A DNA stretch of 64,000 nt from Octopus vulgaris. Its lineage: Eukaryota. The position numbers and the translations under genes are program-made. Shown in pieces: positions 1-64,000 of the stretch (positions within the stretch are counted from its first letter, which is position 1; the number at the start of each line of letters is the position of its first letter). Where the stretch lies: contig OX597825.1 of the NCBI GenBank assembly GCA_951406725.2, positions 58,466,001 to 58,530,000 of the forward strand. The letters run 5' to 3'. The notes beneath the pieces are model-generated. The model saw only the letters and a list, made by a program, of their open reading frames with translations. It ran no database searches and had not been told where the DNA came from.

Positions 1-60
1 AAATTATCGCCTGGTTTTGCTCCAATCACATAAGATGAACTCCAGTACTGACTGTTTGAG

Positions 61-120
<60 letters not shown>

Positions 121-820
121 ATTGAATGGGGAACTGATCTGCTAGACTAGTTCAGGACAGATGAAAAACCAATGCATGGCTTAACAATACGCATGGATTA
201 TGGAAACTATAAATTAGTTCGAGCAATACTGAGAGAAGGAAGAAGAATTCTTATAGACAATGACTTGTGTTCAAAATCGATAACATTGTCCGATTTTTTT
301 TATTCTTAAGAAAAATTCTTTGGAATTAAATAGTCACAATTTCTTGTTAGTTTTCATTGTGAAGAAAGCAAGGAGAGGTCAAAGAAATGGAATATATTAT
401 ACCAAGATAATGTCATTAACACTCATATTTTATTATAGAAAAAGAAATTTTAATACATATTATCTTTATTACATTGAGCAGTAAATTTCTCCAAATAATA
501 CCATATTCATATGTTGCATCAGTTATGGAATTGAATGCATATGATATTGGAATATTTTTGTTGATAGTATGTAAACTGAATTGCAAACACACTCACACAC
601 ACATGTTACTGTAATTCAGTTCATGCGTACAGAGTACATTTGTGGAAGGTCACTGGTCCCGTAATATCTGAAGATCTACTCTCACAAGACTTGTCTTGTT
701 GAGTCACTGTTTTAATAAATACATTTGCCCTAATTGAGTGCTTTGGCCTTAAACTTTGGTTCTCCCTGGCTTTTGAAGTAAGAACATACAATTACCCCTC
801 ACACACAAACACACAAAGAC

Positions 821-910
<90 letters not shown>

Positions 911-1021
911 CATTTAACGTCAGATGATAGACAGATACGCACACACACATATATTTATACATATAGATGTGCATGTATACAAACACATGAGTGTGTGTGT
1001 ATACATACATACATACATACT

Positions 1022-1339
1022 AGTGCCACATAAAAAGCATTCATGTCAGTGCTGTGTAAAAGCACCCAGTGCACTCTGTAAAGTGGTTGGTGTTAGGAAG
1101 GGCATCCAGCTGTAGAAACCATGCCAAAACAAACACGGAGCCTGAATAGTCCTTCAGCTGGTCAGCTCCTATCAAACCATCTAACCCATACCAGCATGGA
1201 AAATGGATGTTAAGTGATGATGATGATATATATATATATAACACTGCCAGATCAGACTGGGCCTGAAGCAGCCTTCTGGCTTCACAGACCCCAGTTGAAC
1301 CATCCAACCCATGCTAGCATGGAAAGCGGACGTTAAATG

Positions 1340-1370
<31 letters not shown>
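1022..1370 (+). mobile_element. Two tandem 3' ends of an RTE-associated retroposon family ending in (GAT)n
   Basis: GTGGTTGG..TTAGGAAGGGCATCCAGCTGTAGAAAC...CCAACCCATGCTAGCATGGAAAGCGGACGTTAAA+(GAT)n. The same module recurs at 21.4, 25.8, 27.2, 32.6(-), 58.5(-) and 63.9 kb. Confidence 0.75.
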
Positions 1371-1371
<1 letters not shown>

Positions 1372-2674
1372 ATATATATATATATATAAAATGTCTATCT
1401 GCAACATGGGAAAGTGGAGTTGTTGATAGGAATATAAGCAAAAGTTAGTGCATGACATGTGTATTTTGTTCAGTAGCAATGATACTGGGTACCTATTCTC
1501 CACAGGCTATCATAATACATATATTCTCTCCACAGACTATTAGAAGAAATAAGGTGTGGTAGGGCAACAAACAGCAATTAAATGGCGCCTCAGGGTTTCC
1601 TCTCAGATTTACGAGTATCATTAATTTACCTTGTTTAAACATTGTATACTAAATTTACATTTCTGAATGTACGTCTTGTTGTTCTCAAACACAAACACGT
1701 TAATTACGTTTTCTAGTTTCAACTATTTCATGTTCAGTTCTGTTTCAAAGTTTATTTTTGCGTTTCACTTTCTCTTCTTATTTTTGTTTCCTTTTGGCTT
1801 TTGGAAATGTTAATACTTTATGTAATTTGTGTCAGTTTTATTCGACATCTGGTACTGTAATCCTGGCAGCTCAATAGGTCTGAGGTATTTCAGAATTATC
1901 TAGTAAAAGAAATGGAAAACTAAATAAAACTAAAGAAAGACGAATAAAACGATGGCTGCCATCTTTATTTTATTTTATTTCTATTAACATGAGTATGATA
2001 TACAATTGTAACTATTTCATTTTATAGACACAGGACAGAGCAAGCAGTAAAAACAAGCTAGCCAATTTAATATTTAGCAAATATATTCAAAGTTGAAATG
2101 TTATCACTAACAGTAAAATTGAGTAAAACCCTTTCGGATATCTTTATTTCTGCCAAGAAACTCTTGTCTGCTACAAGCAATTATATAGACATTTTCCTAC
2201 TGAAACTGTTTCTCCTTTAGGCTTCCTGCATGTCATTTCAAATTAGATTATACCAGTATGATTCCTTGAATTGAAGAAAATTTCATTATCGTTTCGTATG
2301 AGCTCAAACAGGTCTTATCTTGCGAAAGGAAATTAAGTTTCCTGCAGAATCTTATCTCCATGCAAATTTCAATGTTTATTTTGGCAGTAAAATTCTTCAC
2401 AATTTTTATGTCTTTTATTAAAATAGGTTCTTTGTTATGGTGAACAGATATGTTTATATCATGATAGTGTAATGAAGAGAATTGGTTGCCTCACCTCTCA
2501 TTATCAGCAGTAGCCATTTAAATTTATGAGGTTGTGGCCAGTAGAAGTTTTGAACTTCATGCTTTTCCCACTGATATTATGATGAAATCTACCTCAAACT
2601 TACTGGTTTCGTGAGGCTGGAGACAATCCAGATTTTCAAGATTGACGGTACAAAACTTCCCCTGAATGAGAAGC

Positions 2675-2900
2675 CATCGAAGGAGAGGGGCTTTCTCCGT
2701 CCGGTTTGTGGATCTGTGGAATAAGCTGCCGGACGAGATAGTGAAGATGCCGATGACTGCTCAGTTCAAAGTCTCTCTTGACCAGAAATGACCTGAACTC
2801 TTTGCATGAACACTCCTGTACATAACTCCATGTCCCCCTACATGGCCTTGCTTTTTGCTTTTTGAGCTAAAAAATTTACTTAACTTATTAACTTAACTTA
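2675..2900 (+). mobile_element. CR1-clade LINE 3' end (ORF2 C-terminus, 3' UTR, (TTAAC)n-like tail)
   Basis: Translates as HRRRGAFSVRFVDLWNKLPDEIVKMPMTAQFKVSLDQK*, matching the CR1 motif FSxRxxxxWNxLPxxxV...FKxxLD. Tail reads TTACTTAACTTATTAACTTAACTTA. Confidence 0.8.
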
Positions 2901-3720
2901 ATTCTTTGTAGGGTTAACTCTCAGGTGCCACTTGTACTCGCTTTAAACCGATTGTACTGGGCCTGTGTAAAATAAAGTGCCTTGCTCAAAGAACCATTGC
3001 ATCGGCTAGCTGAGAATTGAATTCATGTCCTAACGACTGTGAGTCCAACACTTTAACCACTCATCCACACACCACCATGCTAATAATATACTAAAGTGAA
3101 ACACATCGCAGAACTACATATTCCATCAGACAAAAATTATTTTGTGCAGTGCAGAACAAAAAGTAAAGCAAGAAACAGAAAGGTAAAAAAGGTAAAGAAA
3201 AAAAGAAAGGAAAAGACAAATTGTACTGAATAAAGAAATCATTTTAACATTTGAATCAATCTTGTTTTTATGCCAGTTTTGCTGCTGCTGCTTCTTCTTC
3301 TTCTTCTATAAGAAAACCTCTCCCTTGTTCTGTAGCAGCCATGCATGAAGCCACTCCAAAATCTACACGTTACATAAATGCAAGGGGGTAGGAGGGAGAT
3401 GTGGAGCTGGAGCAAGGTTAACAAGTTTTGGGTGAGAGAGAAATAGTTGAATCAGACTAAACAATTAAGAATGGGTCAGTGATTCTAGAGTAAAGTTTGT
3501 GAGTTTGGAGAAGTTCTTACGTTGGAAAAAGAAGAAGAATCTGAAGTTTTGGGGTTGTTCTTTTTGTCTGAAGAAGAGAGAGAAAGTCATTTTTTCCTCT
3601 TAATTTTCTTTCCTCTTTCTATCATACAAAAGGACAGTCATGGAATGTCATAGTCTTTTTCTACTCACGGCAATTTTTGTCTACACAGTTTCCTAAGATT
3701 CTGTCTTTTTTTTTTTGTTG

Positions 3721-4010
3721 ATAGGTTCTGGGTTCAGTCCCACTACATGTCTTCTACTATAGCCCCAAGGTGACCAAGGCCTTGTGAGTGAATTTGGTTG
3801 ACAGAAACTGAAAGAAGCCCATTGTGTATATACATCCATACGTGTGTGTGTGTGTCTTTGTGTTTGTCCCCCACCACTGCTTGACAACCAGTGTTGGGTT
3901 GTTTACATCCCAGTAACTTAGTAGTTTGGCAAAAGACTTTCAATAAACACCAGGCTTTTGAAAATAAGTCCTCAGGTTAATCTATTCACCTAAGACCCTT
4001 CAAAGGGCAG
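3721..4010 (+). mobile_element. Degenerate copy of microsatellite-containing tRNA SINE (family A)
   Basis: GGGTTCAGTCCCACT...CCTTGTGAGTGAATTTGG...GAAAGAAGCCC+(TG)n+GTTTGTCCCC...TAACTTAG. Confidence 0.75.
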
Positions 4011-4149
4011 TGAGGTTAAAAGGCTTTCTTTTCAAAAATATGGTTCTGTGTTTTGCTACACTGCACAAGACATTGAACTGGGGTCTTCTAATGTAGCCCT
4101 AGGCTTATCAGTAAATACCTTGTGAATGACATTTGGTAGAGAGAAAACA

Positions 4150-5200
4150 ATATCTGTGCCAACTGTAAATGTAGACTATGTCATATTTTTGTGGAAGACA
4201 TCACATGTGATTAGCAGCAACCCAAAAATGTCATCAAAGTACTACCTTCCTATGTGACATGATGTTGTTGCAAAAACAATGTACAATGCTATTTAGAAAA
4301 AAGACTGTCCTGGAATAAATACAGAGAAACCTGTTATTGAACACATACACAAATACCAGCACAATGAATGCTGGTGGAACATTCCCATAAAAATATCTGT
4401 CAAGTGTAAACATAAGAGGATGGATATTGTTGCTTGAGACAGACAAGAAAAAGTGTGTACCATCATAGAGGTCAGCTGTCCTGCTGATGTGAACATCTCT
4501 TTGAAAATCAAAGAGAAAGAGGATAACTATTGACAACTGCTTTGAAACCCTCCAGTTTCTGTATGTGGATTACAAATTTACATTTGGAGGAGAAGGAGAC
4601 TCCCTTCAGTCATGAAAGACCATGGGATTGCACCTAGAAAGTTACCCTCCGAGGCACAAGTCTGGGCAAGATTGTTTGTGGAAGGCTAGTAGTAGTCACC
4701 CATGCATACCGGCCTCCTCTCTCCACGCCACCAGTGTTATCCAAGGGAAAGGTAAAGGCTGATACAGCTTGGCACCAGTGATGTTGCAACTCATTTCTAC
4801 AGCTGAGTTACTGGAGCAACGTGAGAAATAAAGTGTTTTGCTCAAGAACACAACACACAGCCTTGTCCAGGAATCAAACTCACAACCTCATGATCGTAAG
4901 CTCGACGCTCTAACCACTGAGCTATGCTCCTTCACACAAATTTACATTTATACCAATAATAATTGGTGCACTTGGTTTTGTAAGTAAATGCCTAACTGTC
5001 AGTCTGGATAAGCTTGGATTTTCAGAAAAAGAAATCAACCAACTGATTTGCCCATTACAAATACAATCAGTAAGTGGAACAGTAGAACTATGCAAGACTT
5101 TTCTCAGGTTTAAAATGTGACATTGTTTACGTTATCTACATTCCAAAGATGGAGCTTCGTATCTTTGTCAGAAACCAGCTCCTTCTTCAGAGGATGAATT
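4150..5200 (+). mobile_element. Decayed 3' part of an RLE-encoding non-LTR retrotransposon (R4/CRE/NeSL-like), split by a SINE
   Basis: Reads KCRLCHIFVED..HVISS..KMSSKYYLPM*HDVVAK (zinc knuckle/RHD), then DIVA..IEVSCPADVNISLKIKEKEDNY (PD-D/ExK-type), then IPIIIGALG..LQIQSVSGTVELCKTFL. Stops and frameshifts are present. Confidence 0.8.
4586..4935 (-). mobile_element. tRNA-derived SINE (family D head) with 14-bp TSD
   Basis: Head GTGAAGGAGCATAGCTCAGTGGTTAGAGC with A and B boxes on the minus strand. TSD ACAAATTTACATTT at 4572-4585 and 4936-4949. Confidence 0.9.
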
Positions 5201-5791
5201 TAAATGATTAAATACAGAAGAGAGAGATATTCATGCATGCACACACATAGTGTCATATAATATTTTATGCAAATATATTCCATATGTCTTTAATAAATGT
5301 GCAGGTATGGCTGTGGGGTTAAGAAGCTTGTTTCCCAACTATGTGGTCTTGAGTTCAGCCCCACTGTGCAGCAGATGTCTTCTATAACCCTGGGCTAGCC
5401 AAAGCCTTGTGAGTGGATTTAGAAGATGAAAACTGACGCTCGTTGTGTATGTGTGTGTGTATTCATAGCCTGACCTCACATGATGACTGCAAACAAGCAT
5501 CTTCCTCATGCAAATGATGTCATTTCTAATTGTCAGTGAAAAGCACATATGGAAAATATGACCTTACTTGGAAACAGGTGAGCATTACCAACCTGAAGAG
5601 CATCCAGCTATAAAAAATCTACCTCAACAAATTCTGTCTGACCCCATGCTAGCATGAAAAACTGGACATTAAATGACGATAATAATGACATCTTTGATTG
5701 TTTATTCCTCTTGGCTGTAATGAATGTACAGTACAATATACTTTGATTAATATGTGTCTGTGTGTATTATGTATGCAATATTATAAATTTA

Positions 5792-5990
5792 AGGAAGGTG
5801 GTGAGCTGGCAAAATAGTTAGCAACATTTTGTTTGTCTGTAAATTCTGAGTTCAAATTCTGCTGAGGTCCACTTTGCCTTTTGTCCTTTCAGGGTCGATA
5901 AAATAAGTATCAGTTGAACACTGGGGTCGATGTAATCAATCTGTCCCCTTCCCCCAAAATTACTGACCTCATTGCCAAAATTTGAAATGA
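5792..5990 (+). mobile_element. SINE family B (Nin/Deu-domain-like)
   Basis: AAGG.GGTGAGCTGGCA...TTCTGAGTTCAAATTC...CTTTGCCTTT..TCCTTTCAGGGTCGATAAAATAAGTA; many copies occur in the window. Confidence 0.75.
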
Positions 5991-6445
5991 ATATCATAAA
6001 TTTAGTTTCATAACAGTCAATCCATGTTCTCAAAAACTTTTGTCTATTAAAAACCTTTCATAGAGGAGAAGAATAATTATCAAGTCATCAAACATGGCTG
6101 ATCAGAAAAGTATAGCTTGGGCTCTCTTGTATTGGATGTCTGAAAATACCAGATCCAATTTATGAGTTTTAAACATTTTGTAGTAAAAAATAAAAATAAA
6201 AAAAACAAAAAATAAACACGAATGAAATCTAAGGATGAAAAACACAATAAAAAAAAAAGAAACAAAAGAAACAAGATTGGCCATTAACAAGTTGTCCCAT
6301 CAAAATTAAGTCTTTTATATTGGTCCTTTTAGTCCTTGTTTTGCATGTTAGCACTCAAATGGCAACAATCCAACTCAAGATTTTCTATAAATGTGATAGA
6401 GGAAGAGTGAGGAAGTAAAGGTACAGGAGTTGAGATAAAGGTTGA

Positions 6446-6446
<1 letters not shown>

Positions 6447-6505
<59 letters not shown>

Positions 6506-7090
6506 AATATAGATGGTGGGGGAAGGAGTTGGAGGATTTTAAAAAAGGATGGGTAGGCATATATATGATTTACAGTGCTGGATTGAATGTCTTGCTATAA
6601 TTGTTATCTATGTTCTGAATTAAATTCTGCCAAAGCCAGCTTTGCTTTTCATGTTTTCCAGAATCAATGAAATTAAATGCTGCTCCATTGTGGTGGATTG
6701 ACAGAATATTAAAGCATGAGATCATTTGGGGTCTCTGTTTCCATTCTGTGCATTGGTGGTGTGTGGTGTAGTGGTGTGATGGTGTTGGGAGGTGGGGTAT
6801 GTGGGAGTAGGTGTAAGGGATGTGGTGGGGTGAGGTTGGAATGTGTAGAGGTGGGGTTGGGTTACAAGAGAGGGGTGACGATGAAGGGCAGAAAGGAGAA
6901 GGTGGTTAGGAGTGAAGAGAAGAGAGAAGGAGAGTAGGAGTGAAGAGAAGAAGTAGGAGTTGGAGCAAGTGAGGAGAGGTGGGTGGGAGAAAGTAGGTGT
7001 GAGGGGGAGAGACATTAGGAGAGGAAGTTAGATGAAGAGGGAAGGAGAGTTGAGCCCATGTGGCACAAAGGAGCAAAGAGAGAAGATTAG
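6447..7090 (+). repeat. (GA)n microsatellite and purine/G-rich low-complexity tract
   Basis: (GA)n at about 6450-6503; strongly G/A-skewed sequence at 6750-7090. Confidence 0.85.
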
Positions 7091-7310
7091 GATGATGGTA
7101 CTGGAAAAGTACCAGCTTTGCTAGAGATAAGAGTCAAATGAACTCTAAAGCCACAGAAAGCTCACTTAAAAACAAGCATGGTGAGATTGGGCAGTGAATA
7201 AAAATTTAAGCTCTGAATTTCTTTTAAAACTTGCCTACACGGCTTATGGTTTGAATTGCCACTAATATTAATATCTAGTAAAAATATGTTTGTATATTTA
7301 TATATATGTA

Positions 7311-7689
7311 CACTTGCGTCAGAAATTAATTAGCACTTCTCAAATTTCTACATTAAATAGGTTAAATCAATTAACCTATGAGCTGTTCAAAACGTCTTAC
7401 GCGATGAGAAAACTTAGTATGGTGTGATTTCGGTCCTTGCGAGCGCTACCTATATCTATTAAACAAAGGAAGATTTGTCTGCATCCGCACTCCAAGTTGT
7501 TGTTGCACTGCTATGTCAACATCATAAGGCTGTAGACTCTCAAACTGCTCTGCAAACAAAGTTACGTCATCGTTCTGCGCAACAGTGAACTCGCAACAAA
7601 GCAATAGTTCGAGATATGGCCACTAGGTGACAGCACATACCTTGAGTGAAGAGCAAATCAAGGGTGCTAATTAATTTCTGACGGTAGTG
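7311..7689. mobile_element. Tc1/mariner-type MITE (379 bp)
   Basis: TIRs CACTTGCGTCAGAAATTAATTAGCAC / GTGCTAATTAATTTCTGACGGTAGTG, flanked by TA on both sides. Confidence 0.85.
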
Positions 7690-7697
7690 TATGTAAT

Positions 7698-7992
7698 GTG
7701 AGGGTACATGGGCTACTGATTAGGGTGCTGCACTCATGATTGCGAGATCATAGTTTCAATTCTTTGACCACACGATACGTCGTTGTATTCTTGAGAAAAA
7801 CACTCTATCTCATGTTGCTCTGCAATCACTTTGGCACCTGATGTGTAGAACATCATGCACCTGTTCAAGCAATGTAGATTTATGGAGGGATTGAGCTAAT
7901 GTACAGTGCATACATTAGATCACTATAAGCAGATCATTTGTGCAGGTCATTCAGCAAAAGATGGACTCATATGTTGTCTTTGACTGGACTGT

Positions 7993-7996
<4 letters not shown>
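7698..7996 (+). mobile_element. tRNA-derived SINE (family D head; tail shared with 43083-43372)
   Basis: tRNA-like head, then TTCTTGAGAAAAACACT..ATCTCATGTTGCTC; the reverse complement matches the copy at 43.1-43.4 kb. Confidence 0.7.
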
Positions 7997-8033
<37 letters not shown>

Positions 8034-8037
<4 letters not shown>

Positions 8038-8141
8038 CCACTGCGTGGCACCTTGGGCAAGTGTTCTTCTACTACAGCCTTGGATCGACCAAAGCCTTGT
8101 GAGTGGATTTGGTAGATGGAAACTGAAAGAAGCCCGTCGTA

Positions 8142-8184
<43 letters not shown>

Positions 8185-8390
8185 GTTCTGTGTCTGTGTT
8201 TGTTCCCCCACCATCGCTTGACAACCGATGCTGGTGTGTTTACGTCCCCGTAACTTAGCGGTTCAGCAAAAACAGACCAATAGAGTAAGTACTAGGCTTA
8301 CAAAGAATAAGTCCTGGGGTCGATTTGCTCGACTAAAGGTGGTGCTCCAGCATGGCCCCATTCAAATTACTGAAACAAGTAAAAGAGTAA
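8034..8390 (+). mobile_element. SINE family A (5'-truncated), CORE-like TGGCACCTTGGGCAAGTG with internal (TA)n
   Basis: Near-identical to the copies at 21584, 24178, 36414 and 43385. Confidence 0.9.
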
Positions 8391-8821
8391 TATATATATA
8401 TATATATATATATAGGAATATGAGTGTATGTGTATATTAATATATATTTTTATGTCACTTTATATATAAAAACAATATAACATTAATCTGAAGGTTTACA
8501 TAACTCTTTTAACAAAGTACATATCTATTAACTTTTATAAGGAAACGGTTGACAGTTAACCTTTTCCTTGTAAAAGTTGATATATATGTATATGTAAATT
8601 TATGTATGAATGCATGTGTGTGTGTGTGTATATAGATATCTTTTATCTTTTATTTTTTCACTTATTTGACTGTGGCCATGCTGGGCACTGCCTGTATGTA
8701 TGTATATATGTATGCACACACACACATATATATGTATATATATGTATGTATGTATATATATATATGTATGTGTATATATGTGTGTGTGTATAGACCTAAG
8801 AAGCATCAGATATATATATAT

Positions 8822-9129
8822 ATCACCGTGATCACCATGACTGACCAGGCTATCAGATGTTGCTACACATCGCTGGTCACAATGCGCTTCGCATTGTTTT
8901 AGCCTTCAAATGACGCCACCCCGCTGGCTAAGCAAGCAGGCCAACAGAAGAAAGAGTTAGAGAAAGTTGTGGCAAAAGAGTACGGCAGGGATCACCACCA
9001 CCCCTTGCCGGAGCCTCATGGGGCTTTAGGTGTTTTCGCTCAATAAACAATCACAAGGCCCGGTCTTGGAATCGAAACCATGATATTACAACCGTGAGTC
9101 CGCTGCCCTAACCACTGGGCCATTGCACC

Positions 9130-9132
<3 letters not shown>
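8822..9132 (-). mobile_element. tRNA-derived SINE family C, tail variant 1
   Basis: Head GGTGCAATGGCCCAGTGGTTAGGGCAGCGGACTC..GGTTTCGATTCC on the minus strand. Confidence 0.85.
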
Positions 9133-9174
<42 letters not shown>

Positions 9175-9177
9175 ATG

Positions 9178-9208
<31 letters not shown>

Positions 9209-10092
9209 ATATATGTGTGTGTGTGTGTATATATATGTGTGTGTGTGTGTGTATATATATGTATATATATATGTGTATATGTATATATATATGTGTATAT
9301 ATATGTGTATATATATGTATATATATACATATATATACATGTGTGTATATATATATATATGTAGATATATATGATTGACTAAACACTTCAAAGTAATGCC
9401 TCAGCATGGCCATGGTCTAGAGTCAGAAAGAAGTTAAAAAATAAGAGAATAAGAGAATACATTATTAATAAATATGATTTTTAATTAGATCTAAATTAAG
9501 TACTTCTTTTGTTTATTATGTAATATAATGAAATCTATCAGCTCGTTATGAACAACATTCGTTCCATCACATGACCTTGACACCTCCCACTTTTCAACAA
9601 ACAACGTCACATTCCACTGACCACCATCTTCATGTGACATGGAACTGTCTAGAAGAAGCAAACCTAGGCTCTTCAGCACCATCTTTATCAACATGTTAAT
9701 TAAAAGGAAAAGCAAGAAATCCCCCTCTCTCCTCCTCCTCCTCCTCCTCCGTTTCTTCATTGCCATCATTCTTCATTTCTCTTGTATTATTCTTCCTTTT
9801 CCAAATCGTCTTCATATTCAATGTCACCACCACTGCCGCTGTCATTATTGTCATCATCACTGCCAACACCACCACCACCACAACCACCATTATCATCACC
9901 ATCATCATCACGACAAACAGTAGCAGCATTAGTATTCACTCTAATTGCTTTGACTTAACCTTCTGAACGCTTTAATAAAATCTCATAATAAACATGATTC
10001 CTATGTATATATGAACATTTGTGTGTGTATATATGAAGTTACAATAATTACTATGTAAATTCTACATAAGCACTACTTCACTGTTATATCAC

Positions 10093-10502
10093 TTATTTAC
10101 TTGGTTTCAGTTATTGGACTGTGGCCATGCTGGGGCCCTGCCTTGAGTGGGTGTTTAATTAAACAGCTCAACTCCAATACTTAATTGCATAAAGTCTGGT
10201 ACTTACTCTATTGATTTCTTTTGCTGAATTGCTAAGTTACGGCAATATAAAGAGACCAACACTGGTCAGGTGGTGGTGGTGGTGGTGGTGGTGGTGGTAG
10301 TGGTGGGAGGTATGCAAACATAAACACAAAACCACGCACACATAAACTTGTGTATGTACACGCATGGACTTCTTTCAGTTTGTCTCAAATCTACTCACAA
10401 GGCTTAAGTCAGGGCCTTGGGCTATAGTAGCAGACACCTATCTAAAGTGCCATACATGGTTGGGAAGCAATTTTCTTAACCTCACAGCCACAGCCACACC
10501 TG
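10093..10502 (-). mobile_element. Older, diverged SINE family A copy
   Basis: Same two-part layout with an internal microsatellite. Confidence 0.7.
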
Positions 10503-11235
10503 TCATATGTGTGTAATATATAAAGATTGACATTTTTGTAGGCTTAGTTTGACTGAATGGTTAAGAAATTCACTTTGCAACTGTGAAGTTTCTAGTTCAA
10601 TCCCACTGCTTGGCATCTTGAGCAAATAACATTTTCTATATCCTTGGTTTAACTCATACCTTGTTAGTGAAACTGTGTAGACAGAAACTGTATCGAATCT
10701 TGTTAGATGGATTGTTCCTGTAATTCAAGTGGTACAGTCTTGTCATCATAATACGCCATGTTGATTCTGCATGTGAAAAGTACATGTGTCTGTGGAATAC
10801 TAAAATACATACATATTAATTCAATGAGCATGGAATTCATTTGATTGAACCACTGAATCTCTGCCCTCTGAGCTCAAATCCTGCTGAGGTTAGCTTTGCC
10901 TTTCGTCCTTTAGGCTTCGATAAATAAACAGAAGGAAAAAAATAAGTACAAATTCAGGGTGATGGTTTGGTGAAAGTACTGGAACTTCATACAAGATGTC
11001 TTGCAGTATCTGTTCCAGGTCATCATGTTCTAGCAGTGAAACCTGCAAGAGCACTGGCACCAGACTTTATCGGTCTTTCCTAGAACATTGTGGGCATGAA
11101 CAAAAGAGATCTGCATTGCTTGGGTAATTCCCAGTCTACCAAACACCATACAAATAAATAAAAATAAAGAAAAGGTCCAGACCTTGTCCTAAACCTACAA
11201 ACAAATATGGTCAATTCTGGCCTTATTCTCTAGCT

Positions 11236-11541
11236 CAGTGGTTCTCAACTGGGTTCATGCAACAAAATACTAAATTGGGGATCACAATAGTATTTTAAAG
11301 GCCCTTGAAAAAATTTTGCTTTAAATGTATGTATTGGTATGTATTGCAAGAAGCATACGTTTCTTTCTGTAAAGTTTTATGTAATCCACTCTACACAAGT
11401 TAATGCGTGGAAAACAAAATTGGAATTTTGAAAGAAGTTTCTATAAAACTAGTTTTTAAACATCAAACTGTTATGGAGCTCCAGTAGAATAAAATAGCAA
11501 TCAAAGGCGGTCCATAGATAAAAAATGGTTGAGAACCCTTG
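11236..11541. mobile_element. hAT-Charlie-type MITE
   Basis: TIRs CAGTGGTTCTCAAC / GTTGAGAACCCTTG; 8-bp TSD CTCTAGCT / TACTAGCT (6 of 8 match). Confidence 0.85.
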
Positions 11542-11789
11542 TACTAGCTCATAGATTAAAACAATGACAGCAGATCTGTAATCAGAAGTATTTCTGCCAT
11601 GACCAACCATTTCCTATCCATTTCCTATCCAAGACTGTCCATTGTGTGCTTCCTCTGTGTTTTAAAAAAAAAATTTTTTTGAAGCAGAATGTAATTTGAG
11701 GGAGATTTTCGATGCTATTTCTTGCAAGTTGAGTGACTGAGTAGGTGTGCTCTCCTTCGCTTTTCAAATCTTGTGACTAGATAGCACTA

Positions 11790-12510
11790 GTGTTGGTGGT
11801 GGTGGTGGTAGTGATGGTGCTTCTGGAAGTAGTGGAGGTGGCAGTGCTGGTGTGTTGTTAGTGGTGATGGTAATGGTAATAGTGTTAGTGTTGGTGATTG
11901 TCATGGCAGGAGTGGTAACTGTAGGCATGCAGATGTGGTGTTTGTGGTCGCTGTGATGTAATGTCTTAGTGGTTAATGGCATTTGTTGTAGTAGTGATGG
12001 TGGCAGCACTGATAGAACCATGTGTTATTGGTAGTGATAGCAGGCACTGTAAGAGCAGCAGTGGTGGTAGTAGTAGTAGCAGTAGTAGTGGTAGTAGTAG
12101 TAGTAGTAGTAGTAACAGAAGCAGCTGCTGCAAAGACTGTCTTATGGTTGTGATGGTTGGTTTGTTGAAGTGGTGCTGGTGGTGATGATGATGGTGGTGA
12201 TAGTGGTGTTGATGGTGGTGGTGGTGGGTATGATGATGGAGTTGTGGTGGTGGCAGTTGTGGAGTAGTAGTGATTTTGTGGTTGTGTTGGGGTTGATGGT
12301 AGTGATGGTTGTGGCGTGGAAGTGGTGGTGGTAATGTCATTGTAATCGTGGTAGTGTGGTGGTTGTAGAGGTGGTGGCTGTCATAGTAGTGATGGTAGTG
12401 GTGATGATGGTAACACTAGTTGTAGTTGTGGTGGTGGTGGTTGCAGATGGTGGCTGTGTTAGTGATAACAGTAGTTTATGGTGGTGGTGGTGGTAGTGGT
12501 AGTGGTGATA
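11790..12510. repeat. Compound (GGT/AGT/GAT)n low-complexity tract
   Basis: Degenerate trinucleotide runs; similar tracts at 9720-9925, 31110-31560 and 44630-45170. Confidence 0.85.
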
Positions 12511-13376
12511 TCAGAAAAACAATGAAGATAAACATGGCAAGAACTAAGAGCCACAGATTAATTATATGAAACAGATCTATCATCTAAACTCTCGAGTGGT
12601 TTACCTTTCATGTTTACAAACACATGCAGAGGAGTGCATGTGCGCAATACACACTCACATACACAAATCTATGTACACAACACACACGCATGTGCATACA
12701 CACATACACACACACCACTACAAAAGACCTTTTGTATAATACTTCAGCTATTGGCTTCTTTTTAAATTCTGTATCATACTTACACACTCGCACACTTATA
12801 AATATATGCATACACACCTACCTACATACCCACCCATCTATCTATCTATCTATCTATCTATCTATATATTTATGTTTTCTCTTTCTCTCTTTAATTTAGG
12901 GAAAATTTTGATTGGCCACCTACCTGGTAGCAAAGGTTGTGAAGGATAGCATCTTAATTTAGCCTTCATCCTTTAAATCATAAGAAGTCTTGTAGGTTTT
13001 TATATCCCAGATATTGCGATCATTTGTAGCATATGAATTAAGTATCCATTTGTAGCATATGAATTAAGTATCTTCCCAAGATTCCAAGTTCAGCCATACT
13101 TTGCTCCAGAGGGGCTGGTGTGTGTTTGTGTGAGTGTATGTATGTATATATGTATGTATGTAGCAACTAGCTATCTGTCTGTCTGTCTGCCTGCCTATTT
13201 GTCTATCATCTTGCAATCTATCCACCTGCATTCATACATATAGGTACACCTACAAACACACACATCCATATATATCTTACTGATGTCATAAGAATTTAAA
13301 AACTCTGAGATCATGAAACAATTCTATTTAGGAACTTAGGAACAGTGAATCTTGAGGCAAATAAAGCTATAAATAA

Positions 13377-13630
13377 TAATGTGTAAATATTGGATTAAAA
13401 ACCCTTTCGTTAGTAAAGGTCAAAGGCTGTCTCCGGCATGCGCCATGATAGATCGGTAGCCACCAAACCTTTTTCTATTTTCTCTCCCTGTTTATTTTCT
13501 ATGTTTCTTTCTGTTGAAGAGTGTAGGCTCGAAACCTAAAAGACTTTCTCACTTCCCAAGCATTAAACCAATACATTTATTTGTTATTTACACATTAGTC
13601 TTCGTCTTTTGTTTCTTTTGTAAATTCTCA
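13377..13630 (+). mobile_element. PLE pseudo-LTR-like remnant with degenerate minimal hammerhead (13506-13543)
   Basis: TCTTT-CTGTTGA-A-GAGT-GTAG-GCTC-GAAAC-CTA-AAAGA; short inverted arm TAATGTGTAAATA (13377) versus TATTTACACATTA (13585). Confidence 0.55.
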
Positions 13631-13637
13631 ATATGTA

Positions 13638-13679
<42 letters not shown>

Positions 13680-13685
<6 letters not shown>

Positions 13686-15335
13686 ACCACAAAAGAAATG
13701 TCACATACATTAACTGCAACAGTTGTAAGGGACCATGTTTGATTTTTGCAGATAATAAATTTTTATTAAATGTTAAATCTCCATTTTCTTACTTTCTTTT
13801 GAATGATTATAAACCATGATTTATATATAAACCTATGGTTTTATGAAGAATATTATTCACAATAAATATTAGGTATTAAATAGAAACTGGTTTTTCAACA
13901 GACTGCAATAGCATTGATTGAAGAGTGCTAATTAAGAAACTGTTCTTTCCTAATGATAAAACGTCATTTCCTGAAACATATTTGACGTCACATGGTGTCA
14001 CATGATGACACGAACTCAATATCTAGTGTGACCATCATTAGCATTGATTACCACCTGGCATCTTCTGTACATTGAATGCACCAAACGATGAAGATAGCAG
14101 CCCACACTCTGTTAAAGCTTGCAGTGAGTTGTGCCACAGTTGTTAGCCTTGGATGGATGTCATTTAGCCTTCTTTGGATTTCGTCCCACAGGTGTTCTAT
14201 GGGGTTCATGGTAGGCCATGGTAGTGTCTGGATGTTATGTTGTTGGATCAAGTTTGTTGTCAACCTAGCAGTATGGGCACAGGTGTTGTCATGTTGAAAC
14301 ACCTGATTCTGATGATGGGAAATGTATGACACAATGTGAGGCCTCAATATTTGGTCGGTGTAGCATGCAGCAGTTACTCTATTGCCTCAGCCTTGGCTGA
14401 TGTTTTGGAAGACCACCGGTCCAAGTTTCTGGGGTAAGTGTAATCCTGACCCATACCATAATGTTCTGTCCTCCCCATGAGTCTCTCTCCACCACAGCTA
14501 TCGGCATGACGTTCACCCCTTCTCCAAACTCTAGCTCTGTCATCTGCCACAGAAATGTAATATTGACTTTCATCAGAGAAGACTACAGTTCTCCACTGAT
14601 GATATCGTGAGTTCTGACATTTTTGAACCCACTGTAGACATGCCCGTCGATGATGGTCTGTGAAAATGGGAACCCCTAGCCGGACATCGATAAGACAGAT
14701 TGAAAGATCCAGCCGGCGGCGAACTGTCTCTGCACAAATGGGTCTGTAGTGAGTCCCTATGGTCTGCCTAGCTGATTCTGTTACCCCCTAGAATCAGTCC
14801 TACAAGTGCTGTTGGTGCAGGTAGTGATCTTGACATGCTGTTTTAACCTTCGGTTGGCCACTGTATGGATGATCATCCATTCTGTTTGCGGCATTGTATC
14901 ATTCCCTCAGCTGCTCAGTTGTCCGAATACTGCAGTTCAAGTCATTAACAATGACCCATGGACATTGACCAGCGTGGAGATGTCCAATGGCTTGCACCCT
15001 CTGATTTCTGTCAGTCCCGGCATGCTTGCTGTGTTCGACAAATGAGTGACAGCTTGGTAAATTTGAGTGCCTTTTATACCCAGTGAGCCAACCTTTTGCA
15101 CGTGTAGCATGCTTTTCATAAAGGTGTGTTCGCAAGTATTACCATCTTCACAAAAAGTGAGCAAGTTTGATACCTGCATGCAATCCTTGTTTTTTCAAAA
15201 GAGAGTGGTATTGTGGGTCAGTGACATCTTCCTGATGTCAAATTACCTAGAAATGTGATAAAATCCATATAATCTCAATATCGTGTGTGAAACAAATAAT
15301 CTTTTATAGTGCGACATTTCTTTTGTAGTTCAGTA
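13680..15335 (-). mobile_element. Tc1-family DNA transposon, full length, with disrupted transposase
   Basis: TIRs ACTGAACCACAAAAGAAATGTCAC / GCGACATTTCTTTTGTAGTTCAGT in TA context. ORF 14048-14347 has FQHDN...HTA...LPWP..MNPIEHLW (DD34E-type), with VFSDE upstream. Confidence 0.9.
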
Positions 15336-15345
15336 TATATATATA

Positions 15346-15700
15346 CATTCAATTAAAGGCTAAATTAGCCTCATTAAGGAATGGTATCATCCAATGAATT
15401 ACTGGTTTGATACCTAATATTTGTTGTGAATAATAATATTCATAAAACCATAGGTTTATATATAAATCATGGTTTATAATCATTCAAAAGAAAGTAAGAA
15501 AATGGAGATTTAACATTTAATAAAAATTTATTATCAGCAAAATTCAAACATGGTCCCTTACATCTGTTGCAGTTAAGCCTAATAGAGTTATATAGTAATT
15601 ATTAAAATCATTATGTTAGGCAAAATCTCTTCAGAAGGGTCGTAAAAAGACATACCATTAGGTTTTTAAGTATTGTATGTTAGAATCGTCACAGTCTGCT
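15346..15700 (-). mobile_element. PLE pseudo-LTR-like element with degenerate hammerhead (15555-15639)
   Basis: Minus strand: CCCTT-CTGAAGA-...GCCTAA..TTAGGC..-GCAAC-AGAT-GTA-AGGG. 171 bp of it is duplicated in inverted orientation at 13710-13880. Confidence 0.55.
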
Positions 15701-16140
15701 GTGATGATTATGGCCACAAACATAGCACAAGTATATGTACTGACAGGAAGGGGGGGGGGGTAAAAGCTATATACCATCTGGTTGGATTTGACTTACCTAT
15801 AAGCAATGGAATGGTATTTCTGATGAGCTTTAATTTTAAGTGAAATTGGCTTGCCAATTTAGTACCTTTGCTTGCCATAGGGTGGTTAACACCCCTGTCA
15901 GTACATAGACTTGTGCTATGTTTGTGGCTACAAGGGTCTTTGACTCTTATTTCTAACAATGTAGTATTTCGCCTGTTGCTATGTTCTGAGTTTAAATTCT
16001 GCAGAGGTCAACTTTGCCTTTCATCCTTTCAGGGTCGATAAAATAAATACCAGTTGAGCACTGGGGCCAATGTAATAATCTAGTCCCCTCCCACCAAAAT
16101 TTCTGGCCCTTGTGGCTTTAGTAGAAAGGATTATTATTAA

Positions 16141-16191
<51 letters not shown>

Positions 16192-16251
16192 GGTTTGGCA
16201 GAATTAATTGAAATTCAAAAGGCCTTTATTTACATTGCTTTTGTGTGCTGA

Positions 16252-16576
16252 AGTGAAGGCACATAACTTTGTGGTTAAGGTATTTGGTTTACAATCATAA
16301 GGTCGTGAGTTCAATTCCCGGCGGGGCATTGTGTCCTTGAGCAAGACACTTTATTTCATGTTGCTTCAGTCTACTCAGCTGGCAAAAATAAATAGTACCT
16401 GTATTTCAAAGGGCCAGCCTTGTCACACCCTGTGTCATGCTGAATCTCCTTGAGAACTACGTTAAGGGTACACGTGTATGTGGAGTGTTCAGCCACTTGC
16501 ATGTTAATTTCATGAGCAGGCTGTTCCGTTGATCGGATCAACTGGGACCCTCACCATCATAACCGATGGAGTACCA
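16252..16576 (+). mobile_element. tRNA-derived SINE (family D head; tail shared with 54900-55219)
   Basis: GTGAAGGCACAT..GTGGTTAAGG...GAGTTCAATTCCC; tail GAGAACTACGTTAAGGGTACAC. Confidence 0.8.
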
Positions 16577-17253
16577 TAAATCTACTGAGATCAAACTTGC
16601 TTCTTATACTTTGTGACTTAATAATATAGGTACAAAGTACTGAGATCAATATAATCAGTTAGACCAAATTTGTGACCTCCAACAAACGAGGGGAAGGGGC
16701 AATAGGTTGGTTGAACTGTTACAGTGTTGGATTGAAGTCATTACAGTATTTTGTCATAGCTCTTTACACTCTGAGTTCAAATCCCAATGATGTTGAAATG
16801 ACTTTACATTCTTTTGGTGTCAATGCACTGGGATTGATTTCCTCAACAGCTCCTTCTTGTGCCAGCAAATGTGTGGCATTGTGCTAGAATCTGTTTGAGA
16901 GTGAGAGGGTGGGCAGGGTGTGGTGGACAGTGGGGAGTGAGAGGGAGGGAGGTTCATGCCTCACCATAAATGACCAAAGGAAATGACTGAAAAACAGAAA
17001 CGCTATGTGTGAAGAATCAATAAATTGATGAAAATTGATAAATATGTAAACATATTTTCATATGCCAAGATCAAAAAATCAACACACGCATACACACAAG
17101 CATATACACACACAACAAATACTCATACACAAAGAGGTACATTTATGAACATATCTATCAATGTTTATTTTTCTTTTACAAACAAATACGAGTATTCAAA
17201 GACATAAACATACATCTGTTTATCTTTCTCTCTTTCTCTATCTATCTATCTGC

Positions 17254-17322
<69 letters not shown>

Positions 17323-17324
<2 letters not shown>

Positions 17325-17555
17325 ATTTCTTTACTGCCCACAAGGGGCTACACACAGAGGGGAAAAACAAGGACAGACAAACAGATTAAGTTGATTATAT
17401 TGACCTCAATATGTAACTGGTACTTATTTAATCGACCCCAAAAGGATGAAAGGCAAAGTCGGCACGGTGGAATTTGAACTCAGAACATAGCGGCAGACGA
17501 AATACCACTAAGCATTTCGCCCCACGTACTAACGTTTCTGCCAGCTCACCACCTT
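17323..17555 (-). mobile_element. SINE family B
   Basis: Nin/Deu-like core on the minus strand, between (TCTA)n tracts. Confidence 0.8.
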
Positions 17556-18299
17556 GTATATATATATCTATCTATCTATCTGTCTATCTATCTATCTATT
17601 TATCTATCTATCTATCTCCCCCTTTCTCTATCTATCTACCTGTCTACACATACACTTACTCACAGCAATAAATATACATATATATTATATATTTATATAT
17701 GGTAATTAGAGAAATAACTACTTTGCAATTTCAATGAAAGTATTTTTTTTGTTTTTGTGCAAAGTGATTAGCAGAGAGCTCAATTAAATCACAAGATAAA
17801 AAAAAGGTCAGATTTAGAGCGATAATGTAATGATATATGATTATTGCTAAAATGAAAGGTAAATAAAATCGGACAACATATTGAACTAAGATACAGAATA
17901 TATTATGCCAATTTTTTAATGGGTAGCTTCATTATATTGTCGAGTGTCTCTTCATTTTAATTGCAGACTGATGGCATTACATGAATACATACATATGCAT
18001 ATGTATGTAAGTATATATGTGTATGTATGTGTATACTAACACTACAGTACTTGCCACAAATACTCACCTTCGTATGAATGCACACACCCATAGAACTGCA
18101 CAGACACACACGAATTTACTTAATAAAACAGTTAATCATACATAAATGTTATATATTGCTTACACTTGTATAATACATTGTAATATGTTCATGTGCTATA
18201 CTCATGCATGTGTGTGTGTATCTCTCTCTCTTTTTCTCTCTCTCTCTATATATATATATGTATACATATATATATATAGAGAGAGAGATGAGAGAGAGG

Positions 18300-18457
18300 G
18301 AGGCATGACTGTGTGGTAAGAAGCTTGCTTCCCAACCACATGCTTTTAGGTTCAGTCCCATTGTATGGCACCTTGGGCAAGTGTCTTCTACTCTAGCCTT
18401 GGGCCAACCAAAGCCTTGTGAGTGGATTTGGTAGGCAGTAACTGAAAAAAGCCCATC

Positions 18458-18513
<56 letters not shown>

Positions 18514-18690
18514 ATATCTGTGTTTGTCCTCATAACATAGTGGCTCGGCAAAAGAGACCGATAGAATAAGTACTAGGTTTACAAAAAAATAAGTCCTGGG
18601 TTTGATTTCTTTGAATGAAAACCTTTTAAGGCAGTGCTCCAGCATGGCCGCAGTCAAATGACTGAAACAAGTAAAAGAATATAAAAGAAC
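18300..18690 (+). mobile_element. SINE family A
   Basis: Head GGCATGACTGTGTGGTAAGAAGC, internal (TA)n(TG)n, tail GAAACAAGTAAAAGA. Confidence 0.9.
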
Positions 18691-19799
18691 ATATATATAT
18701 GCAATACACTTTGTAGTAGACTGTTGGTATTGCATTCATCATGTCCATCACGACAGAACCAATATACACACATACATAAATACATACACATACACACATG
18801 CACACACACATAGATACATACACACATACATGAGTATGTATATGCATACACACACAGACGCTCACATGAATAAACCTCTGTAAGTATTCTCGTTTATTGC
18901 TCAAAAGTAATTGATTATTTCTTGCAAGTCAGAAGACAAAGTTGACTTTTAGGAAATTCGCTAATATCAGGAATATTCTGAAGCGATGAAGGAAATCTCA
19001 GAAACTAATTCGATGTTGTTGGGCTTTTTCTTTTCTTTTTTTTTGTTGTTATTTTTTTTCAATATAGAGAATCTGATAACTTTGATCTAGACACTAGGCA
19101 AAACTATGATTTTAAGTACATGTGGCTTATTAACGAGGTTCGTTCAAAAAGTAGTGGACATATTAGATTGGTGTGACAGAGTACTTATATGTACGAATGG
19201 CAAGGGAAGAGGACATCTGTAAACCGATAATGTAATAACTGCTTTCCCACATCGATGTGAAAGCATGAGATATATTGATGTAATGTTCTGATGTTTATGT
19301 AATTTATAAAGGCTTTAAGTAAATGAAATACATAGAATCGTTTGAACGGAGATGAGTCAACGATATAAGCAGAATTGTTTGAAACTAGACTTGAAAAAGA
19401 AAACCCAATAGCAATTTTCGCTCTTCAGAGACTTAACCACACTCTTTTAAACAGGTTTTGTTTCAACATTGTATTCATGGTGAAAACCCATAACTGTTTG
19501 GTATAATCACACACACATTTTGAAATGCTTGTTTATTCTGGTCTATTTTACGATGTTATATTTGACTTGATGTGTCTGACTGCTATATTCGACTTGTTAT
19601 AGGGCATAACAGCCATTTCGACACCATCTAATAAAGTGAATGATTGCAGGAACTCATTTGTGGTAGAAGAGGTTGTTACATAATATGGCAGATATTTTCT
19701 GAATATGATGGATCAGAGATTTATTCTTTTTTTTTATATATTTCAATGCTTTAGCCTTATGATGAGTCCTAGGTAAATTATAATTAAATATAACACCAG

Positions 19800-19864
<65 letters not shown>

Positions 19865-19870
19865 ATATAC

Positions 19871-20038
19871 ATGTTTTTATGTGCTAACAGTTTCATATGT
19901 CGAGAACTGCCCCAAACATATTCATCAGTAACAAGCCATATATCATAATGAGTTCTTTACGATATATGTGGTTTGTGCTTGATGAATATGTTTGAGGTAT
20001 TTTCAACACATGAAACTATTACTAGCGCATAAAAACAT
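19871..20038. mobile_element. Head-to-head fold-back pair of eroded hammerhead-bearing pseudo-LTRs
   Basis: Arms 19871-19948 and 19957-20038. Minus arm reads CTGATGA-ATATGT..ACATAT-GAAAC-TGTT-AGCAC; plus arm reads TTGATGA...GAAAC. Confidence 0.7.
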
Positions 20039-20134
20039 ACATTGTGTCTATTAGATAATATTTATCTCTCACCACATGGAGTACTTTTTAGTTGATCACG
20101 GAACAGTACATTATATATATATGATCACGGAATA

Positions 20135-20177
<43 letters not shown>

Positions 20178-20328
20178 TAAATAAATAGAGTTGAACGCTG
20201 ATGCTATTCAAATTCTTTTACTTTTGACATATGTTTCAAAGACAACATTGGTTTTATAGCGTTCTGTTTATCATTTATGCAGTCAGCAAAATTGTTATGA
20301 TGTTTTGTTGTTGAGATAGGTTCTCTTT

Positions 20329-20414
20329 CTTTCCTGATGAGAAGATTGCATTTTTTTACACCGTTTATTCCTTTGGAATAAAACCAATATTGTCTTCGAA
20401 ACATATGTCGAAAG
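20329..20414 (+). ncRNA. Minimal type-I hammerhead ribozyme (intact core)
   Basis: Stem I CTTTC/GAAAG; CTGATGA 20334-20340; stem II GAAGA/TCTTC; GAAAC 20398-20402; palindromic ACATATGT stem III; cleavage triplet GTC 20407-20409. Confidence 0.85.
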
Positions 20415-20667
20415 TAAAAGAATTTGAATAGCATTTGCGTTCAATTCCATTTATTTACTTATACTATACAAATTACTGCACATTAACCCAGAGTTTCTAC
20501 CTTTGAATAGGTCACTACATCCTTGTTACTTGCATGAATTTTGCTACCCTGGTAACTGTTTATTGGATTTTCCATGTTAACGGTAAACAAAGGATAATTC
20601 ATTCATCCATTTACATATATATATATATATATATACATATATTATTCTTATACAAGAATGTTGTTGA

Positions 20668-20710
20668 CAGTGACTTTGAAGTTTCGGCCAGCTAAGCCAT
20701 CATCAGACTG
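20668..20710 (-). ncRNA. Minimal type-I hammerhead ribozyme (intact core)
   Basis: Minus strand: CAGT-CTGATGA-T-GGC..GCC-GAAAC-TTCAAA-GTC-ACTG. It lies in a fold-back with arms 20641-20693 and 20718-20770. Confidence 0.8.
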
Positions 20711-21108
20711 CTAGATAAGCTGGCCAAAACTCCAAAGTTACTGTCAACAACATTCTTGTATAGGAATAATAAATTTGTACTGCTCACAACTGAGATTTTA
20801 TCCAATGAATGACTGTTGTTCACATGATTGTTCTGTAGCCTGTCTGGAACTTTCCGTGAACACACCCTATAAAGCTGCAAGTGTACCCCACTGAAAAGAC
20901 CAAAAGAGCAAAAACGAATTTGATGCTCTTGCTGACCACTGCTGGGACAAGTTTTCATCTCTGATATTTATTGTTTTTAACACAGTAAGTCCATAACAAA
21001 TGTTATCTCAGGACAAATACTGCAGTAACTTGCCTATTAACAGTGTATCTATATTATACTATAAAGATGGTAATTTTAGTTAGAAATTGCCTCAGTTGTA
21101 TTTATCAG

Positions 21109-21154
<46 letters not shown>

Positions 21155-21161
21155 GATAATT

Positions 21162-21572
21162 GTGGAGGGTGTCTGTGGAAGGGGTAGACCCAGGAAGGTG
21201 TGGGATGAAGTGGTGAGAAAGGATCTTTAGACTAGGAGATGTGGCAGTTTGCTGTACTTGATAAAACATGTCAAGCTAAGTGAAATCACTGTTTTCCATG
21301 TATACAGGCTTGGCCTTTCAGGTGGCAGCGCTACTTAAAAATCACCCTTGCTGGTGCTGCGTTAATATATACACTTGTGTTGGTGCTGCATAAATGCACC
21401 CATTCTGGTGGCAGGCAAAAAGCACCCAGCACACTCTGTTAAGTGGTTGGCATTAGGAAGGGCATCCATGCTTCAACAGATAGCAGGAGTCTGGACATTT
21501 CAATGCTAACGAGCTCCATATCAAACTGTCCAACCCATGTCAGCATGGAAAGTAGAAGTTAAACAATGATGC
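21162..21572 (+). mobile_element. 5'-truncated RTE-clade LINE 3' end
   Basis: VEGVCGRGRPRKVWDEVVRKDL* (RTE C-terminal RGRP..W motif), followed by the AGGAAGGGCATCC 3' module and a (GAT) tail. Confidence 0.75.
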
Positions 21573-21583
21573 TATATATATAT

Positions 21584-21744
21584 AGGTGTAGGAGTAGCTG
21601 TGTGGTAAGTAGCTTGTTTACCAACCACATGGTTCCAGGTTCAGTCCCACTGCGTGGCACCTTGGGCAAGTGTCTTCTACTATAGTCTCAGGTCGACCAA
21701 AGCCTTGTGAGTGGATTTGGTAGACGGAAACTCAAAAAGCCTGT

Positions 21745-21810
<66 letters not shown>

Positions 21811-22035
21811 AGTGTGTGTGTGTGTGTCTGTGTGTCTGTGTTTGTCCCCCCAACATTGCTTGGCAACCAATGCTGGTGTGCTTACGTCACTGTAACTTAG
21901 TGGTTCGGCAAAAGAGACCGATAGAATAAGTACTAGGTTAACAAAGAATAAGTCCTGGGGTCGATTTGCTTGGCTAAAGGTGGTGCTCCAGCATGGCCTT
22001 AGTCAAATGACTGGAACAAGTAAAAGAGTAAAAGA
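21584..22035 (+). mobile_element. SINE family A, full length
   Basis: A/B-box head, CORE-like segment, internal (TA)n(TG)n, (TAAAAGAG)n-like tail. Confidence 0.9.
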
Positions 22036-22763
22036 ATATATATATATATACATACATACATAACACTGCAAATCTCTTACATTTTCACTCAGTGGAGTCT
22101 CAGTAGCTCATCTGTTTCATTGAGGTAATCTTCTTTGTGTAATGGTCTGATTACATCAAGATCCACCTCCAGTTTCACAGTTTACAGATTCATGTAACAG
22201 ATCGATTAATCGAGGAAGTTCCCATTTGTTGACGTAATAAATTCTTTTCTTTTCTTCTCTTTTTGGTGGGAAAGCTGCTTCCCCCTCCCTCCCATTGCAA
22301 ATTGAATTAGAAGGATTAAAATAGCAAACGTTCATGTGTTCTTTGGTTTTCAGTAAGCAGGACTGAAAATGAAGCTGAAGCAATCCAAGGAAAATACTAA
22401 AATAGACTTGGGTATTCCAAGAAAGCAAAATGAATATATAAATGCTTAAAAGTCACTTATTAAATGTCATTAAATGGAAACATAATGATTTAATATGTTC
22501 TTTGGTTAAAAATGTTCAAATTCATTTTTATAATTTTTTTTGTGTGTTTCCAGTTTTATTATTATTATTTTAAAAAGATCATTATTTTTTTTAAATAAAA
22601 GGAACCATTGTCATTATTATTCCTTTCATCCTTTCATAGTAGATAAGATAAGAACTAGTTAAGTACCGAGGTTGATGCAATGGACTAGCCCCTCCCCTCT
22701 CTCCCTTCCCCAGAAAAAATCTCAGGCCTTGTACCTATAGTATAAAAGGTTATTATTATTACA

Positions 22764-22796
<33 letters not shown>

Positions 22797-22808
22797 ATTA
22801 TTATTATT

Positions 22809-23364
22809 GAGTGAGAGCGCAGTGCATGCCATCAAAGTGACACTGGGGTAAAATATACGAAGCCCAGTATACCCATCATGACTACCCATCTGATAAGGGT
22901 ACACTAGGCACATGCATCACAACCATGTGTGCGCGACATGGTGATCTCATATCAAGATAAACAGCACATGACCTTGCAGGTGGGGCCCAGTTAGAATTTT
23001 CTTCATGTCAAGTAACCCATCCCACTCGAAAGGTCCCTGAATAAGGGTTGTTTAAGGATGTTGAACGAAACACCTATGTTTCCAGAGGTGAATTATTCAA
23101 ACCCCAAAGAATCCCTCTCAACACACGGCTATGATGCTCCCCCACTACTTCTGCTCATGATCAGAGATGCACATATTGTCAGCCACTAAGGGACATGCAC
23201 AACTGGTTAAGGTCAAACAACTGACAAGCAAATCTGTGGTATTGAGCAGAATATTTGCTGTAGCCCATCTTTTATACCAAGACAAAACAATGTACATGAT
23301 AACACTTCCAATCAGTTAAGATCAGAAGCCATGAGAGCCACTGCCTGGTACTGCATCAGGGCAT
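22809..23364 (-). mobile_element. 556-bp non-coding element inserted in a (TTA)n tract; second copy at 59905-60400
   Basis: Bounded by (TTA)n on both sides; the reverse complement aligns with 59905-60400. Confidence 0.8.
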
Positions 23365-23432
23365 TTATTATTATTATTATTATTATTATTATAATTATTA
23401 TTATTATTATTATTATTATCATCATCATTATT

Positions 23433-23847
23433 TAAGGCGGTGAGCTGGCAGAAACATTAGCTAACCGGGTGAAATGCTTAGCGGTATTTGCATTCTGAGT
23501 TCAAATTCCGCTGAGGTCAACTTTGCCTTTCCTCCTTTTGGGGTCGATAAATTAAGTACCAGTTGCGTACTGGGGTTAATCTAATCGATTAGCCCACTGC
23601 CCCAAAATTTTGGACCTTGTGCTTTTAGTAGAAAAGAATCGTTAGCACACTGGGCAAAATGCTTAGCAGCATTTCATCTGTCTTTATGTTACATTCTCTG
23701 TTCAAATTCCGCCAAGGTCAACTTTGCCTTTCATCCTTTTGGGGTCGTTAAATTAAGTACCGGTTGAGTATTGGAGTCAGTTGATCGATTTACCCCTCCT
23801 TCAACATTTCGGGCCTTGTGCCTTTAGTTGAAAGGATAATTATTATA

Positions 23848-23883
<36 letters not shown>

Positions 23884-23890
23884 GTTATTA
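23433..23890 (+). mobile_element. Tandem SINE family B copies with (TTA)n tail
   Basis: Two Nin/Deu-like cores. Confidence 0.8.
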
Positions 23891-24177
23891 TTTAATGTTT
23901 CTGGTAATCCTTCCTATTACATTTGCTCACTATAGGCAATTTACAATGTTTTTACAGAAGTGAGGTAGTAAGATTATTTTGTTTGTAGGCCTTTGAAGTA
24001 ATATTGATTACTTCATCATTAAAGTTAAAACAAAAGTATTGCTATTTAAAAAAAAGTTGAACCTTTAAATAGAAAATAAAAATAAATACAAAATATTGAT
24101 GAGTTATTGGACACATTGATTTTAATAAGTGGCTTTTATGCTTGACTTACTTGCTTATTTGCTTGACTTACTCGGGG

Positions 24178-24402
24178 TACTCTTTTACTCTTTTACTTGT
24201 TTCAGTCATTTGACTGCAGCCATGCTGGAGCACCACCTTTAGTCAAGCAAATCGATCCCCAGGACTTATTCTTTGTAAGCCTTGTACTTATTCTATCATT
24301 CTCTTTTGCCGAACTGCTAAGTTATGGGGATGTAAACACACCAGCATCAGTTGCCAAGTAATGTTGGGGGGGACAAACACAGACACACAAACATATACAT
24401 AC

Positions 24403-24442
<40 letters not shown>

Positions 24443-24606
24443 GATGGGCTTCTTTCAGTTTCCGTCTACCAAATCCACTCACAAGGCTTTGGTCGGCCTG
24501 AGGCTATAGTAGAAGACACTTGCCCAAGGTGCCACGCAGTCGGACTGAACCTGGAACCATGTGGTTGGTAAGCAAGCTACTTATCATACAGCCACTCCTG
24601 CACCTG
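24178..24606 (-). mobile_element. SINE family A, full length
   Basis: Reverse complement of the 21584 copy. Confidence 0.9.
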
Positions 24607-24849
24607 TATATCTATAAAATGAAAAAAAAATACATGTAAATCCCTACCATTTATTTGGTGTAGATGGGTAATATCAAATAATTCAATCACAATATATATT
24701 TAAATTAAACATGAAAAAAATTGAAATATCATCACTTACATGGAAAAATAGAAATATTATCTTTCAGTAGTTTATAAGGTAAAATCTTAAATTATTAATT
24801 AATATATTATCAATTATCTTATAAAAGCAATGCCTGGAAAAATCATGGA

Positions 24850-25342
24850 TTACATGGAAAAATACAAGCATGAAAAGTAATATTCTTAAGATTATAAACC
24901 TGGAAAAGTACAGGACAAGTTATTACACCTGTAAAAGTATAGAACAAGCTATTACTTCTAGTAAAGACTAAAAAACATTTTACTTAAAATATTGCAGCTA
25001 AAATTAAAATTTGAATATTAAAACTCATTTTATTATAGTTTACAAATAACACTAATTTAAGTAGAATTTGGCTAATTTACTACCTTAAATACAGAAAAAA
25101 GTGACTAATTAGGCAAACTTACAGTTTTGTACAATAAATTTATAAGATGAGAACTGAAAAGAGTGATAAATTAGAACTGGCATTCTTTGCTGCAATATTT
25201 TAAGTAAAAAGTTTCTTATTCTTTACTTTACTAGAAGTAATAGTTTGTCCTATACTTTTACAGGTGTAATAACTTGTCCTGTACTTTTCCAGGTTTATAA
25301 TCTTAAGAATATGACTTTCCATGCTCACATTTTTCCATGTAA
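24850..25342. mobile_element. Foldback/MITE-like element with ~150-bp inverted arms
   Basis: TTACATGGAAAAAT...ATATTGCAGC (24850-25002) versus GCTGCAATAT...ATTTTTCCATGTAA (25185-25342); internal ~29-bp tandem subrepeat. Confidence 0.7.
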
Positions 25343-25445
25343 TATATATATATATATGATGTGTGTATATATATATACATATGTATATATATATAAATAT
25401 ATGATTTGTATACATACATGCATACATACATACATACATATATAG

Positions 25446-25920
25446 GGGCATTATGTCATGCTTGAAAAGACCCGTCAAGCCAAGTGAAATCATAGTCATG
25501 GCTGATGCTGGTGTCACATAGCTGGCCCTCATGCCACCAGTGGCACGTAAAGAGCACCTTTCAAGTGTTGGGCCTCACGAAGGCAAAGTGGCCGAGTTCC
25601 TTTCGAGAGTTGGCCTCATGAAGGCAATGACTGAGACCTTTGGCATTATGTCGTGCTTGAGAAGAAAACCCATCAAGCTGAGCAAAATTGCAGTTGTGGC
25701 AGATACTGGTGTCATACAAATGGCACTTGTATGGGTGGCACATAAAAACACCCATTACATTCTCAAAGTGGTTGGTATTAGGTAGGGTATCCGATCATAG
25801 AAAACCATGCCAAATCAGACTGGAGTCTGGTGAAACCTTCCAGCTTACCAGCCCTGGTCAAACTGTCCAACCCCTGCCAGCATGGTCAACAGACATTAAA
25901 TGATGATGATTATGATGATA
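25446..25920 (+). mobile_element. RTE-associated 3' module with internal tandem duplication
   Basis: GGCATTATGTC.TGCTTGA.AAGA occurs twice; ends in (GAT)n. Confidence 0.7.
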
Positions 25921-26411
25921 TATAAATATATATATTTGCTAATACCCATATCTTGTTGAATGCACTGATTCTCATCAGTTAACATCAAGACTAATTAATA
26001 CCTGGGTGGGTGACTGCTTGGTAAACAAACAAGAGACTGATAAAATAAGTAGCAGGCTTAAAATTAAATAGCTGCTGGGGTCCATCCATTCAATAAAAAC
26101 CTCTATGGTGGTCCCTTAGCAGAGCCGCAGTTCAATGATTGAAACAAGTAAGAGAACAATATGTGTGTGTGTGGTGTATTGTGTATGTATGTATGCGTGA
26201 AAGGCAGGTGACTGGCTGAGAAGGGATGATGAAGGAGATGGCAAGTGCAAGCACAAGATAGAACGATAGACATACTTGAAACTATTGTGAGTGTATAGTT
26301 CAACATTTAGTGACAGTATCAAGATGGAAGATACTTCAATGGTTTAACCACTTCAATATAACATTTAAAATAAAAGGAACCCATACACAACACACACATG
26401 CACAAACATAC

Positions 26412-26446
<35 letters not shown>

Positions 26447-27441
26447 CAGATAGATAGATAGATAGATAGACAGCAAATAGGCTAACTCAATAGTAGGTAA
26501 ATAAATAAATATATCACTGAGATTGGTCTTTATCGACAGAACATCTAGAAATGTTTAATGTCTTGAAGCATGAGTTAAGTCGTCACATGACGAGTTAATA
26601 GCAGCAAGAACGTTTCTGAGTGCACTGCTCTGATGGTATTTACCATTAATTCTTCAAATGCCAAACTAGTTAGCTATATACATTTTTGCTTGGTTCGATA
26701 AAATAATTCCTTGGCTACATTGAAGTTTCTTGTCAGGACGAAAAAAAAATGGTAAAGAATATATTGCATACTAGTGATACTTTCAAAGAATCTTCTTAGC
26801 ACTTTCCTTTCCTTACTGTTTGTGTTAAGTTTCTTTGGAGACTTTTGAGTGGCTGAGTGGATAAGTTGTAGAGCTCCCTACCCGCTTGTTGGTTCCTATC
26901 ATCTGTACACACACATGCACTCGCATATATAAAAACAAATATATATATATATCCTGTCACAACCTGGGACCTTGAAGACTGCTTTAATGCAAGAAAGTAT
27001 ACTAGTCCCTTAATATTTTATATTCAATATTTCATCTATTCAATAAGACAATCAATACTTCATTTCATTTTACTATATATATATTATTTATACTATATAT
27101 TCTATATTCTACATTAATATTATAAAGAATATTAATAAAACATAAAAAACAGACAGAGTTTGAATTTCTTTGAATAATATATATCCCTCTATACACAATC
27201 ATACAAACCCCTTTTTATTTATTTATTGGACTACACTCTCGGAGTGGTTGGCATTAGGAAGGGCATCCAGCTGTAGAAACTCTGCCAGATTGGAGCCTGG
27301 TGTAGCTATCTGGTTCGCCAGTCCTCAGTCAAATTGTCCAACCCATGCTAGAATGGAAAGCGGACATTAAACAATGATGATGATGATGATGATATATATA
27401 TTTCATACATAAATACATTCATATATATATATGTACACATA

Positions 27442-28885
27442 TGAGGGTCAGTTGAAAACTTCATAGGCTGACCAAGTTACGCTCATGGAATGTCACCACA
27501 TGTGGTTTATTTTTCAACATGCAATCCACACACTTTTTTCATTGGTGTTGCAGTGCTTTGATCCCATTGGTGAAGAAGCTTTCATCCTGTTGGTCAAAAA
27601 AGCCATCAACAGCAGACCTGATGACATCATCACTGCTATACTGGTTCTCAGCCAAGTGTTTTTTTCATGTTGGGAACAGATGAGAGACAAGGTCAAATCA
27701 GGAGATTAGGGAGGGTGATCAAGCCACAGTTATGCTCAGTAGCTACTGAAAGCAAATACTTGTGTGCTGGAGCATTGACCTGATCAAACAAGGCCCTTTT
27801 GTTTAGTTTTCCTGGGTAGTTGGTCTTGATAGCCTTTTGTAACTGCCTCAGCAAGTTGGCATGATACTCTCCATTGATGGTGTGGCCCTTTTGAAGATAG
27901 TCAATAAACACTATGCCCTTTGCATCCCAAAAAACTGAAGCTATCACTTTCCCTGCGGATGAAACGACCTTGGCCTTTTTTTGGAGTAGGTGAGGAGGGA
28001 TGTTTCCATTGCATGGACTGCTTCTTTGTCTCTGGTCCAAAGTGATGAACCCAGCACTCATTTTGGCTTAGAAAATGCTCAAAGCAATCATCTGGATCTA
28101 CCTCCAACACTATAAAATTTTCCTGTAATACGATCAGCCTAGTGCACTTTTGATCAGGTGTCAGAAGACATGGTATCCACTGAGCAGAAAACTTTGTCAT
28201 GTTAAGTTCATTGAGCAGAATATTCTCAACTCTTTCACAGGATATGCTAATATTGGCTATTTGATTTATAGTCAATCACTTGTCATCCATCAGCATGTGG
28301 TGAATACAATCAGTGTTTTCCTCAGTGGTGGCATTTGCAGGGATGTTCAGACCTCAGTTTATCTTCAAAACTCTTCCTTCTTCTCCTAAATTCCGCTGCC
28401 CACTTTTACACTGTTGATAAAGCTGGAGCATCATCTCCTAATGTAGCAATCATGTAGCAATCATTTCTGCAGGCACTTGATAATACTACAATGTAAAATT
28501 TTGATGCAGCACGGAGTTTTGTCAGTGAACAGGTTGCGGTCTCAAAGCAATGAAAATATTTTGACAAATTAAATTTAAATGTTGAAGTGAATCTAACGGT
28601 CTTCTTAAATGGCTTATAAACACCTTCCACACTGCAATTGTTTTCGTTCCAGGACACGATTTCAGATCAGGTCACTTGCTATGCAAGTACATCTCCAAAA
28701 TTTTGTCCATTTTCAAGAAAAGTCACTACAAGTTACTTTTGCAGTCTTCTTTGAACAGTGTGATGTCAGTTTAACTGGAAAGAAGCAATGCGTCTATTAA
28801 TAAGTTGAAATTAATGCATACATGATTTCACAGCTCTAGCATCACTCCTTTATAGTCAGCCTATGAACTTTTCAGCCCACTCTCA
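27442..28885 (-). mobile_element. Mariner transposon (Himar1/irritans-like), disrupted
   Basis: TIRs TGAGGGTCAGTTGAAAACTTCATAGGCTGAC / GTCAGCCTATGAACTTTTCAGCCCACTCTCA. Protein fragments WIPCLLTPDQK, WVHHFGPETKKQSMQWKH and KVIASVFWDAKGIVFIDYLQKGHTING. Confidence 0.9.
28504..28696. mobile_element. 193-bp insertion in the mariner N-terminus with 9-bp TSD
   Basis: AAAATTTTG at 28495-28503 and 28697-28705. Confidence 0.7.
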
Positions 28886-29335
28886 CATATATATGTATGT
28901 GCATGTGTGTGTATATGTGTATGTATATATATACGTACATATGTATGTATGTATGAGCATGCATACACATATACATAAACAGGAATGTAGTTTATAGAGA
29001 AATCACTTGTGAGAATAATATGCAACAACAATAACAAACAACCAAAAGTAAGATTGCAAACAATTTGCTGGCTGGAATTGTTCCAAGACTTTTTTTTCTC
29101 TTTGGCTTACAGACATAATCAAACACATCTTAGATTGACATAGATGTTGAAGAATTAGGTCAATCATCGGCAATATTGATCTGTCCAAGAAGAGAATACA
29201 AGGAGATACTCAGTAGTTCTGTAGACTTATAATGAGCATTGTTTTGATAGACACCTCAGTTTTTACTTGAACTCACTTCAAATTCCCAGTCAATGATTGT
29301 CTTTTTTTTATTATTATTTTGTATGGTTAGATGTG

Positions 29336-29656
29336 TGGAGGCGCAATGGCCCAGTGGTTAGGGCAGCAGAATCACGGTCGGAGGATCGTGGTTTCAATTC
29401 CCAGACCAGGCGTTGTGTGTGTTTATTGAGCGAAAACACCTAAAGCTCCACGAGGCTCTGGCAGGGGATGGTGGCGATCCCTGTTGTACTCTTTCGCCCT
29501 AACTTTCTCTCACTCTTTCTTCCTGTTTCTTGAGTAACGCTGCGATGGACTGGCGTCCCGTCCAGCTGGGGGGAACACATACACCATAGAAACTGGGAAA
29601 CTGGGCCCATGAGCCTGGCTAGGCTTGAAAAGGGCACATAAAAAAAAAATTTTTTA
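29336..29656 (+). mobile_element. SINE family C, tail variant 2 (Meta/MESC-like GCGATGGACTGGCGTCCCGTCCAG)
   Basis: tRNA head; TSD-like ATGGTTAG.TGTG on both flanks; homologous copy at 55875-56178. Confidence 0.85.
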
Positions 29657-29965
29657 ATGGTTAGGTGTGGCTGTGTATTAAACAACTTGCCTCCCAATCT
29701 TGGATTTAGTCCCACTGCATGGCACCTTGCTTAAGTGAAAGAAGCAGATTGTTCATGTCTGTCTGTCTGCCTGCCTGTCTATCTGTCTGTATATGTATAA
29801 GAAAACAGGATATTGGGAAATGTTTTGGTATTATTAATTCACCATTACATACGTTTCCTTTGCTAATAGGAATTACAAAGTTTTACATGTTTGATAAACA
29901 TCTAAGAGATTTCCTATTTGAAATTCTTCAGACAGAGAATCAAATAATACATACAGCAATAACAT

Positions 29966-30273
29966 TGTTTTTGTTTGTTCCTTCTCGAGCCATGCCTGGC
30001 TCATAGGGACGGTTTCCTGGTTTCCTTGGTGTATAGGTTCCCCACTTGGATGGGATGCTGGTCTGTTGCAGGTGAGCTGCAAGATGCAGGAGGAAAGAGT
30101 GAGAGAAAGCTGTGGCGAAAGAGTCAGTAGAAGTTCACCATTACCTTCTGCCAGTGCTGTGTGGAGCTTAGGTGTTTTGCTCATAAACACACACACTGCC
30201 CTGTCTGAGATTCGAACCCATGATCCCTCGACTGCGAGTCCGCTGCTCTAACCACTAGGCCATGTGCCTCCAC
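29966..30273 (-). mobile_element. SINE family C-related copy with 13-bp TSD
   Basis: TSD ACAGCAA(T/C)AACAT at 29953 and 30274. Confidence 0.85.
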
Positions 30274-30517
30274 ACAGCAACAACATACTGGATTGTAATA
30301 ATGGAATAAGCAAATTTTCTTCAAGAGAAAACAGTTTTATTTACCCTACCTATCTATGTAATATATGTATATATCTGTGTGTGTGTGTTTCTTTGTGTTT
30401 GTCTCTTACCACTGCTTGACAATTTGTGTTGGTTTGTTTACATTCCTGTTACTTAGCAGGTTGACAAAAGTACCTGATAGAATAAGTATCAGGCTTGAAA
30501 AAAAAGGGACCTATTAA

Positions 30518-30964
30518 CCTTTTATTACTATATTTCTTTTGAAATATACTGCCTTTGTCTCAATTAATTTTGAAAATGTTGAAGAATTTAGTAAAATTTG
30601 TCATTATTTAACCTGGTGTTAAGGCAGTGAGCTGGCAGAATTGTTAGCATGCTGGTCAAAATGCTTAATGACATTTTGTCCATTTTGACATTCTGAGTTC
30701 AAATTCTGCCAAGGTTGACAGAAAGGTCCTCCTTTCAGGGGCAATGAAACAAGTACCAGTTATGCACTGAGGTTGATGTAACCGACTAGCTCCCTCCCTC
30801 AGAGTTTCAGTCCTTGAGCTTACAGAAGAAAAGATTATTAACCTGGTGTTTTGAATATAAATCATCATGAAATTTTGAAAGAAGGTTTTAATTAAAATCC
30901 CTTTAAACATGAAGTTTGCATCACAGAAGCAGATTCGGTCTTGCGCAGACTGGTATCAAAAGGG
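30518..30964. mobile_element. piggyBac-type MITE (TTAA TSD) containing a family B SINE (30621-30837)
   Basis: TTAA-CCTTTT...AAAAGGG-TTAA; nested SINE TSD TTAACCTGGTGTT at 30608 and 30838. Confidence 0.75.
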
Positions 30965-31944
30965 TTAAGGTAGTAGCCTAGCATGGCTACAGTCCAGTGG
31001 CTGAAATAAGTAAAAGATAAAAGATAAAGATTTTGCTTTTGTATTTTGTTTTTATTGTTTTATGCTTCGGGGGTTTATATTTTTATTCTTTGTTCTATAT
31101 CTTCTCCATCCATACCTCACTACCACTGTGCCACTGCTGCCAGCATTACAAATCCCCATGACCCCCTGCCCCACATAATAATAATTACTGACACCATCAT
31201 CACTGACATTGTTGCCACTGACCCCATGGCTACCAACATCATCATCATCACTGGTATTACCACCATCACCACCACCACCATCATTACTATTATGCCATGA
31301 CCACTATCAACATCATCACCACCATGACTATCATCACCATCATTGCTACCACAACCACACTCAACACCAGCATCACTGTCACTACCACCACCACCACCAC
31401 CACTATTGCCATCATTATTACTACCACTGAAAACATTGCTGTGATCACCACCACTACTACTACCAAGAACAACAATGCCACCAACAACCTCATCAATGTA
31501 ACACAACCATCTCTTCTGCTACAATCATTACTACCACTACCACTACCATCACCGCAATCATTTTAGCCAAGTGTTAAGCACTGGATCTGGCAGCAACTTA
31601 GAAGGATATTGGCCAAGTGTTAATTAGTGTATTTGTCTGAAATTAAGAGAAGTTTTAGGTCAAGTACCATATCTAACTGCAGTTAGATGTGTTTGGACCA
31701 TACTTTAGTTATTATATCAAGTTAGTTAGGGTTGTTTCAGGCTGTGAAATATTGTATCCAGCTGGAGTTAGGGCATTGTGAAGGAGGGATAGAAGCATCT
31801 AGAAATATGGTTTTCTTTTGAATGGGTAGAAAGGCTCTGTATATTTTAGAGAAGGGATATGGAAAGATGTGTTTCATGCCATTCACAAAAGAATTAGTAG
31901 CATAAATGAAGCTTCAACCAGGAATTGAAACTATGATGTTTACT

Positions 31945-32180
31945 TTTCTTATTTCTTTATTGCCCACAAGGGGCTAAACATAGAGGGGACAAACAAGGAC
32001 GGAAAAAGGGATTAAGTCAATTATATCGACCCCAGTGCGTAACTGGTACTTATTTAATTGACCCCGAAAGGATGAAAGACAAAGTTGACCTCGGCGGAAT
32101 TTGAACTCAGAACGTAACGGCAGACGAAATACCACTAAGCATTTCACCAGCATGCTAATATTTCTGCCAGCTCGCCACCT
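31945..32180 (-). mobile_element. SINE family B
   Basis: Full minus-strand copy. Confidence 0.8.
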
Positions 32181-32527
32181 TGATGTTTACTTTTCTTGCA
32201 TAGGGGTTAGTAGGTTTCAGTCATTAAAGTGTATCCATGGTGGAGCACCACCTTATGGGATATTGCTAAACAAATTGATCCCAGTGGTGATTTTAAGTTT
32301 GGGTCTCGCTCTGTTCATTTCTTATAGCCAGTTCACTAAGTGAAAAACAAACACACACACATATGCTCCTACATAGTTGCCATTTACCAAATTCACTTAT
32401 AAGACTTCAGTTGAACTAGAGCTTTAGTAGAAGACATACACCTACTGAAGGTACCACTGTAGGACAGAATCTGAAACCACATGGTTACAAAGTAAATTTC
32501 TTGAGTACAGAACCATGCCAATACCAT

Positions 32528-33232
32528 CATCATTAGCATCACCATTTAATGTCTATTTACCATGCTGGCATGGGTTGTATGGTTTGACTGAAAACTGGTA
32601 AGCTGGGAAGCTGCACCAGGTTCTAATCTGTTTTGGCATGTTTTCTACAGCTGGATGCCCTTCCTAATACCAACCACTCCAAGAGTGTAATAGGTGCTTT
32701 TTACATGCCACTAGTATGGGTACTAGTTGCATGACACCAGTATCAGCCATGACTACAATCTCACTTGGCTTGATGGGTCTTTTCAAGTTTGGTGTATTAC
32801 CAAAGATCTCTGTCACTTGTCACTGCCTCTGTGAGGCCCAAAGTTTGAATGGTACTTTATATGTGCCACTGACACAGAAACTCTGATGTTTGTACTATCT
32901 CTGGAAGTAGTTCCGGTGTAAGTACAACAGCTTAAAGCAGGAAATGGTCACTGTGTGTTGTAGTATAGACTTGCCAAGAGACTACATGTATATGCTACTG
33001 TTTGTGTGATATAAGAACTAAGAGAAGTTTATCTTTTACTTCTGTCAGTCATTGGATTGTGACCATGTTGAGACATTACCTTGAAGGATTTAGTCAAAGG
33101 AATGACTCCAGTATTTATTTTCTAAGCCTAATACTATTTTGTGAATCCCTTTTGCTGAACTGCTAAGTTATGTAAACATAAAGAAACCAACACGGGTTGT
33201 GAAGAAGTGATGGGGGACAAATGTAATACAAA

Positions 33233-33276
<44 letters not shown>

Positions 33277-33435
33277 TATGATGATCTTCTTTCAGTTCTT
33301 GCCTTCCAAATCCACCCACAAGTCTTTGGTCAGTTTGGGGCTATAGTTGAAGCCACATGCCCAAGGTGCCATGCAGTGGGACTGAACCTGAAACCACATG
33401 GTTAGGTAGCAAGCTTCTTATATAGGCAACCATGT
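32528..33435 (-). mobile_element. RTE-associated 3' module (32528-32880) and SINE family A (33030-33435)
   Basis: Reverse complements of the families described above. Confidence 0.75.
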
Positions 33436-33444
33436 CATTTGTTG

Positions 33445-34057
33445 CAATGTTAAGTGGACTTTCTGCATAGCTGTCACAAATAAAATGCAATATTTTTGAT
33501 TTTGGGAGGAATTTTTTGACATTTCACAGTATAGATTTTACAGAATGTTAAAAGTGTGAGGAAAATAAAATGTAATTTTGCTGTGAAATAAATTAACACA
33601 TTGTAAGTATGGTTTCTTCAGTTTTTGTATCATATAGAGGGAAAAGAATGGCAAAAATATGAAAGCAAAAACCCAAATAAAATTTATTTTAATGATGAAG
33701 TGTGTGGCAGAGGTTAAGAATTTAAAAAAATGTAACTTATAAGTGTTTAAGAATTAAAAAAAATATATGAATGATAAATGTTTCATTATGTTGATTATAA
33801 AATGACAAAATTGCAAAAAAGAAAAAAAACAAATTTTAAAGAGGGGCAGATAGTGTGAAGACACAGTTAAAGCAGAATAGTGGTAGGGTTTGAGACAGTT
33901 GAAAAACATGAATTTTGGAAATTTTTTTTTTTTAAATGCAATTTATAAGTGCTTTTGCAATGTGGGATACTATAAAACATTGAAAAATTTTGTGCCCAAA
34001 ACCTTGCAAAATTCCATTTTATTCATGACAGCTATTCTGAAAGTCCACCCAACACTA
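33445..34057. mobile_element. MITE-like element with imperfect long TIRs
   Basis: GTGGACTTTCTGCATAGCTGTCACAAATAAAATG versus CATTTTATTCATGACAGCTATTCTGAAAGTCCAC; no clear TSD. Confidence 0.6.
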
Positions 34058-34158
34058 ATCTTATGACTATATCGATCAAGCTGTGGGTTTCACAATCATA
34101 CTATATGTCAGAAATTTGTGTGTGTGTCGCTTGTCTGCAAGATTCAATCAATCGTTTC

Positions 34159-34207
<49 letters not shown>

Positions 34208-34715
34208 TGTTTATTTATCTATCTATTTTTACTACTCTTTCTCTCTGAATTACCCAACAATTCAATGGATGTGTACCAATATGGCGACTCCAGTGCATTG
34301 TAGTCTGTACACACTGTACATATGCTCACTAAAAGGAGGTAAAAAACAACATAAAAATAAAACCAAAAAAGCCAAACAAAATGATGGAAAAATACAGATA
34401 AATCAGTAAAAATGTGTCAATCGATTTTTTTCTTACTATTAAACTGTGTTCGCTATATACAATGTTTTTACGATGGTTATCTTTTTTTTTCTCTCTCAAA
34501 TGGTACAGGGTATTTCCTTGTGATATGTTTTTATTTACTTCTAAAGCATACTAAGAAAGAATTGAAAGTAAAGCAAAAAAAAAAATTGATAAATATACTT
34601 AAAGGACAATAGAAAAATTCTGATGTGTGTGTGTGTGTGTGTGTGTGTGGACATATGTGTATGTAAACGTGTATGTATACATGTATGTATATGTATGCAT
34701 GTATATGTATATGTA

Positions 34716-34760
<45 letters not shown>

Positions 34761-35305
34761 GCATACACACATATACATATATATACATGCATACATTTAT
34801 AAAATGAGTAGTATCAGAATATATTTATTTTTACGGTGAGTTTAACAATCTATAATTTATTAAGCAAGAGAATTTGTAGTCATGGTGTTACGAATGATTT
34901 CTATTATTATTTAGACAGGGCAAAACCATTGATGTTTGCGAAAGCATGTAGTGGTTACTAACAGCATGTTTAACATCTACTGTAAGCATTAACCCTTGGT
35001 TTGTTTAAAGTTTGTTTCTTTGAATGCTCTTTAACCCTCTGTTCTAAAGTAATGATTTCCAATAGGCAACTTCAATGATTTTTTTGATTACTTTTTTTCT
35101 TGCATGATTAATGTAAAAGACAGAAAAGATATGTTTCTAAAGTTTATAGGCAGTGATGCCACTGTATGGTAAGAAGTTTGATACCCAGCCACATAGTTCT
35201 GGGTTTAACCTCACTGTGTTGCACCTTTAACTGTAAGCACAAGGCCCGAAATTTTGGGGAGGTGGATAGTCGATTACATTGACCCCAGTACTCAACTGGT
35301 ACTTA

Positions 35306-35838
35306 CGAGGGGTGTATGAAAATTCTTGAGGCTCAAAAAAACATAACACAGTACAAGACTGCTGAGGATTTATTTTTCAACATAGTCCCTCTTGATGGCC
35401 GAACAATTTCTCCAGCAGTGCTGAAGCGCCATTATCCTGGTGTAGAGGAACTCTTTTGTTTGAGACTCCAAGAAACTTCCTGCAGTGTCTATGACGTCAT
35501 TGTCACTGGCAAAATGGCGACCAGCCAGGGCTTTTTTCATTTTAAGGAATAAATGAAAGTCATAGGGGACTAAGTCTGGCAAATAAGGTGGATGGGGAAC
35601 AAGTTCGTATCCACAATCACAAATTGTTGCCATGGGAACCACTGAGATGTGGGCTGGGGCATTGTCGTGATGAAAAAGGACTCCTCTGGTGAGCATTTCC
35701 AGCCTTTTTTCTTTGATTGCTTTTCGGAGGTGTTTCAGTAGCTGAGAATAATACAGCCTTGACACGGTGTGACCCTTTTCAAGGTAATCGATCAGCAAGA
35801 CACCTTGAGAATCCCAAAAGACTGATGCCAGCTGAAGG
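35306..35838 (-). mobile_element. Truncated mariner (DD34D catalytic half plus one TIR), inserted at TA in a family B SINE
   Basis: ORF 35370-35798 reads FHHDNAPAH...HPPYLPDLVPYDFHLF; TA-CGAGGGGTGTATGAAAA terminus. Confidence 0.9.
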
Positions 35839-35939
35839 AATTGACCCCCAAAAGGATGAAAGGCAAAGTCGACTTCGGAGGAATTTGAACTCAGAATGTA
35901 ATAGCAGATGGCACCTTGGGCAAGTGTCTTTTACTATAG

Positions 35940-36290
35940 CAGTGATTCCCAACATGGGGCCTCGGAAAATTGTGCTGGGGCATGGGGTCCAAAATTGTTT
36001 TTCTGTTTTTTAGGGGTATGTGGAATTGTGAAAATCTTTTTTCCTCAGCAAACATACTACACCTATACTCAACCTAATCAAATCAATCCCTCCAGTCTTC
36101 ACACAGTATGGGAAAACTGTTTGCTTCAGTATAGTGCTGTCCTAATGTCCTAGTGTAGATATTTCTTTAAAAAAAGTTTATAATTATGAAATATTAAAAA
36201 TGAAATTGTTTTTTTTCAACCACATGTGGGGCATACATTTTTCTGGAAAGTTATTGTGGAGCCTGGTAGAAAATAGGTTAGGAAACATTG
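35940..36290. mobile_element. hAT-Charlie-type MITE inside a family A SINE
   Basis: TIRs CAGTGATTCCCAAC / GTTAGGAAACATTG; perfect 8-bp TSD TACTATAG. Confidence 0.85.
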
Positions 36291-36413
36291 TACTATAGCC
36301 TTGTGCCAAGCAAAGCTTTTATGAGTGGATTTAGCAGACAGACTGAAATAAATAAAAGACAAAAGATTTTTCAAAATTATAAGAAAAAGAAACAATTTTT
36401 CTATTGTATTATG

Positions 36414-36548
36414 TTAGGTGCAGGAGTGGCTGTGTGGTAAGTAGCTTGCTTACAAACCACATGGTTCTGGGTTCAGTCCCACTGTGTGGCACCTTGGGCA
36501 AGTGTCTTGTGAGTGAATTTGATAGACAGAAACTGAAAGAAGCCCATC

Positions 36549-36591
<43 letters not shown>

Positions 36592-36810
36592 CATATGTTT
36601 GTGTGTCTGTGTTTGTCCCTCCCAACATTGCTTGACAACTGATGCTGGTGTGTATTGTCCCTGTAACATAGAGGTTCGACAAAAGAGACTGATAGAATAA
36701 GTACTAGGCTTACAAAGAATAAGGCCTGGGGTCGATTTGCTCGCGTAAAGGCAGTGCTCCAGCATGGCTGCAATCAAATGACTGAAACAAATAAAAGAGT
36801 AAAAGAGAGA
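36414..36810 (+). mobile_element. SINE family A
   Basis: Full-length copy with a small internal deletion. Confidence 0.9.
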
Positions 36811-38519
36811 GAGTTAAGTGTTCATTGTCACTACACTGTGTTTTTCATGGTCAGCAAGATGCTTGTCAAAATCTGAAGATTGGTACACCAAGATATGAAC
36901 AGTACATATAGCATATAGGGCTGAATGCACCAACTAAATACTCACACACACACTGCAAATGGGAAGAATTGCATATGACTCAGACAGACTGCCATATCAT
37001 ATTTGCATTGAGTCTCTGTGATCTGAGTTCAAATTCTGCTGAAGTCGGTTTTGCCTTTTAGTACCTGTCTAGTGGGGTAGGGTGGTGGACAAGATGTCTT
37101 GCAGTAACTACTATACCTCTTTGCATTCTGCGTTCAAATTCCACCCTTTATCATCAGCCTCTACATAATTGACAGATGGAGCCTATGACAGGATTCCATA
37201 TCCTATTTGGAGCAATGCATCAATTGGATCAACATCTTAGCCTCATCATAGCTTGAGCAAGCAGGCCTTATGCTGAAGAGAGATTAACACAAAAAATTCC
37301 TGCTGGGAATGACTGGACAATGGCGGCCTTGTTTGACCATTTTTTGCTACCATATTTCTGTTAGACTATACTGACCTTGTTTCAATTAATTTTGAAAATA
37401 TGGAAAAAGACCACCCCCATAAAACTGGGTGTGGTCTTGGACAGGTTGGTATCAAAAGGATCAATAATGATTTCAGCTATGAAAAATAACCCATCTTCTG
37501 CCTTCTTTCATTATTGTCATTAAAGTTTAATCTGTGAAATTCAAGATAAATTATTTATAAGAATTCTTATAGTAATACATTTTTCATTCTTGGTTTTTTT
37601 TTAGATAAACTTATTCTTTCCACCAGAGTTCTTGGTAAAGTTGAAATTTTTGTGAAAGTTAGGATTTTGCTGATGTTGTTGAGTTAGAGATGATAGATTA
37701 TTATAATTAGGTTGATTAAAATGAGATTTTACTTATACTTTTATAAAATATTTGGCAATACCTATGTTGGGGAAAAGTGTTTTTAGTAATGAGAAAAAAG
37801 ATGTAGAGTAGCTACTTCTAGATTGTGTGGTGGATTAAACCACATGATGTCCATTTTTTTATTCTTATGGTTGAATGATTCATCTGTGGGTTTAAAGTAG
37901 GTGATTTTTTTCATGTAAACTGCTAAGTTTCAGATCCTCATGTTAATATGAAACATTATTTTTGAATACTTATTTATTATATAAATTTTTCAGAACTATG
38001 TTTCCCTTCAGGGAACCCCAGAGATGAAGAAGCACTAAAATTTCATTATAATATTGTGTATAAGTGTTACGTAACTGAGTTTTGATAGGTGTGTAACAAA
38101 ATTGCTGAATTGCTTATATGAATAAGCCAACAGAATATGTCCTTATGCATCACTGGAATATTATATTAATACTGTATTCAACAGATATCAACTGTACCAT
38201 AAATGGACACATAATTACATACTCTGTATACAGATGTGAGCCATAACTACAGGTGGTTTTATCTTTTACTCTAAAACACTAACCAAATTATTCTACATAT
38301 ATGAATAAATATAGATATGAAGGGAAAGTGTGAGCAAATGATAACTGAAAGAAGTAAAATACGTTTTTATTAATTTTTTATTATGCAATGTTTTTTTTAA
38401 ATAAATTATATAATTGCTTTCATACATGGATACACATACATGCACACACATATACTGTATTTTTCTGCATGCAGGTCATATATGTAATGTTAGTTTGTTT
38501 ATATTTATATTCACGCATA

Positions 38520-38555
<36 letters not shown>

Positions 38556-38605
38556 TATATGTATAAACAAACATTTGTTTTTTTTTATAAGCATTGAAAT
38601 GTTTA

Positions 38606-38932
38606 TTGTAAGATACAAATAAGATGATAATTTATTTTTGAGTGCAGAGATGCTGTTAGAACAGCAGAAATTTTGGGTAAATTACCCTTTCAAAGTTGAA
38701 AAATTTGTCAACAACCAGCCATGGAACTTGAACCCACATCCCTTGAAGACTCAGCGGGCAGTTTAACATAATGGTAAAGCACTTGGCCTGAGTCTTCAAG
38801 GGCTGTGGGTTCGAGTTCCATGGTTGGTTGTTGACAAATTTTTCAACTTTGAAAGGGTAATTTACCCAATATATCTGCTGTTCTAACAGCATCTCTGCAT
38901 TCAAAAATAAATTATCATCTTATTTGTATCTT

Positions 38933-38936
<4 letters not shown>
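38606..38936 (+). mobile_element. Fold-back tRNA-head SINE (149-bp inverted arms)
   Basis: Arms 38606-38754 and 38788-38936 (about 6 mismatches); A box TAACATAATGG at 38764; B box GGTTCGAGTTCC at 38808. Confidence 0.85.
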
Positions 38937-38985
<49 letters not shown>

Positions 38986-38987
<2 letters not shown>

Positions 38988-39352
38988 GAGCAAAATACCC
39001 CCATCCAATGGACGGTGCTGGGTTGTCAAACATTTAAACCAAATTTTCTCAAAACAACTTGTCTGACTGTCCCATAGGCCTCCCCTTTGAGAAACACTGA
39101 TTTAACCTAAATTTGAGACACCAGCAAAAGAAGATATGACGATAGACTTTTTTCTATTCCAAGAAAAACGATTTTACAAATGCCCCTTCCCACAGCTTTA
39201 TCGATCGCATTCTCACCTGGAATCGATTTTTGTAATTTTTTCAAGATTTATACATGCCCTGATACTGTCAGTATTTACATATCAAATTTGAGCGCAATCG
39301 GATGGAAGATGCCTGAGATCCTAGAAGACACATACACAGACAGACAGAATGG

Positions 39353-39357
<5 letters not shown>
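38986..39357 (+). mobile_element. Non-autonomous Helitron-like element within (TA)n
   Basis: 5' TACGAGCAAAATACCC..GGACGG; 3' (CAGA)n then TTATATATA. The layout resembles Lep1-type Helitron derivatives. Confidence 0.5.
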
Positions 39358-39399
<42 letters not shown>

Positions 39400-39403
<4 letters not shown>

Positions 39404-39635
39404 CAGCGAGCTGGCAGAAACATTAGTACATGGGGCGAAATGCTTAGCAGTATTTCGTCTGCCGTTACGTTCTGAGTTCAAATTCCGCCAAGGTCGACTT
39501 TGCCTTTCATCCTTTTGGGGTTGATAAATTAAGTACCAGTTACGCACTGGAGTTGATGTAATCGACTTAATCCCTTTGTCTGTCCTTGTTTTTCCCCTCT
39601 ATGTTTAGCCCCTTGTGGGTAATAAAGAAATAAGA
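39400..39635 (+). mobile_element. SINE family B
   Basis: Full plus-strand copy. Confidence 0.85.
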
Positions 39636-39651
39636 TATAGATATATATATA

Positions 39652-40720
39652 CATACATCGATGACCTGCTTGCCACCATATTCAATAATGCCCAGTCTTA
39701 TGTTGACAACCATGGCCTGGCTCTTCATTTCTTCCTACCTTTTCTCAACCATTGCATCATCCACATGTAGTCTAAATATCACATATCTAAAAAAGAAAAA
39801 GCGCAAGCACTGTTCTTTTGAAGAAAGCACAACAATACCATGCTTACATTCATGTGTGGTATTCAGCTAGAACCCTCACAGCTGCCCCAAATACTGGGCC
39901 TGACTATTGCTGGGGATCTCTTCTGGTGAAAGTACATCCTTAGCTTAAGTAAGACTGCATCCCAGAGCTAGACAATATTCTCTTCAGCACTAGACACTAT
40001 TTCAGCCCCTAAAACCTGCTGACCCTCTATGAAGCTCAAGTGAGGCCCACAATGGAGTACTGTCCCTACAAGTGGTGGTATGCGGCTTAGTGGTTAGGAG
40101 TTTGGATTCGTGATCGTAAGATTGTGGTTTCGATTCCTAAACCAGGTAGTGTGTTGTGTTCTTGAGTAAAAAACACTTCATTTCATTATGTTCAGGTCCA
40201 CCCAACTGGCAAAATTGAGTAATCCTGTGATGGACCGGTGATCCATCCAGGTTGGGAATATATATGCCATGAAACCAGGAAACTGGCCCTTATGAGCCAG
40301 TATGAACCAAAAAGTTTATTTTACTTATTGTCCCAACATTAAGGACAATGTCACTGCTATGTACATAAATATCTTAGACTGCCTCCTGGGAAGGGCCAAT
40401 TGACAAATTGGTGCCCAATCACTCAGACATGCTCTCATTTCTGGCACACAGGTGTGCTGTCTCCTTCCTCTGTTTTTTCTACTGCTACTTCAATTATCTT
40501 TGCTCCTCAGAGTTAGCTTATCTCATGACTCCACCATTAAGGTGCCCCACTTTCCACCACTCACCACCTATGTTTTGTATAATCTCCCCAGCTCTGCGCT
40601 AATCTCTATGCCCAATCCTTTTCCCCCAGAACATCAAACCATTGAAATCTCCTCCTTGTTCATATTTTTCCTGTAGTGTTGACCTGAAACTGTTTAAATG
40701 AAATATTAATGACATCAAGC
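39652..40720 (+). mobile_element. Decayed CR1/L2-group LINE RT and C-terminal fragment, interrupted by a tRNA SINE (40070-40325)
   Basis: Fragments YIDDLL, ILGLTI..DLFW, LLTLYEAQVRPTMEYC and LAHRCAVSFLCFFYCYFNYLCSSEL. Confidence 0.7.
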
Positions 40721-40854
40721 TTATTGGTGCTGGGGTGGGAGCCTTGCAAGGCTCGTGGCACTGCCTTTTCCTCCAGACTCAACGAGTTAAAAAATTGTAT
40801 TGCATTGAAGTTAACTCTCATTTGCATATATGCATGTCATATTCTTTTTTTATT

Positions 40855-41045
40855 TTTCCATTTTATTTGTTTCAGTCATTTGACTGTGGCCATGTTGGAA
40901 CACTGCCTTTAATCAAGCAAATCAATCTCAGGACTTATTCTTTGTAAGCCTAGTACTTATTCTATTGGTCTCTTTTGCCGAACTGCTAAGTTACAGGGAT
41001 GTAAACACACCAGCATTAGTTGTCAGGCGATGTTGGGAGGACAAA

Positions 41046-41096
<51 letters not shown>

Positions 41097-41276
41097 ACAC
41101 ATATGTATATGATGGGCTTCTTTCAGTTTTTGTCTACCAAATCCACTCACAAAGCTTTGGTCAGCCCAAGGCTATAATAGAAGACACTTGTCCAAGATGC
41201 CATATAGTGGGACTGAACCTGGAACTATGTGGTTGGTAAGCAAGCTACTTATCACACAGCCACTCCTGCACCTGTA
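40855..41276 (-). mobile_element. SINE family A
   Basis: Full minus-strand copy. Confidence 0.9.
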
Positions 41277-42530
41277 TATCTATAAAATGAAAAAAAATAC
41301 ATGTAATAATGATGATGATGATAATAATAATAATAATATAGAAGAAGAGGAAGAATAATGATATAATTATTTTTATTTTCATCATTATACTGATGATGAT
41401 GATGATTTCCTTTTTACATTGGTACATGGCCAAAAAATAGTGCTTGTAGTATTAGTCAATTAAACTGGGTGTGTATTCTTTTGAAAAATTGATATTGTGT
41501 CAGTTTGCTTGTATATGAGTGTTGAGAAAGTGGAAGTCCAGAGAGAAACTAAATTCTTTTAATTATGTATGCATATATATATACATGATCATGTTTGTGT
41601 GTATATGTATTAAATTTTGTCATACAATGTTATAGATTGGGTATTTACCAAATATCTAACCTATATCATTAATAGAAGTGATCTACTAGAGATACCTTTC
41701 TCAATATATTTTCTGAATTTTCCTCCTACAAATTAACATTCTTCCTTTTGTCATTAACGTAAGTGTCTGTAGCTCATTGATTCACAGAATCTAATATAGA
41801 TATTGTTTGTATATGTCAAAACTTAATTTTCTTCACCAAACTATATAATTTTATATATTTTTGTTCTGCATCACTTTTCCTTTTCTCTCCTTTCTTTTTT
41901 TCCATTCCTCTTCTCTCTCTCTTCCTTCCTTTGTTTTTCTAATTCCCTTCTCTTTCATCACCTCTCACTATTTTCTCTGTCTACTCTATATCTTTCTTCT
42001 CTCATTGCTGTTCTTGTCTTCTTGTCTGTCTTTCTACAAATTAAGTTATTTTTAACAACACAGCTATTCTTTAGTAAAACAACAGAAACCAATTCTTATC
42101 TACAGGGTCAATAATATAGGGATATATAGTTTTTGGCCTATATTCTCTCTCTTTCCCTTGTGAACAAAAACGAAAACAACAAAAGAAAATTAGTGTTGTA
42201 CCAAAATCATTGCTAATTCCTCTAACCAAATATTTCTGTCCAAATAATTATCTATTCTTTACAGTGTCATGTCAAACATCATGGGATGTTCTATTTATAA
42301 AAATAGAAACCCAGATGCCCTTGGATGAAAATGGTAGCATCAGCAGAGCAGTACCTTTACCACCACCACCACCACCACCACCACCACCACCACCACCACC
42401 ACCACCACCTCTATCAATAATAAAAATGACAATGCAAACATCACCATCAACAACAATAACAAAGCATCAACATCACCACCAAGCAACAATATCATCGACC
42501 ACAGCAACATTTGCTATGATGACAACAACA

Positions 42531-43030
42531 GTAGAGGAGGCGCAATGGCCAAGTGGTTAGGGCAGCGGACTCACAGTCATAAGAACGCAGTTTCGATTCC
42601 CAGACTGGGCATTGTGAGTGTTTATTGAGCAAAAACACCTAAGCTCCATGTGGCTCCACTGAGGGGGTGAACCCCGCTATATTCTTTCACCACTACTTTC
42701 TCTCACTCTTTCTTCCTACTTCTGTCACAAAGCAGAGGAACCATGGTGTAACCCACTATGGTGTGGTAAACTTTCAGACCCTAGTCTAGATTGTGAATCC
42801 TCTGTACCTCAGGATGGTTCAGCTCTCCACCCGTTAAAAGCCACCATTTACGGAATGAGGATAACAACGTAGCTTTCATGCCCGTGCAACCGCCAGTCTA
42901 TCGCATGTGGTGGGTGGATCTTCAAGTTGCCACACACATTCTTAGTAGCTTAGAGTAGGCTCGAACTAGAGATTATTCTTTGTGGCTAATGGCGTGAGTC
43001 CTGATTGGAAGAAGAAGAAGAAGAAGAAGA
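42531..43030 (+). mobile_element. SINE family C, tail variant 3 ending in (GAA)n
   Basis: Same head and body as 29336 up to about 42722, then a unique ~290-bp tail. Confidence 0.75.
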
Positions 43031-43082
43031 CAACAGCAGAGTAATAACAATAACAACAGTGTTAACAACAATGATGGACTCT

Positions 43083-44600
43083 CCCATTGAAGACGATGTA
43101 TGAATGTTCAGCTTTTGCCAGGCAATCTGCATAAATGATTTGTTTATAGTGATCAAATGTATGTACCGTACATTAGCTCACTCTCTCCATCAAATCGATG
43201 TTGCCTGAACAAGTGCATTGTGTACCAAACATCAGGTGTTGACGTGATCACAGAGTGATGCAAGATGAAATGTTTTGCTCAAGAACACGATGCACCACCC
43301 AGTCTAGGAATTGAAATCATGATCTCGTAATCGTGAGTACAACACTCTAACCACTCGGCCATGCACCCTCACAACAATAATGGTCTCTCTCTTACTTTTT
43401 TCTCTTTTACTTGTTTCAGTCATTTGACTGTGGCCATGCCGGAGCACCGCCTTTAGTCGAGCAAATCGACCCTAGGACTTATTCTTTGTAAGCCTAGTAC
43501 TTATTGTATCGATCTCTTTTGCCAAACTGCTAAGTTATGTGGACGTAAACACACCAGCATTGGTTGTCAAGCAATGTTGGGGGGACAAATACAGATACAC
43601 AAACGTATACACACACACACACATAAATATATACATATATATATACATATATACGATGGGCTTCTTTTAGTTTCCATCTAGCAAATCCACTCACAAGGCT
43701 TTGGTCGGCCCGAGGCTATAGTAGAAGACACTTGCCTAAGGTACCACACAGTGGGACTGAACCCGAAACCATGTGGTTCGTAAGAAAGCTACTTACCAGA
43801 CAGCCACTCCTATGCCTATATGGTTTTAATAATGGTTTCAAATTTTGGCACAAAACCAGCAATTTGGGGAAAGTGGATAAATCGGTTACATCGATTTCTT
43901 CTGTAAAGACAGATGAAATGCCACTAAGCATTTTGTTTGACATGTTAATTATTCAGATAGCTTGCTGTCTTAATAATGGTAGTAATTATAATTTTAAATT
44001 TTGGCACAAGGCCAGCCATTTTGGGGGAGTGGGTAAGTCGATTACATTAACCCCAGTGCTTAACTGATTCATTATTTTATCAACTCTGAAATGATGAAAG
44101 GCTAAGTTGACCTTGCTGGAATTTGAACTCAGAATGCAAATATGAACGAAATGCTTAGCATCATTTCGTCCAGCATGCTAAAAATTCTTATTTCAATATT
44201 GCCCACAAGGGGCTAAACATAGAGGGTACAAACAAGGACAAACAAAGGGATTAAGTCGATTACATAGACCCCAGTGCATAACTGGTACTTAATTTATCAA
44301 CCCCGAAAGGATGAAAAGCAAAGTCGACCTCAGCGGAATTTCAACTCAAAATATAATGGCAGACGAAATACTTATTTCTTTACTACCCACAAGGGGATAA
44401 ACACAGAGGGGACAAACAAGGACAGACAAACGGATTAAGTCTATTATATCGACCCCAGTGTGTAACTGGTACTTATTTAATCAACCCCGAAAGGATGAAA
44501 GGCAAAGTCGACCTCGGCAGAATTTGAACTCAGAACGTAACGGCAGATGAAATACCGCTAAGCATTTCGTGCTAACGATTCTGCTAACTTGCCGCCTTAA
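43083..44600 (-). mobile_element. SINE cluster: family D (43083-43372), family A (43385-43818), several family B copies
   Basis: Recognisable heads and cores, all on the minus strand. Confidence 0.8.
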
Positions 44601-46178
44601 ATAAAAGAGTAAAATTTTAGGAACAGAAGCAACAATAATGACAGTGGCAGCAGCGTCAATAACAACAGGAATAGAAATAGCATTATCAATAACCATAGTG
44701 TCGACAACAAGAATAACATGAAGATCAACATCAACTACAATCATGACCACCACTATAGAAGCAACAGAACAACATCATGAAGTTCAAAAACAGCAACAAC
44801 AACAAAAGTGGGAAAGACAATGTTGTTATCAATAACATCAGTATCAACAACAAGCAACATTATTATCATCAACAATATCAACGTAATCATGGACAATAAG
44901 AACAATAACAGCAACCACAAGCATTGTTTCTATTTCAGTGATGCGGTGTCAACAGTATCTCACTCTGAATAATCACATTTGACAGTTCTGATCCCTTGAG
45001 CTTTACTGAACTCATCTTGCTGGGATCACCAACTTCTATATATAACTGTCTTTTTCACACTTTACAGTGAAATTGGAAGTAATTCTCGCTGACGATGACA
45101 ACAATAAGAACAAGAACAACAGCAGCAACAGCAACAGCAACATCTTCTGCAGCAATAATGACAAGTAGCTGGAATGATAAGGAAATGAAGGAGAATCTAT
45201 ATGAACTGCTAGAAATAGCAGCCAAAACTACCTCAAACACAATCTACAATCTTGTAAAAATACACACACATGCACACACACACACACACACACTCACAAA
45301 AGACATGTACGCACACACACATGCTCACATGCACATACATAATGGGCTTCTCACAGTTTCCAGCCACCAAATTCATTCACAAAGTGTTCTTCAGCCTGTG
45401 ACACACTTCCCCAAGTTGTTGCACAGTGGTGCTGAACTTAAAACTTACATAATTGCAAAATAAACTGCTAAACCACAGTGCCATATCTACTCCTCTTCAT
45501 TAAAACTTATATAGCTCAATCACGTTAAGTCTAACAGTAGTGATAATGCTATTCTTCACTCATCAACTCAACCCTCCTCAGATGTGATTGGCCTTTCAAT
45601 GGCCAATCACATTCAATCTCTGGACCAATAGACATTAGCTGTAATACACTTCGGGAACTTGATGAGCCTGACCATTGATCTAATAAAGAGTCCTCTGTCT
45701 AACATGGTGTATCACAATTGACCAATGAACTTTCTGAGTTGACACTTCTTTTTTATAATTTTCTTCTCTTGCTCTCTCCCCATTTTTTTTGGTACCTTTC
45801 TTTTCCCCCTTCTTTTGTTTTATTGTTCTCTCCCTTTCTACATGCCCAACCTCCATATAGTGTTATGTATGCACACACACACACACACACACACACATAC
45901 ATACATATTAGCCCACTTGCCCATTTTAACTTCCCACTCGTTGAACTGCAGTTCCATTTGAACCCCTAACTTGTTGCTTATTTTATTTTCCAAACCACTT
46001 TTCCAATTGAAAACTCTTCCTTTATGCTCCTATGCTTTTCTTCTGCTGAAGGACTAGTGTCCAAAATACTCTTTCCCTTTCTTTTTATGCTTTAAACTAA
46101 TATATTATTTGTTAAAACTTGTCCCTTCTGTGTCCTTTCATTTTATTTTTCTTCATTGCTTTCACAAGATATAGATGT

Positions 46179-46252
<74 letters not shown>

Positions 46253-48086
46253 TGTGTCTTTGTGGTGTTTGTCCATTCACTGCTTGGCAACTGGTTTGTT
46301 TATGTTCCAGTAACATGGTGGTTTGGCAAATATAATAACTAGACCAAAATAAGTACTGTGGTCAGCTTTTCTTAACTAATTACCCTCAAGGAGGTGTCTC
46401 AGGATGGCTACCACCCAATAACTGAAACAAATAAAAGCATACAAGAATGAAGGGGAAAAAAAACTGAGAAAAGTATTTTCTTCAAGCTATCTTACATAAA
46501 TCAGTTAATGTTTAGTTCTAATTAGTTTTGTAGATTGTGTCATTAATTTTGTAATAGCTCTGTATTTTCATTTACCCCATTCTTTTGTTTGTGTGTGGTA
46601 CCTACATCCTAATTATTTTGACTTTACACTGGTGGGGCTTGGAATGCAGTGTGTAGTTTTCTGGTTTTCATATCAAGGCTCTTCAGTTCACTGAACATTC
46701 AGTTTATTATACTGAAGCTGTGGTCTTAACGTGGCTGGCCAGTAGAGTATCTTATGACTAGAACTGAGTTCTGGCTTTAATATTAGTCTGACTCAGGGCA
46801 ATAAATTTGGAATAATTGGTAGAGTATCAGAAAAATGCACTGCAGTACTTAATTACAACCATTTATCTTTCATGTCTGTAGGATTTATAAATTATGGTAC
46901 CAGTGAAACACTAGGTTGGTTTAACAAGTTCAACATGCATCTACAGATATAATGCTTGGACCCATCATCAGTGTTGTATCCTCTTGTCACTGGCTGTTTC
47001 AGGTCTTACGGCATGAACCCTCATCAATGCAACCTGATGGCTTAGGTTGATCATACCTAGGTTTGTGTCCAATTAGCATTCTACTGACCCCACCAGCTAC
47101 CACTTTTCAGCCAGAGTTTCACTCAAAATATGTGGCTTTGTACCAATGTTAGAAAGTGGGGTGCGCAGAAGGAAGGGTGGAACAGTGGATTAAAAACTGT
47201 AACACATTTAGTTGTTTTTGTTTCATGTTTTGAGTTCAAATACCATTAGGACTGCTTTCACCTGCTTTCTTTCCGTCTGACATTAAAATAAACCATTTAC
47301 TGTCCTATAAAATTTGTAACCCTGTATCATTTTTTAAAACTCTATAAATCCTCATTGGCACTGCCATTAAGCAAAAGAACTGGTTTATTATCTGGAGATA
47401 AGAGGATAGTCATGAGCATTTGCTTCTGCCCCAATAGGCATCACCAGAAATTCAGTTTTGGATTTGCTTCTACTAAATGCTTAGAATTAACAACCCATGA
47501 TTCTCATAGAGCCTTCATTTAACTGAAGCCAGTGTTAGGTGGTAAACAAACATAAAACTTATTGTTTTAGCATCAGTGATATGCTAAGACAGTTTAATTG
47601 ATGATTCGATCTTCAGTTCAAAACTTTACCTTTTGCTAAGCATAAAAACCAACATAATCAATAAAATACTTTAAGAGATATATGCTGTTGATGTTTTTAA
47701 ACATATCAAATTAAAAACAAAGAAAGATCTTTACAAAGACTTTTATTATTGATATCAAGAAAGAGATTAGAAATAGTTAGAATCACCCATGTTTTCTTTG
47801 ATGAGAGACGTGACATTTCTACAGAATTACTATTTATAGAAAACTTGAAATTTTGTGCTTAATAAGCTAATTCGTGTGATGAATCTTAAAGTTCCCACTT
47901 TTGCTCTAACATTTTCGCCATGCCAAACATGAGTGCATATGTACACACACACACACACACACATGGATATATACATTTGTACACATATGCCGCACATGCT
48001 CATAAACACACTTGCACACACATATAGAGAAAGGAAACTAAAAGTCATGTTTTCCATTTGTGGGAATATTGATTTTATATATGAAA

Positions 48087-48119
<33 letters not shown>

Positions 48120-48122
<3 letters not shown>

Positions 48123-48767
48123 TACTTTCTAATATAGGCACAAGGCCTGAAATTTTGAAGGGAGGTTGCTAGTTGATTACATCAAACTCAGTTCTTGACT
48201 AGTACTTATTTTATTGACCCTGAAAGGAGGAAAGCAAGATTGACCTTGGTGGGATTTGAACTCAGAACATAAAGCCAGATGAAAGGTTGCTATGTATTTT
48301 GTCTCCACATGCAAGCGATTCTGCCAGCTCCCAGTCTTGATTATAATAATAATAATAATAATAATCCTTTCTACTTTAAGCAGACGGCCTCAAATTTGGC
48401 GGGAGGGGCCTAGTTGATTATATTGACCCCAGTATTCAACTGGTGCATATTTTATCGACCCTGAAAGGATGGAAGGCAACCTTGGCTGCATTTAAACTTA
48501 GAAGGTAAAAGCAGATGAAATGCCTCTAAACATAATAATAATAATCCTTTCTACTATAGGCACAAGGCCTGGAATTTTTGGGGAGGGGATAGTCAATTAC
48601 ATCGACCCAAGTACTTGAGGGGTACTTAATTTATTGATCCCGAAAGGATGAAAGACAAAGTTGACCTTGGTGGAATTTGAACTCAGAACCTAGTGGCAGA
48701 TGAAATACCACCAAGCATTTTGCCCAGTGTGCTAACCATTCTTCCAGCTCACCACCTTAGAAACATG

Positions 48768-48770
<3 letters not shown>
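48120..48770 (-). mobile_element. Three tandem family B SINEs separated by (TAA)n
   Basis: Repeated CCTTTCTACT..GGCACAAGGCC...GAAAGGATG...GAACTCAGAAC. Confidence 0.8.
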
Positions 48771-48809
<39 letters not shown>

Positions 48810-49498
48810 GTTATTGTTATTGTTATTGTTCTTAATCTAGACCCAAGGCCAGCAATTACAAGGTGTTGGGGAGTTGATTGCTTTGTTCCTTAATTGGTAT
48901 TTTATTTTATTGATCCCAGAGCATTAAGGACAAAGCTAACTTCAGCAGGATCCACTGACTTAATAATATAACAATGATGATGATGATAATAATGACTTCT
49001 AAATTTGCACAAAGGTGCAGATGTTTTAAGAGAAGTGTGTAGTTGATTATATCAGTCCTTTATTTGATATCAATCTCGGCAAAGGTGAAAGACAAAGTTG
49101 ATGTTAGGATGATGTGAATTCAGAACACAAAGGGATGAAACTAAATATTGTAAAATTTTTACCAAGTCATCTCTCATCATTATTATATGGTTCTGTAACT
49201 TGCCTGAATCAATGAGTCTATTGAAAGCTGACTGTCTTATTTGTGCATGTCATGACTACAAAAGATTGCAGTAGTTGGCAAACTGCACTGGTTGATCCTG
49301 GTCATTGAAAGTTTGTTGAGTGTCCATCTGCTTAGCATCTAGCGATATTTGCCATTGACTCAATAAATTTGTCTGCTAAAATAGTCTACATGTTCCATGC
49401 TGTATCCCGTAATTTCAATGTAACTCCACCTTGGGTGGTTACCAGGTGCCAAGCCTTGCCAAGGGGTTACCTATGATTTGGTTTGGGGACAAGTCATC

Positions 49499-49532
<34 letters not shown>

Positions 49533-50207
49533 TTGTTGTTGTTAAGCAACAAGACAGGAAAGGGTGATTAGGTGATGGTCTAGGGCTTAGGGGCGGGAGA
49601 CCCCAGACCTTGGAAAAAAAAAAACTTTGGTCATCTTGTTGTAGTCGAGGGCCCTTCGTTGAAACTGACCATATCCAGCCCAAATATTTTATCTGCTTTA
49701 TGTTCAAACTGGCCAGATCCAACCTCTCACATCTACCCTACAATGTCATTCCAAAATTATACAATCACATCATTGAAATCTTACAGCTACGAATTACTGC
49801 ATGACTAATTCAAAATGGTATAAATAAATAAGCATTATATTTGACAGAATAATCTGAATGCTAAAGCGTTAAAGAGCAATAGTTGAATCATGTGACATTT
49901 GTTTTTGCTCAAGGTTACATGTGGAATGGAAACCGGATTGTAATTTTTATTACATTATTGAAATAATGGTGTATTTTGTCTTTATACAAAGTATCAAAGA
50001 ATTTTAATTCTTTGTGTTGTGCTTAGAGCATGAATTGAACTCAAGATTATTTCTGTCAAGTAGACTCAGGCATTGACAGTTATGTACTTTGGTCATGAAC
50101 TCAGCAAAGTACCAGAGATGTGCTACAGATGACTGTATCTTTGATATCTAATTTGATATAGTTATCTACTCAGTCAGGTGAGACTATCATTCAAAATATG
50201 TTTTTGT

Positions 50208-50710
50208 TATCTTTTATCTTTTACTTGTTTCAGTCATTGGATTGTGGGCCTTCTGGGGCACCACCTTAAAGGTTTTTAAGTGAATGAATTGACTCCAGTA
50301 CTTATTTCTTTTAAGTCTGGTACTTATTCTATTTGTCTCTAATACCAAACTGACCCGAAGGGGATCTCAGTAATGACTCCTTGCCAGGACTTGTGCTTGG
50401 GAGGGTAACTTCCTAGGTGCAATCCCATGGTCAGTCATGATTGAAGGGGGTCTCAGTAATACCAAACTGCTCAGATATGGTGATGTAAACAAACCAACAC
50501 TAACTGTCAAGTTTTGGTAGGGGACAAACACAAAGACACACACATATATATATGACAGGCTTCTATCAGTTTCTATCTACCTAATCCACTCACAAAACTT
50601 TGGTTGACCTGAGGCTAGAGTAGAAGACACTTGCCCAAAGTACCATGAAGTAAGATTAAACATGGAACCATGTGGTCGGGAAACAAACTTTTTACCACAC
50701 AGCCATACCT
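50208..50710 (-). mobile_element. SINE family A with a nested 5'-truncated SINE tail (50353-50456)
   Basis: Nested TSD TAATACCAAACTG at 50340 and 50457; the insert matches the tail of 4586-4935. Confidence 0.8.
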
Positions 50711-50957
50711 ATAAAAAAATCATAATGGTGATAAGATATATAAGAAAATGTTAGATCATAAAGCTTATCTATCCATCTTCCTTGCCTGCTATTCTTGAGA
50801 GGGTTTTGTGAGTAGAGTTCTCAGGTACCTCCTGAATAGGGTAGGAGCAACCACTGTTAGACTTTCTGGCTTGATTCTCAAGTATGACTAACTGAGATTA
50901 TGGATATTATCCAGACAGCTCATTCTTGGTCTACCCCTAGGTATCCTGTTAATTAGT

Positions 50958-51446
50958 TCAGCTAAAACATCCAAATTCCATAAATTCATCCAATGTTGGT
51001 ATGGAGTTATTTGACAATGCAGAGATATGCAGCATCATAGATCTATACATCTTAGATATATTGATAACAAAATTCACCAGAATAGATATAAGCTTCTATG
51101 GAAATGATAGGTTTGTTATATCCCAGCAGGTCAATGGACATACTTTAAATCCATTTAGAAAGGACATTACTGGTTTCAGATTTTAGCACAAGGACAGCAA
51201 TTTCATAATAGAATACTTTCTCTCCCTTTCTCACATAAGGCTTTGTGCTGACACAAAAATTTTGGTCAAAGAGCAGAATTTTCGTTGCTTTGCAACCAAG
51301 TTTTCACCTGGGGTAAAAATTCCAAACTCCATAATGTTAATATGGAGTTGTTTGACAATGCAGAGATATGCAACCTCATAAATCTATATATCTTAGACAC
51401 ATCGATAACAAAATTTACCAGAATAGATATCAGCTTCTCTGGAAAT
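50958..51446 (+). pseudogene. Two decayed Penelope-like RT fragments
   Basis: MELFDNAEICSIIDLYILD..IDISFYGNDRF..NGHTLNPFRKDI resembles the PLE RT consensus MGSFDGAExCxLVGLYIL..GLYRDDGL; the second copy adds upstream WGKNS. Confidence 0.65.
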
Positions 51447-53283
51447 CTGGCGGTTCTTTCCTGCAACATTCTCAAAATGCAATCTCTCAATGTGGAGAGA
51501 AGTAAGGTTTGACCTGGTGGGATTCCCTGATCTCTGAGCTATACATCCTGTTGAGTAACATTACTCCAGAGATCCCTTTGGAGGAACACCATTTCTGCCG
51601 CTTGCATTTATGATTACCATGTGATCATATTGGCCAAGGCATGTTAACTAGAATTCTTGATTACTTAACCATCTTCTAACAGAAAATAGGTACTGCAATG
51701 TACAAAACATTGATATGAGGAGCGGCAGCACAGCAGAATAATGGCTTCTGTTAGATATTCAGGAGTATAGTTCTTAATTTGTATATCTTGGATAGGAATG
51801 GATTTTGTCAAACAGTGATAATAACCTAGCACGGTTAATATATTATGAAGCCTTAGTATAAGTCAGTATAATACTGAGGGAATTTGGGTAATAATTCTTC
51901 TTGAAAAATGCATCAAAAAGATTTTTGTGGTCATGTGAACTAAGTTATCACTCAATGAATAGCTTCTGGTATCAATTTAAAAAAAAGTATTTCTTACATT
52001 TGATGTCTAAACAATTTTGGTACAACCCTATAGTAATATAAGTATATATGTGTGTGTATGTACACACACACACACATATATATATATATATGCATATGTA
52101 CCTATAACAAAAGACATATATATATCAATACAAATGAATACTTGTAATATATTACTTCTGTGTGCACATTATAAATATCTACAAACTTATATACTGCTCT
52201 CCACACAGATTTAACAAGCAAACAAACAAATCAACAACAAAGCAAAAAAGAGTTTGAGAAAAAAAGACAAAAATCACAACAGAACAACTTGAAGATCACA
52301 AGAGATCTTTTATATAAGAAAATCTATGATTGACTAAAATTTTCTTAGCTTTAAAATTTCTGTTTATTTATTTATTTATTTATTGGCAAATATTAAATAC
52401 AAGATATAAGATATTCTCTAAAATGCAAAAACATGATAAAAAAATTTCAGAAAAATTTTTGAAATAAAAATAAATTCTAAAAAAACCGAATTAAACTTGT
52501 ATAATATTTGAAATTCTAATAACAATCTTTTTTCTACTTCATCTCTGAAATCCCATTTCTTTCATGTGATGCTAACATTTCAAAATCTTATTTTCCTTCC
52601 TTCCTTCTTTCCTTTCTCTTCCTCATCTTAATTTTAGTTTTCTACTTTTGATTTTCAATTTATTCACTTGTGAATTGAAAACTGTTTACATCAGAGGAAT
52701 TCTTAATATTCTCTCCTAAAATATATGCTGGCGTCAGGGAGGAGATGTCTTCAAGAAGCTGTAAGAATTTAAGATTTTCTAGTTTCTATCATTGTGTTGG
52801 GTTACAAGGAGAGTTTGTGCTAAAGAGCACATGATAAATTACCAACAAGTCAAAATGACAAACTGGTTTCCATTCCTTGTGGAATCCAGTTCATTTCACT
52901 AACACCATTAATACTCTTTACAAAGTATTGTTTTCCCTGTGATTCCCTGTTTGCTCTTGTGCTTAGTTCATGAACTGATGGAAGCTAATTTATTTCACTT
53001 AAACTATTAATATTTTTGCAAAAGCATGAACCTCATGTAATCTCTTCCCTCTATACATCAATGACTTGTCTTGTGTACATAAACTTTATCATGAATTTGC
53101 CAGAATGTCAGTGAAACCAAAAAGTAAATATAAAAAAAATGAAAAATGGTGACTGTCTTATTCTTCATCTCAGTGTCTATATTTTTAGCCTTCTGTAATG
53201 GTGTCAAGTCTTGTCTCTTTAGGGCTTTCATTTTACCTTGCATTTTTTTCTCAAGATTGTTAAAGAAAGTACCAGTCACATAA

Positions 53284-53502
53284 CAAAGTTTTTACCTGGG
53301 CTAAAAAATCCAAACTCCTTAAAATTCATCCAATGTTAGTATGGAGTTGTTTGACATTGCCGAGATATTTAGCCTTATAGATCTTAGATACATCAATAAC
53401 AAATTTCACCAAAATAGATATAACCTTCTATGGAGATGATAGGTTTGATAGATCCCAGTAAGCCAATGGACATACTTTAGATCCATTTAGGAAAGACATT
53501 AC
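53284..53502 (+). pseudogene. Third decayed Penelope-like RT fragment
   Basis: WAKKS..NVSMELFDIAEI..KIDITFYGDDRF..NGHTLDPFRKDI. Confidence 0.65.
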
Positions 53503-53944
53503 TGGTTTCAAATTTTGGCACAAGGACAGCAATTTGGAGGGAAGGTTAAGTCGATTACATCAACTCCAGTGCTCAACTGGTACTTATATTATCGATCCTC
53601 AAAGGATGAAAGGCAAAGTTGTCGTCGGTGAATTTGAACTCAGGAAGAAAGGCCTCTAAGCATCATACCTGGCATGCTAATGATTCTGCCAGTTCACTGC
53701 CTTTTGAAAAGACATTATTAACAGCTTCAAAAGGCAGTGAGCTAGCAGAATCGTTAGCACACCGGGCAAAATGTTTAGCGGTATTTCATCTGCCGCTACA
53801 TTCTGAGTTCAAATTCCACCAAGGTCGACTTTATTTTTCATCCTTTCGGGGTTGATAAATTAAGTACCAGTTGAGTACTGGGGTCGATCTAATCGACTTG
53901 CCCCCTCCCCCAAAATTTCGGGCCTTGTGCCTAGAGTAGAAAAG
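53503..53944. mobile_element. Head-to-head pair of family B SINEs
   Basis: Minus copy 53503-53703; plus copy 53731-53944 with 17-bp TSD ATTATTAACAGCTTCAA. Confidence 0.85.
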
Positions 53945-54110
53945 ATTATTAACAGCTTCAATAGTTGAGGTCTAGAAATAACTATCACAACTATTCTAAA
54001 TATTGTAAATTTCTAAAATGTTACTCCAAGACAAATCTGAACAATATAGCAAATTTAATAAAAAGTCTCAAAACTTAATATAGATAATAGAAGCACATAT
54101 ACATACATAA

Positions 54111-54159
<49 letters not shown>

Positions 54160-54462
54160 TCTCATATTTGGGAGGATATAAAAAAAGTTACATTGCTCAA
54201 CATGTTCTTAAATGAATCTAAAAAAGGAAAACTAATATAATAATAAAATGCAAAAAAAGGAAATGAATACTTAGTGAAATAAATCTTCGACATTTTGTAA
54301 GATTAAAAGAGAGAAACAGTGAAATAACTTTAAAAACATTTAATAAACTTTTAAATATTGAACAGAAAAATGAGGAGTTAAAAAATTGTGAAATGTGAAA
54401 GTGCTTTGTTTTGTCTCTGTCTGGTTTTCTCTGCTTTTGTGTAAAATAAATAGGTAGGTAGG

Positions 54463-54660
54463 TATGTATGTATGTATGTATACTTGTATGTATGTATGTA
54501 TGTATGTATGTATGTATGTATGTATGTGTATGTATGTATGTATGTATGTATGTATGTATGTATGTATGTATGTATGTATGTATGTATGTATGTATGTATG
54601 TATGTATGTATGTATGTACGTATGTATGTATGGTTGTATGTATGTACATATGTATGTATG
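54463..54660. repeat. (TATG)n microsatellite
   Basis: About 200 bp of near-perfect tetranucleotide repeat. Confidence 0.95.
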
Positions 54661-54704
54661 TTCATTTGTTCTCTTCTATTTTTAATTATTTAATTTCTTC
54701 CTCT

Positions 54705-55790
54705 TAGGAACGAGCTGGTTTCTAAAAAAGATTTAATGCTCCATTGTTGAAACGTAGATAACAAAAGTAATGTTACATTTTAAACTTAAGAAAAGTCTTA
54801 CATATTTTTACTGTTCCATTTACAGATTGTATTTGTAATGTGTGAGTTAGTTGATTTCTTTTTCTGAAAACTCTAGCATATCCAGATTGTCACTTAGGCA
54901 TTCTGTCGGTTACGACGATGAGGGTTCTAGTTGATCCAGTCAATGGAACAGCCCACTCATGAAATTAATCTGCAAGTAGCTGAGCACTCCACAAACACAT
55001 GTACCCCTAACATAGTTCTCAGGGAGATTCAGCATGACATAGAGTATGACAAGGCTGGCGCTTTGAAATCCAGGTACTACACATTTTTGCCAGCTGAGTG
55101 GATTGGAGCAACATGAAATAAAGTGTCTTGCCCAAGGACACAGTACATCACCAGGAATGGAACTCACAGCTTTACGATTGTGAGCTGAATACCCTAACCA
55201 CTAAACCACACGCCTTCACTGTACCAACTATTATTGTATAAATGTGAATTTACAATCTGGATACAGAAGCTGAAGGTTTTGAAGTAGTTGTCCATAGTTA
55301 TCCTCTTTCCCTTTGAGAGATTTGCATCAGCAGGTCAGCTGACATCTATGATGGTGTATACTTTTTCTTATAAGCCCCAAATAGCAAAATCTGGCCTCCC
55401 TTATTAACACTTCACAGCTGTTTTAATGGGAATGTTCCACCAATATTCTTTGTGTTGATATTTGTGTGTGTAATCAAAAAGGGTATTCTCTCTATTTATT
55501 CCAGGATAGTCTGTCTTCCATATGGCATTGTATATTGTTTTTGTAACAACTTTGTATTGCATAGAGTGCTAGTACCTTGATAACATTTTTAGGCAGCTAC
55601 TATCCACAGAAATATGACAATTTACATTTTTGGTTGCATCTTGGAGCACTAAAGGCATCCTTCACTGTCTTATTTATTAGATATTTTGTAGCAATCTCAT
55701 GTTCTTGGATTGTAAATGGATAGCCTTTGAAGTGTGATGTGATGCAGCAATCATATCAATAATACTGTCTTCTTCAAGTCTTCAGGGAAC
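54705..55790 (-). mobile_element. Second copy of the RLE non-LTR element, split by a family D SINE (54900-55219)
   Basis: Reverse complement aligns with 4150-5200 (WWNIPIK, EDNY, GTV..CKTFL). Confidence 0.75.
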
Positions 55791-55821
<31 letters not shown>

Positions 55822-55874
55822 TGTATGTATGTATTATGTATGTATATATGCATGTATGTATATATGCATGTATT

Positions 55875-56178
55875 TGTGGAGTCGCAATGACCTAGTGGTT
55901 AGGGCAGCAGACTCGCGGTCGGAGGATCATGGTTTCAATTCCCAGACTGGGCGTTGTGTGTGTTTATTGAGCGAAAACACCTAAAGCTCCATGAAGCTCC
56001 AGTAGGGGGTGGTGGCGACCCCTGTTGTACTCTTTCGCCCCAACTTTCTCTCACTCTCTCTTCCCGTTTCTTGAGTAATGTTGCGATGGACTGGCATCCT
56101 GTCCAGCTGGGGGGAACACATACGCAACAGAAATCGGGAAACCGGGCCTATGAGCCTGGCTAGGCTTGAAAAGGGCGA
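55875..56178 (+). mobile_element. SINE family C, tail variant 2
   Basis: Homologous to 29336-29656. Confidence 0.85.
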
Positions 56179-56519
56179 AAAAAAAGAAAGAAAGTATTTA
56201 TGTATGTATATATGTATGTATGCATGTATAAAGCTAGAATAGTGGTTACCACCTTGAAGGTGGTGCTGCACAAACTGATATATGCATACTTGGTATCCAC
56301 AGAATATTCCAAGTATGTATATATTAGCTAGTGCAGCCCCACCTTTAAGGTCAGAGCTGGTAATCACTATTCTAGCATTAAATCTTGACTGAAAACTAGC
56401 AGCAGTTCTTTATCTAAGCTCATTCATAACCTAAAACAAAACTTAGCCCTAAAGAATTTTAAATAGTTCATTGTTACCCATGCCAAACCATATAATAGTT
56501 ATCAACAACAAATGTAATA

Positions 56520-56873
56520 CAGTTCTATGTTTAAGACATGAGGAATTATGTACATTATTTACAATTGACAGATATTTGTCCTCATCTTGTTTGTTGTTAA
56601 CACAATGTTTCAGCTGATATACCCATGGGTATATGGCATAGTGGTTAAGAGCGCGAGCTACTAACCCCAAGATTCCGAGTTCAATTCCAGGCAGTGACCT
56701 GAATAATAATAATAATAATAAAAATAATAAAATCAAAAAATACCTTAGGAATTAGAACTCAGGTTCGAAATTTCCCCAAGACACCTGATGAAGGCTGGAA
56801 GGTATATTAGCCGAAACGTTGTGTTAACAACAAACAAGATGAGGACAAATATCTGTCAAATGTAAATAATGTA
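56520..56873 (+). mobile_element. Fold-back element: tRNA-derived head + (AAT)n + hammerhead + tail
   Basis: A box TGGCATAGTGG at 56634; B box GAGTTCAATTCC at 56677; arms 56551-56623 and 56801-56873. Confidence 0.85.
56780..56825 (+). ncRNA. Minimal type-I hammerhead ribozyme
   Basis: GACAC-CTGATGA-A-GGCT..AGCC-GAAAC-GTT-GTGTT; palindromic AACGTT in place of a stem III hairpin. Confidence 0.75.
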
Positions 56874-57658
56874 AATAACGAACAAATGTGATCTCTGTAT
56901 TGGAGAAGTCTTATCTATTATGCAATGCAGCAATTGCCTAAATGAACAGAGTGACCTAATTCTAAATTGCAAATGCAAGTTATGTAACACATTCTTAAAG
57001 TTCAAATAATAGTGTCCTTCCCAGTTATTCCCTAGTTAATCCTCCTGTATCTCCATCCTCAACTTGAAGCTTATCTATGTATTTAGCTACCATTATGTTT
57101 TTTTCTTAGCCCTGTGATCTCTCTACATCACACACAACAGCCGGTCTGGGAATCGAAACAGCAATCCTCCGACTGCGAGTCCGCTGCTCTAACCACTGGG
57201 CCATTGCACCTCCACAAATACATACATACATGCATATATACATACATACATACATACACATGAGAATATGCAGGTGCATATGCACACATGCACACCTACA
57301 GGATACTATAGGTGCATAGAGAATGTACTCATGGGGATGTGAATGTTAAGTAGTAAGCCACTAATTTAACTCTGACTGTTATGTTCCCATTATGTCTAGA
57401 AACTTTATCACCCAGCTCCTCCTCTTTCTTCTCCATCCTCTCTTCTTCCTTCCTAGCAAATCCCCCTTACTCCCACTCCTAAATATTTGATCTCTTCTCT
57501 TCCTTTTCTTCTCATTCTTGACCATTTCACTTCTAAAAATTCTTTTTTCTTTTTTGATTAGGTATAAATATATATGCATGCATGTAATAAAATATATATT
57601 TCCTGCTGATATAGTAAAATGACTTAATATCCACAATGACTTACCTCTCAGGTAGCAT

Positions 57659-57704
<46 letters not shown>

Positions 57705-59904
57705 TTTGAAGGTAGGGACAAATGCAGAGTAGATAAAACAGGGGGCAACTGATGAAGGGAATGCTCTTTATGTTGCCTGTCTCGTTTATGTTCTTGTTTC
57801 TCTTTTTGTTCACGTTTTTTTTTATGTCCTGTACCCATATATGCCTGTATATATACATATATATATGTAAGTATGTACATATATGTATGTATATATGCAT
57901 ATACTTACATATTATTTATATTATATATACATATATATGGATACACTAGTAGTGAAGCTGTAAAGAACTAACCATAATCAGTTTTGGTTTTGGTTTTTTT
58001 AATTAAAAAAAACTATTTTAAAAAATTGGAAAAATTTATTTTGCAGTTTCTAAATCTCTGATATTTAAAATGTAAACAGCTAAAGACTGTTTAGAGAACA
58101 AAATATATTAAGAATAAAAATAAAAAGTAGAATAAGCTTTTAAAAAATCCATACTTAAATGACTTTTCCAATTTGTTCAGGATAAGAATTTAATTACAAA
58201 ATGCAAACAAAATATATTTATACTTTACAAATGCTGAAGAAATTTATTTACGTACAAAATTTACTACGGCTGTAAATACCTAATGCACAAAACATGCCTG
58301 AGTTTCAAAACATTTAAAAAAAAGCAATTTTTTAAAGAAGTTAAATTTATAAGTCAAGGACACTTTGAAGACTTTTTTTTCTTCTTTTAGATATATGTAT
58401 AATGTATAATATAGAGGGTTGCTAAAATATTCTCACTGAAACTAATATCATCATCATCATCTATCATCTTTTAGTGTTTGTTTTCCATGCTGACGTGGGT
58501 TGGGTGTTTTGATCAGAGCTGGCAAGCTGACGAGCAGCACCAGGTTCCACTTTGATTTGGCTTGGTTTCTACAGCTGGATGTTGTTTCTTTGCAATGTGT
58601 GCTGGATGCAATTAATATGGCACCAGCAAGAGTGTTCCTCTGTGGAACTGGCACAAATGCTTTTTATGTGACACTAGCACAGGGCTTTTTCAGGCTTTTT
58701 CAAGCCAATCCACTTCATCATCATCATCGTTTAACATCTATTTTCCATGCTTCTTCTGTCCAGATTTACTAATTCAGATTTTGTCCAACCTACAAATTCT
58801 GCTGAATATTTAAATAACAATATTTGCCCAAGTATTTACAGCCTCAAGTTGGTAGAATCATCCATGCTTAGAAGCATTTCTTGTACCTCTTTACTTTGTG
58901 TTCAAATCCTGCTCAGGTCAACTTTTTATTTCATTCTTTTGTGGACAATAAAATAAAATACCAATCATGTATTGGGTGTGATGGTATTACTTCATATATT
59001 TTTTAAATGCTTCTTTATGTAAGTAACCCCACATTGTATAGTCCAGTACCATCTCCAACGTTCTTTGGGAACCATTAGTGGTGAATATAGAAAGCATTAT
59101 TATTATTAAGACAACAACCTGGTGGAACCATTATCATGCCAGACAAAATACTTAGTGGTATTTTATCCATCTTTACATTCTGAGCTTAAATTCCACTGAG
59201 GTCAACTTTGCCTTTCATCCTTTCAGGGTTGATAAGTACTAATCAGCTACTGGGGTCATGCCTCAGCTTACATCACTTATTGTTTCCAAGACATACGACT
59301 TAACTCATAATAAAACATAACATGCATTTTAAGAACACTTTGAATCTTTATTAACTTATATATGTTTTAATAAATGGTTTATACATATTTTCACACATAT
59401 TTTATTTGATTTTACCACTTTTATATTGTTTTTTTTTGTCAAACATTTTATGCTTTTAAATATGTTGTCTGAGACTAATGTAAAGATGGATAAATTGACT
59501 GAAGAAGAGGCTTATTTTTCCCATGAATTTCTTGAAAGAAAAAAATGACATAAAGTTTGCACTTACCCAATAACAAAAAAGAACATACCTTGATGCACAC
59601 ACCTCAGCAACATGTAAATGTAGCAGGTGATCCAGTAGAAATTTGCCTGAAACTATCAAGTGTCAAATAATAATAATAATAATAATAATCCTTTCTACTA
59701 AAGGCACAGGCCTGAAATTTGGGGGCTTGGGACTAGTTGATTACATCGATTCCAGTCTTCCACTGGTACTTAGTTTATCGACATACTGAAAAGATGAAAG
59801 GCAACAGTTTACCTCAACAGAATTTGAACTTAAAATGTAGTGATGGGCAAAATACTGGTAAGCATTTCATCTAGCATGCTAATAATAATAATAATAATGA
59901 TAAG

Positions 59905-60400
59905 TTTTATCAAGTACATGTTTTATCTTGGTATAAAAGATGGGCTACAGCAAATATTTTGCTCAATACCACAGATTTGCTTGTCAGTTGTTTGACCTTA
60001 ACCAGTTGAGCATGTCTCTTGGTGGCTGACGATATGTGCATCTCTGATCATGAGCAGAAGTAGTGGGGGAGCATCTTAGCCATGTCTTGAGAAGGATTCT
60101 TTGGAGTTTGAATGATTCACCTCTGGAAACATGGGTGTTGTTCAACGTCCTTAAACAAACCTTATTCAGGGACCTTTTGAGTGGAATGGGCTACTCAGCT
60201 TGAAGAAAAATTGTAACTGGGTCTCACCTGCAAGGTCATGCACTGTTTATCTTGATATGAGATCACCATGTTGTGCACATATGGTTGTGATGCATGTGCC
60301 TGGTGTACCCTTATTAGACAGGTAGTCATGATGGATATATTGGGCTTCCTTATATATGTACCCCAGTGTCACTTTGATGGCATGTGCTACTCTCTCACTC
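59905..60400 (+). mobile_element. 5'-truncated copy of the (TAA)n-inserted 556-bp element
   Basis: Aligns with the reverse complement of 22809-23300; flanked by (TAA)n. Confidence 0.8.
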
Positions 60401-60420
60401 AATTATAATAATGATAATGA

Positions 60421-60680
60421 GATGTGATACCAATAGTAATTGGCACACTTGGAAGTATCAGCACTCAAATACCAACATGACTGAAAAAGATTGGTGCAAG
60501 TGTGAAGGTAGAACACTTACAAAAATAAGCATTGCTTGGAACTGTAAGAATTCTTCACAGGGTTCTTGAAGCACAACCAGTAAACAAGTGTCACCTTAGT
60601 CTGCTGGCTGTGGACGGCTGACACTTTCTTTCATACCCAGCAAAATAAGCTGAGAGTTTTCATATAATAATAATAATAAT
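60421..60680 (+). mobile_element. R4/Dong-like non-LTR retrotransposon 3' end with (TAA)n tail
   Basis: DVIPIVIGTLGSI..LQK*ALLGTVRILHRVLE, typical of R4-clade RLE C-termini. Confidence 0.75.
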
Positions 60681-61991
60681 CATCATCATCATACTAATGA
60701 TTGTTTCAAATTTTGGCACCAGGCCAGCAGTTCTTGAGGTGAGTAGAAGTTAATTACATAGACTCCAGTACTTGACTGGTTCTTATTTTATGAAAAGGAT
60801 GAAAAGCAATGTTGACTTTGGTGGAATTTAAACTCAGTGGTTTCAAATTCTGGCACAAAGGGAGCAATTTTTGTGGGTGGAGAAGTTTAGACAATCCTTT
60901 CAATTTCATACTTGACTGATACTTTATTTTATCACACCTGAAAAAACAAAAGGCGGTGGGATTTGAACTCAGAATGTCAAGAGCCAAAGCAAATGCCACT
61001 ACCAGTACTTTTCCTGGTGCTCTAATGATTTTGTTAATCCACCAACCTTGATCTGATACTAAAAAATTACAACAACAGCAATATGCTGGTATTTACAAAC
61101 AAAAATTAACTTGCTATAATTATTATCATGTGATTGATTCTTTATATTGAGAAAGTTGAAAATTGATATTTTTATGCAAAATAAAATTTCATTTTGAATC
61201 TTGGCTTCTCTTATAATTAATCAATACATCAATAATACATCACTGCTAACATGGTTACTCATAAAGTTTTGGAAAACAGCCTGAGAATGTTCTAGATTGT
61301 CATGAAAACTATTTGAAAATCTTCCAATCTGCATTCTAGTTGAACAATGCAAAATTTTATACGAAATAAAAATCTCTATTTAACAATAGCCAAAATAAAC
61401 GTTGTTTGGTTGGTTTCTCCAGTTACATTTTACATTGTATATTGAGTGGGAGAGAGAGAGAGATTAAGATAGAGATAACAAGACAGTTAACCTAAATGGT
61501 ACAGGATATGTGCATATCCAGTTTGATGTATCACTGCCTATTCTAATTCTTATAACTTTCTGCAAAATGCACAATTTTTTTAAGGAAGTCTTGCAGATGC
61601 TGGTTTTGGTTTAAGTAGATTCCGATAATCTTTTAATTTTCATCTTTTACCTGTTTCACTCATTGAACTGCAACCACATGCTGGGGCACCACCTTGAAGG
61701 GTTTTGCTGAAAAAAAATCAACCCCAGTGCTTATTTTTAGGTGTGGTATTTTTTCTATTGGTCTTGTTTGCCAAACTGCTAAGTTACCGGAATATAAACA
61801 AACATATCACAGACACTCACACAGATGTATACATATATACATACACACAAACACACACACACACACACACACGCACAGATGTATACATGTGTACATCACA
61901 TTCACACACACACACAACAGGTCAATTCTAACTGATTGAACTACTTAACAATTATAGTCTGCTTCCAGTGTTTAGAGTAATGAACTGATGC

Positions 61992-62370
61992 TTATTACTT
62001 CTGCTTTGTTAAGACAGAGGTATTGTTTTCAGTCGCATTTGTTTGTTTGCTTGTTGATTTGTTTGTCTGTGGACAAGATATTTCAAGAACTGCCTGATGG
62101 ATTCGAATGAAACTTTCAGGTATGTTTGGCCTTGTGATTGCCATGAACTGATTATCCAGTACCAATCCAGTACCAAACAAGGATTCTGGATTATTTTTCC
62201 TGTTTTTTTACTTAATTTTTGAGAGTGGTCAGGTTCATTTTTAGTATTCTCGTTTGTGAGAGCAGTTAAGTTTATTTCAGATATTCTCATTTTAAAAATC
62301 ATCTCAGGCTAATCATTAGAGGATGTTGGCATTGACTTGGCAGAAGTTTGCACTCTCTGAGTGCTTTTGT
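61992..62370 (+). mobile_element. Helentron-associated (HINE/DINE-1-like) non-autonomous element
   Basis: 5' TTATTACTTCTGC..ACAGAGGTA subTIR/hairpin; (GTTT)n; GGATTCGAATGAAACTTT; 3' GGCAGAAGT plus GCACTC-TCT-GAGTGC hairpin. Confidence 0.75.
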
Positions 62371-62597
62371 TTGTTTATTTATTCATTTATTTCATTATAC
62401 ATCACAATTAGTTAATAACATCATTAGTTTAGATTGCAAATTGGTCATTTATTGGCTTACTGTAATTCTGAGGGAGAGAGTGACAGTGGAGTGTCTGCAA
62501 ATTGGTGCAGAACAGATATTGTCATAGACATCTCCCAAACAACATTTGTTTGTCTTCCAGGTGACTGTACGTGTAATATAATATATAATATCATTAG

Positions 62598-62759
62598 AGG
62601 TGCTGGCATGGCCGTGTGGTAAGAAGCTTGCTTCCCAACCAAATTGGTTCTGGGTTCAGTCCCAATGCATGGCATCTTGGATAAGTGTCTTCTATTATGA
62701 CGTTGGGCTGATCAAAGTGTTGTGAGTGGATTTGGTAGACAGAAGCTGAAAGAAGCCTG

Positions 62760-62810
<51 letters not shown>

Positions 62811-62905
62811 TTCGTTTGTCCCCGACTCATCCACCCACCACTTGACAACTTATGTACCTGTAACTTAGCAGTTCAGCAAAAGAAATTGAAGGAATAAATA
62901 CCAGA
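62598..62905 (+). mobile_element. SINE family A (3' part degraded)
   Basis: Head and internal (TA)n are recognisable. Confidence 0.8.
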
Positions 62906-63639
62906 GGAAAAATAGGAGATGAGAGAGAGAGAGAGAGATTCAGTGGGTTGCCACAAAACTTCTATCTGCCAAATTCCATACAAAAGCAATTGGTCAATTG
63001 AATATAATGTAGAAAATCTCTTAACCACACAGCTATTGCAGTCAAAGAGGTTGGGGCAAAAAGACTAAAATTCCAGCACAAAGACAAAAATTCCTCTACC
63101 ATCCAATGTATTGAACATAGACAATCTGTGTGTTAAAAGATCCTTCTGATAGTAACCAAAATTCCTTGATAAATCCAATACTTATAGACCCACATTGTTC
63201 CAATAATGGTGCAGACATTCTTCAATGTAGCCATGTATTGATTGAAGTAGGAGATATAAGCTAAGAAATATTTCAAAATTCTATAGATGTTGCGTGGTTA
63301 AAAAACTTGCTTTGCAACCATGAGGTTTTGAGTTCAGTCCCACTGTGCAGCACCTTGAGCAAATGTCTTCTATGCTAGCTCTGGGCTGACCAATGCCTTC
63401 TGAATGAATTTGGCAGATGGAAACCGCATGGAAGCCTGTTATATATATGTATGTATGCATGATTTTTCTTGGAGTTTTATCTAAGTTCTTCTTGAGAGAA
63501 TTCGCTAACAAAGCTACAAGACTTTATGAGATGAGAGAGCTCCCAGTATTTACAAATATGTGGTTGAGTTTAGTGTCTTGATTGAACTGTTGATACATAC
63601 ACTCAAATGTGTGCATCTATTCACACAAGAATCTCAGAT

Positions 63640-63785
63640 GGAGAATTTTTCAAATGTCTTACAAATCTTCACTGTTCCACTCATAAACTGGATTTGGAGA
63701 ATCCTTATCAGTTTCTTTTATTCTTTCTCCATGAAACTGAGTATTTCTATGCTTTTGTGCAAATTTGTTAGTACATTGATACTGC
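63640..63785 (-). mobile_element. RLE non-LTR element C-terminal remnant
   Basis: Minus-strand KKLIRILQIQFMSGTVKICKTF, homologous to the end of 4150-5200. Confidence 0.6.
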
Positions 63786-63837
63786 CAGCTTCCCTTAGAT
63801 GTCAGCTTTCCTTGGCTGCCAGCTTCCCCTGGCACCT

Positions 63838-64000
63838 GTGCTGGTGGCATGTAAAAACCACCCACTACACTCACAGAGTGGTTGGCATTAGGAAGGGCAT
63901 CCAGCTGTAGAAACTCTGCCAGATCAGATTGGAGCCTGGTGCAGCCATTTGGTTCACCAGTCCTCAGTCAAATTGTCCAACCCATGCTAGCATGGAAAGC
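63838..64000 (+). mobile_element. RTE-associated 3' module (runs off the window)
   Basis: Near-identical to 27228-27393. Confidence 0.8.

What the first reader, a model, noticed from the sequence alone, without database searches (positions are those of the whole stretch)
13377..56873. Candidate system: PLE-mobilised fold-back mini-retroelements (hammerhead retrozymes and tRNA-SINE hybrids)
Seen: five short elements of unrelated sequence (19871, 20172, 20641, 38606, 56520) share one layout, in which an inverted copy of the element's 3' part sits against its 5' end; four of them lie beside (TA)n, and none has an evident TSD. A sixth, split pair lies at 13710/15406. Five of the six carry minimal type-I HHR cores and two have tRNA-derived A/B boxes. 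Decayed PLE RT lies at 51-53.5 kb. Established: PLE pseudo-LTRs carry minimal HHRs with palindromic stem III, and PLE insertions often have an inverted partial pseudo-LTR. Inference: this genome hosts multiple non-autonomous RNAs, including Pol III SINEs, that use PLE rather than LINE machinery. I cannot tell from the sequence whether these families are already catalogued.
Basis: partly seen in the sequence, partly recalled or inferred. Interest (0 to 1): 0.9.

Follow-up and report, generated by a model that had tools for sequence, protein, structure and literature searches.

The report
Penelope retrotransposon with tRNA-like promoter
Most of the fold-back repeats are ordinary stumps of Penelope-type jumping genes, but one apparent 'tRNA-SINE with a ribozyme' is the terminal repeat of a protein-coding Penelope element that carries tRNA-like promoter boxes and has almost no runs of T, so it is possibly transcribed by RNA polymerase III, which is not expected of a protein-coding retrotransposon.

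Summary
The fold-back layout is real and is the known Penelope-like element (PLE) insertion signature, but these are mostly not separate non-autonomous RNAs. A and B are 3' ends of endonuclease-coding PLEs; C and F are ends of longer hammerhead elements whose ORF I did not find. Element E (56627-56878) is the whole pseudo-LTR of an RT+GIY-YIG Penelope/Poseidon-type PLE: 28 of 30 endonuclease copies run into it, and one near-full copy runs from its tail into the ORF, whose ATG lies inside E. E has A/B boxes at its 5' edge. 40 of 44 copies reaching that edge end there. The 2.6-kb unit has no TTTT run (0.3/kb across copies versus 3.1/kb in a T-matched PLE lineage). Best reading: solo E copies are cDNAs running from the internal RT start back to a transcript start at the tRNA-like head, possibly Pol III-driven. 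D is a tRNA-containing tandem unit with PLE-like arms, no hammerhead found and no partner found. Pol III use is untested.

The parts
56627..56878 (+). Element E: solo pseudo-LTR of a Penelope/Poseidon-type PLE (tRNA-like head, (AAT)n, start of the ORF with the hammerhead, short 3' end)
56634..56644 (+). A box of the tRNA-like head
   Evidence: box consensus recalled; same in the family majority line
56679..56688 (+). B box, 45 nt after the A box (tRNA-like spacing)
   Evidence: Rfam tRNA only 10.8 bits on the best copy
56751..56753 (+). Position of the PLE ORF start codon (ATG in relatives, ATT here)
   Evidence: the frame continues into the PLE ORF in L382
56780..56825 (+). Minimal type-I hammerhead (CUGAUGA ... 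GAAACGUU, ACGU palindrome in place of stem III)
   Evidence: core found in 18 of 30 copies
56520..56622 (-). Inverted 3' part of E carrying the full 26-nt tail that the direct copy lacks
56507..56515 (+). Left copy of 9-bp target-site duplication (right copy 56881-56889)
19871..20130 (-). Element A: 5'-truncated 3' end of an endonuclease-coding (Hydra-type) PLE with hammerhead (19928, minus strand) plus inverted arm; outer arm limit read by eye
20168..20617 (+). Element B: 5'-truncated 3' end of an endonuclease-coding (Hydra-type) PLE with hammerhead (20334) plus inverted arm 20168-20257
20637..20800 (-). Element C: hammerhead-bearing 3' end of a longer element plus inverted arm; ORF link not shown; outer arm limit read by eye
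38566..38936 (+). Element D: tRNA-cloverleaf-containing ~290-bp unit (direct copy ~38758-38936) with inverted arm; tandem in some relatives; no hammerhead or ORF link found
15340..15700 (-). Element F main copy: 3' end of a hammerhead family, core mutated here; 5' limit approximate
13710..13880 (+). Local inverted duplicate of part of F, bounded by TTAA, inside the Tc1-like element
   Evidence: 4 departures from the family shared with the main copy, 3+3 private
13681..15337 (-). Decayed Tc1-like DNA transposon (terminal inverted repeats read by eye; DDE_3 match below Pfam cut-off)
50965..51201 (+). Decayed Hydra-type PLE RT fragment (partial duplicates 51330-51500, 53369-53533); not the partner of E

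Best explanation
Element E is the pseudo-LTR of an RT+GIY-YIG Penelope/Poseidon-type retrotransposon that carries tRNA-like A/B boxes at the repeat's 5' edge, and the many SINE-looking solo copies are likely by-products made when the element's RT starts internally, about 130-160 nt into its own ORF, and copies back to the 5' end of a transcript that likely begins at the tRNA-like head, possibly under RNA polymerase III. SHOWN: E follows the ORF stop and also precedes the ORF, with the ATG and hammerhead inside it; there are two 3'-end classes about 26-30 nt apart; inverted arms lie at the 5' end; TSDs are 8-14 bp; 5' ends pile up at the head; the unit is nearly free of TTTT. INFERRED from Poseidon-Ac biochemistry (PMC11167929): endonuclease nick, target-primed reverse transcription from two internal sites giving the 'tail'. 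INFERRED, untested: transcription start at the head; Pol III as the polymerase; long (ORF+E) copies arising from tandem or hammerhead-processed templates; solo copies being unable to move again because they lack the ORF sequence downstream of the RT start. A and B (and probably C and F) are the same kind of stump from other PLE families without a tRNA head.
For: 28 of 30 loci found with the endonuclease region run into E about 38 nt after the stop; the other 2 have the head deleted (2976 first-look candidates). L382 runs from the E tail into the ORF N-terminus, and the frame is open back to an ATG at E +121 to +130, the layout reported for Poseidon-Ac. The ORF has a DKG-like motif, YVDD and a Cys-x-Cys/His/His endonuclease without a CxxC linker; relatives are 60-73% identical and many carry RVT_1. 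The tail is at exactly one end in 15 of 16 copies with a 3'-derived arm (L024 counted as full although 8 nt short by alignment). Reads from another organism show the same two 3' ends and a loose end matching the upstream PLE sequence. 40 of 44 copies that reach the head end between -23 and +12; only 4 go further, whereas 21 of 24 B relatives extend 79 nt or more past the query. T4+ runs: 0 in the 2631-nt L382 copy (base shuffle P=0.0013), 0.30/kb over 27 kb of family coding strand versus 3.06/kb in Neptune-like ORFs of the same T content and 6.3/kb in Hydra-type ORFs; synonymous-codon null P=0.02 on 1221 nt.
Against: The head is only weakly tRNA-like by model: Rfam 10.8 bits, E 9.7; ARAGORN 0 of 30. 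T-run depletion is not significant against codon-order (P=0.17) or dinucleotide (P=0.22) shuffles, the copies are one family and not independent, and no Poseidon-type ORF without a tRNA head was available as control. A 12-bp palindrome straddles the head boundary and could itself stall RT or prime fold-back. Three RNA-seq runs of one study show E on both strands equally, 75-76% running on into other sequence, with no start or end pile-up. No intact ORF was seen among the copies examined (longest open frame 362 aa, part of it microsatellite), so the family may be extinct. How an uncapped RNA would be translated is unexplained.
Confidence: 0.6

Rival explanations
1. The PLE is an ordinary Pol II element that passively captured a SINE/tRNA head in its pseudo-LTR; 5' ends pile up because RT stalls or folds back at the structured head and the palindrome at its edge.
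For: Palindrome at the boundary and frequent head-to-head junctions. A and C relatives also show 5' ends clustered near their hammerheads without any tRNA head (query-biased). Dinucleotide and codon-order nulls for T-runs are not significant. PMC10886601 argues that autonomous LTR partners must use Pol II because of Pol III's weak processivity.
Against: Arm-less copies also start at the head. T4+ runs are tenfold rarer than in T-matched PLE ORFs of the same genome, while A4 runs are normal. Other PLE 3' regions examined carry many T4 runs.
Confidence: 0.27
2. One reading: solo copies are an independent Pol III SINE, born from this PLE's pseudo-LTR, that is itself transcribed and mobilised in trans by the PLE.
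For: Solo copies keep A/B boxes, lack T4 (29 of 30), number in the thousands (3609 first-look candidates) and carry PLE insertion marks.
Against: No column where the majority base differs between 29 solo and 30 ORF-linked copies among those flagged (a crude test confounded by deletions and flanks). In Poseidon-Ac the template needs 172 nt of ORF, past the RT start, which solo copies would lack (PMC11167929; transfer by analogy). No free unit-length RNA signal.
Confidence: 0.11
3. The elements are MITEs or fold-back DNA transposons with fixed terminal inverted repeats.
For: Long local inverted repeats; TA-rich flanks.
Against: Arm length and junction differ in every copy, many copies have no arm, TSDs vary from 8 to 14 bp, and copies continue into RT/endonuclease ORFs.
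Confidence: 0.02

Closest known systems
Penelope/Poseidon PLEs, e.g. Poseidon-Ac of Anolis (PMC11167929; PMC8557442)
   Same: RT plus C-terminal GIY-YIG; ORF start overlapping the hammerhead in the pseudo-LTR; two 3' ends giving a ~30-nt tail; inverted 5'-truncated copy at the 5' end; minimal HHR (PMC4209133)
   Different: A/B-box head at the 5' edge of the pseudo-LTR, sharp 5'-end pile-up there and a T4-free unit; none of this appears in the passages I read
SMalpha/Sjalpha schistosome SINE-like elements (PMC2770079, PMC6765202)
   Same: tRNA-derived sequence plus type-I hammerhead in a short repeat; reported as apparently Pol III-transcribed
   Different: Described as non-coding SINE-like tandem units with no ORF link in what I read; E is part of a coding element. 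D resembles them in layout but lacks a detectable hammerhead
Non-LTR retrozymes (PMC7229834, PMC7761336, bioRxiv 10.64898/2026.07.22.740005)
   Same: Short hammerhead repeats related to PLE pseudo-LTRs and proposed to use PLE enzymes
   Different: Defined by tandem units with an HHR in each and by circular RNA; E, A, B, C and F are mostly solo or inverted, and no circle junction was seen
TRIMp3: Cassandra, Helenus, Ajax (PMC10886601)
   Same: Small-RNA-derived Pol III promoter embedded in a retroelement's terminal repeat
   Different: Non-autonomous LTR elements of 0.3-1.3 kb; here the host is a protein-coding PLE of about 2.6 kb

Membership tests
EN+ PLE, Penelope/Poseidon type (E's parent element) | Single ORF with PLE RT and C-terminal GIY-YIG-type endonuclease | tested here: met
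   seen in broken copies only
EN+ PLE, Penelope/Poseidon type (E's parent element) | No CX2-5CxxC linker before the endonuclease; Cys-x-Cys/His/His pattern | tested here: met
   read by eye against the description in PMC8557442
EN+ PLE, Penelope/Poseidon type (E's parent element) | Phylogenetic placement among named Poseidon/Penelope reference proteins | not tested
   no named reference proteins in hand; no tree built
EN+ PLE (insertion signature) | Inverted 5'-truncated copy at the 5' end and a 30-40-nt tail at one end | tested here: met
   tail here is 22-35 nt in most copies
EN+ PLE (insertion signature) | Hammerhead in the pseudo-LTR | tested here: met
   motif only, cleavage not testable
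tRNA-derived SINE (E) | tRNA-derived head with A and B boxes | tested here: inconclusive
   boxes and spacing fit; Rfam 10.8 bits and ARAGORN negative
tRNA-derived SINE (E) | Non-coding unit separate from its autonomous partner, sharing only a 3' tail | tested here: not met
   the whole unit is the partner's pseudo-LTR and holds its first ~50 codons
tRNA-derived SINE (E) | Pol III transcription | not testable with these tools
   indirect only: T4 depletion; RNA-seq uninformative
Non-LTR retrozyme (A, B, C, E, F) | Head-to-tail tandem units each with a type-I HHR, no coding link | tested here: not met
   mostly solo or inverted; coding link for A, B and E
Non-LTR retrozyme / SMalpha-like (D) | Tandem non-coding unit | tested here: met
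   head-to-tail units in L100, L102, L117; no linked ORF in 28 loci
Non-LTR retrozyme / SMalpha-like (D) | Hammerhead in the unit; highly self-paired circular RNA | tested here: not met
   no convincing core; circular-fold z = +0.9 and -0.4
MITE | Fixed terminal inverted repeats and constant short TSD | tested here: not met

The most novel reading that the evidence does not exclude
An autonomous, protein-coding Penelope retrotransposon whose whole ~2.6-kb RNA was transcribed by RNA polymerase III from a captured tRNA-type promoter, purged its ORF of Pol III terminators, and littered octopus genomes with thousands of SINE-like solo pseudo-LTRs, a direct route from PLE to hammerhead-bearing tRNA 'SINEs' such as SMalpha.
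Probability: 0.4. Interest if true: 0.85.

Novelty: new variant of a known kind. Interest (0 to 1): 0.62.

Why it matters
If the Pol III reading holds, it would be a protein-coding retrotransposon run from a tRNA-type promoter, which one review-style paper (PMC10886601) considers unlikely for autonomous elements. It would tie together three loose ends: how PLEs are transcribed, what the hammerhead might be for (processing an uncapped RNA), and where tRNA-plus-hammerhead 'SINEs' come from. Even without Pol III, it shows that an abundant octopus repeat that looks like a SINE is a solo PLE pseudo-LTR, so SINE and PLE shares in cephalopod repeat annotations may be misassigned, and solo-copy 5' ends can map PLE transcription starts.

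Tried and rejected
1) L006 suggested E was the 3' UTR of a Hydra-type PLE; 0 of 29 other copies of that ORF end lead into E, so it is a one-off chimera. 2) E, D, A and C tails matched none of 30 GIY-YIG loci, and none of E, D, F, A, B, C or H matched the 3' regions of 40 further PLE loci (2 of which gave no protein hit and were dropped); the partner turned up only through a second E search. 3) My first reading of 51-53.5 kb as only a LINE fragment was wrong; the plus strand is PLE RT. A minus-strand stretch looks RTE-like by recalled motifs and was not tested. 4) An endonuclease hit in L173 first seemed to link C to an ORF; it is on the wrong side and strand, and no protein match lies upstream of C or F in the loci tried. 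5) The Rfam window scan listed no hammerhead or tRNA among the top 150 of 242 matches (microsatellite noise), and Rfam did not score E's minimal HHR. 6) No RNA holder on record was listed by the run search; laid reads showed no start/end pile-up and no circle junction among the rows shown. 7) No DNA of related PLEs in metagenome or prokaryote collections. 8) D's circular fold is not unusual. 9) Pfam scans of PLE frames gave only a sub-threshold GIY-YIG hit or nothing. 10) Three look-ups of earlier scan findings returned nothing.
Full report
Setting. G000 is 2.8 Gb in 227 contigs; the window is C12:58466001-58530000. It is octopus-like by its repeats and by a 73%-identical Octopus sinensis homologue; I did not identify the assembly. 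All genome searches score only the best 40 (DNA) or 150 (protein) candidates, so copy samples are biased towards the query and candidate counts are lower bounds.

Observation. All six inverted pairs exist. Intact hammerhead cores lie in A, B, C and E. F's family has one (13 of 18 loci) but both window copies have lost GAAAC. D has none that I could find. Core counts in relatives: E 18 of 30, B 22 of 25, A 16 of 17, C 11 of 19. The RT remnant at 50965-51201 is 37% identical to an intact 727-aa PLE frame.

The layout is the PLE signature. PMC8557442 (passages) describes an inverted 5'-truncated copy at the 5' end and a 30-40-bp tail at one end only. In 30 E loci (window copy included), 19 have a 5' arm and none a 3' arm; 15 of 16 copies with a 3'-derived arm have the full tail at exactly one end; flanking repeats of 7 bp or more occur in 13 of 30 versus 2.8% of mismatched pairs. 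A second sample of 29, chosen by the 3' end, gave 21 arms and 15 TSDs of 8-14 bp versus 2.5%. Three other SINE-like repeats had an abutting arm in 1 of 104 copies; repeat G had 0 of 25; unselected E copies had 2 of 6 under the strict rule, one being the window copy.

A, B, C, F. 21 of 24 B relatives extend 79-956 nt upstream (some extents include shared arms) and 10 of 24 reach Hydra-type endonuclease coding sequence; 3 of 20 A loci do so. 'Hydra-type' and 'Neptune-like' are my reading of domain order and linker motifs against PMC8557442, without a tree. Four C relatives share 60-270 bp upstream, without a protein match. F's main copy is on the minus strand at 15340-~15700; 13710-13880 is a TTAA-bounded inverted duplicate inside a Tc1-like element, sharing 4 departures from the family with the main copy, most simply a later local copy. 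PMC4209133 (parts 1-2 of 4) already reports solo and opposite-strand minimal hammerheads as probable truncated PLEs. These four are ordinary.

E belongs to a coding PLE. A first lead (L006) failed. The second sample showed L319, L323 and L340 sharing sequence upstream of the head, with RT in L319. Searching with that endonuclease region gave 2976 candidates; 28 of 30 loci run into E about 38 nt after the stop codon, and the other two have the head deleted. L382 is nearly full length: an inverted E arm, then the E tail running into the ORF N-terminus. The frame is open back through the hammerhead to an ATG at E +121 to +130 in five of seven copies translated; the window copy has ATT and one copy lacked the anchor. 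The protein has a DKG-like motif, YVDD and an endonuclease without a CxxC linker; 259 relatives at E<=1e-10 were found. PMC11167929 (parts 1-2 of 4) shows for Poseidon-Ac that the ORF starts in the hammerhead, RT initiates at two internal sites that define the tail, and 172 nt of ORF are needed. E fits this: it runs from the tRNA-like head to two ends about 130 and 160 nt into the ORF.

The 5' edge. Of 59 E loci, 44 reach the head; 40 of these end between -23 and +12 of the head's first base and 4 extend further (the values near -14 are inflated by the boundary palindrome). Inverted arms of several long copies also stop at the head. The head has A and B boxes 45 nt apart (box consensus recalled) but scores only 10.8 bits on Rfam tRNA and is not called by ARAGORN. 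A test predicted by the Pol III idea: L382 has no TTTT in 2631 nt (P=0.0013 by base shuffle); family coding strands have 0.30 T4+ runs per kb versus 3.06 in Neptune-like ORFs with the same 22% T and 6.3 in Hydra-type ORFs. Against: codon-order and dinucleotide nulls are not significant (P=0.17, 0.22), the synonymous null gives P=0.02, copies are not independent, and no head-less Poseidon control was obtainable.

Expression. The stretch is held by five coded organisms. In three RNA-seq runs of one study about 5,700-7,900 reads per run lay on E, equally on both strands, 75-76% continuing into other sequence, with no start or end pile-up; loose ends reproduce the two 3' classes, the inverted head and the upstream PLE sequence. 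This neither shows nor excludes a Pol III transcript; no intact ORF was seen, so the family may be dead.

D. A ~290-bp unit with a good tRNA cloverleaf (47.3 bits in L104; ARAGORN 4 of 28), a T5 run soon after it in the majority line, head-to-tail partial tandems and 5' arms in 18 of 28 loci. No hammerhead, no unusual circular fold and no linked ORF were found. It is the one candidate for a truly non-autonomous, PLE-moved tRNA element; its partner is unknown.

Literature. Ten full-text searches returned no paper describing a tRNA-type promoter in a PLE pseudo-LTR or a PLE-moved octopus SINE, but the library lacks most subscription journals, Repbase and Dfam. Read: bioRxiv 10.64898/2026.07.22.740005 (parts 1-3 of 5; retrozymes as PLE derivatives, mainly vertebrates); PMC13282606 (part 1 of 3, term search, supplement term search; no mention of hammerhead or ribozyme; its repeat library not seen); PMC4209133 and PMC11167929 (parts 1-2 of 4); passages only of PMC8557442 (its supplementary PLE consensus file not seen and could hold this family), PMC8490949, PMC2770079, PMC8967140, PMC7761336, PMC7229834, PMC6765202, PMC10886601, PMC4758252, PMC4824008 and 10.1101/596502. 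Lunse 2017 was not held; PMC2377424 seen as a listing only; Ohshima and Okada 1994 (octopus OK/OR SINEs) known only through citing passages, so identity of E or D with those families is untested.

Verdict. The window-level claim of several PLE-moved mini-RNAs mostly reduces to known PLE debris. What remains is sharper: a Poseidon-type PLE with a tRNA-like promoter cassette in its pseudo-LTR (structure shown, about 0.9), solo copies as transcript-start-limited by-products (about 0.7), and Pol III transcription of the coding RNA (about 0.4-0.45). New variant of a known kind; interest 0.62.

Noticed in passing
   Followed up: partly
window 13377-13630: Very common short repeat (G) with a minimal ACGU hammerhead whose core usually reads CUGUUGA; a sister family (CUGACGA core) has what looks like a fixed 5' start. 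Possibly solo pseudo-LTRs of other Poseidon-type PLEs.
   Followed up: partly
G000:C16:33683715-33686978 (L237) and many others: A young Neptune-like PLE family with many 781-aa open frames and a U3-A8 covariant hammerhead core.
   Followed up: partly
L074:3003-5186; L080: Intact Hydra-type PLE frames (727 aa, several near-identical copies); the L080 family has YKDD in place of the usual RT motif in the copies seen.
   Followed up: no
L006:1357-1756: Three-part chimera: an inverted piece of unknown origin, 100 bp of a Hydra-type ORF end and a full E copy joined at a short microhomology, suggesting RT template switching between PLE families.
   Followed up: partly
L253, L229, L282-L286 3' regions: Neptune-like families with hammerhead-like cores ending GAAAG rather than GAAAC, i.e. 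a swapped 15.2-16.2 pair (read by eye).
   Followed up: no
window 50850-51680 minus strand: Decayed frame interleaved with the PLE RT remnant that looks like an RTE-type LINE 3' end by recalled motifs; its last ~100 bp is a common repeat.
   Followed up: no
window 27693-28275 and 35370-35930, minus strand: Open frames that read like mariner transposase fragments (by eye, not scanned).
   Followed up: no
window 53506-53942: Long imperfect palindrome that appears to be two head-to-head copies of a common SINE-like repeat.
   Followed up: no

Follow-up and report, generated by a model that had tools for sequence, protein, structure and literature searches.

A hammerhead-bearing fold-back in octopus DNA as the two-armed, 5'-truncated end of a Hydra-like Penelope-like element

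Hammerhead motifs with an inverted copy of part of their own sequence beside them raise the question of whether the antisense arm regulates the putative ribozyme or is simply a trace of how the DNA was inserted. One such locus lies in a 64,000-nt stretch of the Octopus vulgaris genome, called here the window, and a preliminary description had proposed that its upstream arm acts as a built-in off switch. The locus is the cut-short 3' end of a common octopus Penelope-like retroelement. Very likely it represents a two-armed, 442-nt stub of a Hydra-like element in a (TA)n site, whose inverted arm arose from the insertion itself, when the ends of a DNA break primed at two fixed sites on the RNA.

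The two inverted arms (20172-20257 and 20378-20463) are 86 nt long and 92% complementary, with 79 of 86 positions paired and 7 mismatches (3 G-U, 3 A-C, and 1 U-U). Both their presence and the fact that they duplicate only the 3' half of the hammerhead had been stated correctly before. The fold check suggested at that time also favors the fold-back, since the 292-nt region folds at -128 kcal/mol, far better than its shuffles (z -18; 0 of 200 as good). The extent first given, 20172 to 20463, holds for the fold-back but not for the element, which by homology to other copies continues 150 nt further, up to 20613. The complete order is (TA)n, inverted arm, direct arm, and (TA)n (Table 1). The inverted arm carries 4 private changes, two of them at CpG, and the direct arm starts at a point where the endonuclease (EN) ORF of other copies has already stopped, about 200 nt upstream.

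Table 1. Features of the insertion and of its surroundings, in positions of the window.
Feature	Position	Strand	Remarks
(TA)n microsatellite	20139..20175		likely target site, left half; most family arms adjoin (TA)n
Inverted arm	20172..20257	-	copy of the 3' region of the element, truncated 5'; fixed end 1 (+54 from cut site) forms its outer end
Arm-arm junction	20256..20257		2-nt overlap fitting either arm
Direct arm	20258..20613	+	5'-truncated Penelope-like element copy: 3' UTR end / pseudo-LTR (pLTR) and tail; outer end is fixed end 2 (+204)
Type I hammerhead motif	20329..20414	+	stem I 20329-20333 paired with 20410-20414; further outward extension predicted
Core box CUGAUGA (CTGATGA)	20334..20340	+	core pattern
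57-nt stem II domain	20341..20397	+	lower helix of 11-12 bp (20341-20352 with 20386-20397), then internal loop and apical hairpin; from covariation and fold
Stem II apical hairpin	20364..20382	+	central TATT/GA-T letters invariant or nearly so in four families
GAA box, stem III, C17	20398..20409	+	GAA 20398-20400; 8-nt palindromic stem III 20401-20408; C17 20409, predicted cleavage after it
One-sided tail	20464..20613	+	150 nt, from fixed end 1 to fixed end 2; in a full-length sister element its homologue is the 5' UTR ahead of the ORF
(TA)n	20614..20640		likely target site, right half
Second fold-back	20632-20779		71-nt arms, 85%; directly 3' of the right (TA)n; separate family, 2610 first-look candidates
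Short Hydra-type hammerhead core	about 20665-20710	-	inside the second fold-back
Third, older fold-back	19846-20065		75%; between TA arrays; both strands with decayed hammerhead-like cores; first look gave 1551 candidates
Fold-back	24849-25343		118-nt arms at 94%, 29-nt internal tandem units, ends at a TA-rich array
Hammerhead-like motif	56775-56840	+	preceded by a tRNA-like head and an (AAT)n run; centroid fold shows stems I and II

Judged by its sequence, the motif is a type I hammerhead, with a CUGANGA core box (20334-20340), a GAAA box (20398-20401), and GUC as the NUH cleavage site (20407-20409). All the parts named in the preliminary description are present, namely the intact core, stem I CTTTC/GAAAG, stem II GAAGA/TCTTC, an inner hairpin, the palindromic stem III, and the GTC triplet. 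Stem II, however, had been taken as too short: the base GAAGA/TCTTC (20341-20345 with 20393-20397) and the hairpin stand, but some 6-7 further pairs (20346-20352 with 20386-20392) prolong the helix. In the window copy one of these extension pairs is broken by an A at 20389, where the family has G, and its hammerhead contains a longer T run than that of the family. No match at gathering score was obtained from Rfam anywhere within the 64-kb window, a miss likely explained by the long stem II insert. The 116-nt hammerhead region by itself folds no better than shuffles (z -1.0). Due to this and to the lack of an Rfam match, the support for the hammerhead is comparative rather than thermodynamic. 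Without the arm, the hammerhead fold of the window copy lies 3.6-7.8 kcal/mol above the ensemble, and those of seven other copies, with fewer forced pairs than in the window copy, lie 1.6-3.5 kcal/mol above it. Stem III remains open in the forced monomer folds, and a duplex formed by its palindrome is valued at -7.0 kcal/mol. Inspection of the hammerhead alignment identified no tertiary contact between loops I and II.

The comparative evidence comes from an alignment of 27 hammerheads, hand-picked from 107 distinct matches to a pattern that fixed the core and the outer 3 pairs of stem III, and belonging to four sister families (A, the family of the window copy, B, C, and D) of a single genome. 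The covariation check suggested earlier is passed: 94.1% of 648 cells are paired in the proposed structure and 7 of 24 pairs have changed on both sides, in rows that are related and amount by our reading to about 7-8 independent events. None of 500 shuffles scored as high, and controls with slid partners were only 34-53% paired, versus 94%. Two-sided changes affect 1 of the 5 pairs in stem I and 5 of the 11 in stem II. The central pair of stem III is UA in 15 of the 27 rows, CG in 6, and UG in 6, and a two-sided change, seen in family D and in one copy of family B, leaves the palindrome intact. A consensus fold computed without guidance recovers 9 pairs, all in lower stem II, 3 of them compensated, while a measure of further pair types gave no excess over shuffles (474/500). 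The four pairs tested in the apical hairpin hardly vary, so that covariation offers no proof for this hairpin. As far as alignment can tell, stems I to III covary across the four sister families, and the long stem II is therefore a conserved feature.

The family to which the window copy belongs is abundant. A first look returned 2037 candidates for the region, a 23-mer over the 5' core common to families A and B has 1044 exact matches, and a 24-mer near end 1 has 569, with no match for the reversed control in either case. Among the loci examined, 79 long matches are 71.7-95.2% identical to the window copy (median 91%). Most of the best matches have no upstream arm and continue into the 3' UTR and the end of an ORF with endonuclease motifs. 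One locus (L081) repeats the layout of the window with a longer body, consisting of (TA)n, an inverted fragment, 2 kb of reverse transcriptase (RT) and EN coding sequence, hammerhead, tail, and microsatellite. Subfamily B, found by a protein search of the genome, is about 80% identical in the EN; families C and D share about 50% identity with A and have open frames of up to 934 codons. No full-length ORF of family A was found; the whole ORFs come from families C and D. The most complete unit, in family D (L161, 1347-5335), runs through a pLTR with hammerhead, 5' UTR, an 895-aa ORF, 3' UTR, hammerhead, tail, and (TA)n. Its hammerheads (1353-1475 and 5010-5132) lie on either side of the ORF, so that partial tandem pLTRs with a hammerhead are present in this unit. 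The tail matches the 5' UTR ahead of the ORF, as expected from a tandem template. The five 895-aa ORFs compared in family D (L161, L162, L163, L164, and L177) are 97.4-99.7% identical, and arm pairs in this family reach 99.8% identity; because the ORFs are open and these values so high, sequence comparison indicates that family D has been active recently. On contig C1, two groups of loci (L031-L037 and L053-L055) are single insertions later multiplied by segmental or tandem duplication.

The protein encoded by these elements is a single ORF with an RT plus, at its C-terminus, a GIY-YIG-type endonuclease, whose motifs align with homologues. Searches in a library of 1.84 billion proteins retrieved 3930 relatives at E<=0.001. 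Octopus is the source of the closest proteins that bear a name, one of which matches a genome locus at 98%. Pfam returned no RT or GIY-YIG family for the family proteins P0001-P0003 or for two full-length ORFs, and gave only sub-threshold RVT_1 and GIY-YIG matches for the homologue P0009, while a sequence search of the PDB yielded nothing informative for the family proteins. Since neither Pfam nor the PDB names the domains, the RT-EN assignment follows from motifs and homologues. The DKT motif is present in family D (the family A copies do not include that part), as are CxxC and CxH around the conserved E and N, and there is no CCHH. The RWK position reads RWL in family D, and among the homologues bearing CxCX5C one has RWP and one RWR. 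In the alignment with homologues, the CxCX5C linker before the endonuclease is absent from A, B, and D, which hold an Asn/Ser-rich stretch at its position; a looser CxCx4-7C motif occurs in 93 of the 107 homologues covering the EN. At that same site, L081 (4240-4350) and other family A copies show an (AAT)n expansion inside the ORF, which results in a poly-Asn run of variable length.

Taken by its sequence features, the locus is an EN+ Penelope-like insertion that carries a type I hammerhead motif, a predicted ribozyme. Its closest described counterparts belong to the Hydra clade, which includes Hydra-1_Obim. According to the portions of Craig et al. (2021, PMC8557442) used here, members of this clade share with the octopus family an RT followed by a GIY-YIG-type EN without CCHH, the DKT, CxxC, and CxH motifs, insertion into (TA)n (shown in the octopus by the flanks of the family arms), a 3' type I hammerhead, and an inverted 5'-truncated copy at the 5' end (Penelope-13_HM, File S1). 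However, the same source gives the clade a CxCX5C linker, which the octopus family lacks, a generally smaller unit (under 3 kb, versus about 3.7 kb with an 895-aa ORF), a shorter stem II (by eye, about 12-24 nt in the File S2 rows for Hydra, versus 57 nt), and a usual tail of 30-40 nt instead of 150 nt. Hydra-1_Obim itself has a different hammerhead and represents another family (PMC8557442). The element is accordingly described as Hydra-like on its motifs, and not filed as a member of the clade. The length of loop II is not unique in itself, as the Selaginella PLE-X1 rows of File S2 (PMC8557442) also contain a long one.

The hammerhead resembles in several respects the minimal and palindromic type I hammerheads of metazoan Penelope-like elements (PLEs; Cervera and De la Pena 2014, PMC4209133). 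As reported in the sections of that paper considered here, these have a short palindromic helix III, G10.1-C11.1, a location in the pLTR, opposite-strand motif pairs 100-700 bp apart, and predicted activity as dimers. Their helix II has 7-8 bp, whereas that of the octopus family has 11-12 bp plus an internal loop and an apical hairpin. Palindromic stems III have been noted in hammerheads of repeats as well (PMC3088659, in part).

The fold-back architecture is ordinary and has already been published for Penelope-like elements: an inverted 5'-truncated copy often adjoins the 5' end of the insertion (PMC8557442, Fig. 2 legend), and a tail of 30-40 bp is often found at one end only (PMC8557442, as excerpted). 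Such an inverted copy is also present at the 5' end of the octopus elements, and the 86-nt arm of the window is ordinary within the range of family arm lengths. What can be counted in this family is how the arms are combined. In family A the outer ends are fixed, end 1 at +54 and end 2 at +204 relative to the cut site, and families B and D have them at equivalent positions; the one-sided tail between the two ends measures 150 nt in A and about as much in B and D, unlike the typical 30-40 bp. Among 59 head-to-head junctions at loci of families A, B, and D, 46 join an end-1 arm to an end-2 arm (3 of these repeat one event), none is 1+1 or 2+2, and 13 are without a call. Family C was left out of this count, as its reference has no tail. 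Another 74 loci of A, B, and D have no head-to-head junction within the stretch examined. Most of the 59 junctions abut or overlap by 1-5 nt, and the longer arm can belong to either end (25 and 21).

A second sample, which overlaps the first, comprises 95 end-1 arms (99 less 4 repeats) among the matches listed, 100 of 214 pattern matches. Within it, 61 end-1 arms have an abutting partner, which is end 2 in 48 cases and end 1 in a single one (L199), 12 being without a call; a locus of family C (L169) may be a second 1+1 case. The end-1 arms listed have a median length of 126 nt (quartiles 64-188, n=95), values that are approximate, as are the inner ends, since indels cut the alignments short and self-matching led to a misreading of three short arms. 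Arm ends could be expected at the cleavage site if reverse transcription had run off RNA cleaved in vivo; no such excess was found among the matches listed (3 of 95 at -2..+2, versus 2.0 expected, P=0.33), and this candidate fossil of cleavage was rejected. The ends listed are more frequent at -10..+1 (11 versus 4.8 expected, P=0.011), in an interval chosen post hoc and over a palindrome that resembles the TA target, and show no excess in the apical hairpin (11 versus 7.7, P=0.15). Hairpins near the two fixed ends are weak (z -2.35 and -0.24). In four insertions (L049, L093, L114, and L050) the tail arm ends within about 10 nt of end 1, abutting the RNA start site of the other arm, which is as expected if both arms were copied from one RNA molecule.

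A family in which end 1 is joined to end 2 fits priming from both sides of one DNA break. A biochemical precedent is provided by PAc, the Poseidon element of the green anole (Frangieh et al. 2024, PMC11167929), as presented in the parts of that study consulted for this purpose: the purified Penelope protein cleaves and extends both strands, uses two internal RNA start sites that define the tail, and acts on AT-rich targets. The hammerhead of the anole element is assisted by the protein, and is not needed for insertion in vitro (PMC11167929, in part). The PAc tail has 30-40 nt and lies inside the start of the ORF, whereas the octopus tail has 150 nt and lies in the 5' UTR. In addition, according to the same parts of that study (PMC11167929), PAc shows no strand-specific start site in vitro, in contrast to the near-strict rule of one arm per site in the octopus genome, so that the in vitro data do not reproduce this rule. 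Given the fixed ends and the anole data, double-sided priming with one side per site is the simplest mechanism.

The insertion in the window may then have proceeded as follows. An endonuclease would cut both strands within (TA)n. One of the DNA ends would prime at site 2 (20613), giving rise to the 356-nt arm, and the other at site 1 (20463), giving rise to the 86-nt arm, and the truncated cDNAs would be joined over a short overlap. The hammerhead, located just upstream of both start sites, would simply be carried along. Double priming is also known from L1, where in twin priming two primers from one target site produce an inverted 5' part with a short overlap at the junction. The octopus insertions share these three traits and differ in that both arms often copy the same stretch of RNA and in that both start sites are fixed.

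The arm could nevertheless have acquired a function, or even have been made for it. It is transcribed first and covers the 3' strand of stem II, GAAA, stem III, the cut site, and the 3' strand of stem I, and in silico the hammerhead fold costs 41 kcal/mol in its presence, up from 3.6-7.8 kcal/mol. The earlier statement that the antisense arm sequesters the ribozyme is thus borne out in silico, whereas the notion of a built-in off switch is not. An element that makes its own antisense arm to silence the ribozyme in read-through transcripts would be expected to place it at a fixed position and keep it paired by selection, and no such part was found in the family insertions. Among the matches listed, the inner ends of the end-1 arms stop short of the ribozyme in 12 cases, inside it in 41, and beyond it in 42 (n=95, approximate). 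In 46 two-armed insertions, the shorter arm leaves the ribozyme uncovered in 15 cases, reaches over part of it in 20, and spans it entirely in 11; where it spans the whole, the other strand also carries a hammerhead. Moreover, of 102 end-1 arms, 28 contain a complete strict hammerhead of their own and 70 lack a partner that overlaps the end-1 region. Pairing is not favored either: in 13 fold-backs with the hammerhead intact on one strand only, the mismatches are 18 G-U, 19 A-C, and 23 other (P=1.0), and arm identity is 95.3% in fold-backs with a one-strand hammerhead against 95.0% where neither strand has one. The evolved switch is thereby highly improbable, and the claim that it explains tolerance inside host transcripts finds no support, as the arm is the known 5'-truncated inverted copy, of variable length and without pairing bias. 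A filter acting after insertion, whereby copies with an accidentally covered ribozyme survive better inside genes, is physically plausible given the fold cost, and the copies of family D are young enough for a measurable effect; it remains improbable, as there is no sign of selection for pairing between the arms and monomers are expected to be nearly inactive anyway (PMC4209133, in part).

The short and non-coding nature of the unit could also suggest a non-autonomous retrozyme, or a MITE-like element with terminal inverted repeats, spreading as a 290-nt unit, and 5 of the first 29 other loci do match across the fold-back. However, junction and arm length differ from one such copy to the next, the exact 20257/20258 junction is shared by none of those listed, and most of the best matches start only from 20253 and run into the 3' UTR and ORF. 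Non-LTR retrozymes (10.64898/2026.07.22.740005 and PMC7229834, each in part) are likewise non-coding, related to PLEs, and equipped with a type I hammerhead, but as defined in the available portion of the former they consist of tandem direct units, each with a hammerhead. The octopus stub has a single motif, a head-to-head layout, and copy-specific breakpoints, and the window locus contains no tandem array of hammerhead units. The probability left to this reading is close to negligible.

With the arm taken as a product of insertion, tolerance of the motif can be explained more simply by a dimer requirement than by an off switch. In the parts of PMC4209133 that deal with activity, a single metazoan PLE hammerhead shows no cleavage, and dimers and trimers have low activity. 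The octopus ribozyme would work as a dimer through its palindromic stem III, a partner that a two-copy transcript, tandem or full-length, can provide. Since stem III requires dimer formation, a solitary stub would have next to no activity whether the arm is present or not, and lone copies are thus probably inactive as monomers. If the locus were read through on the + strand, the arm would further block the ribozyme, as a side effect. Dimeric hammerheads of PLEs have reportedly been treated by Lunse et al. Contigs assembled from four runs, presumed to be RNA, are deep over the family region and carry the family letters (G at 20389 and A at 20299), not those of the window copy; they leave the upstream arm uncovered in 3 of the 4, and have no bearing either way on transcription of the window copy.

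What appears to be new in detail is that stem II forms a 57-nt domain, that the tail measures 150 nt, and that insertion into (TA)n takes place without the CxCX5C linker. Searches of openly readable full texts found no account of the octopus family, its long stem II, a counted rule of one arm per end, or (TA)n insertion without that linker. The octopus family is a counter-example to the proposed link of the linker zinc finger with (TA)n targeting, and the one-arm-per-end count constrains the unsolved second-strand step of Penelope insertion. The open, near-identical ORFs of family D permit the in vitro assay published for the anole element. A hammerhead with a covarying 57-nt stem II, present in more than 1,000 copies, is missed by Rfam here, and would also be missed by a search with 7-17 nt spacers such as that given in the methods of PMC8557442 (in part). 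File S1 of that paper contains eight Naiad half-cores with boxes 35-50 nt apart, which may be long-stem II hammerheads; inspection by eye of two 3' ends from this source gave no clear picture.

A broader reading, possible but doubtful, would see a recently active octopus Hydra-like lineage defined by three properties: asymmetric double priming by two RTs, probably one protein dimer, at two fixed RNA sites 150 nt apart, one for each DNA end; (TA)n targeting without CxCX5C; and a stem II extension serving as a docking site, either for protein or for a tertiary contact that switches on the dimeric ribozyme. If this were true, hammerheads with long stems would escape standard descriptors, and might hide in elements called hammerhead-less.

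Besides the insertion described here, two neighboring fold-backs from unrelated, high-copy families, both with hammerhead-like cores, are located no more than 600 nt away in the same series of TA arrays (Table 1), and the layout is therefore generic.

Follow-up and report, generated by a model that had tools for sequence, protein, structure and literature searches.

A tRNA-bearing, hammerhead-less fold-back repeat between (TA)n tracts, a probable passenger of a Penelope-like element

Structure and limits of the fold-back

We analysed a 64,000-nucleotide stretch of genomic DNA (the window), in which the top local inverted repeat after masking was a pair at 38606-38936 (BLAST E 5e-131). The window resembles animal DNA rich in repeats, and its SINE motifs suggest an octopod host. 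The two arms, 38606-38754 and 38788-38936, were 149 nt each and identical at 143 of 149 positions (96.0%), with a 33-nt spacer between them. Arm alignment divided the pair into an inverted, 5'-truncated copy on the minus strand (38606-38754), holding the 3' half of a tRNA-like segment and a body, and a direct arm of the same content on the plus strand (38788-38936), which was tail-less and which a flank check placed flush with (TA)n. The spacer (38755-38787, plus strand) was unduplicated and contained the 5' half of the tRNA-like segment. A sequence-only reading of the same DNA had described 149-bp arms of about 96% identity around a 33-nt spacer containing an A box, with the B box present in both arms, and all of this was confirmed. 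There was no second copy within the 64-kb window.

Copies were recovered from public sequencing runs. Five runs from four studies, one of them possibly the source, contained 73-96% of the sampled words; no RNA run was listed as containing them, which says nothing about expression. Contigs matching at 80% likeness were found in all four of the runs compared, which carry four species labels (814 in run X4 and 592, 466 and 699 in the others), and those less than 90% alike numbered 456 (X4), 345, 265 and 379. The family is an old multicopy one, of roughly a few hundred copies by the ratio of summed to single-locus depth, which is not a true copy number. Pattern matches in metagenome contigs (7 loci) and viral contigs (17 loci) covered only 17-34 nt around the motif with no extension, and were set aside as chance.

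The left end had been placed at 38606, but contigs of other copies still matched through 38605 to at least 38564. The element is therefore asymmetric and spans about 38561-38936. The added stretch is a one-sided 3' tail belonging to the inverted copy only (38561-38605, minus strand), 45 nt long here and about 41 nt in the family; the comparison stretch ended at 38564 and the outer 3 nt were taken from the (TA)n edge. Family contigs covered 38564-38605 in all four runs with depth stepping down, in X4 from 3422 to 2388, 1212 and 526 leftwards over four bins in the tail. Loose ends lay before 38604 and before 38578/9, and some family contigs omitted 3-4 letters at 38584. Eleven X4 contigs ended near 38604 beside (TA)n-like letters and others continued into the tail, and the family therefore has two kinds of 3' end. 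The copy at 38561-38936 has one of each, a tail-less end on the right and a tailed end on the left, followed by (TA)n at 38560. On its minus strand the tail carries AATAAA and A9, which were considered as a LINE-type poly(A) end and rejected because the family does not share them (at 38603, 2618 of the 2818 X4 depth has another letter). The earlier statement that there is no poly(A) tail thus holds for the family.

Remnants of the (TA)n target flank the corrected element on both sides (38545-38560 on the left and 38937-38986 on the right), and the right end adjoins (TA)n as had been reported. The absence of a TSD had also been reported, which is correct for the 38606 boundary only. With the longer boundary, 38545-38560 recurs as 38936-38951, a 16-nt direct repeat inside the microsatellite that is indistinguishable from a TSD, and for this reason the absence of a TSD is not asserted here. 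The left tract may be one half of a TSD of 15-16 nt, which would look the same as microsatellite. A duplication of TA, the fixed short TSD of a MITE, would likewise be invisible inside (TA)n.

The arms differed by three changes private to the left arm (38642, 38672, 38729) and three private to the right arm (38803, 38824, 38873). Private change was about 2% per arm, which would place the insertion at about 5-6 million years ago at the rate of PMC13282606, assuming an octopus host and no conversion. At least three family-rare letters were common to both arms (38852, 38845 and 38817; 79-97% of the X4 depth differs), and the arms therefore descend from a derived source copy or underwent later arm-to-arm conversion or duplication. 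Among the listed contigs none spans the whole stretch, as would fit an assembly artefact created by a fold-back chimeric read. However, the six arm differences with three private to each arm, the high share of sampled words held by the five runs, and a depth of about 10 over 38751 in both X4 and X2 all argue against an artefact, the chance of which we consider negligible. The same depth suggests that the junction at 38751 exists in two species labels.

The tRNA-like segment, the body and the search for a ribozyme

The tRNA-like segment lies at 38757-38829 on the plus strand and has a full cloverleaf span (positions 1-71 of Rfam RF00005) with a 9-nt anticodon loop. The Rfam tRNA model aligned end to end but weakly, scoring 12.9 bits where the gathering score is 29, with E 4.8 across all families. 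ARAGORN found no tRNAs. Using patterns that we take to be the A and B box consensus, the A box was located at 38764-38774 (plus strand, one mismatch to the consensus) and the B box at 38808-38818 (plus strand), 44 nt after the A box, with a duplicate B box in the inverted copy at 38724-38734 (minus strand). The 44-nt spacing was the same as in eight other tRNA-like repeats of the window. When the majority letters of the family were read by hand they added pairs in the T stem (38817), the acceptor stem (38824) and the anticodon stem (38798), and the letters at loose ends behind 38752 also added pairs in the D stem. Because the family letters add stem pairs, the tRNA origin is firmer than the Rfam score implies.

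A T5 run resembling a Pol III terminator was found at 38839-38843 (plus strand), 10 nt after the tRNA 3' end, and was repeated in the left arm at 38699-38703. Its positions were unchanged among 40 of 505 substitution rows, and one other copy has T4. None of the eight other A/B-box repeats in the window had T4 or longer within 100 nt of the B box. Such a T run ends Pol III transcription, and an A-rich context can weaken the termination. T5 stands so close to the tRNA that a plain Pol III SINE becomes less likely, and judged from its letters the module looks more like a tRNA gene with its own terminator than like a SINE head. The element had been called a SINE, a label to which the tRNA-derived head with A and B boxes conforms but which is made doubtful by the T5 and by the family sequence present upstream of the head.

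Both hairpins that had been named in the body were present on the plus strand, hairpin 1 at 38855-38867 (GGGTAA-T-TTACCC, 6 bp with a 1-nt loop) and hairpin 2 at 38876-38891 (TGCTGTT-CT-AACAGCA, 7 bp with a 2-nt loop). The body contained three perfect hairpins with stems of 6 bp or more and loops no longer than 2 nt, where shuffled sequences gave 0.15 (P 0.002), and the fold of 38750-38945 was no better than shuffles (z -0.9). In the 40 of 505 rows, hairpin 1 was free of frequent substitutions. In hairpin 2 position 38888 is G in 59% of the X4 depth, giving a wobble pair, and diverged subfamilies differ there. Neither conservation nor covariation of the hairpins was supported, and no covariation appeared in these rows, which are tallies and not aligned copies. 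A 5-bp stem-loop at the tail-less 3' end (38924-38936, plus strand) is a candidate for the first RT start site by analogy with the stem-loop start of Poseidon.

Two palindromes, at 38830-38847 and 38841-38854, were considered but are not characteristic of the family, most of whose depth has other letters at 38845, 38846 and 38852. The letters of the present copy at these three positions are rare or minor family changes that occur in both arms and together make the perfect 6-bp palindrome at 38841-38854, possibly through a quasi-palindrome template switch. Read by hand, the family letters at 38845, 38846, 38899 and 38903 would permit a long stem of 38839-38847 with 38897-38908, which would close both hairpins and is lost in the copy at 38561-38936.

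No hammerhead core with zero or one mismatch had both stems in the element, in agreement with the earlier reading; the stem test was passed by three of four control motifs elsewhere in the window. The type I hammerhead in each unit that defines non-LTR retrozymes was likewise absent from the element. Rfam gave no matches at the gathering threshold and no ribozyme family in relaxed scans to E 10, and there was no Rfam match to the twister ribozyme; otherwise the relaxed scans returned noise from hairpins of microRNA type and from microsatellites. The silence of Rfam on ribozymes is weak evidence because the same scan missed the neighbouring hammerhead element. We also considered a degenerate retrozyme, in which the ribozyme of the family, a hammerhead variant or one of another class, was lost in this old copy. 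The motif TTGACAA at 38831 fits a U3-A8 core variant given in the accessible part of PMC4209133, and a core at 38875, two letters off, has CGAAA behind it at 38902 in the family (38903 is G in 63% of the X4 depth). However, the core at 38831 has neither stem I nor stem II and the GAAA that goes with it is peculiar to this copy (95% of the X4 depth has T at 38852), while the core at 38875 is without two normally invariant A residues and showed no change there among the 40 of 505 rows. With the Rfam scans also against it, a degenerate retrozyme is very unlikely.

Junctions between copies

The sequence-only reading had proposed that copies be surveyed for variable inversion breakpoints, and these were found. 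Among the 15 joints listed (of 125), ten were head-to-head, passing from antisense to sense at ten different breakpoints; in five of these the joint was exact or the letters between were known, and in five there were undetermined letters between. Three listed joints were head-to-tail (38595/38759, 38597/38769 and 38936/38751) and the remaining two were mapping switches in continuous copies. A second junction table (12 of its 32 rows) added seven further head-to-head junctions, with one same-arm replacement row not counted. In all there were at least 17 distinct head-to-head junctions, 12 of them with an exact joint or known between-letters, and junction 38674/38827 recurred in three of the four runs. 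Contigs fragment at repeats, so that joint counts give no share of plain single copies, and contigs built from short words can mis-join repeats.

The junction of the copy at 38561-38936 carries a 4-nt microhomology, TCAG at 38751-38754, which is part of the family leader and also equals 38788-38791 in reverse complement. In three records a family piece begins at 38751, and loose ends lie before it. The letters before 38751 in 16, 20 and 7 contigs of X4, X2 and X6 had an agreement of 0.65-0.70 and by eye resembled tail ends, which is expected if heads often follow tails. At a locus common to X2 and X4, 136 unlisted letters lie between an inverted piece and a full head at 38751; the insert may be a direct partial copy with a tail, giving the full three-part layout of a Penelope-like element (PLE), or a longer 5' region. 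Position 38751 is also crossed, with a different letter, by a contig from X7 (organism D); should this represent the orthologous insertion, the arm difference of 4% underestimates the age of the event.

The junctions bear on the nature of the fold-back. A MITE or foldback DNA transposon with long TIRs, a captured tRNA piece and a TA duplication would account for the long arms and TA-rich flanks, and it could draw on the mariner/Tc1 fragments in the window and on the three small perfect DNA palindromes in the arms, in excess of the 0.15 expected (P 0.002). However, one of the three palindromes occurs only in the copy at 38561-38936, the ends are asymmetric and tandem forms exist. The uniform arms and spacer of a fixed-arm MITE were not seen; arm length and spacer differed in every listed junction. 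Because copies join head-to-head at many breakpoints or head-to-tail, a fixed-arm MITE is ruled out, and we regard a DNA transposon of any such form as highly improbable.

An ordinary LINE-dependent tRNA SINE, with a minority of inverted copies arising from twin priming or from a neighbouring second insertion, would agree with the SINE-like spacing of the A and B boxes and with a SINE-rich genome, and the share of plain copies, which is not derivable from the fragmented contigs, leaves room for it. Twin priming splits one RNA into non-overlapping pieces. Both pieces keep the 3' end, however, here and in other copies. The family is also without a poly(A) or simple-repeat tail, has T5 directly behind the head, and shows head-to-tail joints and a one-sided tail, all of which speak against a LINE-dependent SINE. 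We consider this explanation unlikely.

A decayed inserted repeat could alternatively have been duplicated as a fold-back at the DNA level, by a replication template switch or by break repair at the TA tract, with no retrotransposition involved. Tracts of (TA)n are break-prone, the arms differ by only 4% in a family whose contigs mostly fall below 90% likeness (456 of 814 in X4), and both arms carry the same rare letters and the same CpG-decay states. Under the PLE reading the shared letters can be put down to later arm conversion. Neither arm is a part of the other, as the left has the tail without the head and the right the head without the tail, and the numerous different head-to-head junctions of one family are a further point against duplication. 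So is the fact that unrelated families in the window show the same fold-back flush with (TA)n. In five of eight single-element fold-backs in the window, including that at 38561-38936, one end adjoined (TA)n or stood 1 nt away from it, where the background rate is 0.8% per side, and three of the five carried a hammerhead-type core. A ninth inverted pair, formed by two SINE copies at 53506-53942 that are 72% alike and belong to an abundant SINE-like repeat, was excluded from this count. A duplication at the DNA level is distinctly unlikely.

Mobilisation by a Penelope-like element and relation to known systems

The best reading of the element, which we consider probable, is a non-autonomous unit moved in trans by an endonuclease-bearing PLE. 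It is preferred because the features seen in the family, namely variable inverted 5'-truncated copies, partial head-to-tail tandems, a one-sided tail and a (TA)n target, match published PLE insertions; a PLE-style insertion route had been proposed from the sequence, and the variable junctions support it. The unit is about 225 nt long and consists of a short leader, the tRNA-like segment, T5, an AT-rich body and a tail of about 40 nt. Since T5 should bring a normal Pol III transcript to an end, the most likely sources of the template RNA are tandem copies that are read through or Pol III termination that is leaky.

In the proposed mechanism the RT and GIY-YIG endonuclease of a (TA)n-targeting PLE would copy the unit in trans. 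The enzyme would nick both strands of a (TA)n tract, and the right DNA end would prime cDNA at an internal start site at 38936 and be extended to the RNA 5' end. The left DNA end would prime about 40 nt further 3' and synthesis would stop in the anticodon arm, after which the two cDNA 3' ends would pair through TCAG/CTGA and be filled in. The outcome would be a head-to-head pair with a tail on one side, for which a hammerhead would be unneeded. Between this two-ended priming step and a self-priming fold-back we see about even odds.

Related features are known from PLE work, as given in the accessible portions of the sources. Naiads (Craig et al. 2021, 10.1101/2021.04.23.441226 / PMC8557442) form inverted 5'-truncated copies and partial tandems and have a one-sided tail of 30-40 bp, a (TA)n bias that hides the TSD and no hammerhead, and the supplement of PMC8557442 lists octopus Naiad and Hydra families with a (TA)n preference, so that Naiads would occur in the present host if it is an octopus. 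Frangieh et al. describe a Poseidon protein that nicks and extends both strands, RT with two neighbouring internal start sites within a stem-loop, and hammerhead-dead Poseidon RNA that inserts normally in vitro. Arkhipova et al. present the self-priming model and an inverted pLTR that overlaps its direct counterpart where the two join. Published work on the hammerhead-less Naiads and the hammerhead-dead Poseidon mutants has already shown that the ribozyme is dispensable, and this part of the sequence-only reading adds nothing beyond it.

A PLE sharing the tail had also been suggested as a test. Eight motifs of 11-13 nt gave no matches in the Naiad/Chlamys/Hydra consensus file (PMC8557442), a search in which line breaks and the private changes of the copy at 38561-38936 can hide matches. 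By eye and without statistics, four or five short words were colinear between the unit and two octopus Naiad 3' ends, with differing spacing. Pfam matched no RT or GIY-YIG remnants in 118 of the 283 stop-to-stop frames of the window.

An extension of the PLE reading is that the tRNA cloverleaf takes the place of the hammerhead, with RNase P cutting tandem read-through RNA at the 5' edge of the cloverleaf and a hammerhead-less PLE such as Naiad copying the product. The block that T5 should impose on a full-length Pol III transcript would be in keeping with this, the family letters keep all four stems pairable, the acceptor stem included, and in all three listed tandem joints the copy on the downstream side begins within 38751-38769, close to tRNA position 1 (38757). 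None of them begins exactly at 38757, however, and the 9-nt anticodon loop is a further point against this extension. On these sequence features we regard the RNase P step as a tentative suggestion with a limited chance of being correct.

The element shares with Naiads the inverted truncated copy, partial tandems, one-sided tail, (TA)n target and lack of a hammerhead, but it has no ORF, measures about 225 nt as compared to 3.4-4.4 kb, carries a tRNA-like segment and had no exact motif matches to the published Naiad and Hydra ends. Non-autonomous PLE derivatives are known, with MRC1 named among Chlamys elements in the consulted part of PMC8557442 and retrozymes in that of PMC7229834, and the available pages of a curation guide allow that retrozymes may count as a new SINE type. 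The present unit resembles non-LTR retrozymes and MRC1 in being short and non-coding within the 170-400 nt range, in its head-to-tail forms and in its presumed PLE dependence. Unlike it, the retrozymes have a type I hammerhead (PMC7229834, accessible part). No tRNA module is described for retrozymes in the accessible text, and the word tRNA has no occurrence in the available text of bioRxiv 10.64898/2026.07.22.740005. Schistosoma Sm-alpha and Sj-alpha are similar in being tRNA-derived, high-copy, SINE-like and linked to the hammerhead world, but they carry a hammerhead, and PLE-type inverted insertions or tails are not described for them in the accessible part of PMC2770079. The TRIMp3 elements Helenus, Ajax and Cassandra, as covered in the available part of PMC10886601, are similar in having a small-RNA-derived Pol III module and a non-LINE mobilisation. 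They are LTR elements with PBS, PPT and fixed 4-5 bp TSDs, and the element described here would be their PLE counterpart if the reading is true.

As in LINE-dependent tRNA SINEs, a tRNA segment with A and B boxes lies near the 5' end and is followed by an unrelated body. Unlike in those SINEs, T5 stands behind the head, no A-rich or simple-repeat tail is seen, and insertions are head-to-head and tandem. The octopus tRNA SINE families OK, OR1 and OR2 were reportedly described by Ohshima and Okada in 1994; they are set apart here by description only, and the present family may already have a Repbase or Dfam name or an entry in the octopus repeat library of PMC13282606. In the openly accessible literature, covered by title, opening of the abstract and selected passages, we found no description of a tRNA-bearing, hammerhead-less element with PLE-type insertions, and the pairing of a tRNA module with the PLE copying route looks undescribed. 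For the milder claim, that a tRNA-bearing PLE-mobilised element is undescribed in the searchable literature, we see a slightly better than even chance.

SINE-like elements are normally paired with LINEs, and the LTR passengers of the TRIMp3 type have been named only recently. If the reading is true, a tRNA-bearing PLE passenger would fill a third slot beside the LINE and LTR passengers, and some invertebrate repeats annotated as SINE or MITE would be misfiled. The 225-nt unit with its hundreds of natural junctions would also provide a compact test of how PLE inversions, tandems and one-sided tails form, making the question of two annealing primed ends versus self-priming testable.

Other repeats of the window were recorded alongside. 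In the same 118 of 283 frames Pfam matched only transposase fragments and two weak DUFs; the fragments, at 35373-35930, 27696-28067 and 14051-14386, are of mariner/Tc1 type (PF01359 twice and a weak PF13358). A fold-back at 56546-56878 combines a tRNA-like head, whose A and B boxes lie near 56634-56688, with a minimal hammerhead that has its core at 56785, a stem II of 6 bp and a stem I of 5 bp; its inverted left arm seemingly extends further 3' than the right; from this arrangement it seems to be a chimera of tRNA and hammerhead of PLE type with an Sm-alpha-like layout. Three adjacent short fold-backs with hammerhead-type cores (19871-20038, 20175-20460 and 20637-20774) have left ends flush with (TA)n, and in the first of them stem I was not found. 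The fold-back at 24851-25341 has neither a hammerhead core nor A and B boxes and is flush with (TA)n at its right end. Two short fold-backs, 15713-15928 and 56229-56380, lie away from (TA)n, the first with a hammerhead-like core at 15820. To the right of the element an insert at 38987-39355 lies between two (TA)n runs and ends in a short CAGA-type repeat, which presumably resembles the ends of DINE-1/HINE elements.
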